Positions 1-41,430 of a stretch of 41,430 bases of DNA are shown in pieces. The DNA lies in assembly GCA_964402495.1 (NCBI GenBank), contig CAYODB010000005.1:1-41430 (forward strand), read 5' to 3'. Under the pieces are notes generated by a model. That model was not told the DNA's origin. It worked only from the letters and a program-made list of their open reading frames with translations, and did not search any database. How positions within the stretch are numbered: position 1 is the stretch's first letter; each line of letters begins with the position of its first letter. This stretch comes from an uncultured Bordetella sp. Its GTDB lineage: Bacteria > Pseudomonadota > Gammaproteobacteria > Burkholderiales > JACQAP01. The position numbers and the translations under genes were made by a program.

Positions 1-1560
1 GATCAGCACGCCGCCGGCGTGCATGCCGACGTTGCGGCTCAGGCCCTCGAGCTGCCCCGCGAGTGCCAGCAGTTCGCGGGTTTCTTCCTCCGACTCCTCG
101 CGCTCCTTCAGGCGCGGCTCCATTTCGCGCGCCATCTGCAGGGTGATCAGCTTGCCAGGCTGGAACGGGATCAGCTTCGCCAGTTCATCGGTGCGGCTGT
201 AATTCCACTCCATGACACGGCCGACATCGCGCACCACCGCCTTGGCAGCCATGGTACCGAAAGTCACAATCTGCGAAACCGAGTCCTCGCCGTATTTTTG
301 CCGGACATAGCCGATCACGCGGTCGCGCCCATCCTGGCAGAAGTCCACGTCGAAGTCGGGCATGGACACGCGCTCGGGATTGAGGAAGCGCTCGAACAGA
401 AGGTTATAGCGCAATGGATCGAGGTCGGTGATGCCCAGCGAGTACGCGACCAGGGAACCGGCACCGGAGCCGCGCCCCGGGCCTACCGGCACGCCGTTGT
501 TCTTGGCCCAGTTGATGAAGTCCGCCACGATCAGGAAGTAGCCGGGGAAACCCATCTGGATGATGGTCTTGATCTCGAACTCCAGGCGCTCGCGATAGGT
601 CGCCCGCTTCTCCTCACGCAAGTTCGCATCCGGATAAAGTTCCTGCAAGCGGGTTTCCAATCCGGCTGCGGAACGCTCGTGCAGATACTGGTCGAGCCCG
701 ACGCCATTGGGCGTGGGGAACAGGGGCAGATGCGACTTGCCCAGTTCGATGACGAAACTGCAGCGGCGCGCGATCTCGACCGAATTCGCGAGCGCCTGCG
801 GCAGATCGGCAAACAGCGCCGCCATCTCTTCCTGGGTCTTCAGGTACTGGTCTTCGGTGAATAGCCGCGGCCGGCGCTGATCCGACAGCACGTAGCCCTC
901 GGCGATGCAGACCCGGGCTTCATGCGCGACATAGTCTTCGCGCTTCAGGAATTGCACGGGGTGAGTGGCCACGACCGGCAGTTTCAGGTTCGAAGCCAGC
1001 CGGACGGCGCGTCTGACGTGGTGCTCGGCCTGAGACTCGCCGGTGCGCTGGATTTCGATGTAATAGCGTTGCGGGAACAGGGCGGCCCATTCCTGCGCCA
1101 GCTTTTGTGATTGCTGCAGGTTGTCCGCAAGCAACGCCTGGCCGACGTCGCCCAGATGGGCGCCTGACAGCGCGAGGAGGCCCTCGGTGCCGGTCTCGCG
1201 CATCCACTCCTTGCGGATCTCGGCCCGGCCGCGATGCTGGTTGGTGCGAAAAGCCCGCGTCAGCCAGTTGCACAGCCGGAGATACCCTTCGCGCGAGGCG
1301 CAAAGCAGCAACATCCGGGAGGCCTTGTCACGGTCGGCGTCGTTGCTGATCCAGACATCGCAGCCGATGATCGGCTTGAGCCCCTTGCCGCGTGCCGCCT
1401 GATAGAACTTGACCATACCGAACAGGTTCGACAGGTCGGTGAGCGCCAATGCCGGCATCGAATCCGCCGCCGCCTTCGCCACCGCATCGTCGATCCGGGC
1501 GATGCCGTCGACGATCGAGTATTCACTGTGCAGGCGGAGGTGGACAAACGTCGGTTGCAT
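1..1560 (-). CDS. dnaE: DNA polymerase III subunit alpha, N-terminal 520 codons (gene runs off the window start)
   Basis: Minus-strand frame is open from base 1 to the ATG at 1560-1558. Hand translation gives MQPTFVHLRLHSEYSIVDGI... and further in YFLIVADFINWAKNNGVPVGPGRGSGAGSLVAYSLGITDL, classic Pol III alpha PHP/palm motifs. It is absent from the ORF track because there is no stop inside the window. Track ORF +19..864 is its antisense shadow. Confidence 0.93.
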   Translation of the reverse strand, partial: MQPTFVHLRLHSEYSIVDGIARIDDAVAKAAADSMPALALTDLSNLFGMVKFYQAARGKGLKPIIGCDVWISNDADRDKASRMLLLCASREGYLRLCNWLTRAFRTNQHRGRAEIRKEWMRETGTEGLLALSGAHLGDVGQALLADNLQQSQKLAQEWAALFPQRYYIEIQRTGESQAEHHVRRAVRLASNLKLPVVATHPVQFLKREDYVAHEARVCIAEGYVLSDQRRPRLFTEDQYLKTQEEMAALFADLPQALANSVEIARRCSFVIELGKSHLPLFPTPNGVGLDQYLHERSAAGLETRLQELYPDANLREEKRATYRERLEFEIKTIIQMGFPGYFLIVADFINWAKNNGVPVGPGRGSGAGSLVAYSLGITDLDPLRYNLLFERFLNPERVSMPDFDVDFCQDGRDRVIGYVRQKYGEDSVSQIVTFGTMAAKAVVRDVGRVMEWNYSRTDELAKLIPFQPGKLITLQMAREMEPRLKEREESEEETRELLALAGQLEGLSRNVGMHAGGVLI

Positions 1561-1595
1561 GAAAGTTATTTTACGCTTCAAACGTGAAGGACTTC

Positions 1596-1749
1596 ACCGC
1601 CAAGGACGCCAGGGACGCGAAGTAAAACCCGGCAAAGGCACCCTTTCGATGGTAAAGCGAGATGCCGGCGGGTTTTGACTCATGGGAATTGTTCTTTATA
1701 CTCAGCGTCGCTTTTGATTTTCCTTCGCGTCCCTGGCGTCCTTGGCGGT
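1596..1749. repeat. Inverted-repeat cassette 1 (9-nt units, no cargo)
   Basis: Arm 1596-1622 is ACCGCCAAGGACGCCAGGGACGCGAAG and arm 1723-1749 is its exact reverse complement (27/27). The spacer is 100 bp. It lies between the divergent dnaE and trhO starts. Confidence 0.9.
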
Positions 1750-1803
1750 CAAGACTTGCTTTTGGTTGGTAAAATACGCGCACGAACCTCCCGTCCGCCT
1801 TTC

Positions 1804-2532
1804 ATGCAATTCATCAACCTGGCTGGCTACAAGTTCGTGAAACTGGACGGACTTGCGGAATTGCGCGCATCGCTGCGGCTGCAATGCGAGCATCTCGGCC
1901 TGAAAGGCACCATCCTGGTGAGCCCCGAGGGCATCAATGTCTTTGTCGCCGGGCCGGAGCGCGAGATCGGCGAATTCAAGGCCCTGCTGCTCGCCGATGA
2001 CCACTTCGTCGGCCTGCGCTTCAAGGAAAGCCGCTCCGCCGCCCAGCCGTTCAAGCGCATGCTGGTGAAGATCAAACCGGAAATCATCACGCTGCGTGTG
2101 CCCGGTCTGGATCCCGCGGCGAATCCCGCCCCGGCCCTTGCGCCGGCCGAACTGAAGCGCTGGCTGGACGAGGGACGCGAAGTGGTACTGCTCGACACCC
2201 GCAACGCCTTCGAGGTCGAAGCCGGGACTTTCAGGAACGCACTCCACCTGGACCTCAAGGCTTTCGGCGAGTTTCCGCAAGCTGTTGACGGACTGGACCC
2301 TTCGCTCAAGGACAAGACTGTCGTCACTTTTTGCACCGGCGGCATCCGCTGCGAAAAAGCGGCGCCCGTGCTCATCGGCAAAGGCTTTCGTGACGTCTAC
2401 CAGTTGCAGGGCGGGATACTTCAGTATTTCGAGGATAGCGGGGCAGTCCACTTCGACGGGCGCTGTTTCGTCTTCGACGAGCGCAACACACTGGACGGGG
2501 AACTGCGGCCCGAGGCCGTGAAAGCACAATGA
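1804..2532 (+). CDS. trhO: Rhodanese-related sulfurtransferase, UPF0176/YceA family (tRNA U34 hydroxylase TrhO-like)
   Basis: Track ORF 1675..2532. Its first 43 codons read through cassette 1, so I place the start at ATG 1804 (MQFINLAGYKF...). The CTGGIRCEKA active-site loop is typical of YceA/TrhO. Confidence 0.82.
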   Translation: MQFINLAGYKFVKLDGLAELRASLRLQCEHLGLKGTILVSPEGINVFVAGPEREIGEFKALLLADDHFVGLRFKESRSAAQPFKRMLVKIKPEIITLRVPGLDPAANPAPALAPAELKRWLDEGREVVLLDTRNAFEVEAGTFRNALHLDLKAFGEFPQAVDGLDPSLKDKTVVTFCTGGIRCEKAAPVLIGKGFRDVYQLQGGILQYFEDSGAVHFDGRCFVFDERNTLDGELRPEAVKAQ

Positions 2533-3440
2533 CCGCGGCACGCGAAACCCGTCGGGCAACGATCGTGATGATCCTGTTGGTGATCCTCTGGGGTTATAGC
2601 TGGATCACTTCGAAGATCGGCCTCGACTACGCCAGCCCCGTAGATGTCGTCGCGTTGCGCACGGGCCTGGGCATCCTCACGTTGCTGGTCGCCATCATCT
2701 GGACGCGCACTTCGATCCGGCCCCAGCACTGGGAAGCCTTGTTGTGGATCGGCCTGATCCAGACCGGGGCCTTCCTGCTGCTCAATACCTGGGCACTCTC
2801 CGAGGGGGGGGCCGGCAAGACCTCGGTGCTGGTCTTTACCATGCCCTTCTGGGTGCTGATTTTCGCCTGGCCGCTGCTGCACGAACGCATCAGCGGCCTG
2901 CAATGGATTTCCGTCGCGCTGGCGCTCGTCGGCCTGGCTTTCGTGCTCGAACCCTGGAACATGAGCACCTCGCTGTTCAGCAAGACGCTCGCGGTCCTGG
3001 CGGGCATGTGCTGGGCGATAGGTGTGGTCTACGCCAAGCGCCTGCACAACCGCGCGAAGGTCGACGCCCTATCGTTCACCTTCTGGCAGATGATCGTGGG
3101 CATGGTACCGGTCCTGATTGCCCTGGTTCTCGTCGAACGCCAGCCCATCGTCTGGTCGGACACGTTCATCGGCGTCACCCTGTTCAACGGCATCCTCGCG
3201 ACCGGGTTCGGCTGGCTGGCGTGGCTGTACGTCCTGCACCGTCTTCCTGCGGGAACGACCAGCCTTTCCGCGCTGGGAATTCCGGTCATTGCGATTCTCT
3301 CGTCGTGGATCCAGCTTGGCGAACAACCAGGGGGATCGGAGTTGATCGGCATGCTACTCATCGGTATCGCACTCGCACTGCTTTCCTATCTCAGCATCCG
3401 CAGGCGTGAGGTACCGGAGCCCATGACTGGGCAGGAGTAG
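2529..3440 (+). CDS. EamA/DMT-superfamily transporter
   Basis: Track ORF of 303 aa with an ATGA start/stop overlap with trhO. About 10 hydrophobic helices fall in two similar halves, as in EamA-type permeases. Confidence 0.82.
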   Translation: MTAARETRRATIVMILLVILWGYSWITSKIGLDYASPVDVVALRTGLGILTLLVAIIWTRTSIRPQHWEALLWIGLIQTGAFLLLNTWALSEGGAGKTSVLVFTMPFWVLIFAWPLLHERISGLQWISVALALVGLAFVLEPWNMSTSLFSKTLAVLAGMCWAIGVVYAKRLHNRAKVDALSFTFWQMIVGMVPVLIALVLVERQPIVWSDTFIGVTLFNGILATGFGWLAWLYVLHRLPAGTTSLSALGIPVIAILSSWIQLGEQPGGSELIGMLLIGIALALLSYLSIRRREVPEPMTGQE

Positions 3441-3443
3441 AGA

Positions 3444-4082
3444 ATGAAGACTCTGGACTGGTATTTCGATTTCATTTCTCCTTATGCCTATTTGCAGTGC
3501 GCAAGGTTTCCCGTGCTGCCCGCGGACACGCGATTGCGCATAAAACCGGTGTTGTTCGGCGCCCTGCTCGACAACGCCGGCACCCTCGGGCCCGCGGAAA
3601 TTCCCGGCAAGCGCGAGTTCACTTTCCGCCAGGTCCTGTGGCTGGCCAGCCGCAACGGAGTCAAGCTCAAAGTGCCGCCCCGGCATCCGTTCAATCCCCT
3701 GTCGGTCCTGCGGCTGGCTGTTTCTCTCGATGCGCCGCTGGATACAGTGAAGCGCATTTATGAATTCATCTGGGCCGAAGGCCGCGACCCTTCCGATCCG
3801 AAGGAGTTCGCCGCGCTCGCCGCCGAAATGGGCATTGCCGACGCCGACGCACGTATTGCCGATCCGCAGGTAAAGGCAAGGCTGAAAGCCAACACCGACG
3901 CAGCGATTGCCGCGGGCGTCTGGGGCGTGCCCACTTTCGTGGTGGACGGGTTCTGCTTCTGGGGATTCGATTCCGGCACGATGCTGCTCGACTACCTCGC
4001 CGACCCGACGATCTTCTCCGGCCCTGAGTACGCCCGCATCGATTCACTGCCCTCGGGCATCCAGCGAAAACCTCAATCTTGA
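3444..4082 (+). CDS. 2-hydroxychromene-2-carboxylate isomerase family protein (DsbA-like fold)
   Basis: Track ORF of 212 aa. The MKTLDWYFDFISPYAY N-terminus and overall pattern fit HCCA-isomerase/DsbA-like proteins. Stop TGA 4080-4082 overlaps the first bases of the cassette 2 arm. Confidence 0.75.
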   Translation: MKTLDWYFDFISPYAYLQCARFPVLPADTRLRIKPVLFGALLDNAGTLGPAEIPGKREFTFRQVLWLASRNGVKLKVPPRHPFNPLSVLRLAVSLDAPLDTVKRIYEFIWAEGRDPSDPKEFAALAAEMGIADADARIADPQVKARLKANTDAAIAAGVWGVPTFVVDGFCFWGFDSGTMLLDYLADPTIFSGPEYARIDSLPSGIQRKPQS

Positions 4083-4561
4083 ACCACGGAGGGCACGGAG
4101 AACACGGAGGAATGCAACATGGAAGATGACGAGCTTGGCACTCTGTTGATTGGTTGTGCAATTCAGGTCCATCGCGCGCTGGGACCAGGCCTCTTGGAAG
4201 GCGTGTATGAAGCCTGTCTTCTTCATGAACTGATGAAAACAGGAATTGAAGTCAAAAAACAGGTTCCTGTTTCGTTCCACTACGATGGAATTAATTTCGA
4301 CGAAGGCTTCAGAATCGACATCCTTTATGGCAATCGAATCGTGGTGGAGGTTAAGGCTTCTGAAAAACTTCTGCCAATTCATTCCGCCCAACTCCTGACT
4401 TATTTGAAGCTCATGAACTTGCGAATTGGATATCTCTTAAACTTCAACGTTGAACAAATGCGTCAAGGCGGTATAAAACGCCTCGTAAACGGCTAAGCCC
4501 GCACATTAATTCCATTGCCAAACTCCGTTTTTCTCCGTGTTCTCCGTGCCCTCCGTGGTTC
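4081..4561. mobile_element. Inverted-repeat cassette 2 carrying a GxxExxY gene
   Basis: Arm 4081-4109 is GAACCACGGAGGGCACGGAGAACACGGAG and arm 4533-4561 is its exact reverse complement (29/29). The interior is visibly AT-richer than the flanks and holds one ORF. Confidence 0.8.
4119..4496 (+). CDS. GxxExxY protein (TIGR04256-type, PD-(D/E)XK nuclease superfamily)
   Basis: Track ORF of 125 aa. It has the motif GLLEGVY (GxxExxY) and a D...EVK nuclease-like core (RIDILYGNRIVVEVKA). GGAGG at 4106-4110, inside the last arm unit, lies 8 nt upstream of the ATG. Confidence 0.85.
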   Translation: MEDDELGTLLIGCAIQVHRALGPGLLEGVYEACLLHELMKTGIEVKKQVPVSFHYDGINFDEGFRIDILYGNRIVVEVKASEKLLPIHSAQLLTYLKLMNLRIGYLLNFNVEQMRQGGIKRLVNG

Positions 4562-4581
4562 AGGACTAAATCTTGAAGCCA

Positions 4582-5436
4582 ATGAAGTCTGAATACTTAA
4601 GCATCCGAGGCCTGCGTTACCACATGCGAACCTGGGGCGACGCATCGGCGCCGAAGCTGTTCCTGCTGCACGGCTGGATGGATGTCTCGGCGTCGTTCCA
4701 GTTCGTTGTCGACGAACTGCGGCATGACTGGCATGTCGTCGCACCGGACTGGCGGGGCTTCGGCCTTTCGGAATGGACGCCGGAAGGCTACTGGTTCCCG
4801 GATTACATCGCGGACCTCGACGCGATCCTCCAGCACTACCAGCCGGAATCGCCCGCGTATATCGTCGGCCACAGCATGGGTGGCAACGTCGCCAACCTCT
4901 ATGCCGGCATTCGCCCCGAGCGCGTCGGCAAACTGGTGCTGGCGGAAGGTTTCGGCCTGCCGCCGACCAAGCCCGAGAAGGCGCCCGACCGGTTCGCTAG
5001 CTGGCTCGATGAAATTCGCACCCCTCCAACATTGCGGCCCTACGTGAATTTTGGCGCAGTCGCGCAGCGGCTGAAGGCCAACAACCCGCGCATTACCGAC
5101 GAGCGCGCCACGTTCCTTGCGCCGCATTGGGCCGAGCAACTCGACGACGGCAGCATCCGCTTGCGCGCGGACCCGAGCCACAAGATGGTGAACCCGGTGC
5201 TCTACCGGGTCGAGGAAGCCATGGCCTGCTGGAAGCGCATCACCGCGCCGACCCTATGGCTGTGGGGAGACGGGGAATGGATGATGAAGTGGATGAAAGG
5301 CGACAAGTCGTTGCTTGATCCGTATCGCGCCTGCTACCAGTCCCTGCACGAAGAAACTCTCGCGGATGCGGGCCACATGATGCACCACGACCAGCCCGAG
5401 GAATTCGCTCGGGCAATTGAATCGTTTCTTTACTAA
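4582..5436 (+). CDS. Alpha/beta-fold hydrolase
   Basis: The track ORF starts at TTG 4573, and ATG 4582 (MKSEYLSIRG...) is equally possible. It has the HGWMD oxyanion region and the GHSMGG nucleophile elbow. Confidence 0.85.
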   Translation: MKSEYLSIRGLRYHMRTWGDASAPKLFLLHGWMDVSASFQFVVDELRHDWHVVAPDWRGFGLSEWTPEGYWFPDYIADLDAILQHYQPESPAYIVGHSMGGNVANLYAGIRPERVGKLVLAEGFGLPPTKPEKAPDRFASWLDEIRTPPTLRPYVNFGAVAQRLKANNPRITDERATFLAPHWAEQLDDGSIRLRADPSHKMVNPVLYRVEEAMACWKRITAPTLWLWGDGEWMMKWMKGDKSLLDPYRACYQSLHEETLADAGHMMHHDQPEEFARAIESFLY

Positions 5437-5783
5437 TGCCGTTAAAAAACAGCTCTAACCGCAGAGGACGCGGATACCCTACGTGCGTAGCAGGTCGGAG
5501 TACCCTTTTAGGACGCAGAGGTAGCGCAGAGGAAAAGGCTGAAAGGGAATGCGTGTTGCATTCGCGGTCCGTTACAAATGAACGGCATACTGGCTAACGA
5601 CTGAATTTCAGGGTGAACACCTATGTACGCCCAGCCCTCAGTGGCGCCGGACATCTGCCAATCCTGGTCGAACCTGCCAATCACTTGAATTTGGATCGTA
5701 ACGACTATAGGACGTCTCTCAAAGAGGCATATACCCGACAACTTGCTTTGTACTGTTGACATCCCGGATTAAGGGGAATCGAG

Positions 5784-6671
5784 ATGAGCGAAAAATCATT
5801 GCCCGCCCTCGGCGGAAAGACCTTTGAAGAGCTTAAGCAAGCCAATGCCCACGGTGCGGAATACTGGAGCGCCCGCGACCTGCAGTCAGTATTGGGCTAC
5901 AGTCAGTGGCGGCGTTTCGAGCAGGCTATCGAGCGCGCCAAAACCTCTTGTAAAGAATCTGGAAACAGTCCGGAGCATCACTTTGCCGGCGCCGGCAAAC
6001 CGATCGCTGGCGGGAAGGGAGCTGTTCAACTCGTGGACGATTATCAACTTTCCCGCTTCGCCTGCTACCTCATCGCCCAGAACGGCGACCCGCGCAAGCC
6101 CGAAATTGCCCAAGCCCAAAAGTATTTTGCGGTACAAACCCGCCGTCAGGAACTAAGCGACCAGGCGGCGGCCGATCTGGAACGGCTGGAATTGCGCAAG
6201 CAAACAGCCGAGGAATTCAAAGCATTGTCCGGCGCGGCCCAGGATGCCGGCGTGCAGAACAAGATGTTCGGCGTATTTCACGACGCCGGGTACAAGGGTC
6301 TTTATGGCGGCTTGGGGCGCGACGCAATCAAGGTGCGCAAGGCCATTCCCGACAAAGACAACCTGCTCGACCGCATGAACGCCACCGAACTGGCCGCCAA
6401 TCAATTCCGGATGACGCAGACTCGCGACAAATTGGGTCGTGAACGAGTCCAGAACCAGACCCAAGCCATTCAGACGCATGAACAGGTCGGCAAGAAAGTG
6501 CGGGACGCCATCAAGCGAATCGGCGGAACACTGCCGGAGAACATTGCTCCAGCGGAACACATCAAGGAAGTCGAAAAGCGGCTCAAGACCGCAACACCAA
6601 AACTGGAGCTCGACGATCACGACGCGAGTGGTCTGCTGGGTGACACCCGCGAAAATCCCAAAGGTGAATGA
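5784..6671 (+). CDS. dinD: DNA-damage-inducible protein D (DinD) family protein
   Basis: Track ORF of 295 aa. The N-terminal block ...WSARDLQSVLGYSQWRRFEQAIERAK... and ...LSRFACYLIAQNGDPRKPEIAQAQKYFAVQTRRQE are as in proteins annotated DinD. GC is lower than in neighbouring genes. Confidence 0.7.
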   Translation: MSEKSLPALGGKTFEELKQANAHGAEYWSARDLQSVLGYSQWRRFEQAIERAKTSCKESGNSPEHHFAGAGKPIAGGKGAVQLVDDYQLSRFACYLIAQNGDPRKPEIAQAQKYFAVQTRRQELSDQAAADLERLELRKQTAEEFKALSGAAQDAGVQNKMFGVFHDAGYKGLYGGLGRDAIKVRKAIPDKDNLLDRMNATELAANQFRMTQTRDKLGRERVQNQTQAIQTHEQVGKKVRDAIKRIGGTLPENIAPAEHIKEVEKRLKTATPKLELDDHDASGLLGDTRENPKGE

Positions 6672-6787
6672 CGCTCGTTCATGATCGCGACCCCCATCTC
6701 CTGTTCTTACGACCGAATTGCGTTGAACCGGCAAGGAAAGCCGAAGCTTCACGATACATCCGCTGATCCGAAAGCCACGATAACTCT

Positions 6788-7054
6788 ATGCCCCAACTGA
6801 CTTGGCTCGGCGATCAAGAAGCCAAACGCACTGCGCGCAAAGTGCATTACCGGCTTCTCGATCCCGTCGAGCAGGCGGGCGATCCAGCCGCCGGAAATCT
6901 TCTGATCCAGGGCGACAACCTCGAAGCCCTCAAGGCGCCTCTGCCTTTCTACGCCGATCGGGTGAAATGCATTTTTATCGATCCGCCGTACAACACCAAA
7001 AGCGCGTTCGAGCACTATGACGACAATTTGGAAAATCAATTACCTCACAGTTAA
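6788..7054 (+). pseudogene. N-terminal fragment (about 82 native residues) of an N6/N4 DNA methyltransferase (type III Mod-like)
   Basis: MPQLTWLGDQ...NLLIQGDNLEALKAPLPFYADRVKCIFIDPPYNTKSAFEHYDDNLE carries the DPPY catalytic motif. It then breaks into 6 unrelated codons and a stop, whereas full-length enzymes are several hundred residues longer. Confidence 0.72.
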
Positions 7055-7204
7055 GGGAAGAGATACGCAACTGATCATCGGCTGATCGCACCTTCGGCCA
7101 GCGCCCCTGCCCTTTCTCTGCGTTGATTTTCCTCTGCGTCCTAAAAGGGTACTCCGACGTGCTACGCACGTAGGGTATCCGCGTCCTCTGCGGTGAGCGC
7201 TGCT

Positions 7205-8377
7205 CTAATCCTTTCTGAAGAAGTATGACCCACGCCAAAGCGTCAGGCACGCCGTTGCCAGAAACGCCGCCGCATAGCTGTCGCTGATCGCCACGATCAG
7301 CCAGAACATCATCGGCAAGACGACGACGCCCGCGTAAGTCATCGCCAGCGACGCACCCGTTGCAGCCGCCGCCTTTCCCTGCGGCGCGATGCGCGCCACC
7401 TCCGAAAGGTAGACGCCATTCCATCCTATAGCGGTCAGGCCGTATACGAAGCTCACGGCGAATATGGCCGCCACCGGCCAGGACGCCGTAAATGCGGCGG
7501 TCAGGAGGGCAGCGGTCGACATGCCGATGCCGATGGCGCCCAGCACTGCGCGCGGTTTCGCGAAGTTGTCGGCGACGATCCCCCATGCGATGCGGCCGAT
7601 GATTCCCGCGGCCATCGCCGTCGCCAAAGCCGCGCCGGCGAACTGGACGGAGAAGCCGATTCGCTGCGTGAGATAGACCACCAGGAACGTGCTGAGGCAG
7701 CTTTGCATGCCGGAGTACGTACTGGATGCGAAGCCCATTTCGCGCAGCCGCGGGTGCGCCAGCACCAGGCGCAGAGGTTCGAGCAGGCTCGCGGGTTTGA
7801 TAGGCCGGTCGAAATGCCGCGCAAGATCGACGACCGCGCGATAGGGCTGAATGACGAGCGCCAGTGCGACGCAGGCGAATCCCACGGCAAGGGCCGCCAT
7901 TCTCCATCCGTTCGTCACGATCAGCATTGGCACGATCACGCCTGCCATGGCGCCGCCGATCGGCACGCCGGTTTGCTTCAGGGAAAAAATCAGGCTGCGG
8001 ATGCGCTCGGGCGTGCGATCCGCCAGGATCGAAGAACTGGACGGGGTTACCGGACCGTAGCCCAAGCCCATGACCAGCGCGCCCATCGCGACCATCCAGG
8101 GGTTTGCCGTGGAAATCAGCGCAATGCCGGCGCCGCACAACAGCAGCGAATACTGGCTCATGCGCATCGGACCGACTTTCGCGATGATGCCACCGGAGAA
8201 CAGCGCGCCGAAGGTGGCGGCACCGAAAGTCAGTTCAGTAACCAGGCCAACCCAGCTTGCCGGAAACCCGATCTCATCGTGCGCGGCCGGCGCGAAGACC
8301 GGCGGCGCAAATACCGCCATCGACACCAGCGCCTGGATGGCCATGGTGACGATCAACGGCCAGATGACACCTTTCAT
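7205..8377 (-). CDS. MFS transporter
   Basis: Track ORF 7205..8548. The first 57 codons translate cassette 4 (FLRVLRVLRVL...), so I place the start at ATG 8377 (MKGVIWPLIV...). It has about 12 hydrophobic helices. Confidence 0.85.
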   Translation of the reverse strand: MKGVIWPLIVTMAIQALVSMAVFAPPVFAPAAHDEIGFPASWVGLVTELTFGAATFGALFSGGIIAKVGPMRMSQYSLLLCGAGIALISTANPWMVAMGALVMGLGYGPVTPSSSSILADRTPERIRSLIFSLKQTGVPIGGAMAGVIVPMLIVTNGWRMAALAVGFACVALALVIQPYRAVVDLARHFDRPIKPASLLEPLRLVLAHPRLREMGFASSTYSGMQSCLSTFLVVYLTQRIGFSVQFAGAALATAMAAGIIGRIAWGIVADNFAKPRAVLGAIGIGMSTAALLTAAFTASWPVAAIFAVSFVYGLTAIGWNGVYLSEVARIAPQGKAAAATGASLAMTYAGVVVLPMMFWLIVAISDSYAAAFLATACLTLWRGSYFFRKD

Positions 8378-8383
8378 TCTAAT

Positions 8384-8631
8384 TCTTGAACCACGGATAC
8401 CCTCGCCTAGCGTGGAGTACCCTTTTAGGACACGGAGAACACGGAGAACACGGAGGAAAACCAGGAAAGAGAATGGGCGTTGAAGAGAAGGGCAAGTTGG
8501 CAGCGACGATCCTATTCGTTGTGCGAGCATCGAATGACGGATATTCATGCCAGATCACTGCGCACCTCCCACGACCAGCTTGTCTCGTCCTTGTTTTCCT
8601 CCGTGCTCTCCGTGTCCTCCGTGGTCCAAGA
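8384..8631. repeat. Inverted-repeat cassette 4 (9-nt ACACGGAGA units, no intact cargo)
   Basis: The left arm 8384-8460 contains a 34-nt nested insert at 8396-8429. The right arm 8594-8631 is TTTTCCTCCGTGCTCTCCGTGTCCTCCGTGGTCCAAGA. The cassette fills the spacer between the metY stop (8633) and the MFS start (8377). Confidence 0.85.
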
Positions 8632-8632
8632 C

Positions 8633-9919
8633 CTAGGCTTTGGACTGGCCGAGCGCCTGGTCGAGATCCCACAGGATATCGTCGATGTCCTCGATGCCGA
8701 TCGAGATGCGGATCATGTCGGGACCGACGCCGGCCTTGATCTGGTCTTCTTCTGACAACTGGCGGTGGGTAGTGGACGCGGGATGGATCACCAGGGTCTT
8801 GGCGTCGCCGACGTTGGCGAGATGCGAGAAGAACTGCAGGGCCTCGATGAACTTGACCCCGGCCTCCATGCCGCCCTTGATGCCGAAGGTCATGATGGAA
8901 CCCGTGCCTTTGGGCAGGTATTTCTGCGCCAGGGCGTGATACTTGCTGCCGGGAAGGCCAGGGTAATTGACCCAGGAGACGCGCGGATGACCTTCGAGGA
9001 ATTTCGCGACCGCCATGGCATTGGCGACGTGGCGTTCGACGCGCACGTGCAGGGTCTCGAGACCCTGCAACAGCATCCAGGCGTTGAAAGGCGAAAGCAC
9101 GGGACCGAGCGTCCGCATGGTTTCCATGCGGCACTTCATGGTGTAGCCGAAGTCGCCGAAGGTCTCGTGGAATATCACACCGTGATAGCCGCGCGAGGGT
9201 TCGGTCATCATCGGAAACTTGCCGTTGCCCCAGGGAAACTTACCGGATTCGACCAGCACGCCCCCCATGGTGGTACCGTGGCCGCCGATGAACTTGGTGG
9301 CGGAATGGATCACGATGTCCGCACCGAACTTGATCGGCTGGCACAGGTAAGGCGAAGCAAAGGTGTTGTCGATCATCAGCGGCACGCCCGCTTCTTTCGC
9401 AATGTTCGCGACAGCCTCAATGTCGAGCACATTGATTTGCGGATTGCCCATGGTTTCAGCGTAGAGCACGCGGGTTCGGGGCGTGATCACCTTACGGAAA
9501 TTCTCCGGGTCGTCCGGATGGACGAAGACCGTCTTGATGCCGAACTGGCGGAAGGTCACATCGAACTGCGAATAGGTGCCGCCGTACAGCGTGCTGGCGG
9601 AAACGATCTCGTCGCCTTCGCGCAGGATGGTGAGCAGGGCGCACATCTGCGCCGCCTGGCCCGAAGAGGTCGCCAGCGCCGCCCGCCCGCCTTCGAGGGC
9701 TGCCATCCTTTCCTCGAAAACGGCCACTGTCGGATTCGAGATGCGCGAATAGACGTTACCGAAGGTCTGCAGGTTGAACAGGCTCGCCGCATGCTCGGGG
9801 GAATCGAAGACGAACGACGTGGTCTGGTAGATTGGCACCGCGCGCGCGCCCGTTGCCGCGTCGGGGATCTGACCTGCATGAAGGCACAAGGTGCCGAATC
9901 CGAATTCTCTGTCTGCCAT
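8633..9919 (-). CDS. metY: O-acetylhomoserine aminocarboxypropyltransferase/sulfhydrylase
   Basis: Track ORF of 428 aa. FGTLCLHAGQ...PIYQTTSF...NPT... and the SATKFIGGHG PLP-lysine region are typical of MetY/Cys-Met PLP enzymes. Confidence 0.92.
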   Translation of the reverse strand: MADREFGFGTLCLHAGQIPDAATGARAVPIYQTTSFVFDSPEHAASLFNLQTFGNVYSRISNPTVAVFEERMAALEGGRAALATSSGQAAQMCALLTILREGDEIVSASTLYGGTYSQFDVTFRQFGIKTVFVHPDDPENFRKVITPRTRVLYAETMGNPQINVLDIEAVANIAKEAGVPLMIDNTFASPYLCQPIKFGADIVIHSATKFIGGHGTTMGGVLVESGKFPWGNGKFPMMTEPSRGYHGVIFHETFGDFGYTMKCRMETMRTLGPVLSPFNAWMLLQGLETLHVRVERHVANAMAVAKFLEGHPRVSWVNYPGLPGSKYHALAQKYLPKGTGSIMTFGIKGGMEAGVKFIEALQFFSHLANVGDAKTLVIHPASTTHRQLSEEDQIKAGVGPDMIRISIGIEDIDDILWDLDQALGQSKA

Positions 9920-9926
9920 GATGGTT

Positions 9927-10096
9927 CAGTGAATAGTGAATAGTGAATAGTGAACGGTGAATGGTGAATGGTAATCAGTGAACGGTGAACGGTGAATAGT
10001 AAACGGTGATCAGTGATCGGTTAACCGTGAAAGGCAATCAGTACGCGGGAATTGGTCTCGCCTTTACCGATCGCTGTTCACCGATTACCGTTCGCC
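9927..10096. repeat. Inverted-repeat cassette 5 (heptamer array)
   Basis: About 15 in-phase heptamers (CAGTGAA, TAGTGAA x3, CGGTGAA, TGGTGAA...) span 9927-10031. After a short central segment, about 5 reverse-complement heptamers (GTTCACC/GATTACC type) run to 10096. Confidence 0.88.
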
Positions 10097-10099
10097 GCT

Positions 10100-10585
10100 T
10101 CAGTAAGGAAGCCAATTCGGCCGCTTGGAGGAAATGACTTTGGTATTGACGCCGACCCAGTTCAGTCCGCCGAACAGGCGGCCGTGCTCGATCTTGACGC
10201 AACGATCCTGCACCACTTCGAGGCCGGCTTTGCGGGCCTTATCGGCGGCAGCCTCGTTCATGACGCCAATCTGCATCCACAGCACCTTCGCCCCGACTGC
10301 TATGGCCTCGTCGACGATTGGATCGATGTCTTCGCTCTTGCGGAAGCAGTCGACGACGTCGATCTTTTCCGGAATATCGCGCACGCTCGAATACACCTTC
10401 TCGCCGAGGATTTCCTGGCCCTTGTACGACGGGTTCACCGGGATGATGCGGTAGCCGTGCTCCTGCATGTACTTGGCCGCGAAGAAACTCGGACGGTACC
10501 AGTTGGCGGACAGACCGACGACTGCAATGGTCTTGTACTGGCGCAGGATGCGGCGCAGCGTGTTGATATCGGTGGTGTCGCTCAT
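10100..10585 (-). CDS. CoA-binding domain protein (YccU-like)
   Basis: This is the C-terminal 161 codons of track ORF 10100..11536. I place the start at ATG 10585 (MSDTTDINTLRRILRQYKTIAVVGLS...), which gives the usual length. The upstream part of that ORF overlaps the aminopeptidase gene in another frame. Confidence 0.82.
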   Translation of the reverse strand: MSDTTDINTLRRILRQYKTIAVVGLSANWYRPSFFAAKYMQEHGYRIIPVNPSYKGQEILGEKVYSSVRDIPEKIDVVDCFRKSEDIDPIVDEAIAVGAKVLWMQIGVMNEAAADKARKAGLEVVQDRCVKIEHGRLFGGLNWVGVNTKVISSKRPNWLPY

Positions 10586-10752
10586 GGTTCTCTTGATAGT
10601 GGCTGCTTTGGGAAATGTGAACGGGGCCGGAATTAACAAGGAGGCCGGGATTCGGATTGGAGGGCTTGACCCCTCCGGCTGACTTGAAGCGATTCTAGCA
10701 CTGCATCGCTCGATGGGAATCTTGACGGGAATGCGGCCCAGTCTGTCCGCAA

Positions 10753-11808
10753 TCAGCTTTCGGGTTCTGCAGCGGCCGTGACGCCAAGCCGGACCGCGCG
10801 TTTTTCCTTGCCCAGGCCGCCGATCTTCCTCACGTCGGCATAGAAACGCGTGAAGTCGCCCTTGTTCTCCGCAAGCAGTTGGCGGAAAGCCGGCACCAGC
10901 TCCGAATAGGTGGCGACCGGCACGATGTGGGCATTGTTGAGCGCGCCCGCAAAGAACCGGTCGTAGGCGGCGAACCCGCCCCAGGACTGTTTCAAGGTCT
11001 CGTACTCGGCTTTCAGGTCCCGAAAGACCGCGGCCTTCCGGCTGCGCTTTTCCGGCTCTGCCAGGTCGGACGCATAAAGAGTCCCGAGCCTGTCCCGATA
11101 CTTCAAGACCAGGGCGATGAAGCCGCGCTTGTATTCCTGGCGGGTTTCGAAGCCGGCACGCTGTGCGGGTGTCCCGTTGCGCGCCAGCCAGCGCTCCATG
11201 CCCTCCAGTTCCACGGCCGTGGCGAAGGATTCGTTGAACATGGTATCGCCGGAAACGTAAACCACCTGGTGCGCCAGTTCGTGAAATACCAGACGCGCGA
11301 TCTCGGCATCGGGATAGCGGATAAAGGTGTTCAGAACCGGATCGTCGAACCAGCCCAGGGTCGAGTAGGCAGGGACTCCGGATACGAACACATCCCGGCC
11401 CTTCGACTGCAATCCCGCACCGAACTCCTCTGCTGTTTTCTCGCTGAAGTAGCCGCGGTAGGCCACGCAACCTGCAAACGGAAAGCACCAGTCCAGCGGC
11501 TTCATGGAGAACTCGTCGGTCGCGAATACGTTCCACACGACATAGGGCCGCTGCAGGTCGGCGTACTTGCGATAGCTGCCGTTGTCCGGCAGGGCCAGTT
11601 CCGTGCTGGCGAAATCGCGCACCCGCTGCACCAGTTCCAGGCGCTCGCGCAGCTTCGGGTCAGTATGTGAATCGCCGATCAGCGTTTCGATCGGCTGGCT
11701 CTTGCGCCAAAGTTCCATCTGGCCGCTGACAGCCTGATAGTAATAACCGACACCGGCGCAGCCGGCGAGGCACAGCAACAGCAAGCCGGCAATCAGCGGC
11801 CTGGTCAC
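10753..11808 (-). CDS. Predicted zinc aminopeptidase (DUF2265/PF10023-like), lipoprotein
   Basis: Track ORF 10753..11937. It has a lipobox-like LLLLCLAGCAG and an HELAH motif. I place the start at GTG 11808, which overlaps the upstream stop (GTGA). Confidence 0.7.
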   Translation of the reverse strand: MTRPLIAGLLLLCLAGCAGVGYYYQAVSGQMELWRKSQPIETLIGDSHTDPKLRERLELVQRVRDFASTELALPDNGSYRKYADLQRPYVVWNVFATDEFSMKPLDWCFPFAGCVAYRGYFSEKTAEEFGAGLQSKGRDVFVSGVPAYSTLGWFDDPVLNTFIRYPDAEIARLVFHELAHQVVYVSGDTMFNESFATAVELEGMERWLARNGTPAQRAGFETRQEYKRGFIALVLKYRDRLGTLYASDLAEPEKRSRKAAVFRDLKAEYETLKQSWGGFAAYDRFFAGALNNAHIVPVATYSELVPAFRQLLAENKGDFTRFYADVRKIGGLGKEKRAVRLGVTAAAEPES

Positions 11809-12419
11809 CGGAACCTGCCTGTCTTCAGAAAGGTCGCCACCGCGCGCGCCGACATCGGCGAGAACGGCATCGCGGTATGAAACACCGGCAACACGATGGA
11901 ATCGGTGGCGCCGGGCACTTTCGTTTCCTCCAGGCACACAACGCCGTCGTTCGGTTGCGGCAATTGCGAGATCAGCTTGCCGATGCCGAAGGACCGGTCG
12001 CCGGCAAGCACACCGATCTCGGCTTCTCCGTTGAACGACGGCTTATCGCGGCGCAGCCAGTCTGATAGCGTGCGGCCAAGTATTCTCTTTCCGACCGCAA
12101 CCCGTGCCAGTCCATTGGCGGAAATGCTGCCACGATACGGAATGCCCATCAGCACCGCCCGATGTACCTTCAAGCCGCCTGCGATCGCCGCCAGGATCAA
12201 CACGCCGCCGAGACTATGGCCCACGAGGTGAAGCCGGTCGGATTCGAACTTGCGGCAGAACTGGATCAGCCGTTCGACGTTGTAGTCGAGACCGCGAAGC
12301 ACCGACCAGTAGGAAAAACGGCTGACGACGTAGCCTTCGCGTGCAAGCCGCCAGCCCAGCGGCGCCATCGACGGGCCGTTCAGCCAGAGTCCGTGGACCA
12401 GCACAACGCGTTCAGCCAC
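11805..12419 (-). CDS. Alpha/beta hydrolase (lipase/esterase-like)
   Basis: Track ORF of 204 aa with a GTG start. It has VVLVHGLW and the GHSLGG nucleophile elbow. Confidence 0.75.
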   Translation of the reverse strand: MAERVVLVHGLWLNGPSMAPLGWRLAREGYVVSRFSYWSVLRGLDYNVERLIQFCRKFESDRLHLVGHSLGGVLILAAIAGGLKVHRAVLMGIPYRGSISANGLARVAVGKRILGRTLSDWLRRDKPSFNGEAEIGVLAGDRSFGIGKLISQLPQPNDGVVCLEETKVPGATDSIVLPVFHTAMPFSPMSARAVATFLKTGRFR

Positions 12420-13350
12420 TTGCGTCCTCCTTGAGCAGCACCAGGGACTTCGCGAGCACGCGGCTGTAGCGGACTTTTTCCGTGGCGATGCGCTCAGCGC
12501 TCCAGGTCCAGAACCCCTTTCCGGTCTTCATGCCCAACTCTCCGCGCTTCACTTTATCCTCGAGCACGGGTGGCGGACGATCGTCATTGCAAAGGTCGGG
12601 AAACACCGAACTCGACGCGAGGAAATTCACATCCAGGCCGGAATGCTCTTTCTGCAGTACCGGCCCCGCCGCCAGGTAGCGCATCCCGAACCCGAAGCGC
12701 ACCGCCTTGTCCACATCCTCGGGCGACGCAATGCCGCGGTCGATCAATGACCACGCTTCACGCATCAGCGCGTGCTGCAGGCGGTTGGCGAGGAAACCCG
12801 GAATATCCCGCTTCACCATGACAGTCATGCAATCAACCGATTCCATGAACCGGCCCATGCCTTGCGCGAGGGCGGGATCGGTCTGGTCCGAACAAACGAT
12901 CTCGACCAGGGGTACGAGGTGCGCCGGCATGAAGAAATGCAGTCCGAACATTCGCTTTTGCGTCTTCAGTCCCGCGCCGATGCGGCTGATGGGAAAGCTG
13001 GACGAATTGCTGGTCAGGGGAGTTCCGGACGATGCGTGTTTTTCCAGTTGCGCGAAGACCTCGCGCTTGACCGCGAGGTCTTCGCTGACCGACTCGATCA
13101 CCAGGCCGATCTGCTGCCAGGGCAAGGTTGCCAGTTCCGTTGCGACATGGACCGCCGCAGGTCGAGTCTTTCGACCCACGATTTGTTCGCAGGCACCGGC
13201 AATGCGTTCCCGCACACTGTCAAGGTTGCGCCCGGGCCGGCTGAAAACATGGACGTCTATGCCACGCGCGGCAAAGATGGCCGCAATATCGGCGCTCATC
13301 GTGCCGGCGCCGATGACCGCAACCTGCTGGATGGAGGGAGTGGAAGTCAT
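12412..13350 (-). CDS. 3-hydroxyacyl-CoA dehydrogenase family protein
   Basis: Track ORF 12412..13380. The VAVIGAGTMSADIA Rossmann motif lies near the N-terminus, with a 3HCDH-type C-terminal half. The start is either 13350 (MTSTPSIQQ) or 13380. It overlaps the next gene by 8 nt. Confidence 0.82.
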   Translation of the reverse strand: MTSTPSIQQVAVIGAGTMSADIAAIFAARGIDVHVFSRPGRNLDSVRERIAGACEQIVGRKTRPAAVHVATELATLPWQQIGLVIESVSEDLAVKREVFAQLEKHASSGTPLTSNSSSFPISRIGAGLKTQKRMFGLHFFMPAHLVPLVEIVCSDQTDPALAQGMGRFMESVDCMTVMVKRDIPGFLANRLQHALMREAWSLIDRGIASPEDVDKAVRFGFGMRYLAAGPVLQKEHSGLDVNFLASSSVFPDLCNDDRPPPVLEDKVKRGELGMKTGKGFWTWSAERIATEKVRYSRVLAKSLVLLKEDASG

Positions 13351-13397
13351 GAACGAGTCCTGTGCGGAAGCAAAGGCCATTATAGGAGAGGCGGAGG

Positions 13398-14168
13398 GTG
13401 ATAGACTTCATTCCCCTGCGCAGGACGTCCATGCCGTTTCCCGTCGAAACCCTGATCGCGATCCCCCTGATCGGGTTGCTCGCCTACATCATCCTCGGAA
13501 TCTCCGGATTCGGTTCCGCGCTCGTCACGATCCCGCTTCTGGTGCATTTCCTGCCGCTGCAAACCGTGGTGCCGCTGGTGGTGATGGTGGACTTCCTTGC
13601 GACCGCGACCACCGGGCTCAGGTTCCGCGAACACGTCGAAGTTGCGGAACTCAAACTGCTGATACCGTCCGTGATTGTGGGCATCCTGGCGGGTGTGACG
13701 CTACTGGCGATGCTGCCCAGGCATGCAACGCTGGTGTCGCTGGGCATTTTTGTCACCGCTTACGGCATCTACCGGCTGATCGCAAAGGCGCCCGCTACGG
13801 GTATTTCGCGCTGGTGGGGGATCCCGACAGGAATCGGCGGCGGATTGATCGGCGGGCTGTTCGGCGTCGGCGGGCCGATCTACGCCGCGTACATGACGGC
13901 GCGCATACCGGACGTTTCCCGGATGCGCGCCACCCTGTCCGCCGTGTTCTCGTTCAGTACCGGACTGCGCGTGCTGGTCTACGTGCTGTCCGGACTGATG
14001 CTGCAAACCGAAGTCTGGTGGGCCTTCCTGTGCCTGCTTCCGGTCATGCCGGTCGGACTGTTCATTGGCCACCGGCTGCATGCGAAGCTCACTCGCGACC
14101 AGGTCGGACGGTTCATCAGCATACTACTGGTGGTCAGCGGGCTGTCCCTGCTCTGGAAAGCGATCTAG
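13398..14168 (+). CDS. TauE/SafE (DUF81) family membrane transporter
   Basis: Track ORF of 256 aa. It is multi-helix with G-rich helix motifs (ISGFGSALV, GGGLIGGLFGVGG). An alternative start is ATG 13431. Confidence 0.78.
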   Translation: MIDFIPLRRTSMPFPVETLIAIPLIGLLAYIILGISGFGSALVTIPLLVHFLPLQTVVPLVVMVDFLATATTGLRFREHVEVAELKLLIPSVIVGILAGVTLLAMLPRHATLVSLGIFVTAYGIYRLIAKAPATGISRWWGIPTGIGGGLIGGLFGVGGPIYAAYMTARIPDVSRMRATLSAVFSFSTGLRVLVYVLSGLMLQTEVWWAFLCLLPVMPVGLFIGHRLHAKLTRDQVGRFISILLVVSGLSLLWKAI

Positions 14169-14231
14169 CTCGTCCCGATCACCTGTCAGGAGTGCATCCC
14201 GGTATCCGCTCGAAGAGGCGCCCGTCACCCG

Positions 14232-15464
14232 TCACGGCCTTTCCATCCTGCACGTCGTAGGCAGGATGGTGTCCTTCGCTTCCAGACGCATATCGGTCCT
14301 GAAACCGAAGCCGGTATCTTCGAGGTCGTACTTCACTTCACCACCGGCCTTGGTAAACGTCGCGACGTAAAGCGGCTGCATGAGCTGGTGGTCGTCAGGC
14401 CGCATCCACAGTTCTCCTGTCGGCCCCGGATGGCGCATGTTTTCCAGCGCCAGGGCGACCTTGAGCGGATCGGAAGACGTCGCTTTCTCCATTGCGGCAA
14501 TCCACATGTCGAAAGCCGACAGGGCGGGCAGGAAGATAAAATCCTCGTCGAAGCGTTTCTTGTAGCGCAGCGCGAATTCCTTGATCGGGGTGCCAGGGAT
14601 GTTGATGTGCCACCCGATCACGGTCTTGACCCTGTCTTCACCCGCCTTGCCGATTGCCCTGGGCGTGCCGGTCAGGTAAGCGTAGTTGGTATAGAAGTTT
14701 GCGGGCAGCTTGACGTCGGCCGCCGCCTTGATCAGCAATGAAAGGTCCACGCCCCAGTTTCCGGTCAGGATCGTATCCGCGCCACTCGCCTTGATCTTCG
14801 CGATATAGGGAGCGAAATCCTTGATCTTGCCGATCGGGTGGAGCTCGTCACCGACGATCTTCACGTCAGGCCGTTTGCTCCCGAGCAGCTCCTTGCCCAC
14901 GCGGGCCACTGTCTGGCCGTATGCATAGTCCTGGTTGATGAGATAGACGCTTCGAATGTCCTTGCGGCCGGCCATATGGCTGGTCATGGCCGCCAGTTTC
15001 ATGTCGACATTCGCGTCGAAGCGGAAATGCCAGAAACTGCATTTTTCATTGGTGAGCGCCGTGTCGATCGACCCGAAGTTCAGGTGGATGATGCTGCGCT
15101 CCGGATCGCGGGCGTTGTGCTTGGTGATGGCGTCCGAGAGGGCGTGCGCATTGTGCGATCCAGACGCCTGGACGATGAAGCGCACATTCTGGTCGGCCGC
15201 CTGCTTGAGCGCGATCAGGCTTTCCTGCGGGCTGCCCTTGTTGTCGTAGGCGACGAACTCGAGCTTTGTGCCGCCGAGCACACCGCCCCTGGCGTTCTGC
15301 TCGTCGATGAGCATCTGGAAAATGTGGGCGCCGGCATTGCCCTGGAATGCGAACGGCCCGCTGAGCGGTTCGATCAGGCCGAGCTTGATGGTGTCGGCCG
15401 CCAGCGTATTCCCGGTCACGGCCAGAAGCGCCGCCACAATGCATCTCCTTAATTCCCTGGACAT
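14232..15464 (-). CDS. Periplasmic ABC substrate-binding protein, LivK/branched-chain-amino-acid type (paralog 1)
   Basis: Track ORF 14232..15779. I place the start at ATG 15464 (MSRELRRCIVAALLAVTGNTLAADTIKLG...), which has GGAGGA upstream and a signal peptide. It is about 55-60% identical by eye to 15685..16923. Confidence 0.9.
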   Translation of the reverse strand: MSRELRRCIVAALLAVTGNTLAADTIKLGLIEPLSGPFAFQGNAGAHIFQMLIDEQNARGGVLGGTKLEFVAYDNKGSPQESLIALKQAADQNVRFIVQASGSHNAHALSDAITKHNARDPERSIIHLNFGSIDTALTNEKCSFWHFRFDANVDMKLAAMTSHMAGRKDIRSVYLINQDYAYGQTVARVGKELLGSKRPDVKIVGDELHPIGKIKDFAPYIAKIKASGADTILTGNWGVDLSLLIKAAADVKLPANFYTNYAYLTGTPRAIGKAGEDRVKTVIGWHINIPGTPIKEFALRYKKRFDEDFIFLPALSAFDMWIAAMEKATSSDPLKVALALENMRHPGPTGELWMRPDDHQLMQPLYVATFTKAGGEVKYDLEDTGFGFRTDMRLEAKDTILPTTCRMERP

Positions 15465-15603
15465 GGTTTCCTCCCCGTTTTGTGAACAACCTGGTCGTTC
15501 CCGGCTCCGGGCTTTCCTGCTCGAAGCATAGTTTGGAATCCGCCGAATACCAGTGAGACTCGGACCTCTGGGCAGGAATGGCGGTGCCCTTTGCGCGATT
15601 CGC

Positions 15604-15637
15604 AGAAGAAGAAAACGCCCGGCACTTGGCTGGGCGT
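15604..15637 (-). terminator. Rho-independent terminator after binding-protein paralog 2
   Basis: The minus strand reads ACGCCC-(11 nt)-GGGCGT followed by TTTCTTCTTCT. Confidence 0.7.
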
Positions 15638-15644
15638 CTTTACT

Positions 15645-15667
15645 CCCTCTCCGCCACGGGGAGAGGG
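15645..15667. repeat. REP-like GC hairpin
   Basis: CCCTCTCC-GCCACGG-GGAGAGGG followed by TGGGGCTGAGG. This resembles the CCCTCTCC...GGAGAGGG..GGGGTGAGG intergenic elements common in proteobacteria. Confidence 0.5.
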
Positions 15668-15684
15668 TGGGGCTGAGGTGGCTC

Positions 15685-16923
15685 TTACGGCCTTTCCATC
15701 TTGCAGGTCGTTGGCAGGATGTTGTCCTTGGCCTCGATCCGAATGTCGCTGCGCCATCCATAGCCGGTCCCGTCGGCATCGTACTTGACGCCCTTCTGAC
15801 CCACCTTCGCGAATGTCGCGACGAACAGAGGCTCCATCAGTTGGTGATCTTCGGGTCGCATCCAGGCTTCGCCGACGCCGGCGTCGTAGCGCATGTCTTC
15901 CAGCGCCTTTGCAACTTTCACTGGCTCGGCGGAACCCGCTTTGTCGATCGCCTTCGCCCACATGTCGATGGTGTACTTGATCGGCAGGAAACCCCAGTCT
16001 TCGTCGTACTTTTTCTTGTAATCGAGGTAGGTCTTTTCCATCGGACTGCCGGGAAGGTTCGGGAACCAGCTCGCGACTGTCTTTACGCGGTCGGCGCCGG
16101 AACCGCCGAAAGCCCGCGGCGTGCCGACCAGGTAAGCGTAGTTTGTATAGAACGTCGCCTTCAATCCGGCTTCTTCCGCGGCCTTGATCAGCAACGCCAG
16201 ATCGCTGCCCCAGTTGCCGGAAAGCACGCTGTCCGCGCCGCTGGCCTTGATCTTGGCAATGTACGGCGCGAAGTCCTTGACCTTGCCGGTGGGGTGCAGT
16301 TCGTCGCCGACGATGTCGATGTCCGGACGCTTTTTGGTGATCTGTTCCCGGGTAACCCGCTGTACCGAGTGGCCGTAGGCATAGTCCTGGTTGATCACAT
16401 AGAGCTTCTTCGCACCTTTGTCCGCGGCAATGACCGCAGTCAGCGCGTCGATTTTCATGTCCACGTTCGCATCGAAACGGAAATGCCAGTAGTTGCATTT
16501 CTCGTTGGTCAGCGCCGGATCGATGGCCGCATGGTTCAGGTAGATGACTTCCTGGCCGGGATTGCGCTGGTTGTGCTTGAGTATCGCGTCGGTCAGCGCA
16601 TGGCCGACATGCGAACCGTTGCCCTGAGTCACGTAGCGGATGCCCTGGTCAATCGCCTGCTTCAGCGCGACCAGGCTTTCCTGCGGGCTCGACTTGTTGT
16701 CGAGACTGACCAGTTCGAGCTTGGTGCCGCCGAGCACGCCGCCGCGCGCGTTGATTTCGTCGATGGCCTGCTGGATATGGCGATCGCCCGACTGTCCCTG
16801 CAGCGCGAACGGGCCGCTCTGCGGATCGATGTGGGCGATCTTGATGGTGTCCGCCGCGAATGCGCCCGCCGCGAACATGCAGAAACCGGCCGCGAACAGC
16901 CGGACTAACAATTTGCCGAACAT
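15685..16923 (-). CDS. Periplasmic ABC substrate-binding protein, LivK type (paralog 2)
   Basis: Track ORF of 412 aa with signal peptide MFGKLLVRLFAAGFCMFAAGAFA and GGAGGAGG upstream. Confidence 0.9.
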   Translation of the reverse strand: MFGKLLVRLFAAGFCMFAAGAFAADTIKIAHIDPQSGPFALQGQSGDRHIQQAIDEINARGGVLGGTKLELVSLDNKSSPQESLVALKQAIDQGIRYVTQGNGSHVGHALTDAILKHNQRNPGQEVIYLNHAAIDPALTNEKCNYWHFRFDANVDMKIDALTAVIAADKGAKKLYVINQDYAYGHSVQRVTREQITKKRPDIDIVGDELHPTGKVKDFAPYIAKIKASGADSVLSGNWGSDLALLIKAAEEAGLKATFYTNYAYLVGTPRAFGGSGADRVKTVASWFPNLPGSPMEKTYLDYKKKYDEDWGFLPIKYTIDMWAKAIDKAGSAEPVKVAKALEDMRYDAGVGEAWMRPEDHQLMEPLFVATFAKVGQKGVKYDADGTGYGWRSDIRIEAKDNILPTTCKMERP

Positions 16924-17084
16924 GCTGCCTCCTCCATCATTGGGTCCAGGGAAAGTCCGGTCTGCGCCGGCGTTTTGCGGTGCCGCAAATTCTGCTGCTG
17001 CCCGTCTTTAACGTACGGGCAGGCGAATCAGCATACACCGGGTTCGTGTGCTGCTTCTGCAGCGTAAGCCAATGGCGGGCCGGC

Positions 17085-17112
17085 AAAGAAAAGGGGCGGC
17101 TTACGCCACCCC
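17085..17112 (-). terminator. Rho-independent terminator
   Basis: The minus strand reads GGGGTGGC-GTAA-GCCGCCCC followed by TTTTCTTT, 32 nt after the stop at 17147-17145. Confidence 0.7.
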
Positions 17113-17144
17113 CGAAATCCCGGGAAATCCCAGGAGAGAGATCG

Positions 17145-17345
17145 TTAGCGCAGAATGAAAACGTCGTACTTCACGTACCCGCCCTCGCCAAGTTTCACCT
17201 CGACCACCTTGTTGACCAGTTGAACAGTGTTGAGCCAGGCATATTTCTCCGATGAGGTCTTAAACGTGGGTGCGGTAATGAAGTAGGGAATGTCCCTGGT
17301 GGTCAGCAATTCCCCCTTGCCCAGTTTTTCCGCGCTCTCTAGCCC
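17145..17345 (-). pseudogene. C-terminal remnant of a DUF3237-like protein
   Basis: Hand translation of the minus strand gives ...AEKLGKGELLTTRDIPYFITAPTFKTSSEKYAWLNTVQLVNKVVEVKLGEGGYVKYDVFILR*. The YFxxxPxFxT...YAWLN...V.Y.V pattern matches the C-terminus of the DUF3237/UPF0311 family as I remember it. No credible start exists, and the upstream frame turns into R/G-rich nonsense. Confidence 0.45.
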
Positions 17346-17623
17346 GCGCCCGGGGGTGCGGCGATCCAGACGGCCGGGCGAGCGGAGCCATCGTCCTCTC
17401 CCCCGGTCGTGCCGACTGCCTGCCCTTGTCCGGGGCGGGTCTGGTTTCGGATCATTCTAGGAAGCTTTTGCGGGTCCGGCCAGAGAGAAACTACGGGCCC
17501 CGGACCAGTTAATAATCTGCGGAGGGTGACTTTTGACTTACTTTTCCCGCGCCTAGGCCGCCTGTGAGCGGCATTTAGCCCGAGCCGCTGAACAGGCTTG
17601 AAACCTCATTTAGTTCAATCTAC

Positions 17624-17639
17624 TATAACAACTGTTATA
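17624..17639 (+). promoter_or_regulatory. Palindromic candidate operator of the phd/doc operon
   Basis: Perfect inverted repeat TATAACA-AC-TGTTATA lies 17 nt upstream of the antitoxin ATG. GGAG is at 17647-17650. Confidence 0.5.
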
Positions 17640-17655
17640 ACGCCTTGGAGCACCT

Positions 17656-17880
17656 ATGTTTACCCTCAAACTCACCCAGATCGGCAATTCGGTTGGTGTC
17701 ATCCTGCCCAAGGAAGTGCTGGCGAGACTTAAGCTCGAAAAAGGCGACGAGGTCTACATTACCGAGTCGCCCGACGGCTATCGCATCACCCCACACAGTT
17801 CCGATTTCGAGGAGCAGATGAAAGTCGCGCGCGAAATCATGAAGGAACGGCGAGCGGTGTTGCGAGAGTTGGCAAAATGA
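17656..17880 (+). CDS. AbrB/MazE/SpoVT-type antitoxin (Phd-like partner of Doc)
   Basis: Track ORF of 74 aa. LTQIGNSVGVILPKEVLARL is a SpoVT/AbrB swapped-hairpin motif. It has a 4-nt ATGA overlap with doc. Confidence 0.85.
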   Translation: MFTLKLTQIGNSVGVILPKEVLARLKLEKGDEVYITESPDGYRITPHSSDFEEQMKVAREIMKERRAVLRELAK

Positions 17881-18263
17881 CGGAATGGGTCTGGATCGAT
17901 CCGGCGGTCGTTCTCGCGGTACATGAAGATCAACTGGCGGAGCACGGCGGCGGCACCGGTGTTCGAGATATGGGATTGCTGGAATCCGCACTTGCACGTC
18001 CAAGGAATCTGGTGGCCTACGGTGAGCCTGATTTCGCCGATCTCGCTGCATCGTATGGTTTTGGGCTCGCGTGCAACCATCCGTTCGTGGATGGAAACAA
18101 GCGGACGGCATTCGTCAGCGCAGAACTATTTCTTCAACTGAACGGCCACCGGCTCGTTGCGGACGATGCGGCCTCCGTGCTGACCATGCTCGCGGTCGCG
18201 TCCGGGGAACTGGACGAGGCCGGCTTCGCCGCATGGTTGCGCCAACATTGCGTCAAGCGCTGA
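17877..18263 (+). CDS. doc: Death-on-curing (Doc) toxin, Fic fold
   Basis: Track ORF of 128 aa with the Fic/Doc motif HPFVDGNKRTA. Confidence 0.9.
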   Translation: MTEWVWIDPAVVLAVHEDQLAEHGGGTGVRDMGLLESALARPRNLVAYGEPDFADLAASYGFGLACNHPFVDGNKRTAFVSAELFLQLNGHRLVADDAASVLTMLAVASGELDEAGFAAWLRQHCVKR

Positions 18264-18278
18264 CGCACGTCGCTTTCC

Positions 18279-19430
18279 TCAGCGCAGCGGCCGGAAGAAC
18301 TCCCGCACCTCGTGCGCCAGCAACTCCGGTTGCTCAAGCGCCGCAAAATGCCCGCCTTTGGGCATTTTCGTCCAGCGGCGGATGTCGCCGTACATCTTCT
18401 CGGCGAGCGAGCGCGTCGGGCGCAGGATCTCCTTCGGGAATTCCGCATAGCCCATCGGCACGTTGATGACCGCACCGTCGGGTATCGGCCAGGGCCCATG
18501 CATGCGCGCGTAGTAGGGCCAGAACGACGAACCGATCGCACCGGTCACCCAGTACAACATGATGTTGGTCAGCATCGCGTCCTTGCCGATGTAGCCGTCG
18601 AGGTCGCCCTTGTGGTCGCTCCAGGTGTGGAATTTCTCCACGATCCACGCGGCCAGGCCGACAGGGGAATCAGTCAGCGCATAGGCCAGCGTTTGCGGCT
18701 TGGTGCCCTGGATCCAGGTGTAGCCCACTTCCTCTTTCATCCAGTGCGCCCGTTCCTCGAAGTAGCGTTTTTCGTCGTCAGTCGGTTTCTCGGGCAAAGG
18801 CGTGTCGCGGCGCAGGCTGAGGAGGTTAAGGTGAATGCCGGCCAGGCGATCGGGATAAGAGTACGCGAGCCTGGAAGTCACAAATCCGCCCCAGTCACCA
18901 CCCTGCGCGGCGAAGCGCTTGAAACCAAGCACCCCGGTCATCAGTTCCGCGAACAGGTCGGCGATCTGCTGCACCGAAAAACGCTGGCCGGGCGTATACG
19001 AGAACGTGTATCCAGGCAGGGACGGGGCGATCACCGTGAACGCATCCGCCGCGTTGCCGCCAAAGCGGGCGGGATCGGTCAGCATCGGGATGATCTTGTG
19101 GAACTCGTGCACCGACCCCGGCCAGCCATGCGAGAGCAGCAGCGGCATCGGCGTTGGGCCCTTGCCCTCGACACGGATGTAATGCACATCGGTCCCCGCG
19201 AACTTCACCTTGTAGTGGTCGAAGGTGTTGATGTGCGCTTCGTGCTTGCGCCAGTCGTATTTGTCGCGCCAGTAGTCGGTCAGCGTTTTCATGTAAGCGA
19301 GGTCGACGCCCACCTTCCACGGTTCACCGGACACTTCGTCGGGCCAGCGCACGCGGGAAAGCCGCTGCTTCAGGTCGGTGAGCTGTTCGTCGCCGACGTG
19401 CAGCTTGAATGGAATCGGGGCGATGCTCAT
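18279..19430 (-). CDS. Epoxide hydrolase (microsomal-type, N-terminal EHN domain plus alpha/beta fold)
   Basis: Track ORF of 383 aa. FKLHVGDEQLTDLKQRLSRVRWPDE... and HGWPGSVHEF are typical of this family. Confidence 0.85.
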   Translation of the reverse strand: MSIAPIPFKLHVGDEQLTDLKQRLSRVRWPDEVSGEPWKVGVDLAYMKTLTDYWRDKYDWRKHEAHINTFDHYKVKFAGTDVHYIRVEGKGPTPMPLLLSHGWPGSVHEFHKIIPMLTDPARFGGNAADAFTVIAPSLPGYTFSYTPGQRFSVQQIADLFAELMTGVLGFKRFAAQGGDWGGFVTSRLAYSYPDRLAGIHLNLLSLRRDTPLPEKPTDDEKRYFEERAHWMKEEVGYTWIQGTKPQTLAYALTDSPVGLAAWIVEKFHTWSDHKGDLDGYIGKDAMLTNIMLYWVTGAIGSSFWPYYARMHGPWPIPDGAVINVPMGYAEFPKEILRPTRSLAEKMYGDIRRWTKMPKGGHFAALEQPELLAHEVREFFRPLR

Positions 19431-19548
19431 GAATCCTCCGGAAAATTTTTAATCGAAGCGCCATTGTCGGCACGGATGCGACAGGCGTCCAATATATTGC
19501 CGCAGGCGGATTGATAGCCTTCAGGAATTAAAACCAAGTCCAACCCAC

Positions 19549-19744
19549 TAACCACAAAGGCGCGAAGACGCAAAGGGGGCGCAAAGAAAATCAATGACAA
19601 GGTAAGAGGCAGCAAACACGCCGCTGGATTATCGAGGTGTCAACTCCAGGAATTCGCGGACCGAGATCCTTATCTGGGCCATCGGGCGCCTCTATCTCTC
19701 GTTTTCCTTTGCGCGTCCTTTGCGTCTTCGCGCCATTGCGGTTA
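19549..19744. repeat. Inverted-repeat cassette 6 (9-nt GCGCAAAGG/GCGAAGA units, no cargo)
   Basis: Arm 19549-19590 is TAACCACAAAGGCGCGAAGACGCAAAGGGGGCGCAAAGAAAA. The reverse complement of arm 19702-19744 is TAACCGCAATGGCGCGAAGACGCAAAGGACGCGCAAAGGAAAA. The spacer is about 110 bp. Confidence 0.85.
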
Positions 19745-19754
19745 AGGGTCAGTC

Positions 19755-20372
19755 CTACCTGGCGACGTCGTCGCAAGTCGACTGGTGCGCCGAGTACCCT
19801 ACCCGCACCGGGCTGCCGACGATCACCAGGAAATTCTTCTGGATCGCATAGGCTTCCTGCTCGCGGTGGTACCAGCGCGAACAGGGCTTCATGTCGGCGT
19901 GTTGGTTGTTGAGGTCCTGCAGGTAGTGGACGAGTTCATGCAGCAGCACCGAACGGTCGAACAGACGGATTTCCGGCTTCAGCTTCTCATCGAGAAAGAT
20001 GCCCTCGCCGGGCCGGTAAATCGCGAGCGCGGCGCAGGGCCCACCGCAGACCAGATTCTGCAGTTCCGAGGACGGCAGACGATGCAGTTTCGGAAGCGTG
20101 GACGGGCGTGGATACTTGGACAATTGATCCAGCGCGGAAAGAAGTGCGGGCAGCAACTGCGCGTCCGTCATCGGATTGGTGTCGCCGAGCGATTGGTCGA
20201 AGCGCGTGGGGCTGTCGTTCTGGTAGGTGCCATACATGCCCGGAGAGGGGCTGCGATCGGCGGCAGCCTGCTTCTCCGCTGCCGACACCGGTGCGGAACA
20301 CCCCATGCAGAGAAGCGCGCCGCAAAGGAATGCGCGAAGTCCGGACCAGCGCGAACAAACCTGGGCGCTCAT
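19755..20372 (-). CDS. Secreted/lipoprotein of unknown function with HExxH motif
   Basis: Track ORF 19755..20432. I place the start at ATG 20372, giving signal peptide MSAQVCSRWSGLRAFLCGALLCMGCS. The motif LLHELVHYLQD lies in the C-terminal half. Confidence 0.65.
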   Translation of the reverse strand: MSAQVCSRWSGLRAFLCGALLCMGCSAPVSAAEKQAAADRSPSPGMYGTYQNDSPTRFDQSLGDTNPMTDAQLLPALLSALDQLSKYPRPSTLPKLHRLPSSELQNLVCGGPCAALAIYRPGEGIFLDEKLKPEIRLFDRSVLLHELVHYLQDLNNQHADMKPCSRWYHREQEAYAIQKNFLVIVGSPVRVGYSAHQSTCDDVAR

Positions 20373-20475
20373 GATCCAGCTACAAGTTGCTGCTTCTCTT
20401 CGTTCGGCATCGCCGTCGGTTTTGTGGAGCACGATTGGACCACTGCGGACGCCGGGCGCCGCTGCGTCTGACCGG

Positions 20476-21369
20476 TCAGGTCGACTTCTCGCCCGGCCTG
20501 GCAGGTCTGGCGTTTCCTGGCACCGGTTCTGCAGGCACAGCCGGCCGCGTCAGACTTTCAATGGTCGCGGCTCTTTCCTTTGCACGCGCAAGTTGTTCCG
20601 GACTAAGGCCGGCCGTCAGCTTTTCCAGATCGGCTTTATTCTGTTTCGCTTCCGCGGCATCTTCCGGCGGGTAGCGCATGTCGGCGACGCTGAACCACGC
20701 GAAGGCTTCCACCGCGTCGGCGTCGAGGCCCCGGCCTTCTGCGTGCATGGCCCCGATGCTGTGCATTGCGGAGGCATAACCCTTGTCGGCCGATTTGCGG
20801 AACCAGGCCAGCGCTTCGCCCAGATCGCGGCTGACGCCCTTGCCTGCTTCATGGAGCAGGCCGACGTTGTACATCGCCATGGGCTCGCCCTGTTCGGCCG
20901 CACTCTGGTACCAGGTCATGGCCATGCCGAGGTCCGTGCCGACGCCGTGGCCGTTTTCGTAGAGATCGCCGACGCTGTTCATCGCCCAGGCATTACCCAG
21001 GAAAGCCGACTGGTGCCACCAGTCGAACGCCTGCTTGAAATCCTTCTCGACACCGTCGCCGTTCGCGTACAGCAGGCCGATGTTGTTCATGGCGACTGTA
21101 TAGCCGTGCTTCGCCGCCTCCTTCCACCAGCGCAACGCCTCGTCATAGCTCTGTTTGCCGTCGTGGCCCTTGGCCCACAGCAGCGCCAGGTTGTTCATGG
21201 CCCGCACGTCCCCCTGCTGGAGCAAATCGGCAAGCAGAGCCGGGTCCAGCATGTCCTTTCCGGGGGTGAGGTTGGTAAAGGTTTCTTCCTGCTCCAGCGC
21301 CCAGCATGCGGTGGAAACCAGGAGCAGCGCGGTAAGTATTGCGGAACGAAGTTGCATAGGAGCCCTCAT
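20476..21369 (-). CDS. Sel1-repeat (TPR-like) secreted protein
   Basis: Track ORF of 297 aa with a signal peptide. At least 5 Sel1-type repeats are present (AMNNLALLWAKG, AMNNIGLLYANG, AMNSVGDLYENG, AMYNVGLLHEAG, AMHSIGAMHAEG). The start may be ATG 21357. Confidence 0.85.
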   Translation of the reverse strand: MRAPMQLRSAILTALLLVSTACWALEQEETFTNLTPGKDMLDPALLADLLQQGDVRAMNNLALLWAKGHDGKQSYDEALRWWKEAAKHGYTVAMNNIGLLYANGDGVEKDFKQAFDWWHQSAFLGNAWAMNSVGDLYENGHGVGTDLGMAMTWYQSAAEQGEPMAMYNVGLLHEAGKGVSRDLGEALAWFRKSADKGYASAMHSIGAMHAEGRGLDADAVEAFAWFSVADMRYPPEDAAEAKQNKADLEKLTAGLSPEQLARAKERAATIESLTRPAVPAEPVPGNARPARPGEKST

Positions 21370-21407
21370 TTGCGTCTACCCAATAGACCGTGACGCCGCA
21401 TGGTGGT

Positions 21408-22274
21408 TCAGCCCTGTTGCAGGAAGGGAATCATGTCCCGCATCAGGGCGTCCGGCACTTCCTCGGGGATGAAATGCCCGCAAGGCAGCGCATGGCCGCG
21501 CACGTCCTTCGCTTTCTCCCGCCAGGTGGCGAGCACGTCGAACAACGTATGCATCTTGCCGTATTCCCCCCAGATCGCCAACAGCGGACACGACAGTTTC
21601 TTGCCGAGGTCGCGTTCGTCATCGGCGAGATCCGTAGTGGCAGCGGCCCGGTAGTCCTCGAGTCCGGCCCGGATGGTGCCCGGCAGCGTGAATGCGCGCA
21701 GGTATTCCCGGAACATCGGCTCCTCGATCGCATCCTGGCGATAGCACAGGGCGCGAAACATGCTGCGCAGGAACGGTTCGGCGCTGTTGGCGAGCATGAT
21801 CTCAGGGAGGTCTGGCACCTGAAAGAAGAACCAGTGCCAGTAAGCCGCAGCAAGATCCTTTCCGGCATCGCGGAATACCGTATGGGTCGGCACGATGTCC
21901 AGCACCGTCAGACTCTTCACCGCGTCGGGATAGTCCACCGCCAACCGATGGGCTACCCGCGCACCGCGATCGTGTCCGACGAGCGCAAAGCGCTCAAAAC
22001 CCAGCGCCGCCATGGTTTCCTTCACGTCCTTCGCCATGCTGCGCTTGTCGTAGCCGTCTCTCGGCTTGTCGGAATCGCCGTAGCCGCGCAGGTCGGGGCA
22101 CACCACCGCGAAGCGGTTGAGCAGCGGCGGGGCGACTTTGCGCCACATCTGCGCGGTCTGCGGATAGCCATGAAGCAGCACCACGGGATCTCCCTCGCCA
22201 CCGACCCACGCGTTGACGCGGATTCCGTTGGCACGGATGGTCTGCTGCTGCATGCCGGGCATGAAATCGCTCAT
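21408..22274 (-). CDS. Alpha/beta hydrolase, haloacetate-dehalogenase/epoxide-hydrolase-like
   Basis: Track ORF of 288 aa. It has HGYPQT, the GHDRGARV nucleophile region and WHWFFF, as in the haloacetate dehalogenase H-1 group. Confidence 0.8.
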   Translation of the reverse strand: MSDFMPGMQQQTIRANGIRVNAWVGGEGDPVVLLHGYPQTAQMWRKVAPPLLNRFAVVCPDLRGYGDSDKPRDGYDKRSMAKDVKETMAALGFERFALVGHDRGARVAHRLAVDYPDAVKSLTVLDIVPTHTVFRDAGKDLAAAYWHWFFFQVPDLPEIMLANSAEPFLRSMFRALCYRQDAIEEPMFREYLRAFTLPGTIRAGLEDYRAAATTDLADDERDLGKKLSCPLLAIWGEYGKMHTLFDVLATWREKAKDVRGHALPCGHFIPEEVPDALMRDMIPFLQQG

Positions 22275-22296
22275 CTAAAACCTTTCTACAGCAAGC

Positions 22297-22512
22297 GCTC
22301 ACCGCAGAGGACGCGGAGGACGCAGAGGAATGACAAGGGCGAGGAAGAAACTGGAATCAATTGCGGGCGCGGATAATCGCGGCTTTACATGGCCAATATA
22401 CATCGACGTGGGCAGCAGGTTCATCAACTCGCCAGGCAATCCCTTGTCGCTGTTTCTCTCTTTGGGTTTCCTCTGCGTCCTCCGCGTCCTCCGCGTCCTC
22501 TGCGGTGAGAGC
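22297..22512. repeat. Inverted-repeat cassette 7 (9-nt ACGCRGAGG units, no cargo)
   Basis: Arm 22297-22330 is GCTCACCGCAGAGGACGCGGAGGACGCAGAGGAA. Arm 22468-22512 is its reverse complement with one extra unit (4 versus 3). The spacer is 137 bp. Confidence 0.88.
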
Positions 22513-22518
22513 GTTGGC

Positions 22519-23712
22519 TTATCTGTCGAGATACTTGCGCAGGCGCTCGACACCCTCTTCCAGAACCGGAATCGGTTTCGGGTAGGAAAACCGCACATGC
22601 TGTTTCGCCTCGTGGGTGCCGAAATCGATGCCGGGGGCGATGGCGACGCCGGCGTTTTCCAGCAGGTCCCAGCAGAACTTGTAGCTGTCGTCGGTGAGGC
22701 GCTCGCAGTTCGCATAGATGTAAAAGGCGCCTTCCGGCGTGACCGGAATGTCGAAACCGAGACTGCGCAGGGCTGGCAGCAGGAAATCGCGCTGTGCCTT
22801 GAAACCGTCGCGCCGCTGTTCCAGCAATGCCAGCGTGTCCGGATGGAAGGCCGCGAGCGCGGCTTTCTGCGCCAGGTCGGAGGGCGATATGAACAGGTTC
22901 TGCGCCAGCTTGTCGAGCGGCGGCACGTACTGCTCCGGCGCCACCATCCAGCCGAGGCGCCAGCCGGTCATTCCGAAGTATTTGGAAAAGCTGTTGATGA
23001 TGAACACATCGTCGGCGAACTCCAGGGCGCTGCGATCGCGCTTGCCGTAAGTCAATCCGTGATAGATCTCGTCGACGATCAGCACGCCACCGCGCGCACG
23101 GGTGACGGCATGGATGCGTTCGAGCTCGTCGTGATCGATCAGTGTGCCGGTGGGATTCGACGGCGAAGCGATCAGTACGGCCGCGGTCCTTTCCGTCCAG
23201 TGTTTCTCGACCAGCGCGGCGGTGAGCTGGTAGGCCGTTGAGGCGCCGACCGGGATGCCGACGGCTTCGCCCTCCATGGTGCGCACGAAATGACGGTTGC
23301 ACGGATAGCCGGGATCAGCCATCAGCACCTGGCTGCCCGGCGACAGCAGCGTACCCATGGTGAGAAGCAGCGCGCCGGAGGATCCCGTCGTGACGGCGAT
23401 GCGCGAGCGCGGCACGTCCACGCCGTAACGCATGCGGTAAAAGCCGGAGATTGCATCGCGCAGTTCGGCGATGCCGAGCGATGGTGTGTAGCCGATGCGC
23501 CCGCCCTGGATGGCGCGGATGCCGGCTTCTGCGATCAGCGGCGGCACGGGAGCGTCGGGTTCGCCCACCACCATGCTGGAAATCGTGCGTCCGGCCGCTT
23601 CCAGTTCCTTGGCGCGATTGATCAGTACCACGACGTGGAACGGTTCGATTTCCCCCATGCGTGAGGCGAGTTGCACCGTCGGGCGGCGGGGGAGTATCTC
23701 TGGTCGGTTCAT
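22519..23712 (-). CDS. Class I/II PLP-dependent aminotransferase
   Basis: Track ORF of 397 aa. It has SPSNPTG and the SFSKYFGMTGWRLG PLP-lysine motif. Confidence 0.88.
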   Translation of the reverse strand: MNRPEILPRRPTVQLASRMGEIEPFHVVVLINRAKELEAAGRTISSMVVGEPDAPVPPLIAEAGIRAIQGGRIGYTPSLGIAELRDAISGFYRMRYGVDVPRSRIAVTTGSSGALLLTMGTLLSPGSQVLMADPGYPCNRHFVRTMEGEAVGIPVGASTAYQLTAALVEKHWTERTAAVLIASPSNPTGTLIDHDELERIHAVTRARGGVLIVDEIYHGLTYGKRDRSALEFADDVFIINSFSKYFGMTGWRLGWMVAPEQYVPPLDKLAQNLFISPSDLAQKAALAAFHPDTLALLEQRRDGFKAQRDFLLPALRSLGFDIPVTPEGAFYIYANCERLTDDSYKFCWDLLENAGVAIAPGIDFGTHEAKQHVRFSYPKPIPVLEEGVERLRKYLDR

Positions 23713-23880
23713 TCAAGGACCTCGGTCGTAAAGCAGGCAACAGCAACGGCACAGCGATGCAGCAGGGTGAATTTTATGCTGCTCAACCGCCTCACAGCAA
23801 CGCGCCGGTTCAAAAATCCGCAGCGACCGACTAACATATCGGTCCTTTCATGAACTCCAACAAGATGGGAATACCGAAAC

Positions 23881-24816
23881 ATGAAGATTGCAATCATCGG
23901 CAGCGGCGGCGTCGGCGGCTATTTCGGCGCCCGGCTCGCGGCCAGCGGACAGGATGTCACCTTCGTTGCGCGGGGCGCGCACCTCGAAGCGATGCAGAAA
24001 AAAGGATTAAAGGTGTTGAGTGCGCTCGGCGACCTGCATTTACCGGAAGTGAGGGCTACCAGCGACACCACGATTGTCGGGCCGGTCGACGTCATCATGA
24101 TCGGCGTCAAGCTCTGGGCTACCGAGGAAGCCGCTGCGACCGCCAAACCGATGATCGGCCCGAACACGGTCGCCGTATCGTTTCAGAACGGCGTGGTCGC
24201 CGTCGATACGCTGCTGCCGATTCTGGGCATGGAACATGTGATGGGCGGCGTCGCCAACATCGCGGCGCTAATCGAAGAGCCTGGCGTCATCCGCCACAAT
24301 GGCAATATGGCGAACCTGTTCTTCGGCGAACTCGACGGCAAACCCTCTCCCAGATCCCAGGCATTGCAGGTGGCCTGCAAGATTGCCAACGTTCAGTCCG
24401 AAATCGTCACCGATATCAACAAGACCATCTGGGAAAAATTCGTTCGCCTGGTTACGCTATCGGCCCTGACCTCGCTGACGCGGATGCCGATCGGACCGAT
24501 CCGGGCCGACGCCGATACGCGGGCGCTGATGCAGCAGGTGATGGAAGAAGTGGTGACGATCGGAAAAGCCAGGGGCGTGAAATTCGATGAGGGCCTCGTC
24601 ACCGACCAGATGTCCAAAGTCGACACCTACCCGGCCACCATGGTGGCGTCGATGTGCGGCGACCTGCGTCGCGGCAACCGCCTGGAGCTGCCTTGGCTCT
24701 CGGGCATGGTCGCGAAGTTCGGCAAGGAGCTCGGCATTCCCACACCAGCCAACCAGTTTGTCTACGCCGCGCTCAAGCTCCACGCCAACGGCCGGCCGGC
24801 CGAGGCTCAAGTTTAA
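23881..24816 (+). CDS. Ketopantoate reductase family (ApbA/PanE) oxidoreductase
   Basis: Track ORF of 311 aa. MKIAIIGSGGVGGYFGARLA is the Rossmann N-terminus, and the layout is ApbA-like. Confidence 0.82.
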   Translation: MKIAIIGSGGVGGYFGARLAASGQDVTFVARGAHLEAMQKKGLKVLSALGDLHLPEVRATSDTTIVGPVDVIMIGVKLWATEEAAATAKPMIGPNTVAVSFQNGVVAVDTLLPILGMEHVMGGVANIAALIEEPGVIRHNGNMANLFFGELDGKPSPRSQALQVACKIANVQSEIVTDINKTIWEKFVRLVTLSALTSLTRMPIGPIRADADTRALMQQVMEEVVTIGKARGVKFDEGLVTDQMSKVDTYPATMVASMCGDLRRGNRLELPWLSGMVAKFGKELGIPTPANQFVYAALKLHANGRPAEAQV

Positions 24817-24825
24817 GGCAACACC

Positions 24826-25004
24826 CAACGCAGAGGCGCGGAGGGCGCAAAGGACGCAGAGGAAAAACAAAAATGGAACCAGGTGCGCGTATGTCAAATG
24901 GAAGCGGTGCCAACGGTTGCTATGGGCGCGTGACTTTGCTATCCAACCTTCTCTCTTTTTCTTGCTTTCTCCGCGTCCTTTGCGTCCTCCGCGCCTCTGC
25001 GTTG
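24826..25004. repeat. Inverted-repeat cassette 8 (mixed GCAGAGG/GCAAAGG 9-nt units, no cargo)
   Basis: Arm 24826-24865 is CAACGCAGAGGCGCGGAGGGCGCAAAGGACGCAGAGGAAA. The reverse complement of arm 24966-25004 is CAACGCAGAGGCGCGGAGGACGCAAAGGACGCGGAGAAA. The spacer is about 100 bp. Confidence 0.88.
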
Positions 25005-25027
25005 AGATTTAACTTTTGGAGGTATCA

Positions 25028-26116
25028 ATGAAACTGACAATAAAAAACATCCGGGCACGCGCCGTGCAGGTGCCGTTGAAGCGCCCGCCGCGGTCCGCGT
25101 CCGGTGAGATTCCCAATGCGGCGCTGGTGCTGATCGACCTCGAAACCAACGAAGGCATCACCGGCAGCAGTTATCTGTTTGCGTTCATGCGCAGCATGCT
25201 CAAGCCCACGGTGGCCATGGTCGAAGCGCTGGCGGAGATGATCAACGGCGATGCGCTCGTTCCGTTCGAGATCGAAGCGAAGCTGCGCAAACGTCTGACA
25301 CTGCAGGATTCCCACGGCATCGCCGGCCAGGTTATCGCGGGCATCGACATGGCGGCGTGGGATGCTTATGCCAAGGGGCTCGGCGTGCCGCTGGTTCGCG
25401 CGCTGGGCGGCGAGGTCAAGCCGGTGCGGGCCTATAACAGTTGCGGACTGTGGATCAAGGATCCGGCTTTGCTCGCTGACGAGGCCTCACAATTGATCGT
25501 CGAGGGCGGCTACACGGCGGTGAAACTGCGTATCGGCCGGCCGAATTTCAAGGAGGATCTTGCCGCCGTACGCAACGTGAAGAAGCGCATCGGCGACGAT
25601 GTTATGCTGATGACCGACTTCAACCAGAGCCTGTCGGTAAACGAAGCCGTCCGCCGCGGACAAGCGCTCGACGACGAGGGCCTGTACTGGATTGAAGAAC
25701 CGATCCGCCATGACAACTATGCCGGCTGCGCGAAAATCGCCGCCGAAGTAATGACGCCGATCCAGATCGGCGAGAATCTGCTCAACACGGCAGAAATGCA
25801 GAAGGCGATAGACGCGGAGGCGGCCGAGTATTACATGCCCGATGTACAGCGCATCGGCGGGGTCACCGGCTGGATGCGGGCGGCGGCCATCGCGCAGGTT
25901 CACAACCTCGACCTGTCCAGTCACCTGTTCCCGGAATTCAGCGCGCACCTTCTGGCGGTCACCCCGACCTGCCACTGGCTCGAATATATGGACTGGGCCA
26001 ATGCCATCCTGGAGCAGCCGTTCGAGGTCAAGAACGGCTATCTGTCCATCCCAGATCGTCCGGGTGCGGGCATCGCCTGGAACGAGGAGGCGGTCAGGAA
26101 ATACCTCGCCGCGTAA
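25028..26116 (+). CDS. Mandelate racemase/muconate lactonizing enzyme family (enolase superfamily)
   Basis: The track ORF starts at TTG 25016. ATG 25028 with GGAGG upstream is more likely. It has KLRIG, DFNQ and YWIEEP metal-ligand blocks. Confidence 0.85.
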   Translation: MKLTIKNIRARAVQVPLKRPPRSASGEIPNAALVLIDLETNEGITGSSYLFAFMRSMLKPTVAMVEALAEMINGDALVPFEIEAKLRKRLTLQDSHGIAGQVIAGIDMAAWDAYAKGLGVPLVRALGGEVKPVRAYNSCGLWIKDPALLADEASQLIVEGGYTAVKLRIGRPNFKEDLAAVRNVKKRIGDDVMLMTDFNQSLSVNEAVRRGQALDDEGLYWIEEPIRHDNYAGCAKIAAEVMTPIQIGENLLNTAEMQKAIDAEAAEYYMPDVQRIGGVTGWMRAAAIAQVHNLDLSSHLFPEFSAHLLAVTPTCHWLEYMDWANAILEQPFEVKNGYLSIPDRPGAGIAWNEEAVRKYLAA

Positions 26117-26637
26117 AGGTTCGCTGCGATGCAATACTACGGTGACAGGTTTTCGCCGCCGGTTCCGCATCAACAGGGCTGCCAATGTTGCATCACAGCA
26201 GTCCGGCAGCACGGCGCTTTGCGGTCAAGATTTCGCGTCTTCCTTGCGTAAGTCCTCGCCGGTCGATCGCACGGATGGCCGAACATCGGAAATCCAGTTA
26301 CGATCAAAAACTAAGTGCGCTTTGCTTTAACTCATGTTAAGTCTTGCCCGTTCCTCCGTTCCGAGTGATGTGAGCGCGAATGGCTTCTCGACGCGCCGCA
26401 GCATTCGAACATTTCCCTGGCGAGTATTGGGGCCATTCGCTGAAGTTTGTCCCAGACAAGGAAAACCACCGACATAAAAACCCGCTTGGCAAAAGTGGCC
26501 GGGCCTTATGACTTTTCGCATCTGACACTTGTATCCACTCCGATGCCAAGAGTAGTCTTGCAAACACAAACTGTAGCGTGCGCATGAACAAGACACGCAA
26601 CGAGATCTGAAGCCCAAACAGACAGCACGGAGGAGCG

Positions 26638-26916
26638 ATGAGGACGACGCAATCTACCCTGTTGGCAACCTTGCTCGTGGCGTTCTGCCTTGCATCCGAG
26701 GCAGGCGCCGACGACTCGAATAAAACGCGGGTGGGCACCTGCAACGATGCCAAGAGCCAGATGGACTATTTCTGCAATCCTGCCAATGCCGCGAGCGACA
26801 GCATGGTGGCCCTCGGCACCGCTTGCAACAATGCCAAGAATAACGTCAAGGAAGCCTGCGAGGGCATTGTCGAGGCCGACAAGACTTACGAATTCGACGA
26901 CAAGAAGAAAAAATAG
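26638..26916 (+). CDS. Small secreted Cys-rich protein, unknown family (paralog A)
   Basis: Track ORF of 92 aa with GGAGGAG upstream and a signal peptide. The mature part has 4 Cys in two C-x-[DN]-AK-x-[QN]-x5-C modules and a KKKK tail. Confidence 0.7.
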   Translation: MRTTQSTLLATLLVAFCLASEAGADDSNKTRVGTCNDAKSQMDYFCNPANAASDSMVALGTACNNAKNNVKEACEGIVEADKTYEFDDKKKK

Positions 26917-26982
26917 GCGGCCCGGCGACGGCGCAGCCGAAGTTCGTACTGCCGAACATCTCATCACGAAGCAGAGGCCCCT

Positions 26983-27240
26983 GTGAGAACACCTTCTTTG
27001 ATCGGCGCGTGTCTTCTGGGACTTGCCACGACCGCCTGTTTCGCAGCGGAGGCCGACACGCGCGCCGGCACCTGCGAAGACGCGAAGAAACAACACGAGT
27101 ACTACTGTGAAGGCAAGAACGATCCGAACGACATTTTCACCCAGGCGAATATCGCGTGTAACAACGCCAAGAGAAATATGGCTGCAGCTTGCGAAGGCAA
27201 GACCGCGCCGGATGCGGAGTACAAGTTCGAAAAGAAGTGA
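26983..27240 (+). CDS. Small secreted Cys-rich protein, unknown family (paralog B)
   Basis: Track ORF of 85 aa with a GTG start and AGAGG upstream. It has a signal peptide, the same 4-Cys pattern, and about 50% identity to paralog A by eye. Confidence 0.65.
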   Translation: MRTPSLIGACLLGLATTACFAAEADTRAGTCEDAKKQHEYYCEGKNDPNDIFTQANIACNNAKRNMAAACEGKTAPDAEYKFEKK

Positions 27241-27351
27241 AGCAGCGGGTTTCGGCCGGACGCCCACTTCCGGATTGAGTTTTGTGCAAGCAGTCGTGTC
27301 GAGGGTTCAGTGCGACTTTATTCCAACGTAACGCCCAGCTAAGGAGGAGTC

Positions 27352-28905
27352 ATGACAGAACAAAGACGTATCGGCGTTCACATGAGCGACGACGAAATGA
27401 AACTGGTCGACCCGGCGGACGAAGTTGCGTTTCGTTCTCCGGTGCCGACGCAGGTCGTCTCCAACGGCGAATACAATCCATTGCCCCAGACCGATGACCA
27501 GAAAAAGGTCGAGGGCTTGATCAAGGAACTCGCCGACGTTCAGGCCAAACGCCACAACATCAGTCGCCGCCAGTTCCTGGCGAGCAGCGCCGGAATGGCC
27601 ACGGCGTTCCTGGCGATGAACAAGGTTTTCGGCCCGGTCTGGGATGTTTCCGAGGCAGAGGCCGCCGACATGGAAATGTCGACGTACCGCGCCGGCCAGC
27701 TTTCCGGCCAGTTCATTTTCGATGACCAGACGCACTTCATCCGCGACGACTTCAAGCAGGAAGGTCTGCTGGGTCTCACCAAGTGGGCGGTCGGCGCCAA
27801 TGTCAACGCGGACATCATGTCGGTGCCGTTGACTCTGGGGCGCTACAAGATGGACAACTACCTGAAGGAGATCTTCCTCGACAGCGACACCAAGATCGCG
27901 CTGCTCTCGGGCGCGCCGTTCGACGATCCGTCCTGGTGGCTGTTGTCCAATGACGCCATCCAGACCGCCTGCCGCGCGGTGAACAAGATGGCCGGAAGCA
28001 CGCGCATGCTCGGACATACCGTGATCACGCCCAAGTATCCGAACTGGATGGACGAAGTCGACCGCGGCATCGAATCCTTGCATCCGGTGTCGTGGAAGTC
28101 CTACACCATCGGCGACCCGTTCGGACCTTCCAAGTATGCGTGGCGCCTGGACGACGAAAAACTGATGTACCCGTTCTACGAGAAGGCGATCAAGTCAGGC
28201 ATCAACACAATCTGCATCCATAAGGGCCTGATGCCGCGCGACTACGAGAAAGCTTTTGCCGGCACCTGGGAAAGCGCAACCGTGAAGGATCTGGGCAAGG
28301 CCGCGAAGGATTGGCCTGGAATGAACTTCGTCATCTACCACTCGGCGCTGCGTCCGTGGCTGGCGGATCAACCCGATGCCGACCTGCAGAAGTTCCTCGA
28401 CACCGGTTACGTCGAGTGGGCCACCGACCTTGCGCGCATCCCGGAGAAGTTCGGTGTGAACAACGTGTACGCCGAAATCGGCAGCACGTTTGCCAGTACC
28501 GCCGTGACCAATCCCCGGTTCTGCGCTGCGTTCATCGGGCAGCTCGTGAACATGATGGGGCCGGAGCGGGTGGTCTGGGGCACCGACTCGGTGTGGTACG
28601 GCAGCCCGCAATGGCAGATCGAAGCCATGCGCAGGCTGGAGATTCCGGACGACATCATGAAGAAGTTCAAATGGAAGACAAAACTGGGCGGACCGAACAG
28701 CGAGGTCAAGCAGAAAATCTTCGGCCTGAACGGTGCGCACCTTTACGGTCTAGACATGAAGATCAGCGCAGACAAGCCCTTCACCCAGGACCAGATCGCC
28801 CTGATCAAGGCGGATTACATCGCCATGGGCGGCGAGCGCAGTAACGCCGCTTACGGTTATGTCGCCAAGAGCGATACCGTTTACACCGGCATCCCCGCCG
28901 TCTGA
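27352..28905 (+). CDS. Amidohydrolase-family (TIM-barrel metal hydrolase) protein with internal twin-arginine motif
   Basis: Track ORF of 517 aa with AAGGAGG upstream. SRRQFLASSAGMATAFLAM sits at residues 71-89. The C-terminal about 400 aa resemble amidohydrolase_2-type proteins (family call moderate). Confidence 0.75.
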   Translation: MTEQRRIGVHMSDDEMKLVDPADEVAFRSPVPTQVVSNGEYNPLPQTDDQKKVEGLIKELADVQAKRHNISRRQFLASSAGMATAFLAMNKVFGPVWDVSEAEAADMEMSTYRAGQLSGQFIFDDQTHFIRDDFKQEGLLGLTKWAVGANVNADIMSVPLTLGRYKMDNYLKEIFLDSDTKIALLSGAPFDDPSWWLLSNDAIQTACRAVNKMAGSTRMLGHTVITPKYPNWMDEVDRGIESLHPVSWKSYTIGDPFGPSKYAWRLDDEKLMYPFYEKAIKSGINTICIHKGLMPRDYEKAFAGTWESATVKDLGKAAKDWPGMNFVIYHSALRPWLADQPDADLQKFLDTGYVEWATDLARIPEKFGVNNVYAEIGSTFASTAVTNPRFCAAFIGQLVNMMGPERVVWGTDSVWYGSPQWQIEAMRRLEIPDDIMKKFKWKTKLGGPNSEVKQKIFGLNGAHLYGLDMKISADKPFTQDQIALIKADYIAMGGERSNAAYGYVAKSDTVYTGIPAV

Positions 28906-28923
28906 GTAATCTCTCCCCCTCGG

Positions 28924-28951
28924 AAGCCGGAGCTCGTCTCCGGCTTTTTTT
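28924..28951 (+). terminator. Rho-independent terminator after the amidohydrolase gene
   Basis: AAGCCGGAG-CTCGT-CTCCGGCTT followed by a T7 run. Confidence 0.8.
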
Positions 28952-28980
28952 ATGGCTGTCCCCCGTGGATGACTCTCCTG

Positions 28981-29568
28981 TCATTCCGTCGACAACCACT
29001 CGTAGTCCTTCCCCAGTTCCGGCTTGCCGTCCGCCTCGCCGTGCCCGAGGCTCACCAGCCAGGAAATCAGGTTGCCCTTTTCGATTGCAGTGCAGGGGCG
29101 CTTGAGCAGGTAATTGCAGTTGAGCCGGAACCATTTTTCAACGGTATCGTAATCAGTAAACCGGCGCGGATTCGCGACTGGCGCGAACGCGCCGATCTCG
29201 CGTTTCTTAGCGTGCTGCGGATCCACGTGCTCCCTGTCGTCGATCACGTGACAGGCCCGACACAGGATCTTGGTGCGGTGACGCAGGATCGACCGGCGCG
29301 GGTCCGTCAAATGACACGAGACACAGCCGGTTTCTCCGACGACCGGCAGCGCATGCTTGCGGAAGTAGAATGCGCGTCCGTCTTCCGGCGAAAAATTCTC
29401 GAAGTCCGCCGATTCGGCCCTTGCCTGCGCGTGGTAAAGGGCGAGCAGATCCGCCGGAGTCTGGGCGGAGGCGCTGCACGGCAAGCACGCGCCTGACAGC
29501 GGCAGCAAGAGGAGCAGCATCCGAAACGAAATCCGGCCACGTTCGCGGTACCCCCATGCCTGCGGCAT
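28981..29568 (-). CDS. DUF1924-type c-type cytochrome
   Basis: Track ORF of 195 aa. It has two CxxCH motifs (CVSCH, CRACH) and ...RRFTDYDTVEKWFRLNCNYLLKRPCTAIEKGNL... typical of DUF1924. The start may be ATG 29520, which gives a signal peptide. Confidence 0.75.
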   Translation of the reverse strand: MPQAWGYRERGRISFRMLLLLLPLSGACLPCSASAQTPADLLALYHAQARAESADFENFSPEDGRAFYFRKHALPVVGETGCVSCHLTDPRRSILRHRTKILCRACHVIDDREHVDPQHAKKREIGAFAPVANPRRFTDYDTVEKWFRLNCNYLLKRPCTAIEKGNLISWLVSLGHGEADGKPELGKDYEWLSTE

Positions 29569-29585
29569 CCAGTCCGTCCCGCCGG

Positions 29586-30995
29586 TCAGATCGAAGAAAG
29601 AAATTTCAACAGCGCTTCGCGATCGGCTTTGGACATGCCGCGGAATGCCTCGCGCGAGGCTGAAGCTTCGCCGCCGTGCCAGAGAATGGCCTCGGTTGCA
29701 TTTCGCGCGCGCCCGTCATGCAGCATCGCCGTGCTGCCGCTCACGATTGCAGACAGTCCGATGCCCCAAAGCGGCTGGGTGCGCCAATCGCGGCCACCCG
29801 CCTTGAAGTCGGGCCGGTTGTCCGCGAGTTCCTCGCCCATGTCATGAAGCAGCAAATCGGTATAGGCGTGAAAAACCTGGTCCTTGATCTGCGGCAGCCC
29901 CGGCAGCGGGCCGGCTTTCATTTCCGGCACATGGCAAATGGCGCATCTCGCCTCGACAAACAGCTTCTCCCCAAGCGCGTAACCCGGATCGCCAACGTTG
30001 CGGCGCGCCGGTACGGCCAGCGCCTGCGTCCAGAATTCCAGTTCTTCCCAGTTGATATTGATGAGTTCCGGCTTGTTTCCGGGCGGCTGAAACGCGCAGT
30101 CCTTTTGCACGGGCGGGCAGTTCTCCTTGTCGAACAGCGGTGAGGTCACGCCGATATCTCCATGGAACGCAGCGGCGATCTGTTGCTTGATGGAGGGCTG
30201 GCTCGACTTCCAGCCGAACCGGCCGAGCGCGACGCGCTTGCCGATGCCGTCCCAGACGTAATTCGGTCGCCCGTTCACCCCCTGCGATTTCTGCTTCTCG
30301 GCAATGGCCAGAATGTCGGCCTCGGTCACGGCCTCGAGCATTCCCAGCCCATAAGTTGGCTGCGCGATTCTCAGCGAGTACATCACTTCCGGGCCGAGCG
30401 GGCCGAAATTGAGCTTCTCCACTCTGAGCTTCGGCTTGCGCAACATGACCCTTTCACCGTCAGCGAAAGTGAGCGGAGATTCCTCCCAGTCGAGATACAG
30501 GTTGGCTTCCTGTCGGACGCGTTCACCCAGATAGGTCGCGTCTTTGTCCTGCCCCATCAGCCCCTGATTCTGGATCTGGTCGCCGTAGTTCGGATGCGGG
30601 ACCGGCTCGCCGTGTTCGCCTTCGCCGGGAAGGGAAATGCGCACCAGCACGGACAACAACTGCTCTTCGGGCGACTTCGGCGGATGGCCCCGCCCGCCCC
30701 CGACATGGCAACCCGAGCAACGGTCCGCTATGAAGGTCGGGCCGAGTCCCCAATCGCCGCCGAGCGACGGAAATACCACCCACCTCTGGTTGAAATGCTG
30801 CCGGCCGCGCAGAAATTTTTCGCTTTCACGGTAGGTAAGGACCGGGGCCGGCGCCGAATAAGCAGTCTGGTCGGTCAGCGCCACGGTGAAACTGCCTGCA
30901 GACAACGCTGCCGGCGCAATCTCATCCACCGCCGCCGGCGCCGCCAGGGCCACGCCGATCAGCACTGCTGCAGCGCCACTGGATACCGCTCGCAT
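29586..30995 (-). CDS. DUF1111 di-haem oxidoreductase (putative peroxidase)
   Basis: Track ORF 29586..31058. I place the start at ATG 30995, which has GGGAGGAG 7 nt upstream and gives signal peptide MRAVSSGAAAVLIGVALA. It has two CxxCH motifs (CSGCH, CAICH). Confidence 0.8.
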   Translation of the reverse strand: MRAVSSGAAAVLIGVALAAPAAVDEIAPAALSAGSFTVALTDQTAYSAPAPVLTYRESEKFLRGRQHFNQRWVVFPSLGGDWGLGPTFIADRCSGCHVGGGRGHPPKSPEEQLLSVLVRISLPGEGEHGEPVPHPNYGDQIQNQGLMGQDKDATYLGERVRQEANLYLDWEESPLTFADGERVMLRKPKLRVEKLNFGPLGPEVMYSLRIAQPTYGLGMLEAVTEADILAIAEKQKSQGVNGRPNYVWDGIGKRVALGRFGWKSSQPSIKQQIAAAFHGDIGVTSPLFDKENCPPVQKDCAFQPPGNKPELININWEELEFWTQALAVPARRNVGDPGYALGEKLFVEARCAICHVPEMKAGPLPGLPQIKDQVFHAYTDLLLHDMGEELADNRPDFKAGGRDWRTQPLWGIGLSAIVSGSTAMLHDGRARNATEAILWHGGEASASREAFRGMSKADREALLKFLSSI

Positions 30996-31203
30996 CGCCA
31001 GACTCCTCCCGATTACCATGCCAGCCTCAAAAGTATCGGATCGGCGGTGTCTGCGCAATCGACATCGCGCTCATCGGGCGTTCCATGCGCCGGCAATGCA
31101 TGGAACGGGCACAAGGTCAAACGGCATCACCTGGCGTAAAATGTCTGCTTGAGGGGCGTATGCCTGCGCTCAAAGACGATCAGGAACTGAAGAGGAACCG
31201 GCC

Positions 31204-32589
31204 ATGAATCTGCCCGCGGAAAAACATCATTCAGCAATCGAGGAAATACGCGCCCGGTTCGGCGACCGGCTCTCCACCAGCACCGGCGTGCGCGACCACC
31301 ACAGCAAGGACGAGTCCTGGCATCACCCGCACCGGCCCGATGCCGTGGTGTTTCCGAACAACACCGAAGAAGTCGCCGAGATCGTGCGCATCTGCGCCGC
31401 GCACAAAACCCCTGTGGTTGCCTACGGTACCGGCACTTCGCTGGAGGGCAATGTGATTCCGCATCATGGCGGCGTGGTCGTCGACCTGATGAACATGAAC
31501 AAGGTGCTGCGCGTCGGCGCGGAAGACCTGGATGTCACGGTCCAGGCGCGCGTCACCCGCAAGGAGTTGAACGCCTTCATCCGCGACCAGGGCCTGTTCT
31601 TTCCGATCGACCCGGGTGCGGACGCGTCGCTGGGCGGCATGGCAGCCACGCGAGCGTCCGGAACCAACGCCGTGCGCTACGGCACGATGCGCGAGAACGT
31701 GCTCGCACTGACCGTGGTTCTGGCTGACGGACGCATCATCCGCACGTCGCGCCGCTCACGTAAATCCTCGGCGGGCTATGACCTGACGCGTCTGTTCGTC
31801 GGCTCCGAAGGCACGCTCGGCATCATCACCGAAGTCACGCTGCGCCTGTATGGCATTCCCGAAGCCATGGCGGCGGCCGTATGCTCGTTCGACAGCATCG
31901 AAGGCGCGGTCAACACCGTCATCCAGACCATCCAGCTCGGCATCCCGGTCGCGCGCATCGAACTGCTCGACGACGTGCAGATGGACGCCGTGAACAAGTT
32001 CTCCAAGCTGAACTATGCGGTCAAGGACACGCTGTTCGTCGAATTCCACGGCACCGACGCCGGCGTCAAGGAACAGGCGGAAATGGTGCAGTCGATCGCC
32101 GCAGAGCACGGCGGTGGCGAATTCAAATGGGCGACCAAGACCGAGGATCGCACTGCGCTGTGGACGGCGCGCCACGATGTTACGTACGCCAACAAAGCGT
32201 TGCGCCCCGGTTGTGAGATCTGGGCGACCGATGTCTGCGTGCCGATCTCCAGGCTGACCGACTGCATCATGGAGACCAAAAAAGATCTGAAGGAAAGCTT
32301 CCTGATCGCGCCGCTGGTCGGCCACGTGGGCGACGGCAATTTCCACCTGGGTTTCCTGATCAACCGCGACGATCCGAAGGAACTCGAGGAAGCAGAACGC
32401 CTGAACGATCGGCTGGTCATGCGCGCCCTGGCCATGGACGGCACCTGCACCGGCGAGCACGGCATCGGGCTGGGAAAAATGAAATTCCTCACTGCCGAGC
32501 ACGGCGAAGCCGTCGGCGTCATGCGGCAGATCAAGAGGGCGCTCGATCCGCAGAATATTCTGAATCCGGGGAAGATTTTCACGTTGTGA
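31204..32589 (+). CDS. FAD-linked oxidase (D-lactate/D-2-hydroxyacid dehydrogenase, GlcD-like)
   Basis: Track ORF of 461 aa. It has an FAD_binding_4-type N-terminal half (VVAYGTGTSLEG) and GTCTGEHGIG near the C-terminus. Stop TGA 32587-32589 overlaps the cassette 9 arm. Confidence 0.88.
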   Translation: MNLPAEKHHSAIEEIRARFGDRLSTSTGVRDHHSKDESWHHPHRPDAVVFPNNTEEVAEIVRICAAHKTPVVAYGTGTSLEGNVIPHHGGVVVDLMNMNKVLRVGAEDLDVTVQARVTRKELNAFIRDQGLFFPIDPGADASLGGMAATRASGTNAVRYGTMRENVLALTVVLADGRIIRTSRRSRKSSAGYDLTRLFVGSEGTLGIITEVTLRLYGIPEAMAAAVCSFDSIEGAVNTVIQTIQLGIPVARIELLDDVQMDAVNKFSKLNYAVKDTLFVEFHGTDAGVKEQAEMVQSIAAEHGGGEFKWATKTEDRTALWTARHDVTYANKALRPGCEIWATDVCVPISRLTDCIMETKKDLKESFLIAPLVGHVGDGNFHLGFLINRDDPKELEEAERLNDRLVMRALAMDGTCTGEHGIGLGKMKFLTAEHGEAVGVMRQIKRALDPQNILNPGKIFTL

Positions 32590-32708
32590 AGGGAAGAGGG
32601 ACGAGGGTTGAGGGAAAAGCGATCTCCTTAACCCCCGTCCAGATCTCCCCGCTGTCTGCCTGATCCCTGCTCTTCCCTCGCCCCTCGTCCCACTTCCCTC
32701 GCCCCTCC
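32588..32708. repeat. Inverted-repeat cassette 9 (7-nt NGAGGGA units, compact hairpin)
   Basis: Arm 32588-32624 is GAAGGGAAGAGGGACGAGGGTTGAGGGAAAAGCGATC. The reverse complement of arm 32662-32708 is GGAGGGGCGAGGGAAGTGGGACGAGGGGCGAGGGAAGAGCAGGGATC. The loop is about 35 nt. Confidence 0.8.
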
Positions 32709-32709
32709 A

Positions 32710-33063
32710 GTGCCAACGATCTACGGGATCAGGAACTGCGACACCATGAAGAAGGCCTTCGCCTGGCTTGACGGGCATGGCGTCGATTACGCCTTCCATG
32801 ACTACAAGGTGGCGGGAATCGAGGTCGCGCATCTCAAGGCGTGGTCGAAACAGGTCGGCTGGGATGTGCTGCTTAATACCCGCGGCACGACGTGGCGCAA
32901 GCTGTCGCCTGCGGAGCAGGCGAACGTCGACGAAGCCAAGGCAATAAAGCTGATGGTCGAGAACCCGAGCCTGATCAAGCGGCCCGTGCTGGTGCTGGAG
33001 AACGGGAAGAACCTGCTGGTCGGCTTCGCGCCGGATCGTTACGAAAGCGCCCTGAAGCGATAG
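32710..33063 (+). CDS. ArsC/Spx-family reductase (YffB-like)
   Basis: Track ORF of 117 aa with a GTG start. IYGIRNCDTMKKA is the N-terminal motif of this family. Confidence 0.85.
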   Translation: MPTIYGIRNCDTMKKAFAWLDGHGVDYAFHDYKVAGIEVAHLKAWSKQVGWDVLLNTRGTTWRKLSPAEQANVDEAKAIKLMVENPSLIKRPVLVLENGKNLLVGFAPDRYESALKR

Positions 33064-33102
33064 CCCGCGCTGGCTGGCCGGGCCGCCGTCCAGGGCGTGG
33101 CG

Positions 33103-33387
33103 TTAGGACTGGGAGACGGCGGACTGGGACAAAAAGCGCAACGTCAGCCCGGGCCAGTTCTCTTTGCCCTCCCCGTGCGCGCGTGTCGTGCACACCCGGA
33201 CAAAGGAATCCGCCAACTGGTTCTCGAAGGAGGGACGGTCGCCGTAAATCGACAGCGGCACTGCATCATCGACCGCGTATTCAAGGCCACGGAAGCAAAG
33301 GGACACTGCACCCGTTGCGTTCTCCTTCAGGTAAGCACCGTTGTGGATGTCAAGGCGCTCGCCCGCGTTCTTCGTGCGTACATTCAT
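33103..33387 (-). CDS. Hypothetical small protein (paralog of 33401..33694)
   Basis: This is the C-terminal 94 codons of track ORF 33103..33501, starting at ATG 33387 (MNVRTKNAGERLDIHNGAYL...). It shares GAYL, LC, Y.VDD..P, FV..C, WP.L...FLS with its neighbour. Confidence 0.55.
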   Translation of the reverse strand: MNVRTKNAGERLDIHNGAYLKENATGAVSLCFRGLEYAVDDAVPLSIYGDRPSFENQLADSFVRVCTTRAHGEGKENWPGLTLRFLSQSAVSQS

Positions 33388-33400
33388 GAGTTCTGCCGGT

Positions 33401-33694
33401 TCAGGAAACGTGGACCAGATATGGCTTGCGCGCTTCCCTGGCCTGCATTTCGGAGAGAAATTTTTTCGCGAGCGGCGGCCAACCTGTTTGGTCGCGGCCA
33501 TAAGCGACCATCATGCACGTACTGACGAACCTGCGTGCATTTGCGCTTTGGCGGGGAGCTTCGGGAAGATTGCTGCCGGGCGGAATGACGTCGTCAACCA
33601 CATATGCAGGGTTATCGAGGCAGAGCAGGACGCGACCGGATTTGGTTTGCTGCAGATACGCGCCGCGTTGTGGCCCGTTGGACACCAGTTTCAT
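33401..33694 (-). CDS. Hypothetical small protein (paralog of 33103..33387)
   Basis: Track ORF 33401..33748. I place the start at ATG 33694 (MKLVSNGPQRGAYL...), or earlier. I recognise no family. Confidence 0.55.
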   Translation of the reverse strand: MKLVSNGPQRGAYLQQTKSGRVLLCLDNPAYVVDDVIPPGSNLPEAPRQSANARRFVSTCMMVAYGRDQTGWPPLAKKFLSEMQAREARKPYLVHVS

Positions 33695-33897
33695 GTGGGC
33701 ACTCCACGCGTAAAGGGCAACCTTCCTCCCTAACATCATGCAAGTCAATGAGTATCGGAATCGCTGCTATGAAGAACGCCTGCTTGGCGAAAGCAATGCG
33801 CCTCATCGCGATGGCGCCCATCCTGCCCGCGAGCACGTGATCGTGTCGGTAGCGTTACAACTGCTTGCACCAGGAAGCCGCCGCGCCTCCGGGTCAT

Positions 33898-33926
33898 TTG
33901 AATTCTCCGCGATCCACCTTTATATA
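33898..33926 (+). promoter_or_regulatory. Candidate sigma70 promoter
   Basis: TTGAAT-N17-TATATA lies in an AT-richer spacer upstream of the small membrane ORF. Confidence 0.3.
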
Positions 33927-34046
33927 AGAAGCTGATGCAACCGGCTCAAGCGCGGAAAACCATGCGCGCCAGAACTATGCGCGTCAGTCCGCGTCGAAGC
34001 TATAATCGATTAACTTCGGAATCTTCAGGATTACCCCGAAAATACA

Positions 34047-34364
34047 GTGAATTCAATGTATACAAATCAAATGCGTTTCCGGCTCGGTGGCAATGGCTCG
34101 CAGCATCAGGTGCAACGTCCGGGCCTGTTGCGCAAACTCGTGGCTGCCATTGCCGGCACCCTGATACTGGTGGGCGCGTTCATGCTTTCTATTGTGGTGC
34201 TGGCCGTCGTCGCCTTGGCTGGGCTGGCCGGTGGCGCTTATCTCTGGTGGAGAACGCGAGAGTTGAGGAAGCGCCTCCGTGAGCATGCGCGTGCACGGCC
34301 TGCGGACGGGCGCGTCATCGAAGGCGAAGTCATCCGCGACACGGAAACGCGCCCGCCTTCCTGA
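34047..34364 (+). CDS. Small membrane protein, unknown function
   Basis: Track ORF of 105 aa. One long hydrophobic stretch (LVAAIAGTLILVGAFMLSIVVLAVVALAGLAGGAYLWW) is followed by a basic segment. The start is uncertain (34047/34059/34071). Confidence 0.55.
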   Translation: MNSMYTNQMRFRLGGNGSQHQVQRPGLLRKLVAAIAGTLILVGAFMLSIVVLAVVALAGLAGGAYLWWRTRELRKRLREHARARPADGRVIEGEVIRDTETRPPS

Positions 34365-34409
34365 ACGGGCTCGCCCCGGACGAGCCTCCAGTGCTCCTGA
34401 TAGCCCCGC

Positions 34410-36710
34410 TCAGGAGGCTGCCACCCTTGCCTCGTGTCCTGTCATCTTTCGCTGGGGGCGGAAGGCCTGAAATACAAACAGGGCGAAAGCGAAAACCCCG
34501 ACGCTGAATACGATGTCACCGGGTACGCGCGCCCATACCAATCCCTCCATGACGGCGCTGTGCATGAACTCCGCCGAGCGGGCATAAGCGTAGTAGTGCT
34601 TGACGCTGGCGTAGGTTTGCCAGAGGCCTTGCGGCAGCAACGACAGGAAGGTCATCATCGCCAGGCCCACGTTGAGCGTCCAGAAAGAAATCTTCAGGAG
34701 CTTGTCGTTCCACCGGCTCACGTCGGTAAGTCCCCGCAGGCAGTACAGCGTCAGCCCGATCCCCAGCATGCCATAGACGCCGAACAGCGCGGCATGGCCG
34801 TGATTCGCCGTGGTGTTGAGGCCTTGCATGTAATACAGGGCAATGGGCGCGTTGATCAGGAAGCCGAACAGGCCCGCGCCGACCAGGTTCCAGAACAGCA
34901 CAGCGGCGAAGAACATGAACGGCCAGTGGTACGACTTTTCCCAGCCGGCCTGCTTCTCTATCCGGGCATGGTTGTAGGCCTCGAACCCGACCACCATCAG
35001 CGGCACGACTTCCAGCGCCGAAAAGGTCGCGCCCAATGCCATCACCGCAACCGGCGTACCGGTCCAGTACAAGTGATGGAACGTGCCGAGGACGCCGCCG
35101 CCCAGGAAGATGATCGTGGCCAACAGCACCATGATGGTTGCCACCGACACCCGCAGCAGGCCCATGCGCACGAACACGGTGGAAATGATCGCGGTTGCGA
35201 AAACCTCGAACACGCCTTCCACCCAGAGATGCACCACCCACCAGCGCCAGTACTCCATGATCGCAATGTGGGTGTGCTGGCCCCACATCAGACCGGCACC
35301 GTACAGCAACCCGATCGATATCGTCGCCAGCGCGACCAGGAAGACCAGGGAACTGCTGCGCTTGTCCTTCAGCGCCGGCATCAATGCCCGGATCACCAGC
35401 GCCACCCACAGGAGCAGCCCGATGAACAGGTAGATCTGCCAGAAGCGGCCCAGGTCGACATACTCGTAGCCCTGGTGGCCGAACCAGAAATTCACCGTCA
35501 GGTCGGAAATGAAGCGATGCACCGCGCTCCACTGGCCAGCGAAGGAACCCACTACGATGAGCAGCAGGCTGAAGAACAGGAAGTTCACGCCGAGGCGCTG
35601 GAACTTCGGTTCGTAGCCGGAAAGCAGCGGTGCGAGGTACAGCCCGCTTGCCAGCCACGCGGTGGCAATCCATAGCACGGCGAGCTGGGTGTGCCAGGTG
35701 CGGGTTACCACGTACGGGAAATACTCTGCGAACGGCAACCCGTAAAGTCCCTGGCCCTCGACCGCGTAGTGCGCGGTGACGATGCCGAGCAGGACCTGCA
35801 CGGCGAACAACGCGGTGACCAGCCAAAAGTACTTGGCGGTGGCCCGCATGGACGGCGTGATCGTCGCGTGATCCATGATGTCGCTTTTCGCGACGCCGCT
35901 CTCAGGCGCCATGTCCGCGCGCCAGACGTCGTACTGCTTCGCGTAATACCAGACCAGCGCGCCAATGCCCGCGAGCAGCAGGATGATGGAAATCAGGCTC
36001 CAGATGAGGACGCTGGCGGTCGGCCTGTTGCCGACCAGCGGTTCGTGCGGCCAGTTGCTGGTATAGGAAATATCGTCGCCCGGACGGTCGGTCGCCGAAC
36101 TCCAGGCGGTCCAGAAGTAAAAGGCCGAGATCGCACTTGCCTCGCCGTCGTCGAGGACCGCATCCCGCGGGAACGCGTAGTCCCTGCGCAACTTCCGCGC
36201 CGCATCGTCGCTGCCCTGGTACAGGCGGGTGAAATGTCCGGTGACGCTGGCAATGGCACGCGCGCGGGCCTCGCTGACCGTCAGGACGCCGGTGGCCGGC
36301 TCGTAGGTGTTCTTGCGCATCTCCCGCCGCAGGGCCGCGCCATTGATCTCGAGTTGAATTTCCTTCGACAGACCCGGCACGACGGCGCCGCTTCCGAGTT
36401 CGGCCAGCAATGCCTGCGCCTCCCGGTGCAGCCAGTCTGCGCTCCAGTCCGGGGCAAGGTAGCCGCCATGGCCCCAGATCGAGCCCTGCTGCATGCCGCC
36501 GATGGACTGCCAGACGCCCTGGCCGCGCTCGATGTCCGCGCGCGTGAACAGCACTTCGCCGGCCGGTGTCTGGACGCTTTCCGGAATGGGCGGCGCAAGG
36601 CGATAGATTTCCTTGCCGTAGAAAAGGAGCACCCCGAACATGACGATCATGCTCAGCGCCAGAATCAGCCACAGTCTCCTGATGGTGAAAGTCGAGCGAT
36701 ACGTTTCCAT
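34410..36710 (-). CDS. norB: Quinol-dependent nitric oxide reductase, single-subunit (qNOR, NorZ/NorB)
   Basis: Track ORF of 766 aa with AAGAGGA upstream. It has an N-terminal helix plus a periplasmic extension, then a 12-helix haem-copper-oxidase-like core with conserved His. The length is typical of qNOR. Confidence 0.9.
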   Translation of the reverse strand: METYRSTFTIRRLWLILALSMIVMFGVLLFYGKEIYRLAPPIPESVQTPAGEVLFTRADIERGQGVWQSIGGMQQGSIWGHGGYLAPDWSADWLHREAQALLAELGSGAVVPGLSKEIQLEINGAALRREMRKNTYEPATGVLTVSEARARAIASVTGHFTRLYQGSDDAARKLRRDYAFPRDAVLDDGEASAISAFYFWTAWSSATDRPGDDISYTSNWPHEPLVGNRPTASVLIWSLISIILLLAGIGALVWYYAKQYDVWRADMAPESGVAKSDIMDHATITPSMRATAKYFWLVTALFAVQVLLGIVTAHYAVEGQGLYGLPFAEYFPYVVTRTWHTQLAVLWIATAWLASGLYLAPLLSGYEPKFQRLGVNFLFFSLLLIVVGSFAGQWSAVHRFISDLTVNFWFGHQGYEYVDLGRFWQIYLFIGLLLWVALVIRALMPALKDKRSSSLVFLVALATISIGLLYGAGLMWGQHTHIAIMEYWRWWVVHLWVEGVFEVFATAIISTVFVRMGLLRVSVATIMVLLATIIFLGGGVLGTFHHLYWTGTPVAVMALGATFSALEVVPLMVVGFEAYNHARIEKQAGWEKSYHWPFMFFAAVLFWNLVGAGLFGFLINAPIALYYMQGLNTTANHGHAALFGVYGMLGIGLTLYCLRGLTDVSRWNDKLLKISFWTLNVGLAMMTFLSLLPQGLWQTYASVKHYYAYARSAEFMHSAVMEGLVWARVPGDIVFSVGVFAFALFVFQAFRPQRKMTGHEARVAAS

Positions 36711-36832
36711 CGATCCTCTTTCCGCGTTTTGCGTTTTATTTCCGTCCCTGCATTGACTACTCCTCCCAGGGCGACCGACTTCAGCCTGTTGAGTATGCGC
36801 CCATCATTCTCCTTGTTGCGAACCAACGGTAC

Positions 36833-36846
36833 TTGATGCAGGTCAA
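36833..36846. promoter_or_regulatory. FNR/Dnr/NnrR-type box upstream of norB
   Basis: TTGATGCAGGTCAA (TTGAT-N4-GTCAA, one mismatch to TTGAT-N4-ATCAA) is centred about 130 nt upstream of the norB ATG. Confidence 0.5.
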
Positions 36847-36988
36847 TCCGGGTGAAGGGCGGCGGAGCCAGAGAGCGCTGGAGCCTTTGTTGCCAAGCAC
36901 AACCGCCTTGCTCGACAATTCCGGGATTGGCGCATGAGGGTCGGTGCGCCGCTCCCCGACTTCAATGCCGGACTGCAAAAACCCACCC

Positions 36989-37549
36989 ATGAGTGAGAAC
37001 ACGGCTCCAGGTACGCAAGCGCTGGTAGACGCCGTCTACCGTACGGAATCCCGCCGCGTCTTCGCCACCCTGATCCGCCTGCTCGGTGATTTCGATCTCG
37101 CGGAAGAAGCCCTGCACGACGCTTTCCGGGCAGCGCTCGAGTACGTCGAATGCGTGGCCGATGACGTCAAGCCCGGGAAGGTCACCTCGTTCCCTCAAGG
37201 CGTGAAGCTTAAGCGTGGCGAAGTAGTGGTGTTGTCCTGGATCGCCTACAAGTCGCGGGCGGATCGGGATCGAATCAACAAGAAGGTCATGAAGGACCCG
37301 CGCCTCGCGGACATGATGGATCCGAAGGCCATGCCATTCGACGCGAAGCGCATGGTTTATGATGGATTCAAGACGATCGTGGAAATGTGCCCTGCGGCAG
37401 GAAGCGATCGACTGGGTCAAGCGCTCGCCCAGTCCCTTTCCCGGCACGGAGTCCGCGTTCGGGTCCGGCAGATTTTAGAGGCTGACGATTTCGTCAGCGG
37501 AGTTCACGCCGAGTTTCCCGATCTTCAAGGAAGAAACCATGAGCACTAG
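36989..37549 (+). pseudogene. Mosaic ORF: ECF sigma factor N-terminus fused to DUF1428 C-terminal part plus a further fragment
   Basis: Within track ORF 36944..37549, MSENTAPGTQALVDAVYRTESRRVFATLIRLLGDFDLAEEALHDAFRAAL looks like sigma region 2 of an ECF factor. From EYVECVADDVKPGKVTSFPQGV...VVLSWIAYKSRADRDRINKKVMKDPRL...MPFDAKRMVYDGFKTIVEM it matches DUF1428. The tail ...RVRQILEADDF..EFPDLQ resembles a YciI-family C-terminus. Confidence 0.6.
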
Positions 37550-37925
37550 CAGCGGTCCCGGTTACAGCAAGAGCCCCAACCATCGCGTCGAGACCAGGCC
37601 CGCGGGCGTGCGCGTGCGGGTGACGTTCAATGGCGAAGTCATCGCCGATTCCCGCGATGCGATCAGGCTCGAGGAGAGCGGCTATCCGCCCGTGTACTAC
37701 GTGCCCCATCACGATGTGAAGATGGAGCGCTTCAAGCGCACCGGGCACACAACCTACTGCGCGTTCAAGGGCAACGCATCGTACTACTCGCTGTCGTCAG
37801 GCGAACGGACGGTGGAGAACGCCGTCTGGAGCTACGAACAGCCCTACGACGAAGTCAGCGTGATCCGGGATCGGCTCGCGTTCTACCCGGGCAAAGTCGA
37901 CCGCATCGAAACACTTCCGGTCTGA
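37539..37925 (+). CDS. DUF427 domain protein
   Basis: Track ORF of 128 aa with AGGAAG upstream. ...YPPVYYVPHHDVKME...TYCAFKGNASYYSL...NAVWSYEQPY... is the DUF427 signature. Confidence 0.82.
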   Translation: MSTSSGPGYSKSPNHRVETRPAGVRVRVTFNGEVIADSRDAIRLEESGYPPVYYVPHHDVKMERFKRTGHTTYCAFKGNASYYSLSSGERTVENAVWSYEQPYDEVSVIRDRLAFYPGKVDRIETLPV

Positions 37926-37947
37926 AGAGCGCTTCAAGGCAGGCATC

Positions 37948-38151
37948 GTGACAGAAGAATCTCCTATCAACACGGCCGCACCGGCACGCGCGGGACGCAG
38001 GGACTGGATCGGGTTGGGCGTGATAGCCCTGCCCTGCATGCTCTATGCTCCGGCGGGTGCCGGCGGGCGCGCACTAGCAGACCGGGCAGAGGTGGATTTT
38101 TCTTCCCCGCGCGGCCGAAGCTTCGCCATAATGTTGGCTCCATTCCCATAG
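37948..38151 (+). pseudogene. Possible N-terminal stub of an MFS (DHA2-like) exporter
   Basis: In the track ORF of 67 aa, the first about 33 residues, ...GRRDWIGLGVIALPCMLY, resemble the start of the first helix of drug-efflux MFS proteins. The rest is G/A/R-rich and non-membrane. Confidence 0.3.
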
Positions 38152-38161
38152 GAGGACGGCC

Positions 38162-38263
38162 ATGGCCAAAGGACAGCAGCGCACCAACAAGGAAAAGAAA
38201 AAGCCGAAGCAGGACAAGAAGCCGGCTGCGCCGGGAGCACCGGGTCGCGTGCCCGGCAAATAG
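38162..38263 (+). CDS. Small lysine-rich protein (33 aa)
   Basis: It is not in the ORF track because it is too short. AGGAGG lies 7 nt upstream of the ATG. Translation is MAKGQQRTNKEKKKPKQDKKPAAPGAPGRVPGK*. Similar MxKGQxxxNxExKKPK mini-proteins are annotated in many proteobacteria, as far as I recall. Confidence 0.5.
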   Translation: MAKGQQRTNKEKKKPKQDKKPAAPGAPGRVPGK

Positions 38264-38283
38264 CCGTAGCGGGCCGGACGGGC

Positions 38284-39072
38284 CTAGCTCTTGAGCCGGT
38301 AGCCCGTCCTGAAGATCAGGACCACCCCGCCCAGGCACAGCAGGAAAAACCCGAGGGTTGCCGCGAGGCTCACCTCCACGGCCACGTCCGACGTCCCGTA
38401 GAAGCTCCAGCGGAAGCCGCTGATCAGGTACACGATCGGATTGAACAGGCTGACCGTGCGCCATGCCGGCGGCAGCATGTCGATCGAGTAGAAGGCCCCG
38501 CCCAGGAAAGTCAGCGGGGTGATAACCAGCATCGGGATGAACTGCAGTTGCTCGAAGCCTTTCGCCCAGATGCCGATAATGAAGCCGAACAGGCTGAAGG
38601 TTGCCGCGGTCATCAGCAGGAAAGCGACCATCCACACCGGGTGCAGGATCTGGATCGGCACGAACAGGGATGCCGTCGCCAGGATGACCAGCCCCAGGAT
38701 CATCGACTTGGTCGCCGACGCCCCCACATAAGCCAGGACGATTTCCAGCGCCGACACCGGCGCCGACAGGACTTCGTAGATCGTGCCCGTGAACCTCGGC
38801 AGGTAAATGCCGAACGAGGCATTGTTCAGGCTTTCGGTGAACAGCGACAGCATGATCAGTCCCGGCACGATGAATGCGCCGTATGGCACGCCGCTGACTT
38901 CGCTCATCCGGGAGCCGATGGCGGCGCCGAACACGACGAAGTACAGGGAAGTGGTGATCACCGGCGTGACCAGGCTCTGCCACACGGTGCGCTTGAAGCG
39001 CGCCAGCTCGAAACGGTAGATCGAGAGGACGCCGTGGCGGTTGAAGGACGGAATCCTGGCTGCCGTGCTCAT
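38284..39072 (-). CDS. ABC-2 type transporter permease (YadH-like)
   Basis: Track ORF of 262 aa with 6 hydrophobic helices and an ATGA overlap with the upstream ATPase gene. Confidence 0.85.
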
Positions 39073-39995
39073 GTGCGTTCGTGTACCAGGCTGACGAAAA
39101 TATCCTCCAGCGAGCTTTGCCCGGTCTGCAGGTCCTTGAAGCCGATGCCGATCTCGCTCAGCCGGCGCAGCAGCGCGGGGATGCCGGTGCCCTCTTCGGT
39201 CGCATCGAAGTCATATTCCAGCACCGTACCCTCCGACTTCAGCGTAAGGCGCCAGTCTCCGAGTTCGGCGGGAATAGCCTTCATCGGTTCGAGCAGATGC
39301 AGGGTGAGCTGCTTCTTGCCGAGCTTTTTCATGAGCCGGGATTTCTCCTCGACCAGGATCAGCGTGCCCTTGCTGATGACGCCGATGCGATCGGCCATTT
39401 CCTCGGCTTCATCGATGTAATGGGTGGTCAGGATGATGGTCACGCCGCTTTCCCGCAGGCGCTGTACCAGTGCCCACATGTCGCGCCGCAGCTCCACATC
39501 CACGCCCGCCGTCGGTTCATCCAGGAACAGGATTTCCGGCTCGTGCGCCAGCGCCTTGGCGATCAGCACCCGCCGCTTCATGCCGCCGGACAGGGTCATG
39601 ATCTTGTCGTCGCGTTTTTCCCACAGCGACAGGTCGCGCAGCACCTTCTCCAGGTGTGCCGGGTTGCGCGAATGTCCGAACAGGCCGCGGCTGAAACTGA
39701 TCGTGTTCCATACCGTCTCGAACGTGTCGGTATGCAGTTCCTGCGGCACCAGGCCGATTTTCGAACGGGATGCACGGTAGTCGCGCACGATGTCGTGCCC
39801 GTCCACGAGCACCGTCCCCGTCGTCGGAGTAACGATTCCGCAGATGATGCTGATCAGCGTGGTCTTGCCGGCGCCGTTGGGCCCGAGCAGGGCGAAGATC
39901 TCGCCCTTGCGGATTTCGAGGTCGACCTTCTTCAGCGCCTCCAGGCCGGACGCATAGGTCTTGGTCAGGCCGGAGATGGAAATGACAGGGATCAT
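39069..39995 (-). CDS. ABC transporter ATP-binding protein (YadG-like)
   Basis: Track ORF 39069..40142. I place the start at ATG 39995 ([14 protein letters not shown]...). It has Walker [10 protein letters not shown], signature LSGGMKRR and Walker B ILFLDEP. Confidence 0.88.
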
Positions 39996-40256
39996 GGGAG
40001 CGGGATTATAAAAGGACGAGGTATCAGGCGCGAGCGGCACCGATGCGCTGGCCGCACCTTCCGGCCGGAAGAACCGGGAATTGATGTCGCTGCCGGTGCC
40101 CGTGGAAATCGTCTCGATGTTCATCATCCAATATTGATTCACAATCGCCTGAATTGGCGCCAGGAGTCCACTTTGCCATTCGCGCGTGAACGAAACAGAC
40201 GCAGGGACGTGAAAGGAGCGTGAAAAGGTCTGGGGGCCAGGGGCTGGCGAAAAGCA

Positions 40257-40389
40257 GGTAAAAGATGAAAGGCGAAAGCTTGGAGTTTTAAATCTGACAG
40301 TGTCCGTCAGGTCAAATCGCGACTACTAAAGGTCAACTACCTTGCGGTGCCTCCTTAAAACTCCAAGCTTTCGGCTTTCCCCTTTTACC
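40257..40389. repeat. Inverted-repeat cassette 10 (7-nt GNGAAAG units)
   Basis: Arm 40257-40291 is GGTAAAAGATGAAAGGCGAAAGCTTGGAGTTTTAA. The reverse complement of arm 40355-40389 is GGTAAAAGGGGAAAGCCGAAAGCTTGGAGTTTTAA (32/35). The spacer is 63 bp and contains the hairpin CTGAC-N7-GTCAG. Confidence 0.85.
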
Positions 40390-41430
40390 TTGGCGGGCCC
40401 GGCCTTTCCATTTTGCATCTCATCGGCGGCACATTGTCCTTTGCCGCAACGAGCAAATCCGTCTTCCAGCCGAAGCCCGTGTTCTCCGTGTCGTACTTCA
40501 CCCCTGGTTGACCTTTCCTGACGAAGCTGGTCACGTAGATCGGCGCCATGAGCTGGTGGTCCTCCGCGCGCATCCACGACTCTCCCGCAGGACCGTCGTA
40601 CCTCATCCCTTCCAGCGCGACTGCCACCTTGTAGGGATCGGTGCTCTGCGCCTGGTTGACCGCCTGGACGAACATGTCGATGGTTTGCCATACCGGAAGG
40701 AAGTCCATGTGGGCGATCGGCTTGTATTTCTGGCCGTAGGCCAGAATCTTTTTCTCCCACTCGGGATTCGCGTCATTGATGTGGAACGCCATGATGGTCT
40801 TGATCCGGTCGGCGCCAGAGGGGCCGATTGCGGCAGGCGTGCCCCACACATAGGAATGGGTCGTGTAGAACTCCGCATTCAGGCCGGACTGCTCGCTGGC
40901 CTTGATCAGCAGCACGAGGTCGTTGCCCCAGTTTCCGGTAAGCACGGTATCCGCGCCCGATGCCCGGATCTTGCTCACGTAGGGCGCGAAATCCTTGACC
41001 TTGCCCAGCGGAACCAGGTCGTCGCCAACGAACTGGATGTCGGGCCGCGTGCTGTTCAGGTATTCCCTTGCCGCGCGTTTGAAGGAATGCCCCCACGCAT
41101 AATCCTGATTGATCATGTAGACCTTTCTGACCGAAGGCCGTGAGGCCATGTGGTCGGTCAGGACCTTCACCTGCATGTCGCTGTGCGGTTCGAAGCGAAA
41201 ATGCCAGAAACTGCATTTGTTCTCGGTGAGCGACGGTTCGCGCGCGTCGTAGTTGAGAAACAGGACCGGCTTGTCCGGATTGCGTTCGTTGTACTTGGAA
41301 AGCGCATCGCTGATCGTGAGTGCGATGCTGGAGATTGTGGCGAGCACGTAGCGGATGTCCTGGTCGATGGCCTGGTTCAGGACAAGGAGGGTTTCCTGCG
41401 GCGTGCCCTTGTTGTCGAAGGGCACAATCT
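40385..41430 (-). CDS. Periplasmic ABC substrate-binding protein, LivK type (paralog 3, N-terminus beyond window end)
   Basis: Track ORF 40385..41425 begins at an internal Met, and the frame stays open to the window edge. It shares NEKCSFWHFRF, INQDYAWG, KDFAPYVSKIRASGAD, WMRAEDHQLM and CKMERP with the two paralogs at 14232-16923. Confidence 0.88.
   Translation of the reverse strand, partial: IVPFDNKGTPQETLLVLNQAIDQDIRYVLATISSIALTISDALSKYNERNPDKPVLFLNYDAREPSLTENKCSFWHFRFEPHSDMQVKVLTDHMASRPSVRKVYMINQDYAWGHSFKRAAREYLNSTRPDIQFVGDDLVPLGKVKDFAPYVSKIRASGADTVLTGNWGNDLVLLIKASEQSGLNAEFYTTHSYVWGTPAAIGPSGADRIKTIMAFHINDANPEWEKKILAYGQKYKPIAHMDFLPVWQTIDMFVQAVNQAQSTDPYKVAVALEGMRYDGPAGESWMRAEDHQLMAPIYVTSFVRKGQPGVKYDTENTGFGWKTDLLVAAKDNVPPMRCKMERPGPPR

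Follow-up and report, generated by a model that had tools for sequence, protein, structure and literature searches.

What are the inverted repeats that fill ten gene spacers in the 41,430-nt stretch of DNA analysed here (the window, part of a Burkholderiales MAG from Antarctica), and what keeps the two arms of each one matched? The original prediction described ten such cassettes of common architecture, and all ten were present within a few bases of where it had placed them (Table 1). Inverted-repeat clusters, defined by arms of at least 18 nt and at least 82%, numbered 13 in the window, whereas 30 block shuffles averaged 1.0 (maximum 3); the architecture holds. As had been proposed, all ten cassettes are intergenic and occupy nearly the whole spacer whatever the gene orientation, with neighbours co-directional at eight, convergent at c3 and divergent at c1. 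The purine-rich arm leads in all ten, and in 32 of 33 cassettes when those of relatives are included. TRF detected a 9-nt or 7-nt period in eight cassettes; 19549-19590 and 40257-40291 were not reported, periodicity there being weak or mixed, and because of this weak periodicity the membership of c10 is the least certain. The original prediction was partly supported as a whole, and the ten cassettes are confirmed as genuine copies of widespread, barely described small hairpin-ended DNA elements. With a probability of roughly 0.55, we read them as a REPIN/MITE-like (Foldback-like) family of selfish, presumably mobile elements tied to a GxxExxY nuclease.

Table 1. Arms and cargo of the ten cassettes, in window coordinates.
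Feature	Position	Strand	Content	Pairing or context
c1 5' arm	1592..1627		CGCCAAGGA-type 9-mers, terminus CTTCACC	Pairs with 1718-1753, 36 nt, 94%; TRF
c1 3' arm	1718..1753			Divergent spacer dnaE (ATG 1560, -) / rhodanese (1804, +)
c2 5' arm	4077..4112		Units TCTTGAACC-ACGGAGG GCACGGAGA ACACGGAGG	4080-4109/4533-4562, 30/30 complementary; includes dsbA stop codon; final unit 7 nt upstream of cargo ATG
c2 cargo	4119..4496	+	GxxExxY protein, 125 aa, PD-(D/E)XK nuclease fold	
c2 3' arm	4530..4565			Ends 16 nt upstream of hydrolase ATG (4582)
c3 5' arm	5450..5538		ACGCAGAGG type; nested mini-insert 5474-5509	5450-5521/7131-7202, 72 nt, 96% complementary, insert included
c3 cargo	5784..6671	+	DinD-like protein, Bro-N domain	NF008573, 369.9 bits; PF02498
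c3 cargo	6788..7054	+	88-aa ORF	
c3 3' arm	7111..7204		Mirrored nested mini-insert 7143-7178	
c4 5' arm	8384..8466		ACACGGAGA x3; nested mini-insert 8397-8426, this arm only	Spacer MFS (start 8377) / O-acetylhomoserine sulfhydrylase (stop 8633)
c4 3' arm	8588..8631			8431-8466/8588-8623, 36 nt, 92%
c5 5' array	9927..10031		15 heptamers NRGTGAA	TRF
c5 3' array	10063..10099		About 5 complementary heptamers, TTCACCG type	
c6 5' arm	19549..19590		CACAAAGG/CGCGAAGA/CGCAAAGG, mixed 8-9 nt	
c6 3' arm	19703..19744			Pairing 42 nt, 88%
c7 5' arm	22295..22330		3 units, ACGCRGAGG	22298-22329/22478-22509, 32 nt, 97%
c7 3' arm	22468..22512		4 units	3 versus 4 units confirmed by TRF (22303/22469)
c8 5' arm	24815..24884		Core 24826-24861	Core pairing 36 nt, 94%; 70 nt at 76% when extended
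c8 3' arm	24946..25015		Core 24969-25004	Ends 13 nt upstream of SD+ATG 25028, MR/MLE gene
c9 5' arm	32588..32624		Four GGG-containing heptamers (NGAGGGA)	Begins at FAD oxidase stop codon; 32590-32620/32669-32699, 31 nt, 87%
c9 3' arm	32662..32708			Adjoins GTG start (32710) of arsC
c10 5' arm	40256..40291		2-3 GNGAAAG units and a non-repetitive part	
c10 3' arm	40355..40390			Pairing 36 nt, 92%

Seven cassettes (c1-c4 and c6-c8) belong to one 9-mer family with 2-5 tandem 8-10-nt units of core C-R-C-N-R-A-G and the terminus TT(A/C)AC. This shared terminus bears out the proposed relatedness of the outer ends; both element ends read TT[A/C]AC-C[G/A]C-N-[G/A]-A-G (51 and 58 elements), beyond which conservation ceases. 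The arms of a cassette co-vary as claimed, but the statement that the unit changes from cassette to cassette was too strong for the 9-mers, given their common core and terminus. Similarly, each arm scored highest against its own partner in 10 of 10 cassettes, yet some are practically interchangeable: those at 4081 and 8384 scored 32/31 with their own arms and 30 across, and those at 22297, 24826 and 5451 scored 31/33 compared with 29. Hence, the 9-mer cassettes are variants of one motif and not ten different sequences. Unit periods of 7, 8, 9 and 10 nt were found. We rank the heptamer cassettes c5, c9 and c10 as sister families of the same architecture, with the modest confidence given to the reading as a whole; no partner gene and no link to GxxExxY were found for them.

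Such pairs were not wholly without precedent, as had been supposed. A 2009 catalogue for Geobacter metallireducens lists tandem octa-, nona- and heptamers in inverted pairs, including 21 pairs of TCTCCGTS[Y], the same 9-mer as here (PMC2700814), and GGGAATC pairs were described in Xanthomonas in 2015, at 70-75 convergent inverted pairs per genome (Rehm et al., PMC4692102). Neither study gives a mechanism, and to that extent the claim of novelty stood. G-tract heptamers of the c9 type might instead serve to form G-quadruplexes or i-motifs, a role suggested for the Xanthomonas repeats; the c9 5' arm has four GGG tracts at 4-nt spacing, and such heptamers form G-quadruplexes in vitro (Rehm et al., PMC4692102). 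We consider this very unlikely: most arms have GG runs at most, or none (GGTGAAN, CACAGAT), the duplex or hairpin of an inverted pair competes with a G-quadruplex, and the complementary pairing of the arrays is left unexplained.

Several findings speak for the selfish-element reading. The cargo of c2 matched TIGR04256 at 137.6 bits (cut-off 35) and PF13366 at 133.8 bits. Its structural model (pLDDT 91) is closest in fold to Cas4 SSO0001, and neither D67, E77 and K79 nor the GxxExxY motif varies; the nuclease is intact. Two-domain GxxExxY fusions also exist. We surveyed 80 unrelated metagenomic loci encoding homologues of 47-78% identity. Inverted repeats flanked 55 of the 70 evaluable genes, 45 of them periodic, and a look by eye at six 'negatives' showed arms adjoining the gene in four. 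Arms of this kind enclose the gene in Bacteroides finegoldii and Gemmatirosa kalamazoonensis; in Sphingomonas, a 5' arm occupies the fabD-fabG interval. The link to GxxExxY genes made in the original prediction was strongly upheld: gene and arms travel together across phyla. Unit type was weakly tracked by protein similarity, with 35 of 50 proteins sharing their CAC/CGC class with the nearest neighbour (p=0.02), an agreement that plain linkage alone would also yield.

The c2 cargo has a GC content of 43% compared with 60% for the genome, and the GxxExxY ORF was lower in GC than its flanks at 72 of 80 loci. Alternative cargo included VapBC, type III R-M, SocA and DinD, and at one spot the cargo varied (DinD, VapBC, type III R-M). 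One locus (L136) carried five 77-nt mini-hairpins in tandem. Low GC, alternative cargo and tandem hairpins point to a selfish or foreign element. In c3, the 88-aa ORF is probably a truncated mod remnant, since it matches the N-terminal part of an ORF called type III mod methylase in L016 at 92% identity. Of 41 callable cases, 35 had the cargo in the same orientation as its host neighbours. The cargo has no space for its own promoter, which makes expression from host read-through transcripts probable.

In its complete form, the element would comprise a gene for a GxxExxY (Cas4/RecB-like) protein of roughly 125 aa, tightly packed between two arms, each consisting of the terminus followed by the tandem units. 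The window would then hold one complete copy (c2), a pair of arms enclosing a variable accessory/defence island (c3, dinD and the mod remnant) and five ORF-less copies (c1, c4, c6, c7 and c8), the latter related to the complete form in the way that REPINs are to RAYT genes, or MITEs to the elements they derive from. Filling of spacers between housekeeping genes likewise resembles REP or MITE repeats. The nuclease, probably as a dimer, may recognise units and terminus and promote excision, insertion or copying without target-site duplication, through hairpin, cruciform or single-stranded DNA intermediates. We know of no minimal PD-(D/E)XK protein that acts alone as a transposase. The c2 arms are built of CCACGGAGG units and other window cassettes of CGCAGAGG, CGCAAAGG or CGCCAAGG units; this mismatch with the window's one GxxExxY copy requires several nuclease lineages or another explanation.

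How the arms stay matched was addressed by comparing them within elements. Of 52 elements, 38 had their own opposite arm as the best match. Both c3 arms contain a nested 36-nt insert, one copy mirroring the other; c4 and L012 have such an insert in a single arm. In a trio at one host site (L092/L096/L097), the arms are positionally homologous, but most units, in the 5' and the 3' arm alike, differ as CAC versus CGC. The mirrored insert and these concerted unit changes support the suggestion that arms are copied from each other. Target-site duplications of 3 nt or more were found at 0 of 41 elements, and inverted identity reaches slightly into the flanks (0.40 versus 0.29). Together with the mirrored insert, own-arm matching and the lack of G·U mismatch bias described below, the missing duplications are read as DNA-level arm copying; copying of one arm with the other as template, along with unit turnover in the arrays, would keep the arms matched. 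Loops of ORF-less copies were not shared and held no GxxExxY remnants. A simple copy-and-paste MITE burst would predict shared loops.

Matching could instead reflect selection on an RNA helix, with long stem-loops punctuating operon mRNAs (by RNase III cleavage or REP-like 3'-end protection) or regulating translation by way of SD-like and anti-SD-like repeats. Consistent with this, eight of ten cassettes fill the interval from stop to start codon between co-directional genes, and the eight ORF-less cassettes folded gave very stable predicted hairpins (z-scores -5 to -12). An SD-like motif lies 4-16 nt upstream of the start in 30 of 52 GxxExxY loci, 13 fully within the paired 5' arm; ORF-less cassettes in co-directional spacers had 23 versus 12 G·U mismatches on the transcribed strand (p=0.09), and like Xanthomonas repeats are transcribed (PMC4692102). 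However, folding was equally strong on both strands, divergent (c1) and convergent (c3) spacers are also occupied, U-tracts and Rfam matches were absent, and window positions 1-20000 gave zero terminator-like cassette calls. Sense-strand G·U was not in excess over A·C in the 52 cargo-bearing GxxExxY cassettes (52 versus 47; pooled 75 versus 59, p=0.20). Helix stability does not explain a terminus and unit core kept across phyla including Bacteroides, and presence, absence or replacement in close relatives speaks against conserved regulation of flanking genes. We therefore judge RNA elements unlikely; under the selfish-element reading, arm matching would not depend on RNA-helix selection, and hairpins in host transcripts would be a by-product of structure. 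The more specific proposal of an SD/anti-SD RNA device was not supported, as arm mismatches lack a G·U preference. GGTGAAN and CACAGAT units are not SD-like, and GGAGG-type units also flank the Bacteroides finegoldii gene. The Bacteroides phylum is not known to rely on SD pairing for translation.

Five orthologous spacers compared across 12 relatives contained empty sites, solo arms and differing unit variants; given the empty sites, the cassettes are not fixed in all relatives. At the c1-orthologous spacer, L011, L013, L014 and L017 have an empty site of about 100 nt. The dsbA-hydrolase spacer is empty in L011 and L014, where the genes lie a few nt apart (read from the sequences by eye), and so is the c4 spacer in L014 and L015, with other unit variants in nine relatives. 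Gene identity between the window and L009 is about 90%, but the cysmet-MFS cassette has been exchanged completely; c6 arms matched L009 cassettes at 88-92%. Differing units at one spacer could represent old insertions evolving in place and not repeated insertion. Eight near-identical population contigs showed no insertion polymorphism, only unit-number change. Turnover also bears on the proposal, made by Aklujkar et al. for class 1-3 paired short-unit sites near gene boundaries in Geobacter metallireducens (PMC2700814), that such arrays bind a global regulator or nucleoid protein (IHF/HU). The conserved unit core would suit this, but the variable periods give no constant helical phasing, sites are missing or replaced at the same housekeeping genes in close relatives, unrelated phyla with different regulators share the coupling of units to a mobile-looking nuclease gene, and a linked regulator gene is absent, making it highly improbable.

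Finally, cassettes might be immobile and arise in place, in spacers prone to recombination, slippage expanding a short motif and template switching or fold-back repair producing its inverted copy. Arms would then be left behind, as scars or by-products, where DNA is integrated and repaired at hot spots. Each locus has a unique loop, and the missing target-site duplications and flank identity also fit. At the MFS-hydrolase hot spot, L009 and L016 have a single arm and the window a mirrored second one; upstream of cysmet, relatives carry full heptamer cassettes but L014 retains just 2-3 TTCAC units. Polymorphism in unit number and strongly unequal arrays point the same way. In-place origin cannot, however, explain a common core and TT(A/C)AC in Betaproteobacteria, Bacteroidota, Gemmatimonadota, Desulfuromonadota and dozens of metagenomic lineages, nor the tight, specific association with one gene family, and is doubtful in general; for the heptamer cassettes it is a live option. 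Unit number changes by slippage: arrays are unequal in c7 (3 versus 4), c5 (15 versus 5) and L013 (13 versus 7), and one c5 unit is polymorphic in the population: a 7-nt indel at about 9949, the sole indel in roughly 20 kb alignments to L001 and L002 (both near-identical contigs), was seen again in L003-L006.

All arm pairs of the ten intergenic inverted-repeat cassettes claimed in the original prediction (c1 to c10, with 7-nt units in c5, c9 and c10 and 9-nt units in the others) were recovered by a repeat finder, except that of the asymmetric heptamer cassette, with arms of 31 to 72 nt and complementarity of 87 to 100%. Using a detector set to arms of at least 18 nt and at least 82% complementarity, 13 inverted-repeat clusters were found in the window, whereas 30 block shuffles gave 1.0 on average and at most 3. 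TRF confirmed a 9-nt or 7-nt period in eight cassettes, including the asymmetry of three versus four units at 22303/22469 and the 15-unit heptamer array of c5, while periodicity was weak or mixed in the cassettes at 19549 and 40257. All ten were located in intergenic spacers, which they almost fill (Table), and the neighboring genes were co-directional for eight, convergent for one, and divergent for one. For the eight ORF-less cassettes folded, highly stable hairpins were predicted on both strands (z-scores −5 to −12). Across the window and its relatives, the purine-rich arm came first in 32 of 33 cassettes, a polarity that is valid on both strands because the cassettes are symmetrical. The window (60.6% G+C) comes from a MAG population of Burkholderiales found in metagenomes of Antarctic microbial mats, with near-identical contigs in several JGI/ENA samples and "Burkholderiales bacterium ant_bin.647" as its best genome match.

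To compare orthologous spacers, we used the flanking O-acetylhomoserine sulfhydrylase (cysmet) as the query for a scan of species-representative genomes, which gave 80 loci. The gene order coaB-cysmet-MFS-hydrolase-(dsbA)-eamA-rhodanese-dnaE was kept in twelve close relatives (among loci L009 to L021). The cysmet-MFS spacer harbored a cassette in 10 of these 12, with differing unit variants; it was empty in L014 (55 nt) and L015 (42 nt), and L018 had a solo 3' arm. No cassette was present at the hydrolase-dsbA junction of L011 and L014, where the dsbA stop and hydrolase start, read by eye, are a few nt apart. Cassette c2 of the window is placed exactly at this junction, and its TTGAAC terminus gives dsbA a new stop codon. 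The rhodanese-dnaE spacer was empty in four relatives and held three unit types among four others. Genes of the window and L009 share ~90% nucleotide identity, yet the cysmet-MFS cassette has been wholly replaced; between L013 and L017, the closest pair, the arms did not differ, and the loop was visibly more diverged. The MFS-hydrolase spacer (window, L009, and L011 to L020) was a variable hot spot occupied by a different island in each lineage. Hence, the cassettes are not fixed and identical in all relatives, with empty, solo-arm and differently filled spacers all observed.

Table. Positions and contents of spacers, repeat units, and associated features in the window and in related loci
Feature	Genome or locus	Position (nt)	Content
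cysmet-MFS spacer, unit	window		CCACGGAGG
cysmet-MFS spacer, unit	L009		CCGCAAAGG
cysmet-MFS spacer, unit	L010, L012, L019, L020		CCGCAGAGG
cysmet-MFS spacer, unit	L011, L013, L017		CCACGAAGG
cysmet-MFS spacer, unit	L021		CACAGRG
MFS-hydrolase spacer, cargo	window	5437-7204	DinD and probable mod remnant
MFS-hydrolase spacer, cargo	L009		VapBC; MFS-side arm only
MFS-hydrolase spacer, cargo	L016		type III R-M and VapBC; MFS-side arm only
MFS-hydrolase spacer, cargo	L013, L017, L018, L020		unannotated gene, roughly 160-170 codons
MFS-hydrolase spacer, cargo	L011, L014, L019		none; solo arm remnant in L019
c2, TRF consensus	window	4531-4557	TTCTCCGTG
c4, TRF consensus	window	8598-8623	CCTCCGTGC
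c5, heptamer array	window	9927-10031	15 units
c8 spacer	window	24816; 24826-25004; 25028	stop; arms; start
c9 spacer	window	32589; 32588-32708; 32710	stop; arms; start
Nested mini-insert	window	5474-5509; 7143-7178; 8397-8426	7143-7178 as reverse complement
Nested mini-insert	L009	about 3245-3285	
Nested mini-insert	L012	about 1590-1628; about 3008-3046	
GxxExxY gene and 5' arm	L170 (NZ_CP155749.1)	1480-1941	between fabD and fabG
Tandem mini-hairpins	L136	2090-2470	five copies
Near-palindrome	L009	1970-1981	ATTTCCGG(G/A)AAT
Near-palindrome	L011	11367-11378	ATTTCCGG(G/A)AAT
Near-palindrome	L019	6703-6714	ATTTCCGG(G/A)AAT
Near-palindrome	L020	6073-6084	ATTTCCGG(G/A)AAT
Sigma-70-like match in c1 loop	window (+)	1675-1702	TTGACT-16-TATACT
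c9 3' arm and arsC start	window	32700-32712	CCCTCGCCCCTCCA-GTG
MazE-like and Fic-domain pair	window (+)	17656-18263	

According to the original prediction, the unit sequence changes from cassette to cassette and both arms always change together. The latter part stood, with each 5' arm scoring highest against its own 3' arm in 10/10 window cassettes; the former held only in part, as c2 and c4 are near-interchangeable, likewise c3, c7, and c8. Rather than being seven separate sequences, the 9-mer cassettes all vary on a single motif. In the larger set the own 3' arm was the best partner of the 5' arm in 38 of 52 elements, and the arm match therefore exceeds the shared motif. If this match were maintained by selection for an RNA helix, an excess of G·U-compatible mismatches on the sense strand would be expected. 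Arm mismatches in 52 cargo-bearing cassettes comprised 52 G·U-compatible, 47 A·C, and 73 others. For ORF-less cassettes in co-directional spacers an early count by hand gave 19 G·U versus 6 A·C, and the systematic count 23 versus 12 (P = 0.09), which we take as not significant; the pooled numbers were 75 versus 59 (P = 0.20). There is no evidence for RNA-helix selection in these counts.

Information transfer between arms was directly visible in two cases. First, a nested mini-insert of 30 to 36 nt, consisting of ATACCCT, a small hairpin, and GGAGTACCCTTTT, is in every case inserted into a 9-mer unit at CGG^AGG. Its hairpin is variable (CGCCTAGCG, CGCGAAGCG, or ACGTGCGTAGCACGT, then GGAGTACCC(T/A)TTT) with compensating stem changes, and the window contains three copies of its 18-nt core versus 0.02 expected; it looks like a tiny nested element with the arm units as its target. 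The mini-insert was found in one arm only in c4 and L012 versus mirror positions of both arms in c3, whose arms (72 nt including the mini-insert) are 96% complementary. Second, three GxxExxY loci at one host site (L092, L096, and L097) have positionally homologous arms with an irregular third unit common to all three, yet one lineage has mainly CAC-type units and the other two mainly CGC-type units, alike in both arms. The mirrored mini-insert and this concerted unit change are direct evidence of arm-to-arm transfer. Slippage was also visible as a change in unit number within the heptamer array of c5, where one 7-nt unit (GTGAACG, at ~9949) differs in presence between the window and the near-identical population contigs L001 to L006. 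It was the sole indel per alignment, those of L001 and L002 covering ~20 kb at 99.9% identity, and L007 showed further differences within the same array. Together, the own-arm match, the lack of a wobble signature, the mirrored insert, and slippage argue for unit turnover in the arrays plus DNA-level copying between arms. Candidate processes that would keep the arms alike are template switching at a hairpin or cruciform and gene conversion between inverted arms.

One cassette, c2, encodes a protein of 125 aa that matched TIGR04256 (137.6 bits; NCBIfam cut-off 35) and PF13366 (133.8 bits; Pfam cut-off 22) and, judged by these profiles, is a clear GxxExxY protein. Its ORF has a G+C content of 43% versus 60% for the genome. 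Residues D67, E77, and K79 and the GxxExxY motif were invariant in an alignment of 15 homologs, the PD-(D/E)XK catalytic core being retained. The nearest solved folds to its structural model (pLDDT 91) were Cas4 SSO0001 (TM 0.56), lambda-exonuclease-like enzymes, and tRNA-splicing endonuclease, only generic PD-(D/E)XK neighbors, and a sequence search of the PDB returned no solved relative. The family is large, with 30,545 cluster representatives at 50% identity (profile search, E ≤ 1e-3). Its best-scoring members (P0121 to P0132 and others) are ~270 to 295 aa long with two GxxExxY domains in tandem, and are either genuinely fused dimers or gene calls that run through tandem copies; as fusions, they would hint at a dimeric unit. 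No GxxExxY protein was detected in the phage collection searched, no TIGR02436 member was found in the window or fetched loci, and our literature search found no functional study of GxxExxY, PF13366, PDDEXK, or TIGR02436.

Given the GxxExxY gene inside c2, we scrutinized metagenome contigs, after aligning the 15 homologs, and obtained 80 loci whose proteins share 47 to 78% identity with that of the window. The statement in the original prediction that similar repeats flank GxxExxY genes elsewhere was borne out, since a bracketing inverted repeat was present at 55 of the 70 loci with enough flank. Arms were periodic in 45 of these 55, and arms also adjoined the gene in four of six "negative" loci checked by eye. 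Wherever arms were present, their units belonged to one family (CGCAGAG, CGCGGAG, CACAGAG, CACGGAG, CACGAAG, CACAAAG, CGCAAAG, and so on), and anchoring on the outermost unit gave the consensus TT-[A/C]-A-C then C-[G/A]-C-N-[G/A]-A-G at both ends, beyond which sequence was unconserved. At inspected loci the start codon lay a few nt to at most a few tens of nt past the 5' arm, and the 3' arm followed soon after the stop. In Bacteroides finegoldii, for example, the radA stop is followed by TTCACCACAGAGGACGCAGAGG..., the GxxExxY gene, and ...CCTCTGTGGTGAA, with the next ATG 8 nt on. ORF-less cassettes adjoin the gene in Gemmatirosa kalamazoonensis. Directly upstream of the gene in L136 are five tandem, near-identical mini-hairpins of 77 to 79 nt (arms ~30 nt, loop ~9 nt), with more downstream. 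The elements are even found inside housekeeping operons, as between fabD and fabG of Sphingomonas parapaucimobilis (L170); the annotation calls this 880-kb record a "plasmid", and since rpsF is also present on it, it is probably a chromid.

In callable cases, GxxExxY cargo was co-oriented with the upstream neighbor in 18 of 21 and with the downstream neighbor in 17 of 20. Room for an own promoter is absent in the cargo, so read-through transcription from the host would be the simplest route of expression. In 72 of 80 loci the ORF had a lower G+C content than its flanks (mean deficit 8.4 points); ORF G+C nevertheless correlated with host G+C (r = 0.77), as is typical of genes that move horizontally. 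VapBC (L009, L016, and L114), type III R-M (L016), DinD, and a SocA/Panacea antitoxin-like gene (L167) were among the further cargo located between or next to such arms, and the elements mark spots of defense-cargo exchange. The cargo of c3 is a DinD/Bro-N protein plus an 88-aa ORF; the latter has 92% identity to the N-terminal part of an L016 ORF called type III mod methylase and is therefore probably a truncated remnant. Contigs encoding close GxxExxY homologs were mostly ~0.5 to 3 kb (about 1 kb) long, which probably reflects assembly breaks at the repeated arms; metagenome assemblies are thus probably broken by these elements.

These data are most consistent with GxxExxY-linked, REPIN/MITE-like elements with hairpin ends that settle in spacers, a model to which we assign a probability of about 0.55. 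Several results bear against it. ORF-less cassettes contained no GxxExxY remnants and no loop-to-loop similarity, sharing arms but not loops, which weakens the versions in which they are internally deleted copies or the product of a MITE burst. No insertion polymorphism was seen among eight near-identical population contigs. A direct repeat of at least 3 nt abutting the ends, as expected of a target-site duplication, was found in none of 41 elements, and inverted identity extended slightly past the conserved terminus (0.40 versus 0.29 in controls). Protein similarity and unit type were weakly associated across GxxExxY loci, and this co-variation, which cannot separate recognition from linkage, was rejected as proof of specific recognition. 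The sole GxxExxY copy in the window, in c2, has CCACGGAGG arms, with other variants in the other window cassettes. Furthermore, we know of no minimal PD-(D/E)XK protein that transposes DNA alone. Because of the unshared loops, the lack of insertion polymorphism, the weak tracking of protein and unit, the mixed arm variants, and this gap in precedent, mobility and a role for the nuclease are features that we infer.

The closest functional analogs are REP/REPIN-RAYT systems and BIMEs of Enterobacteria and Pseudomonas, which likewise form short inverted hairpin doublets dense in intergenic spacers. As in REPIN-RAYT, a nuclease-type gene is flanked by inverted repeat copies, ORF-less copies far outnumber the gene, and there is no target-site duplication; the tandem hairpins of L136 resemble BIME clusters. 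Unlike RAYT, an IS200/IS605-like Y1 HUH transposase, the associated gene here encodes a minimal PD-(D/E)XK protein, and no RAYT or other transposase-like Pfam or NCBIfam match was found among the scanned window ORFs. A REP is a single palindrome of 20 to 35 nt, whereas each intergenic cassette here has arms that are arrays of 7- to 10-nt tandem units. REPINs have family-wide loops, whereas loops here are unique, and within the 41-kb window copies share arms but not loops. RAYT is vertically inherited, in contrast to the GxxExxY gene, which is apparently horizontally mobile given its G+C deficit. Small non-coding forms, terminal inverted repeats, intergenic location, and presence/absence polymorphism are shared with MITEs, but the cassettes lack a target-site duplication, a parent with a DDE transposase, and internal sequence common to copies.

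The repeats themselves are already known, without a mechanism, from Geobacter and Xanthomonas. In Geobacter metallireducens, paired sites of class 1 (GTTGCTYN), class 2 (TCTCCGTS[Y]), and class 3 (MTYCTGA) were read as putative IHF/HU or global-regulator sites, and 21 opposite-strand pairs of three class 2 units have no counterpart at the orthologous sites of G. sulfurreducens (Aklujkar et al. 2009, PMC2700814). These too have 3 to 5 tandem units in opposite-strand pairs at variable distance between genes, and the class 2 9-mer is the same 9-mer as in c2 and c4; that account makes no link to GxxExxY, hairpins, or mobility (PMC2700814). In Xanthomonas, GGGAATC repeats are tandem G-rich heptamers, ~90% intergenic and near the upstream ORF, variable in unit number, with 70 to 75 convergent inverted pairs per genome, and were read as G-quadruplex elements (Rehm et al. 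2015, PMC4692102). No cargo or enzyme is assigned to them. These and the cyanobacterial STRR heptamers resemble c9 and c5. The Xanthomonas type is defined by (GGGANTN)n arrays of at least two units that contain GGGAATC; c9 has AGGGAAG, AGGGACG, and AGGGTTG units and no GGGAATC, and its likeness, read from the units, is a resemblance only. STRR and TAACTGA repeats are mostly unpaired direct arrays, unlike the paired arms here.

Further known systems were also compared. Like the 23S rRNA IVS (S23p/four-helix-bundle; Coxiella IVS, PMC4990558), the elements place a small selfish ORF inside a long stem within a host unit that is transcribed, and they rely on the host for that transcription. Their arms, however, are tandem-unit arrays, and neither the window nor any of the 40 GxxExxY loci searched showed an rRNA context, which leaves the connection unsupported. 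Like integron attC sites, they are imperfect palindromes of ~60 to 140 nt, variable in sequence and conserved in structure, and as in integron cassettes their cargo is often toxin-antitoxin or small genes with no assigned role. Unlike attC, the arms bracket the gene rather than follow it, the cassettes are dispersed with no cassette array, and no integrase domain was found among the scanned ORFs. A CRISPR-like reading was set aside as there is no array, and regulator binding as the unit phasing is not constant. A terminator or promoter role was rejected as well: none of the five cassettes within 1-20000 was called as an intrinsic terminator, and no T-runs follow the arms. Rfam at gathering thresholds gave no match in the window. 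Each of REPIN/RAYT, MITE, attC, IVS, terminator, and any Rfam family fails at least one defining feature.

Architecturally, the closest analogs are the Foldback (FB) transposons of Drosophila and comparable eukaryotic foldback elements, in which tandem short subrepeats make up the terminal inverted repeats. Their arm length varies between copies and between arms, an element's own arms are most alike, and the middle is optional or variable. They differ in being eukaryotic, with much longer arms and different transposases, and in making target-site duplications. GxxExxY proteins might, by this analogy, be the enzymes of a new foldback-type class of bacterial mobile element, although we regard the full scheme as less likely than not. 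In such a scheme, a minimal Cas4-like PD-(D/E)XK dimer would recognize tandem C-R-C-N-R-A-G units and TT(A/C)AC on hairpin or cruciform DNA and would move or copy the element with no target-site duplication. One arm would be regenerated from the other, which would explain why units change in concert and why the nested insert is mirrored. ORF-less hairpins would be REPIN-like passengers of the enzyme, and the arms would act as portable entry points for defense and toxin-antitoxin cargo. There is a real, though minority, chance that a new mobilization chemistry is hidden in this family; if the nuclease mobilizes the arms, this would be a new bacterial transposition or homing chemistry and a counterpart of eukaryotic Foldback elements. 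No publication was found that ties such repeats to GxxExxY or groups them as one class. A single class would unite the Geobacter "global regulator sites", the Xanthomonas G-quadruplex heptamers, and perhaps STRR repeats, and a very large orphan nuclease family, on which literature is almost nil, is given a concrete, testable DNA partner in the unit and terminus.

Cassettes c5, c9, and c10, the heptamer type, have the same architecture as the 9-mer cassettes, namely purine-first polarity, an intergenic site, and a hairpin form. The c5 spot showed presence, absence, and variation across eleven relatives, with only two to three TTCAC units in L014, a 9-mer cassette instead in L011, and arrays of up to 13 to 15 units on one side only. 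Many 9-mer elements have the c5 unit, GGTGAAN, as their terminal motif (...CGGTGAA), suggesting that the c5 family is related to them. No partner gene was found for the heptamer families, and origin in place through slippage and inverted duplication is a live alternative for these cassettes.

Further observations concern individual spacers. The near-palindrome listed in the Table occurred in only four of 171 fetched loci, always in the loop of an ORF-less 9-mer cassette and in two different spacers. The 3' arm of c9 reaches the GTG start of arsC, leaving a pyrimidine-rich leader with no SD, so that the whole ribosome-binding region of arsC is taken by the cassette. Within the first 20 kb, the strongest sigma-70-like match (10/12) is inside the c1 loop and directed at the rhodanese gene, and c1 may carry, or have displaced, a promoter. 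Amid housekeeping genes lies a pair encoding a MazE-like antitoxin and a Fic-domain protein, as called on L001, an identical contig.

Follow-up and report, generated by a model that had tools for sequence, protein, structure and literature searches.

Intergenic palindromes are a feature of several known kinds of bacterial element, including MITE-bounded cargo units, mobile insertion cassettes and REP/REPIN elements. Integron gene cassettes have an IntI integrase nearby, and carry a single attC site at the 3′ end of each cassette. Defence hotspots located between conserved core genes are known in the pan-genomes of Escherichia coli and Pseudomonas, and such hotspots are generally thought to exchange their content by recombination through the flanking genes.

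A 41,430-nucleotide stretch of DNA from an uncultured Bordetella sp. (the whole of which is hereafter called the window) carries a unit that can be compared with each of these. Like MITE- and REP-type elements, its repeats are multi-copy intergenic palindromes with no internal transposase, and the arms of its family sometimes enclose passenger genes. However, this unit has no target-site duplication and no second copy, its arms are arrays of 9-nt repeats, and the gene-bearing form of its family has a GxxExxY gene of the PD-(D/E)XK fold rather than one for RAYT or a DDE transposase. It also differs from an integron cassette in having repeats on both sides of its cargo, and a check of the genes called up to 10 kb away in both directions found no integrase. 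As in the E. coli and Pseudomonas hotspots, one pair of core genes brackets a Septu system, a Type III restriction-modification (R-M) system, VapBC, a DinD-like candidate or nothing in different relatives, the slot lacks an integrase and the cargo is younger than its flanks as judged by dS. In contrast to those hotspots, this one coincides with a resident palindromic cassette, with the cargo placed between the arms, and the cargo is a decayed remnant. In our preferred reading, to which we assign a probability of roughly 0.6, this position is home to both a cassette and a defence hotspot, which have become superimposed, and an R-M system has decayed in place.

An inverted-repeat unit between convergent core genes

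The unit fills the entire spacer between the stop codon of an alpha/beta hydrolase gene (4573 to 5436, plus strand; Pfam Abhydrolase_1, E 2e-26) and that of a convergent MFS transporter gene (7205 to 8377, minus strand; Pfam MFS_1, E 2e-30), just as the initial annotation had described. These two flanking core genes form the left and right borders of the slot. Orthologues of the hydrolase at 28 loci from metagenome-assembled genomes (MAGs) are 77-92% identical to it, and an exact-protein look-up of the 287-aa hydrolase returned no record, the gene having been called from a later ATG.

The ends of the unit are formed by an inverted repeat with 72-nt arms (5450 to 5521 and 7131 to 7202) that are 96% complementary and separated by 1,609 nt, and the arms reach ~95 nt when an imperfect extension with indels is counted (on the left, to ~5545). 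Inverted arms of about 85 nt around 1.6 kb of lower-GC DNA had been recognised from the outset, and these measurements agree with that description, with GC at 0.51-0.59 in the interior and 0.62-0.68 in the flanking genes. A 25-mer derived from the arms occurs three times in the window and zero times in 100 shuffled sequences, and the two arms, when connected through a short linker, have a predicted folding energy of -102 kcal/mol (z = -20). An assembly artefact is excluded, since the structure is covered with zero differences by five independent metagenome assemblies and by Logan contigs drawn from at least eight microbial-mat runs.

The left arm consists, in order, of the outer terminus, CGCAGAGGA-type nonamers, a nested 36-nt piece (5475 to 5510) and an inner nonamer. 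It is followed by 181 nt of non-coding interior (5546 to 5726, which we call the left loop) with no homologue, as evident by zero BLAST matches in ~130 fetched loci or elsewhere in the window. The opposite end of the interior comprises a 39-nt stretch (7034 to 7072), likewise without a match among the ~130 fetched loci, and then loop DNA with the imperfect inner extension of the right arm (7073 to 7130). The left loop and the 39-nt stretch were found in no sequencing runs except those that contain the whole element. A search of positions 5300 to 8700 against Rfam in a permissive E-value mode gave no match, and a scan for promoters and terminators gave counts not above those of shuffled sequences. 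With its arms 1.6 kb apart, the unit has probably lost the compact-hairpin action of a normal cassette.

The window contains eight cassettes of this inverted-repeat kind, all composed of 9-nt units (CRCRGAGGA and related), with outer termini such as ...CACCGC/AACCAC and the inner terminus GGAGGAAAA. One of them (4077 to 4565) encloses a gene (4119 to 4496) for a 125-aa PDDEXK_3 (GxxExxY) protein. The arms studied here correspond to the arm of the cassette at 22295 to 22512 with the additional 36-nt piece placed within the nonamer array, and the two copies of this piece (the second at 7142 to 7177 in the right arm) differ by one mismatch. These arms have the features by which the family is recognised: they contain at least three nonamers ending in GGAGGAAAA-like sequence, they are multi-copy, and they are intergenic. 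Their read depth in mat metagenomes is 20-45x the single-copy depth. We found no description of such arms in the literature on GxxExxY/PDDEXK_3 proteins, and this family of palindromic nonamer-arm cassettes is apparently undescribed.

A metagenome scan for the 36-nt piece identified at least 116 stretches, from which 80 loci were listed and fetched. Among these listed loci, the piece adopts two hairpin forms and resides inside arms of different nonamer flavours, most cassettes carry it in one arm only, and interiors are typically 95-150 nt in length. Matches to the piece on opposite strands occur at six of the 80, and a partner search revealed three additional cassettes with the piece in both arms (L069, L097 and L122). 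Measured against a family norm of such short interiors, or of one small GxxExxY or four-helix-bundle gene, the 1,609-nt interior with dinD and a partial mod gene is exceptional. The sole other cassette exceeding 1 kb among the 80 listed loci is L122, a true large cassette whose 75-nt arms (96% complementary) are separated by 1,195 nt containing unrelated small membrane-like ORFs. Two other candidates for large cassettes were rejected: one of 3.9 kb (L083) is actually two separate short cassettes, and at the other, of 1.8 kb (L076), an inverted-repeat search finds none.

The dinD gene and the truncated mod gene

The first gene of the interior (5784 to 6671, plus strand) encodes a 295-aa protein that scores 369.9 bits against the DinD model NCBIfam NF008573 (cut-off 242), covering profile positions 10 to 284 of 288, and that contains a Pfam Bro-N domain. 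It is thus an intact member of the DinD family, as originally proposed, and is predicted by family to be a Bro-N DNA-binding protein. When this gene is compared with that of relative L007 (dN 0.030, dS 0.341), the dN/dS ratio of ~0.09 indicates that dinD is alive and under purifying selection, and an activity of DinD in this genome would follow from its family membership. The suggested association with defence also holds, since the protein scores 365 bits against PADLOC PDC-S13, a phage-defence candidate family, and a DinD protein 84% identical to it adjoins DUF2130, SIR2_2 and HerA-like ATPase genes on a Sterolibacterium contig (L013). This protein also matches a PADLOC model for a Type I specificity subunit, over the N-terminal half of that model.

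The DinD family owes its name to SOS (LexA) regulation. The E. coli protein is described, in accounts of Uranga et al. (2011) given in PMC10602874 and PMC4457935, as an inhibitor of RecA filaments. The window protein is similar to E. coli DinD in that it exceeds the equivalog cut-off over its full length and has the Bro-N domain, but the gene differs in its location within a defence hotspot and in the lack of an upstream LexA-type box. Specifically, a pattern search detected no CTG-N10-CAG sequence at 5540 to 5790, or upstream of dinD in L040 and L007.

Homology to L040 begins at 5727, 57 nt before the dinD ATG, and in L040 this same upstream region lies directly 3′ of the hydrolase stop codon. 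The segment from 5727 to 5783 (plus strand) travels with dinD. Homology to L007 extends from 5770 to 6667. In L007 the dinD gene is followed by a gene for a 106-aa protein (orf106), and the 32 codons that follow dinD in the window (6668 to 6766, plus strand) share with that gene a 4-nt start/stop overlap. The alignment of the two products is weak (E 0.003 in one pairwise comparison, with 33% identity across 33 aa), and this stub is a possible remnant of orf106, the downstream partner of dinD.

The next ORF (6788 to 7054, plus strand; 88 aa) begins as a Type III Mod methyltransferase and matches the PADLOC model MTase_III PDLC03644 with E 1.7e-33, in an alignment that spans the first 85 of the 542 profile positions. 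The fragment is 92% identical to a 505-aa Mod from relative L026, with DNA homology from 6788 to 7026, and 68% identical to a 509-aa Mod of a Vibrio plasmid, which has a 900-aa Res (ResIII helicase) encoded directly downstream. All 24 residues of the DPPY block match the Vibrio protein. Similarity stops after ...FEHYDDNLE at residue 82 (nt 7033), where the last Mod-like residues are ...IDPPYNTKSAFEHYDDNLE, and is succeeded by six unrelated codons and a stop codon (7052 to 7054) that are supplied by the 39-nt stretch. Alignments to full Mods of 505-509 aa stop at residue 82-84, and when 1.8 billion representatives were searched without restriction on length, all alignments ended at query residue ~83. 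The initial annotation, which read this ORF as approximately 82 codons of a Mod-type methyltransferase that end abruptly, followed by six foreign codons, about 55 nt before the right arm, is therefore upheld; the stop codon lies ~51 nt before the imperfect extension and 76 nt before the perfect arm.

What survives (codons 1-82, 6788 to 7033) is 16% of the protein with motif IV only, and it lacks the AdoMet-binding region (motif I), the target-recognition domain and an adjacent res gene. No further Mod or Res sequence was found in the window. The 88-aa ORF is judged to be a real Type III Mod fragment that, because of these losses, is dead, i.e. a pseudogene. The locus thus matches Type III R-M systems (mod-res, EcoP15I-like) in its N-terminal 82 residues, including DPPY, and in that an orthologous full mod-res pair occurs in L026, and it differs from them in all that is missing. 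The dN/dS of the stub relative to L026 is ~0.05, which implies that most of the divergence predates the loss of function and points to a fairly recent truncation. That the cassette itself truncated mod, as was first suggested, is unproven. In L027, which has no arms, Mod was truncated independently at codon 67, and in the window the 39 nt of unrelated DNA intervene between the Mod break and the first cassette-derived sequence.

The hydrolase-MFS slot in related genomes

With the hydrolase as query, species-representative genomes yielded 36 loci from MAGs of uncultured Burkholderiales/Betaproteobacteria; a further nine metagenome loci came from look-ups of the exact proteins of close DinD relatives. 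The contents of the slot vary across these relatives. It is empty (10-26 nt) in L018 and L019, and short with no recognisable content (55-115 nt) in L030 and L042. Eleven loci, basal ones included, hold a DUF4440 gene alone, and two others (L038 and L041) hold it beside other genes. A short gene-less cassette with the same outer termini as the unit in the window is present in L021 and L023, and a collapsed cassette remnant in L022. The remaining slots carry further modules. L020 has a complete Septu system (PtuA, 537 bits, and PtuB); seven loci (L006-L012) have VapB-PIN-HTH-DinD-orf106 with another inverted-repeat element and DUF4440; and L026 has VapB-PIN-HTH followed by Mod (505 aa) and Res (935 aa), a complete Type III system. 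Shorter arrangements are HTH-Mod (codons 1-67)-DUF4440 in L027, a frameshifted HTH with DUF4440 in L029 and a frameshifted DinD with DUF4440 in L040. Finally, L017 has VapB-PIN and then the right loop and right arm of the window unit, with no left arm. A pair of arms was found in none of the relatives whose slot bears genes. The initial annotation proposed that related strains be searched for a full R-M system or an empty site, and both are found at this same slot, in L026 and in L018 and L019, respectively.

Different defence systems thus lie between the same core genes in related genomes, as in a defence hotspot. Within the clade, dinD and mod-res are alternative modules that follow the same HTH gene, and they are adjacent only in the window. 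In a tree built from the single hydrolase gene, whose backbone is poorly resolved, the window groups with L017 and L018 in a supported clade (100/97), and the slot is in a different state in each of the three. Lineages with cassettes and lineages with islets are scattered over this tree, and the loci with DUF4440 only include basal groups.

Comparisons of synonymous divergence indicate that the genes of the islet are younger than their flanks. Between the window and L007, dS is 0.34 for dinD, whereas the hydrolase has 0.97 and the MFS gene 1.09; between the window and L026, it is 0.60 for the Mod stub, relative to 0.98 and 1.27 for the flanks. Similarly, VapB and PIN of L007 and L026 differ by a dS of 0.33, relative to 0.73 for the hydrolase. 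This pattern suggests horizontal exchange of islet genes among these lineages, although the contrast could be inflated in part by the composition or codon usage of the islet.

The arms, by comparison, are positionally conserved. The closest relative is L017 (hydrolase 92% and MFS 93% identical), and its positions 2288 to 2473 are homologous to 7073 to 7258 of the window (92%), continuing through the right arm into the MFS gene. The extended right arm (7106 to 7204) is identical to the solo arm of L017 at 97 of 99 positions. Loop DNA beside this arm is identical at 24 of 33 positions and the third codon positions of the flanks at 76-82%, while the cassette in the neighbouring MFS-metY spacer is of another nonamer flavour in L017 (49% identity). 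Arms are therefore conserved or swapped whole, without drift. The left arm of L021 occupies the same position as in the window, without the nested piece.

Because dinD and mod are found in the slot of relatives without arms, and arms in the slot of relatives without dinD or mod, both the genes and the arms are native to this slot. The arms are resident in the hydrolase-MFS slot, and the repeats did not bring dinD or mod in; the unit is a decayed islet fragment enclosed by the arms of a cassette that is itself resident here. This finding runs against the early suggestion that the cassette had captured the genes, as dinD (L006-L012 and L040) and mod (L026 and L027) occupy the slot without arms. 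Synteny of the interior genes in relatives that lack the arms had been named beforehand as the observation that would count against that suggestion, and it is what these genomes show.

It follows from the same comparisons that a mobile composite cassette, in which the arms serve as terminal inverted repeats that captured dinD and the partial mod elsewhere and then transposed to this site, is disfavoured and seems very improbable. The long arms resemble terminal inverted repeats, the lower-GC interior has no transposase, and L122 provides a second large cassette of the same arm type with unrelated cargo. However, a transposed unit does not account for the synteny of dinD and mod in armless relatives, or for arms that are positionally orthologous to the gene-less cassettes of relatives. 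Moreover, there is no target-site duplication (flanks TTAAAAAA on the left and CTCTAATC on the right), and the exact DinD protein occurs on nine contigs with a single context throughout. The sequencing reads contain no credible joints for an excised or alternative form of the unit. Joints between 5471/5474 and 7178/7181, and between 5519 and 7157, were considered as excision products and rejected, since their shorter sides measure 20-23 nt and fall at mirrored arm positions, which identifies them as other family members.

Origin of the unit and its meaning

If the cassette and the hotspot are superimposed, as we prefer, the convergent spacer would be the home of a palindromic nonamer-arm cassette and at the same time a hotspot for modules that are exchanged and variously decayed (VapBC, HTH, DinD-orf106, Mod-Res and Septu). 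The islet piece now enclosed by the arms comprises dinD and the 57 nt of its own DNA that precede it, a possible stub of its partner and mod codons 1-82. By the simplest and most likely route, illegitimate recombination would have placed foreign islet DNA in the loop of the resident cassette, and a later deletion would have taken the rest of mod and all of res, an order of events that we infer. Among the 36 genome loci and nine metagenome loci, no relative with both arms and a complete islet was found, nor was an empty cassette carrying the loop DNA of the window. Insertion into the loop has therefore not been seen directly.

The distribution of the nested piece suggests that the left arm may be a secondary copy of the right arm. 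This piece is present in both arms of the window, in the right arm only of L021 and in neither arm of L023, and L017 lacks a left arm altogether. Starting from an L017-like ancestor with the order hydrolase, VapBC-HTH-dinD-...-mod-res, right arm and MFS, a repair or rearrangement event would have placed an inverted copy of the right arm at the left edge, with loss of VapBC-HTH, such that the palindrome around the islet is new. The 96% similarity of the two arms is also in keeping with this origin. However, the left loop of 181 nt does not duplicate the right loop, and a nested piece on both sides marks a regular subtype of short cassettes (the six of 80 listed loci plus L069, L097 and L122), so this feature requires no special event. 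Furthermore, arms that are 98% identical between species evolve slowly, and 96% is no sign of a recent copy. We consider a secondary left arm to be rather unlikely.

An arm-islet-arm arrangement might instead have formed in another lineage and entered by homologous recombination through the hydrolase and MFS genes, thereby replacing the whole slot. The low dS of islet genes relative to their flanks, the absence of an integrase and a transposase, and the patchy distribution of slot contents on the hydrolase tree are all compatible with such an exchange. Against it, none of the 36 genome and nine metagenome loci is a donor with this arrangement, and hydrolase identity is not raised at the 3′ end beside the slot. 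We therefore regard replacement of the whole slot as distinctly improbable.

Returning to a resident cassette that received islet DNA, one feature of the junction on the right stands out. The islet remnants of the window and L017 differ, yet they meet the shared loop DNA at the same nucleotide (7073); the 72 nt to the left of this junction in L017 gave no significant match to dinD, HTH or other sequence. Nucleotide 7073 could be a preferred break point in the loop. Because both remnants abut this nucleotide, and because L122 holds unrelated cargo, one can further speculate that cassette loops are preferred, structure-determined points at which foreign DNA enters or breaks, and that such palindromes seed and erode defence hotspots, a generalisation that we consider unlikely as matters stand. 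Breakage of the loop might then be due to cleavage of the hairpin, or to the GxxExxY nuclease-fold proteins encoded by gene-bearing copies of the family.

The gene content of the unit is ordinary, with dinD alive and the Type III mod dead inside a defence hotspot. Its value lies in the natural series of slot states to which it belongs: empty, gene-less cassette, collapsed remnant, solo arm with VapBC, arms with debris, and full islets without arms. This series shows that, from species to species, members of the cassette family keep to a single intergenic position, where they are either conserved (98%) or replaced wholesale, and that they may come to bracket accessory genes without having moved them. 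Caution is thus warranted when inverted repeats are found together with foreign genes, since this combination need not mean a transposon. The slot also offers a concrete locus for asking whether palindromes of this kind promote the gain and loss of DNA.

A nested piece inside arms of differing flavour

Some of the inverted repeats of 9-nt units (nonamer arms) that bound the cassettes carry within them a nested piece of 30 to 36 nt, which occurs in the window at positions 5475-5510, 7142-7177 and 8398-8430 and is also present in the closest relative (L017), in the MAG locus L021 and in the metagenome loci L053-L132. This piece consists of GGGTACTCC, followed by a small hairpin and then AGGGTA, and more than 116 stretches were matched in the metagenome scan. 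The hairpin takes two forms, ACGC-loop-GCG and ACGTGC-TA-GCACGT, and its stem varies in sequence while pairing is kept. At all of these loci the piece holds a constant position inside arms of differing nonamer sequence type (flavour). In L083 and L122, copies identical to those of the window lie in arms of another flavour.

The metagenome locus L122 carries a second large cassette with the same arm type as that of the window (L122:2142-3486). Its 75-nt arms are 96% complementary, lie 1,195 nt apart and contain two tandem nested pieces. The interior is lower-GC DNA with small membrane-like ORFs, for which no family matches were found.

Cassette replacement and a shared junction

The spacer between the MFS transporter gene and metY holds a cassette both in the window (8378-8633) and in L017 (3593-3778). 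Because the flanking genes are ~90% identical while the cassettes differ in flavour (CACGGAG versus CGCAAAG, 49% identity), sequence comparison indicates that the cassette has been replaced at a fixed position. Upstream of metY, at window positions 9915-10026, the repeat analysis found a direct-repeat family of 7-nt tandem units (GTGAATA/GTGAACG).

Loop and arm DNA common to the window and L017 begins at exactly the same nucleotide (window 7073, L017:2288), and the DNA to the left of this junction is unrelated between the two. Breakage of the cassette loop may favour this site.

Defence genes in the hydrolase-MFS slot and the dinD islet

In the relative L020, the spacer between the convergent hydrolase and MFS genes is filled by a complete Septu system (L020:8959-11003; PADLOC, PtuA 537 bits, PtuB 123 bits). 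The same slot in the relative L026 is occupied, without arms, by a complete Type III R-M system, arranged as VapB-PIN-HTH-Mod (505 aa)-Res (935 aa; L026:8926-14166). A small HTH gene lies immediately 5′ of mod in L026 and of dinD in the metagenome locus L007, and may encode a controller protein.

The VapBC-HTH-DinD-orf106 islet of L006 (3474-9474) is the same as that of L007, with an identical DinD protein. Its neighbourhood is rearranged, with NAD_binding_10/aminotransferase genes on the right flank in place of DUF4440-MFS. Between orf106 and DUF4440 in relatives lies a different short palindromic element (L007:2927-3094, L006:3865-4040), whose arms, CTAGGAGCCTGTCGGACTTAGG, are spaced 124 nt apart.

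The 106-aa orf106 (L007:2529-2849; also in L006, L008, L009 and L012) shares 4 nt with the 3′ end of dinD at each of these loci, an overlap that suggests translational coupling. It has no match in Pfam or PADLOC, and in this clade its product may act with DinD as a partner protein that is still uncharacterised.
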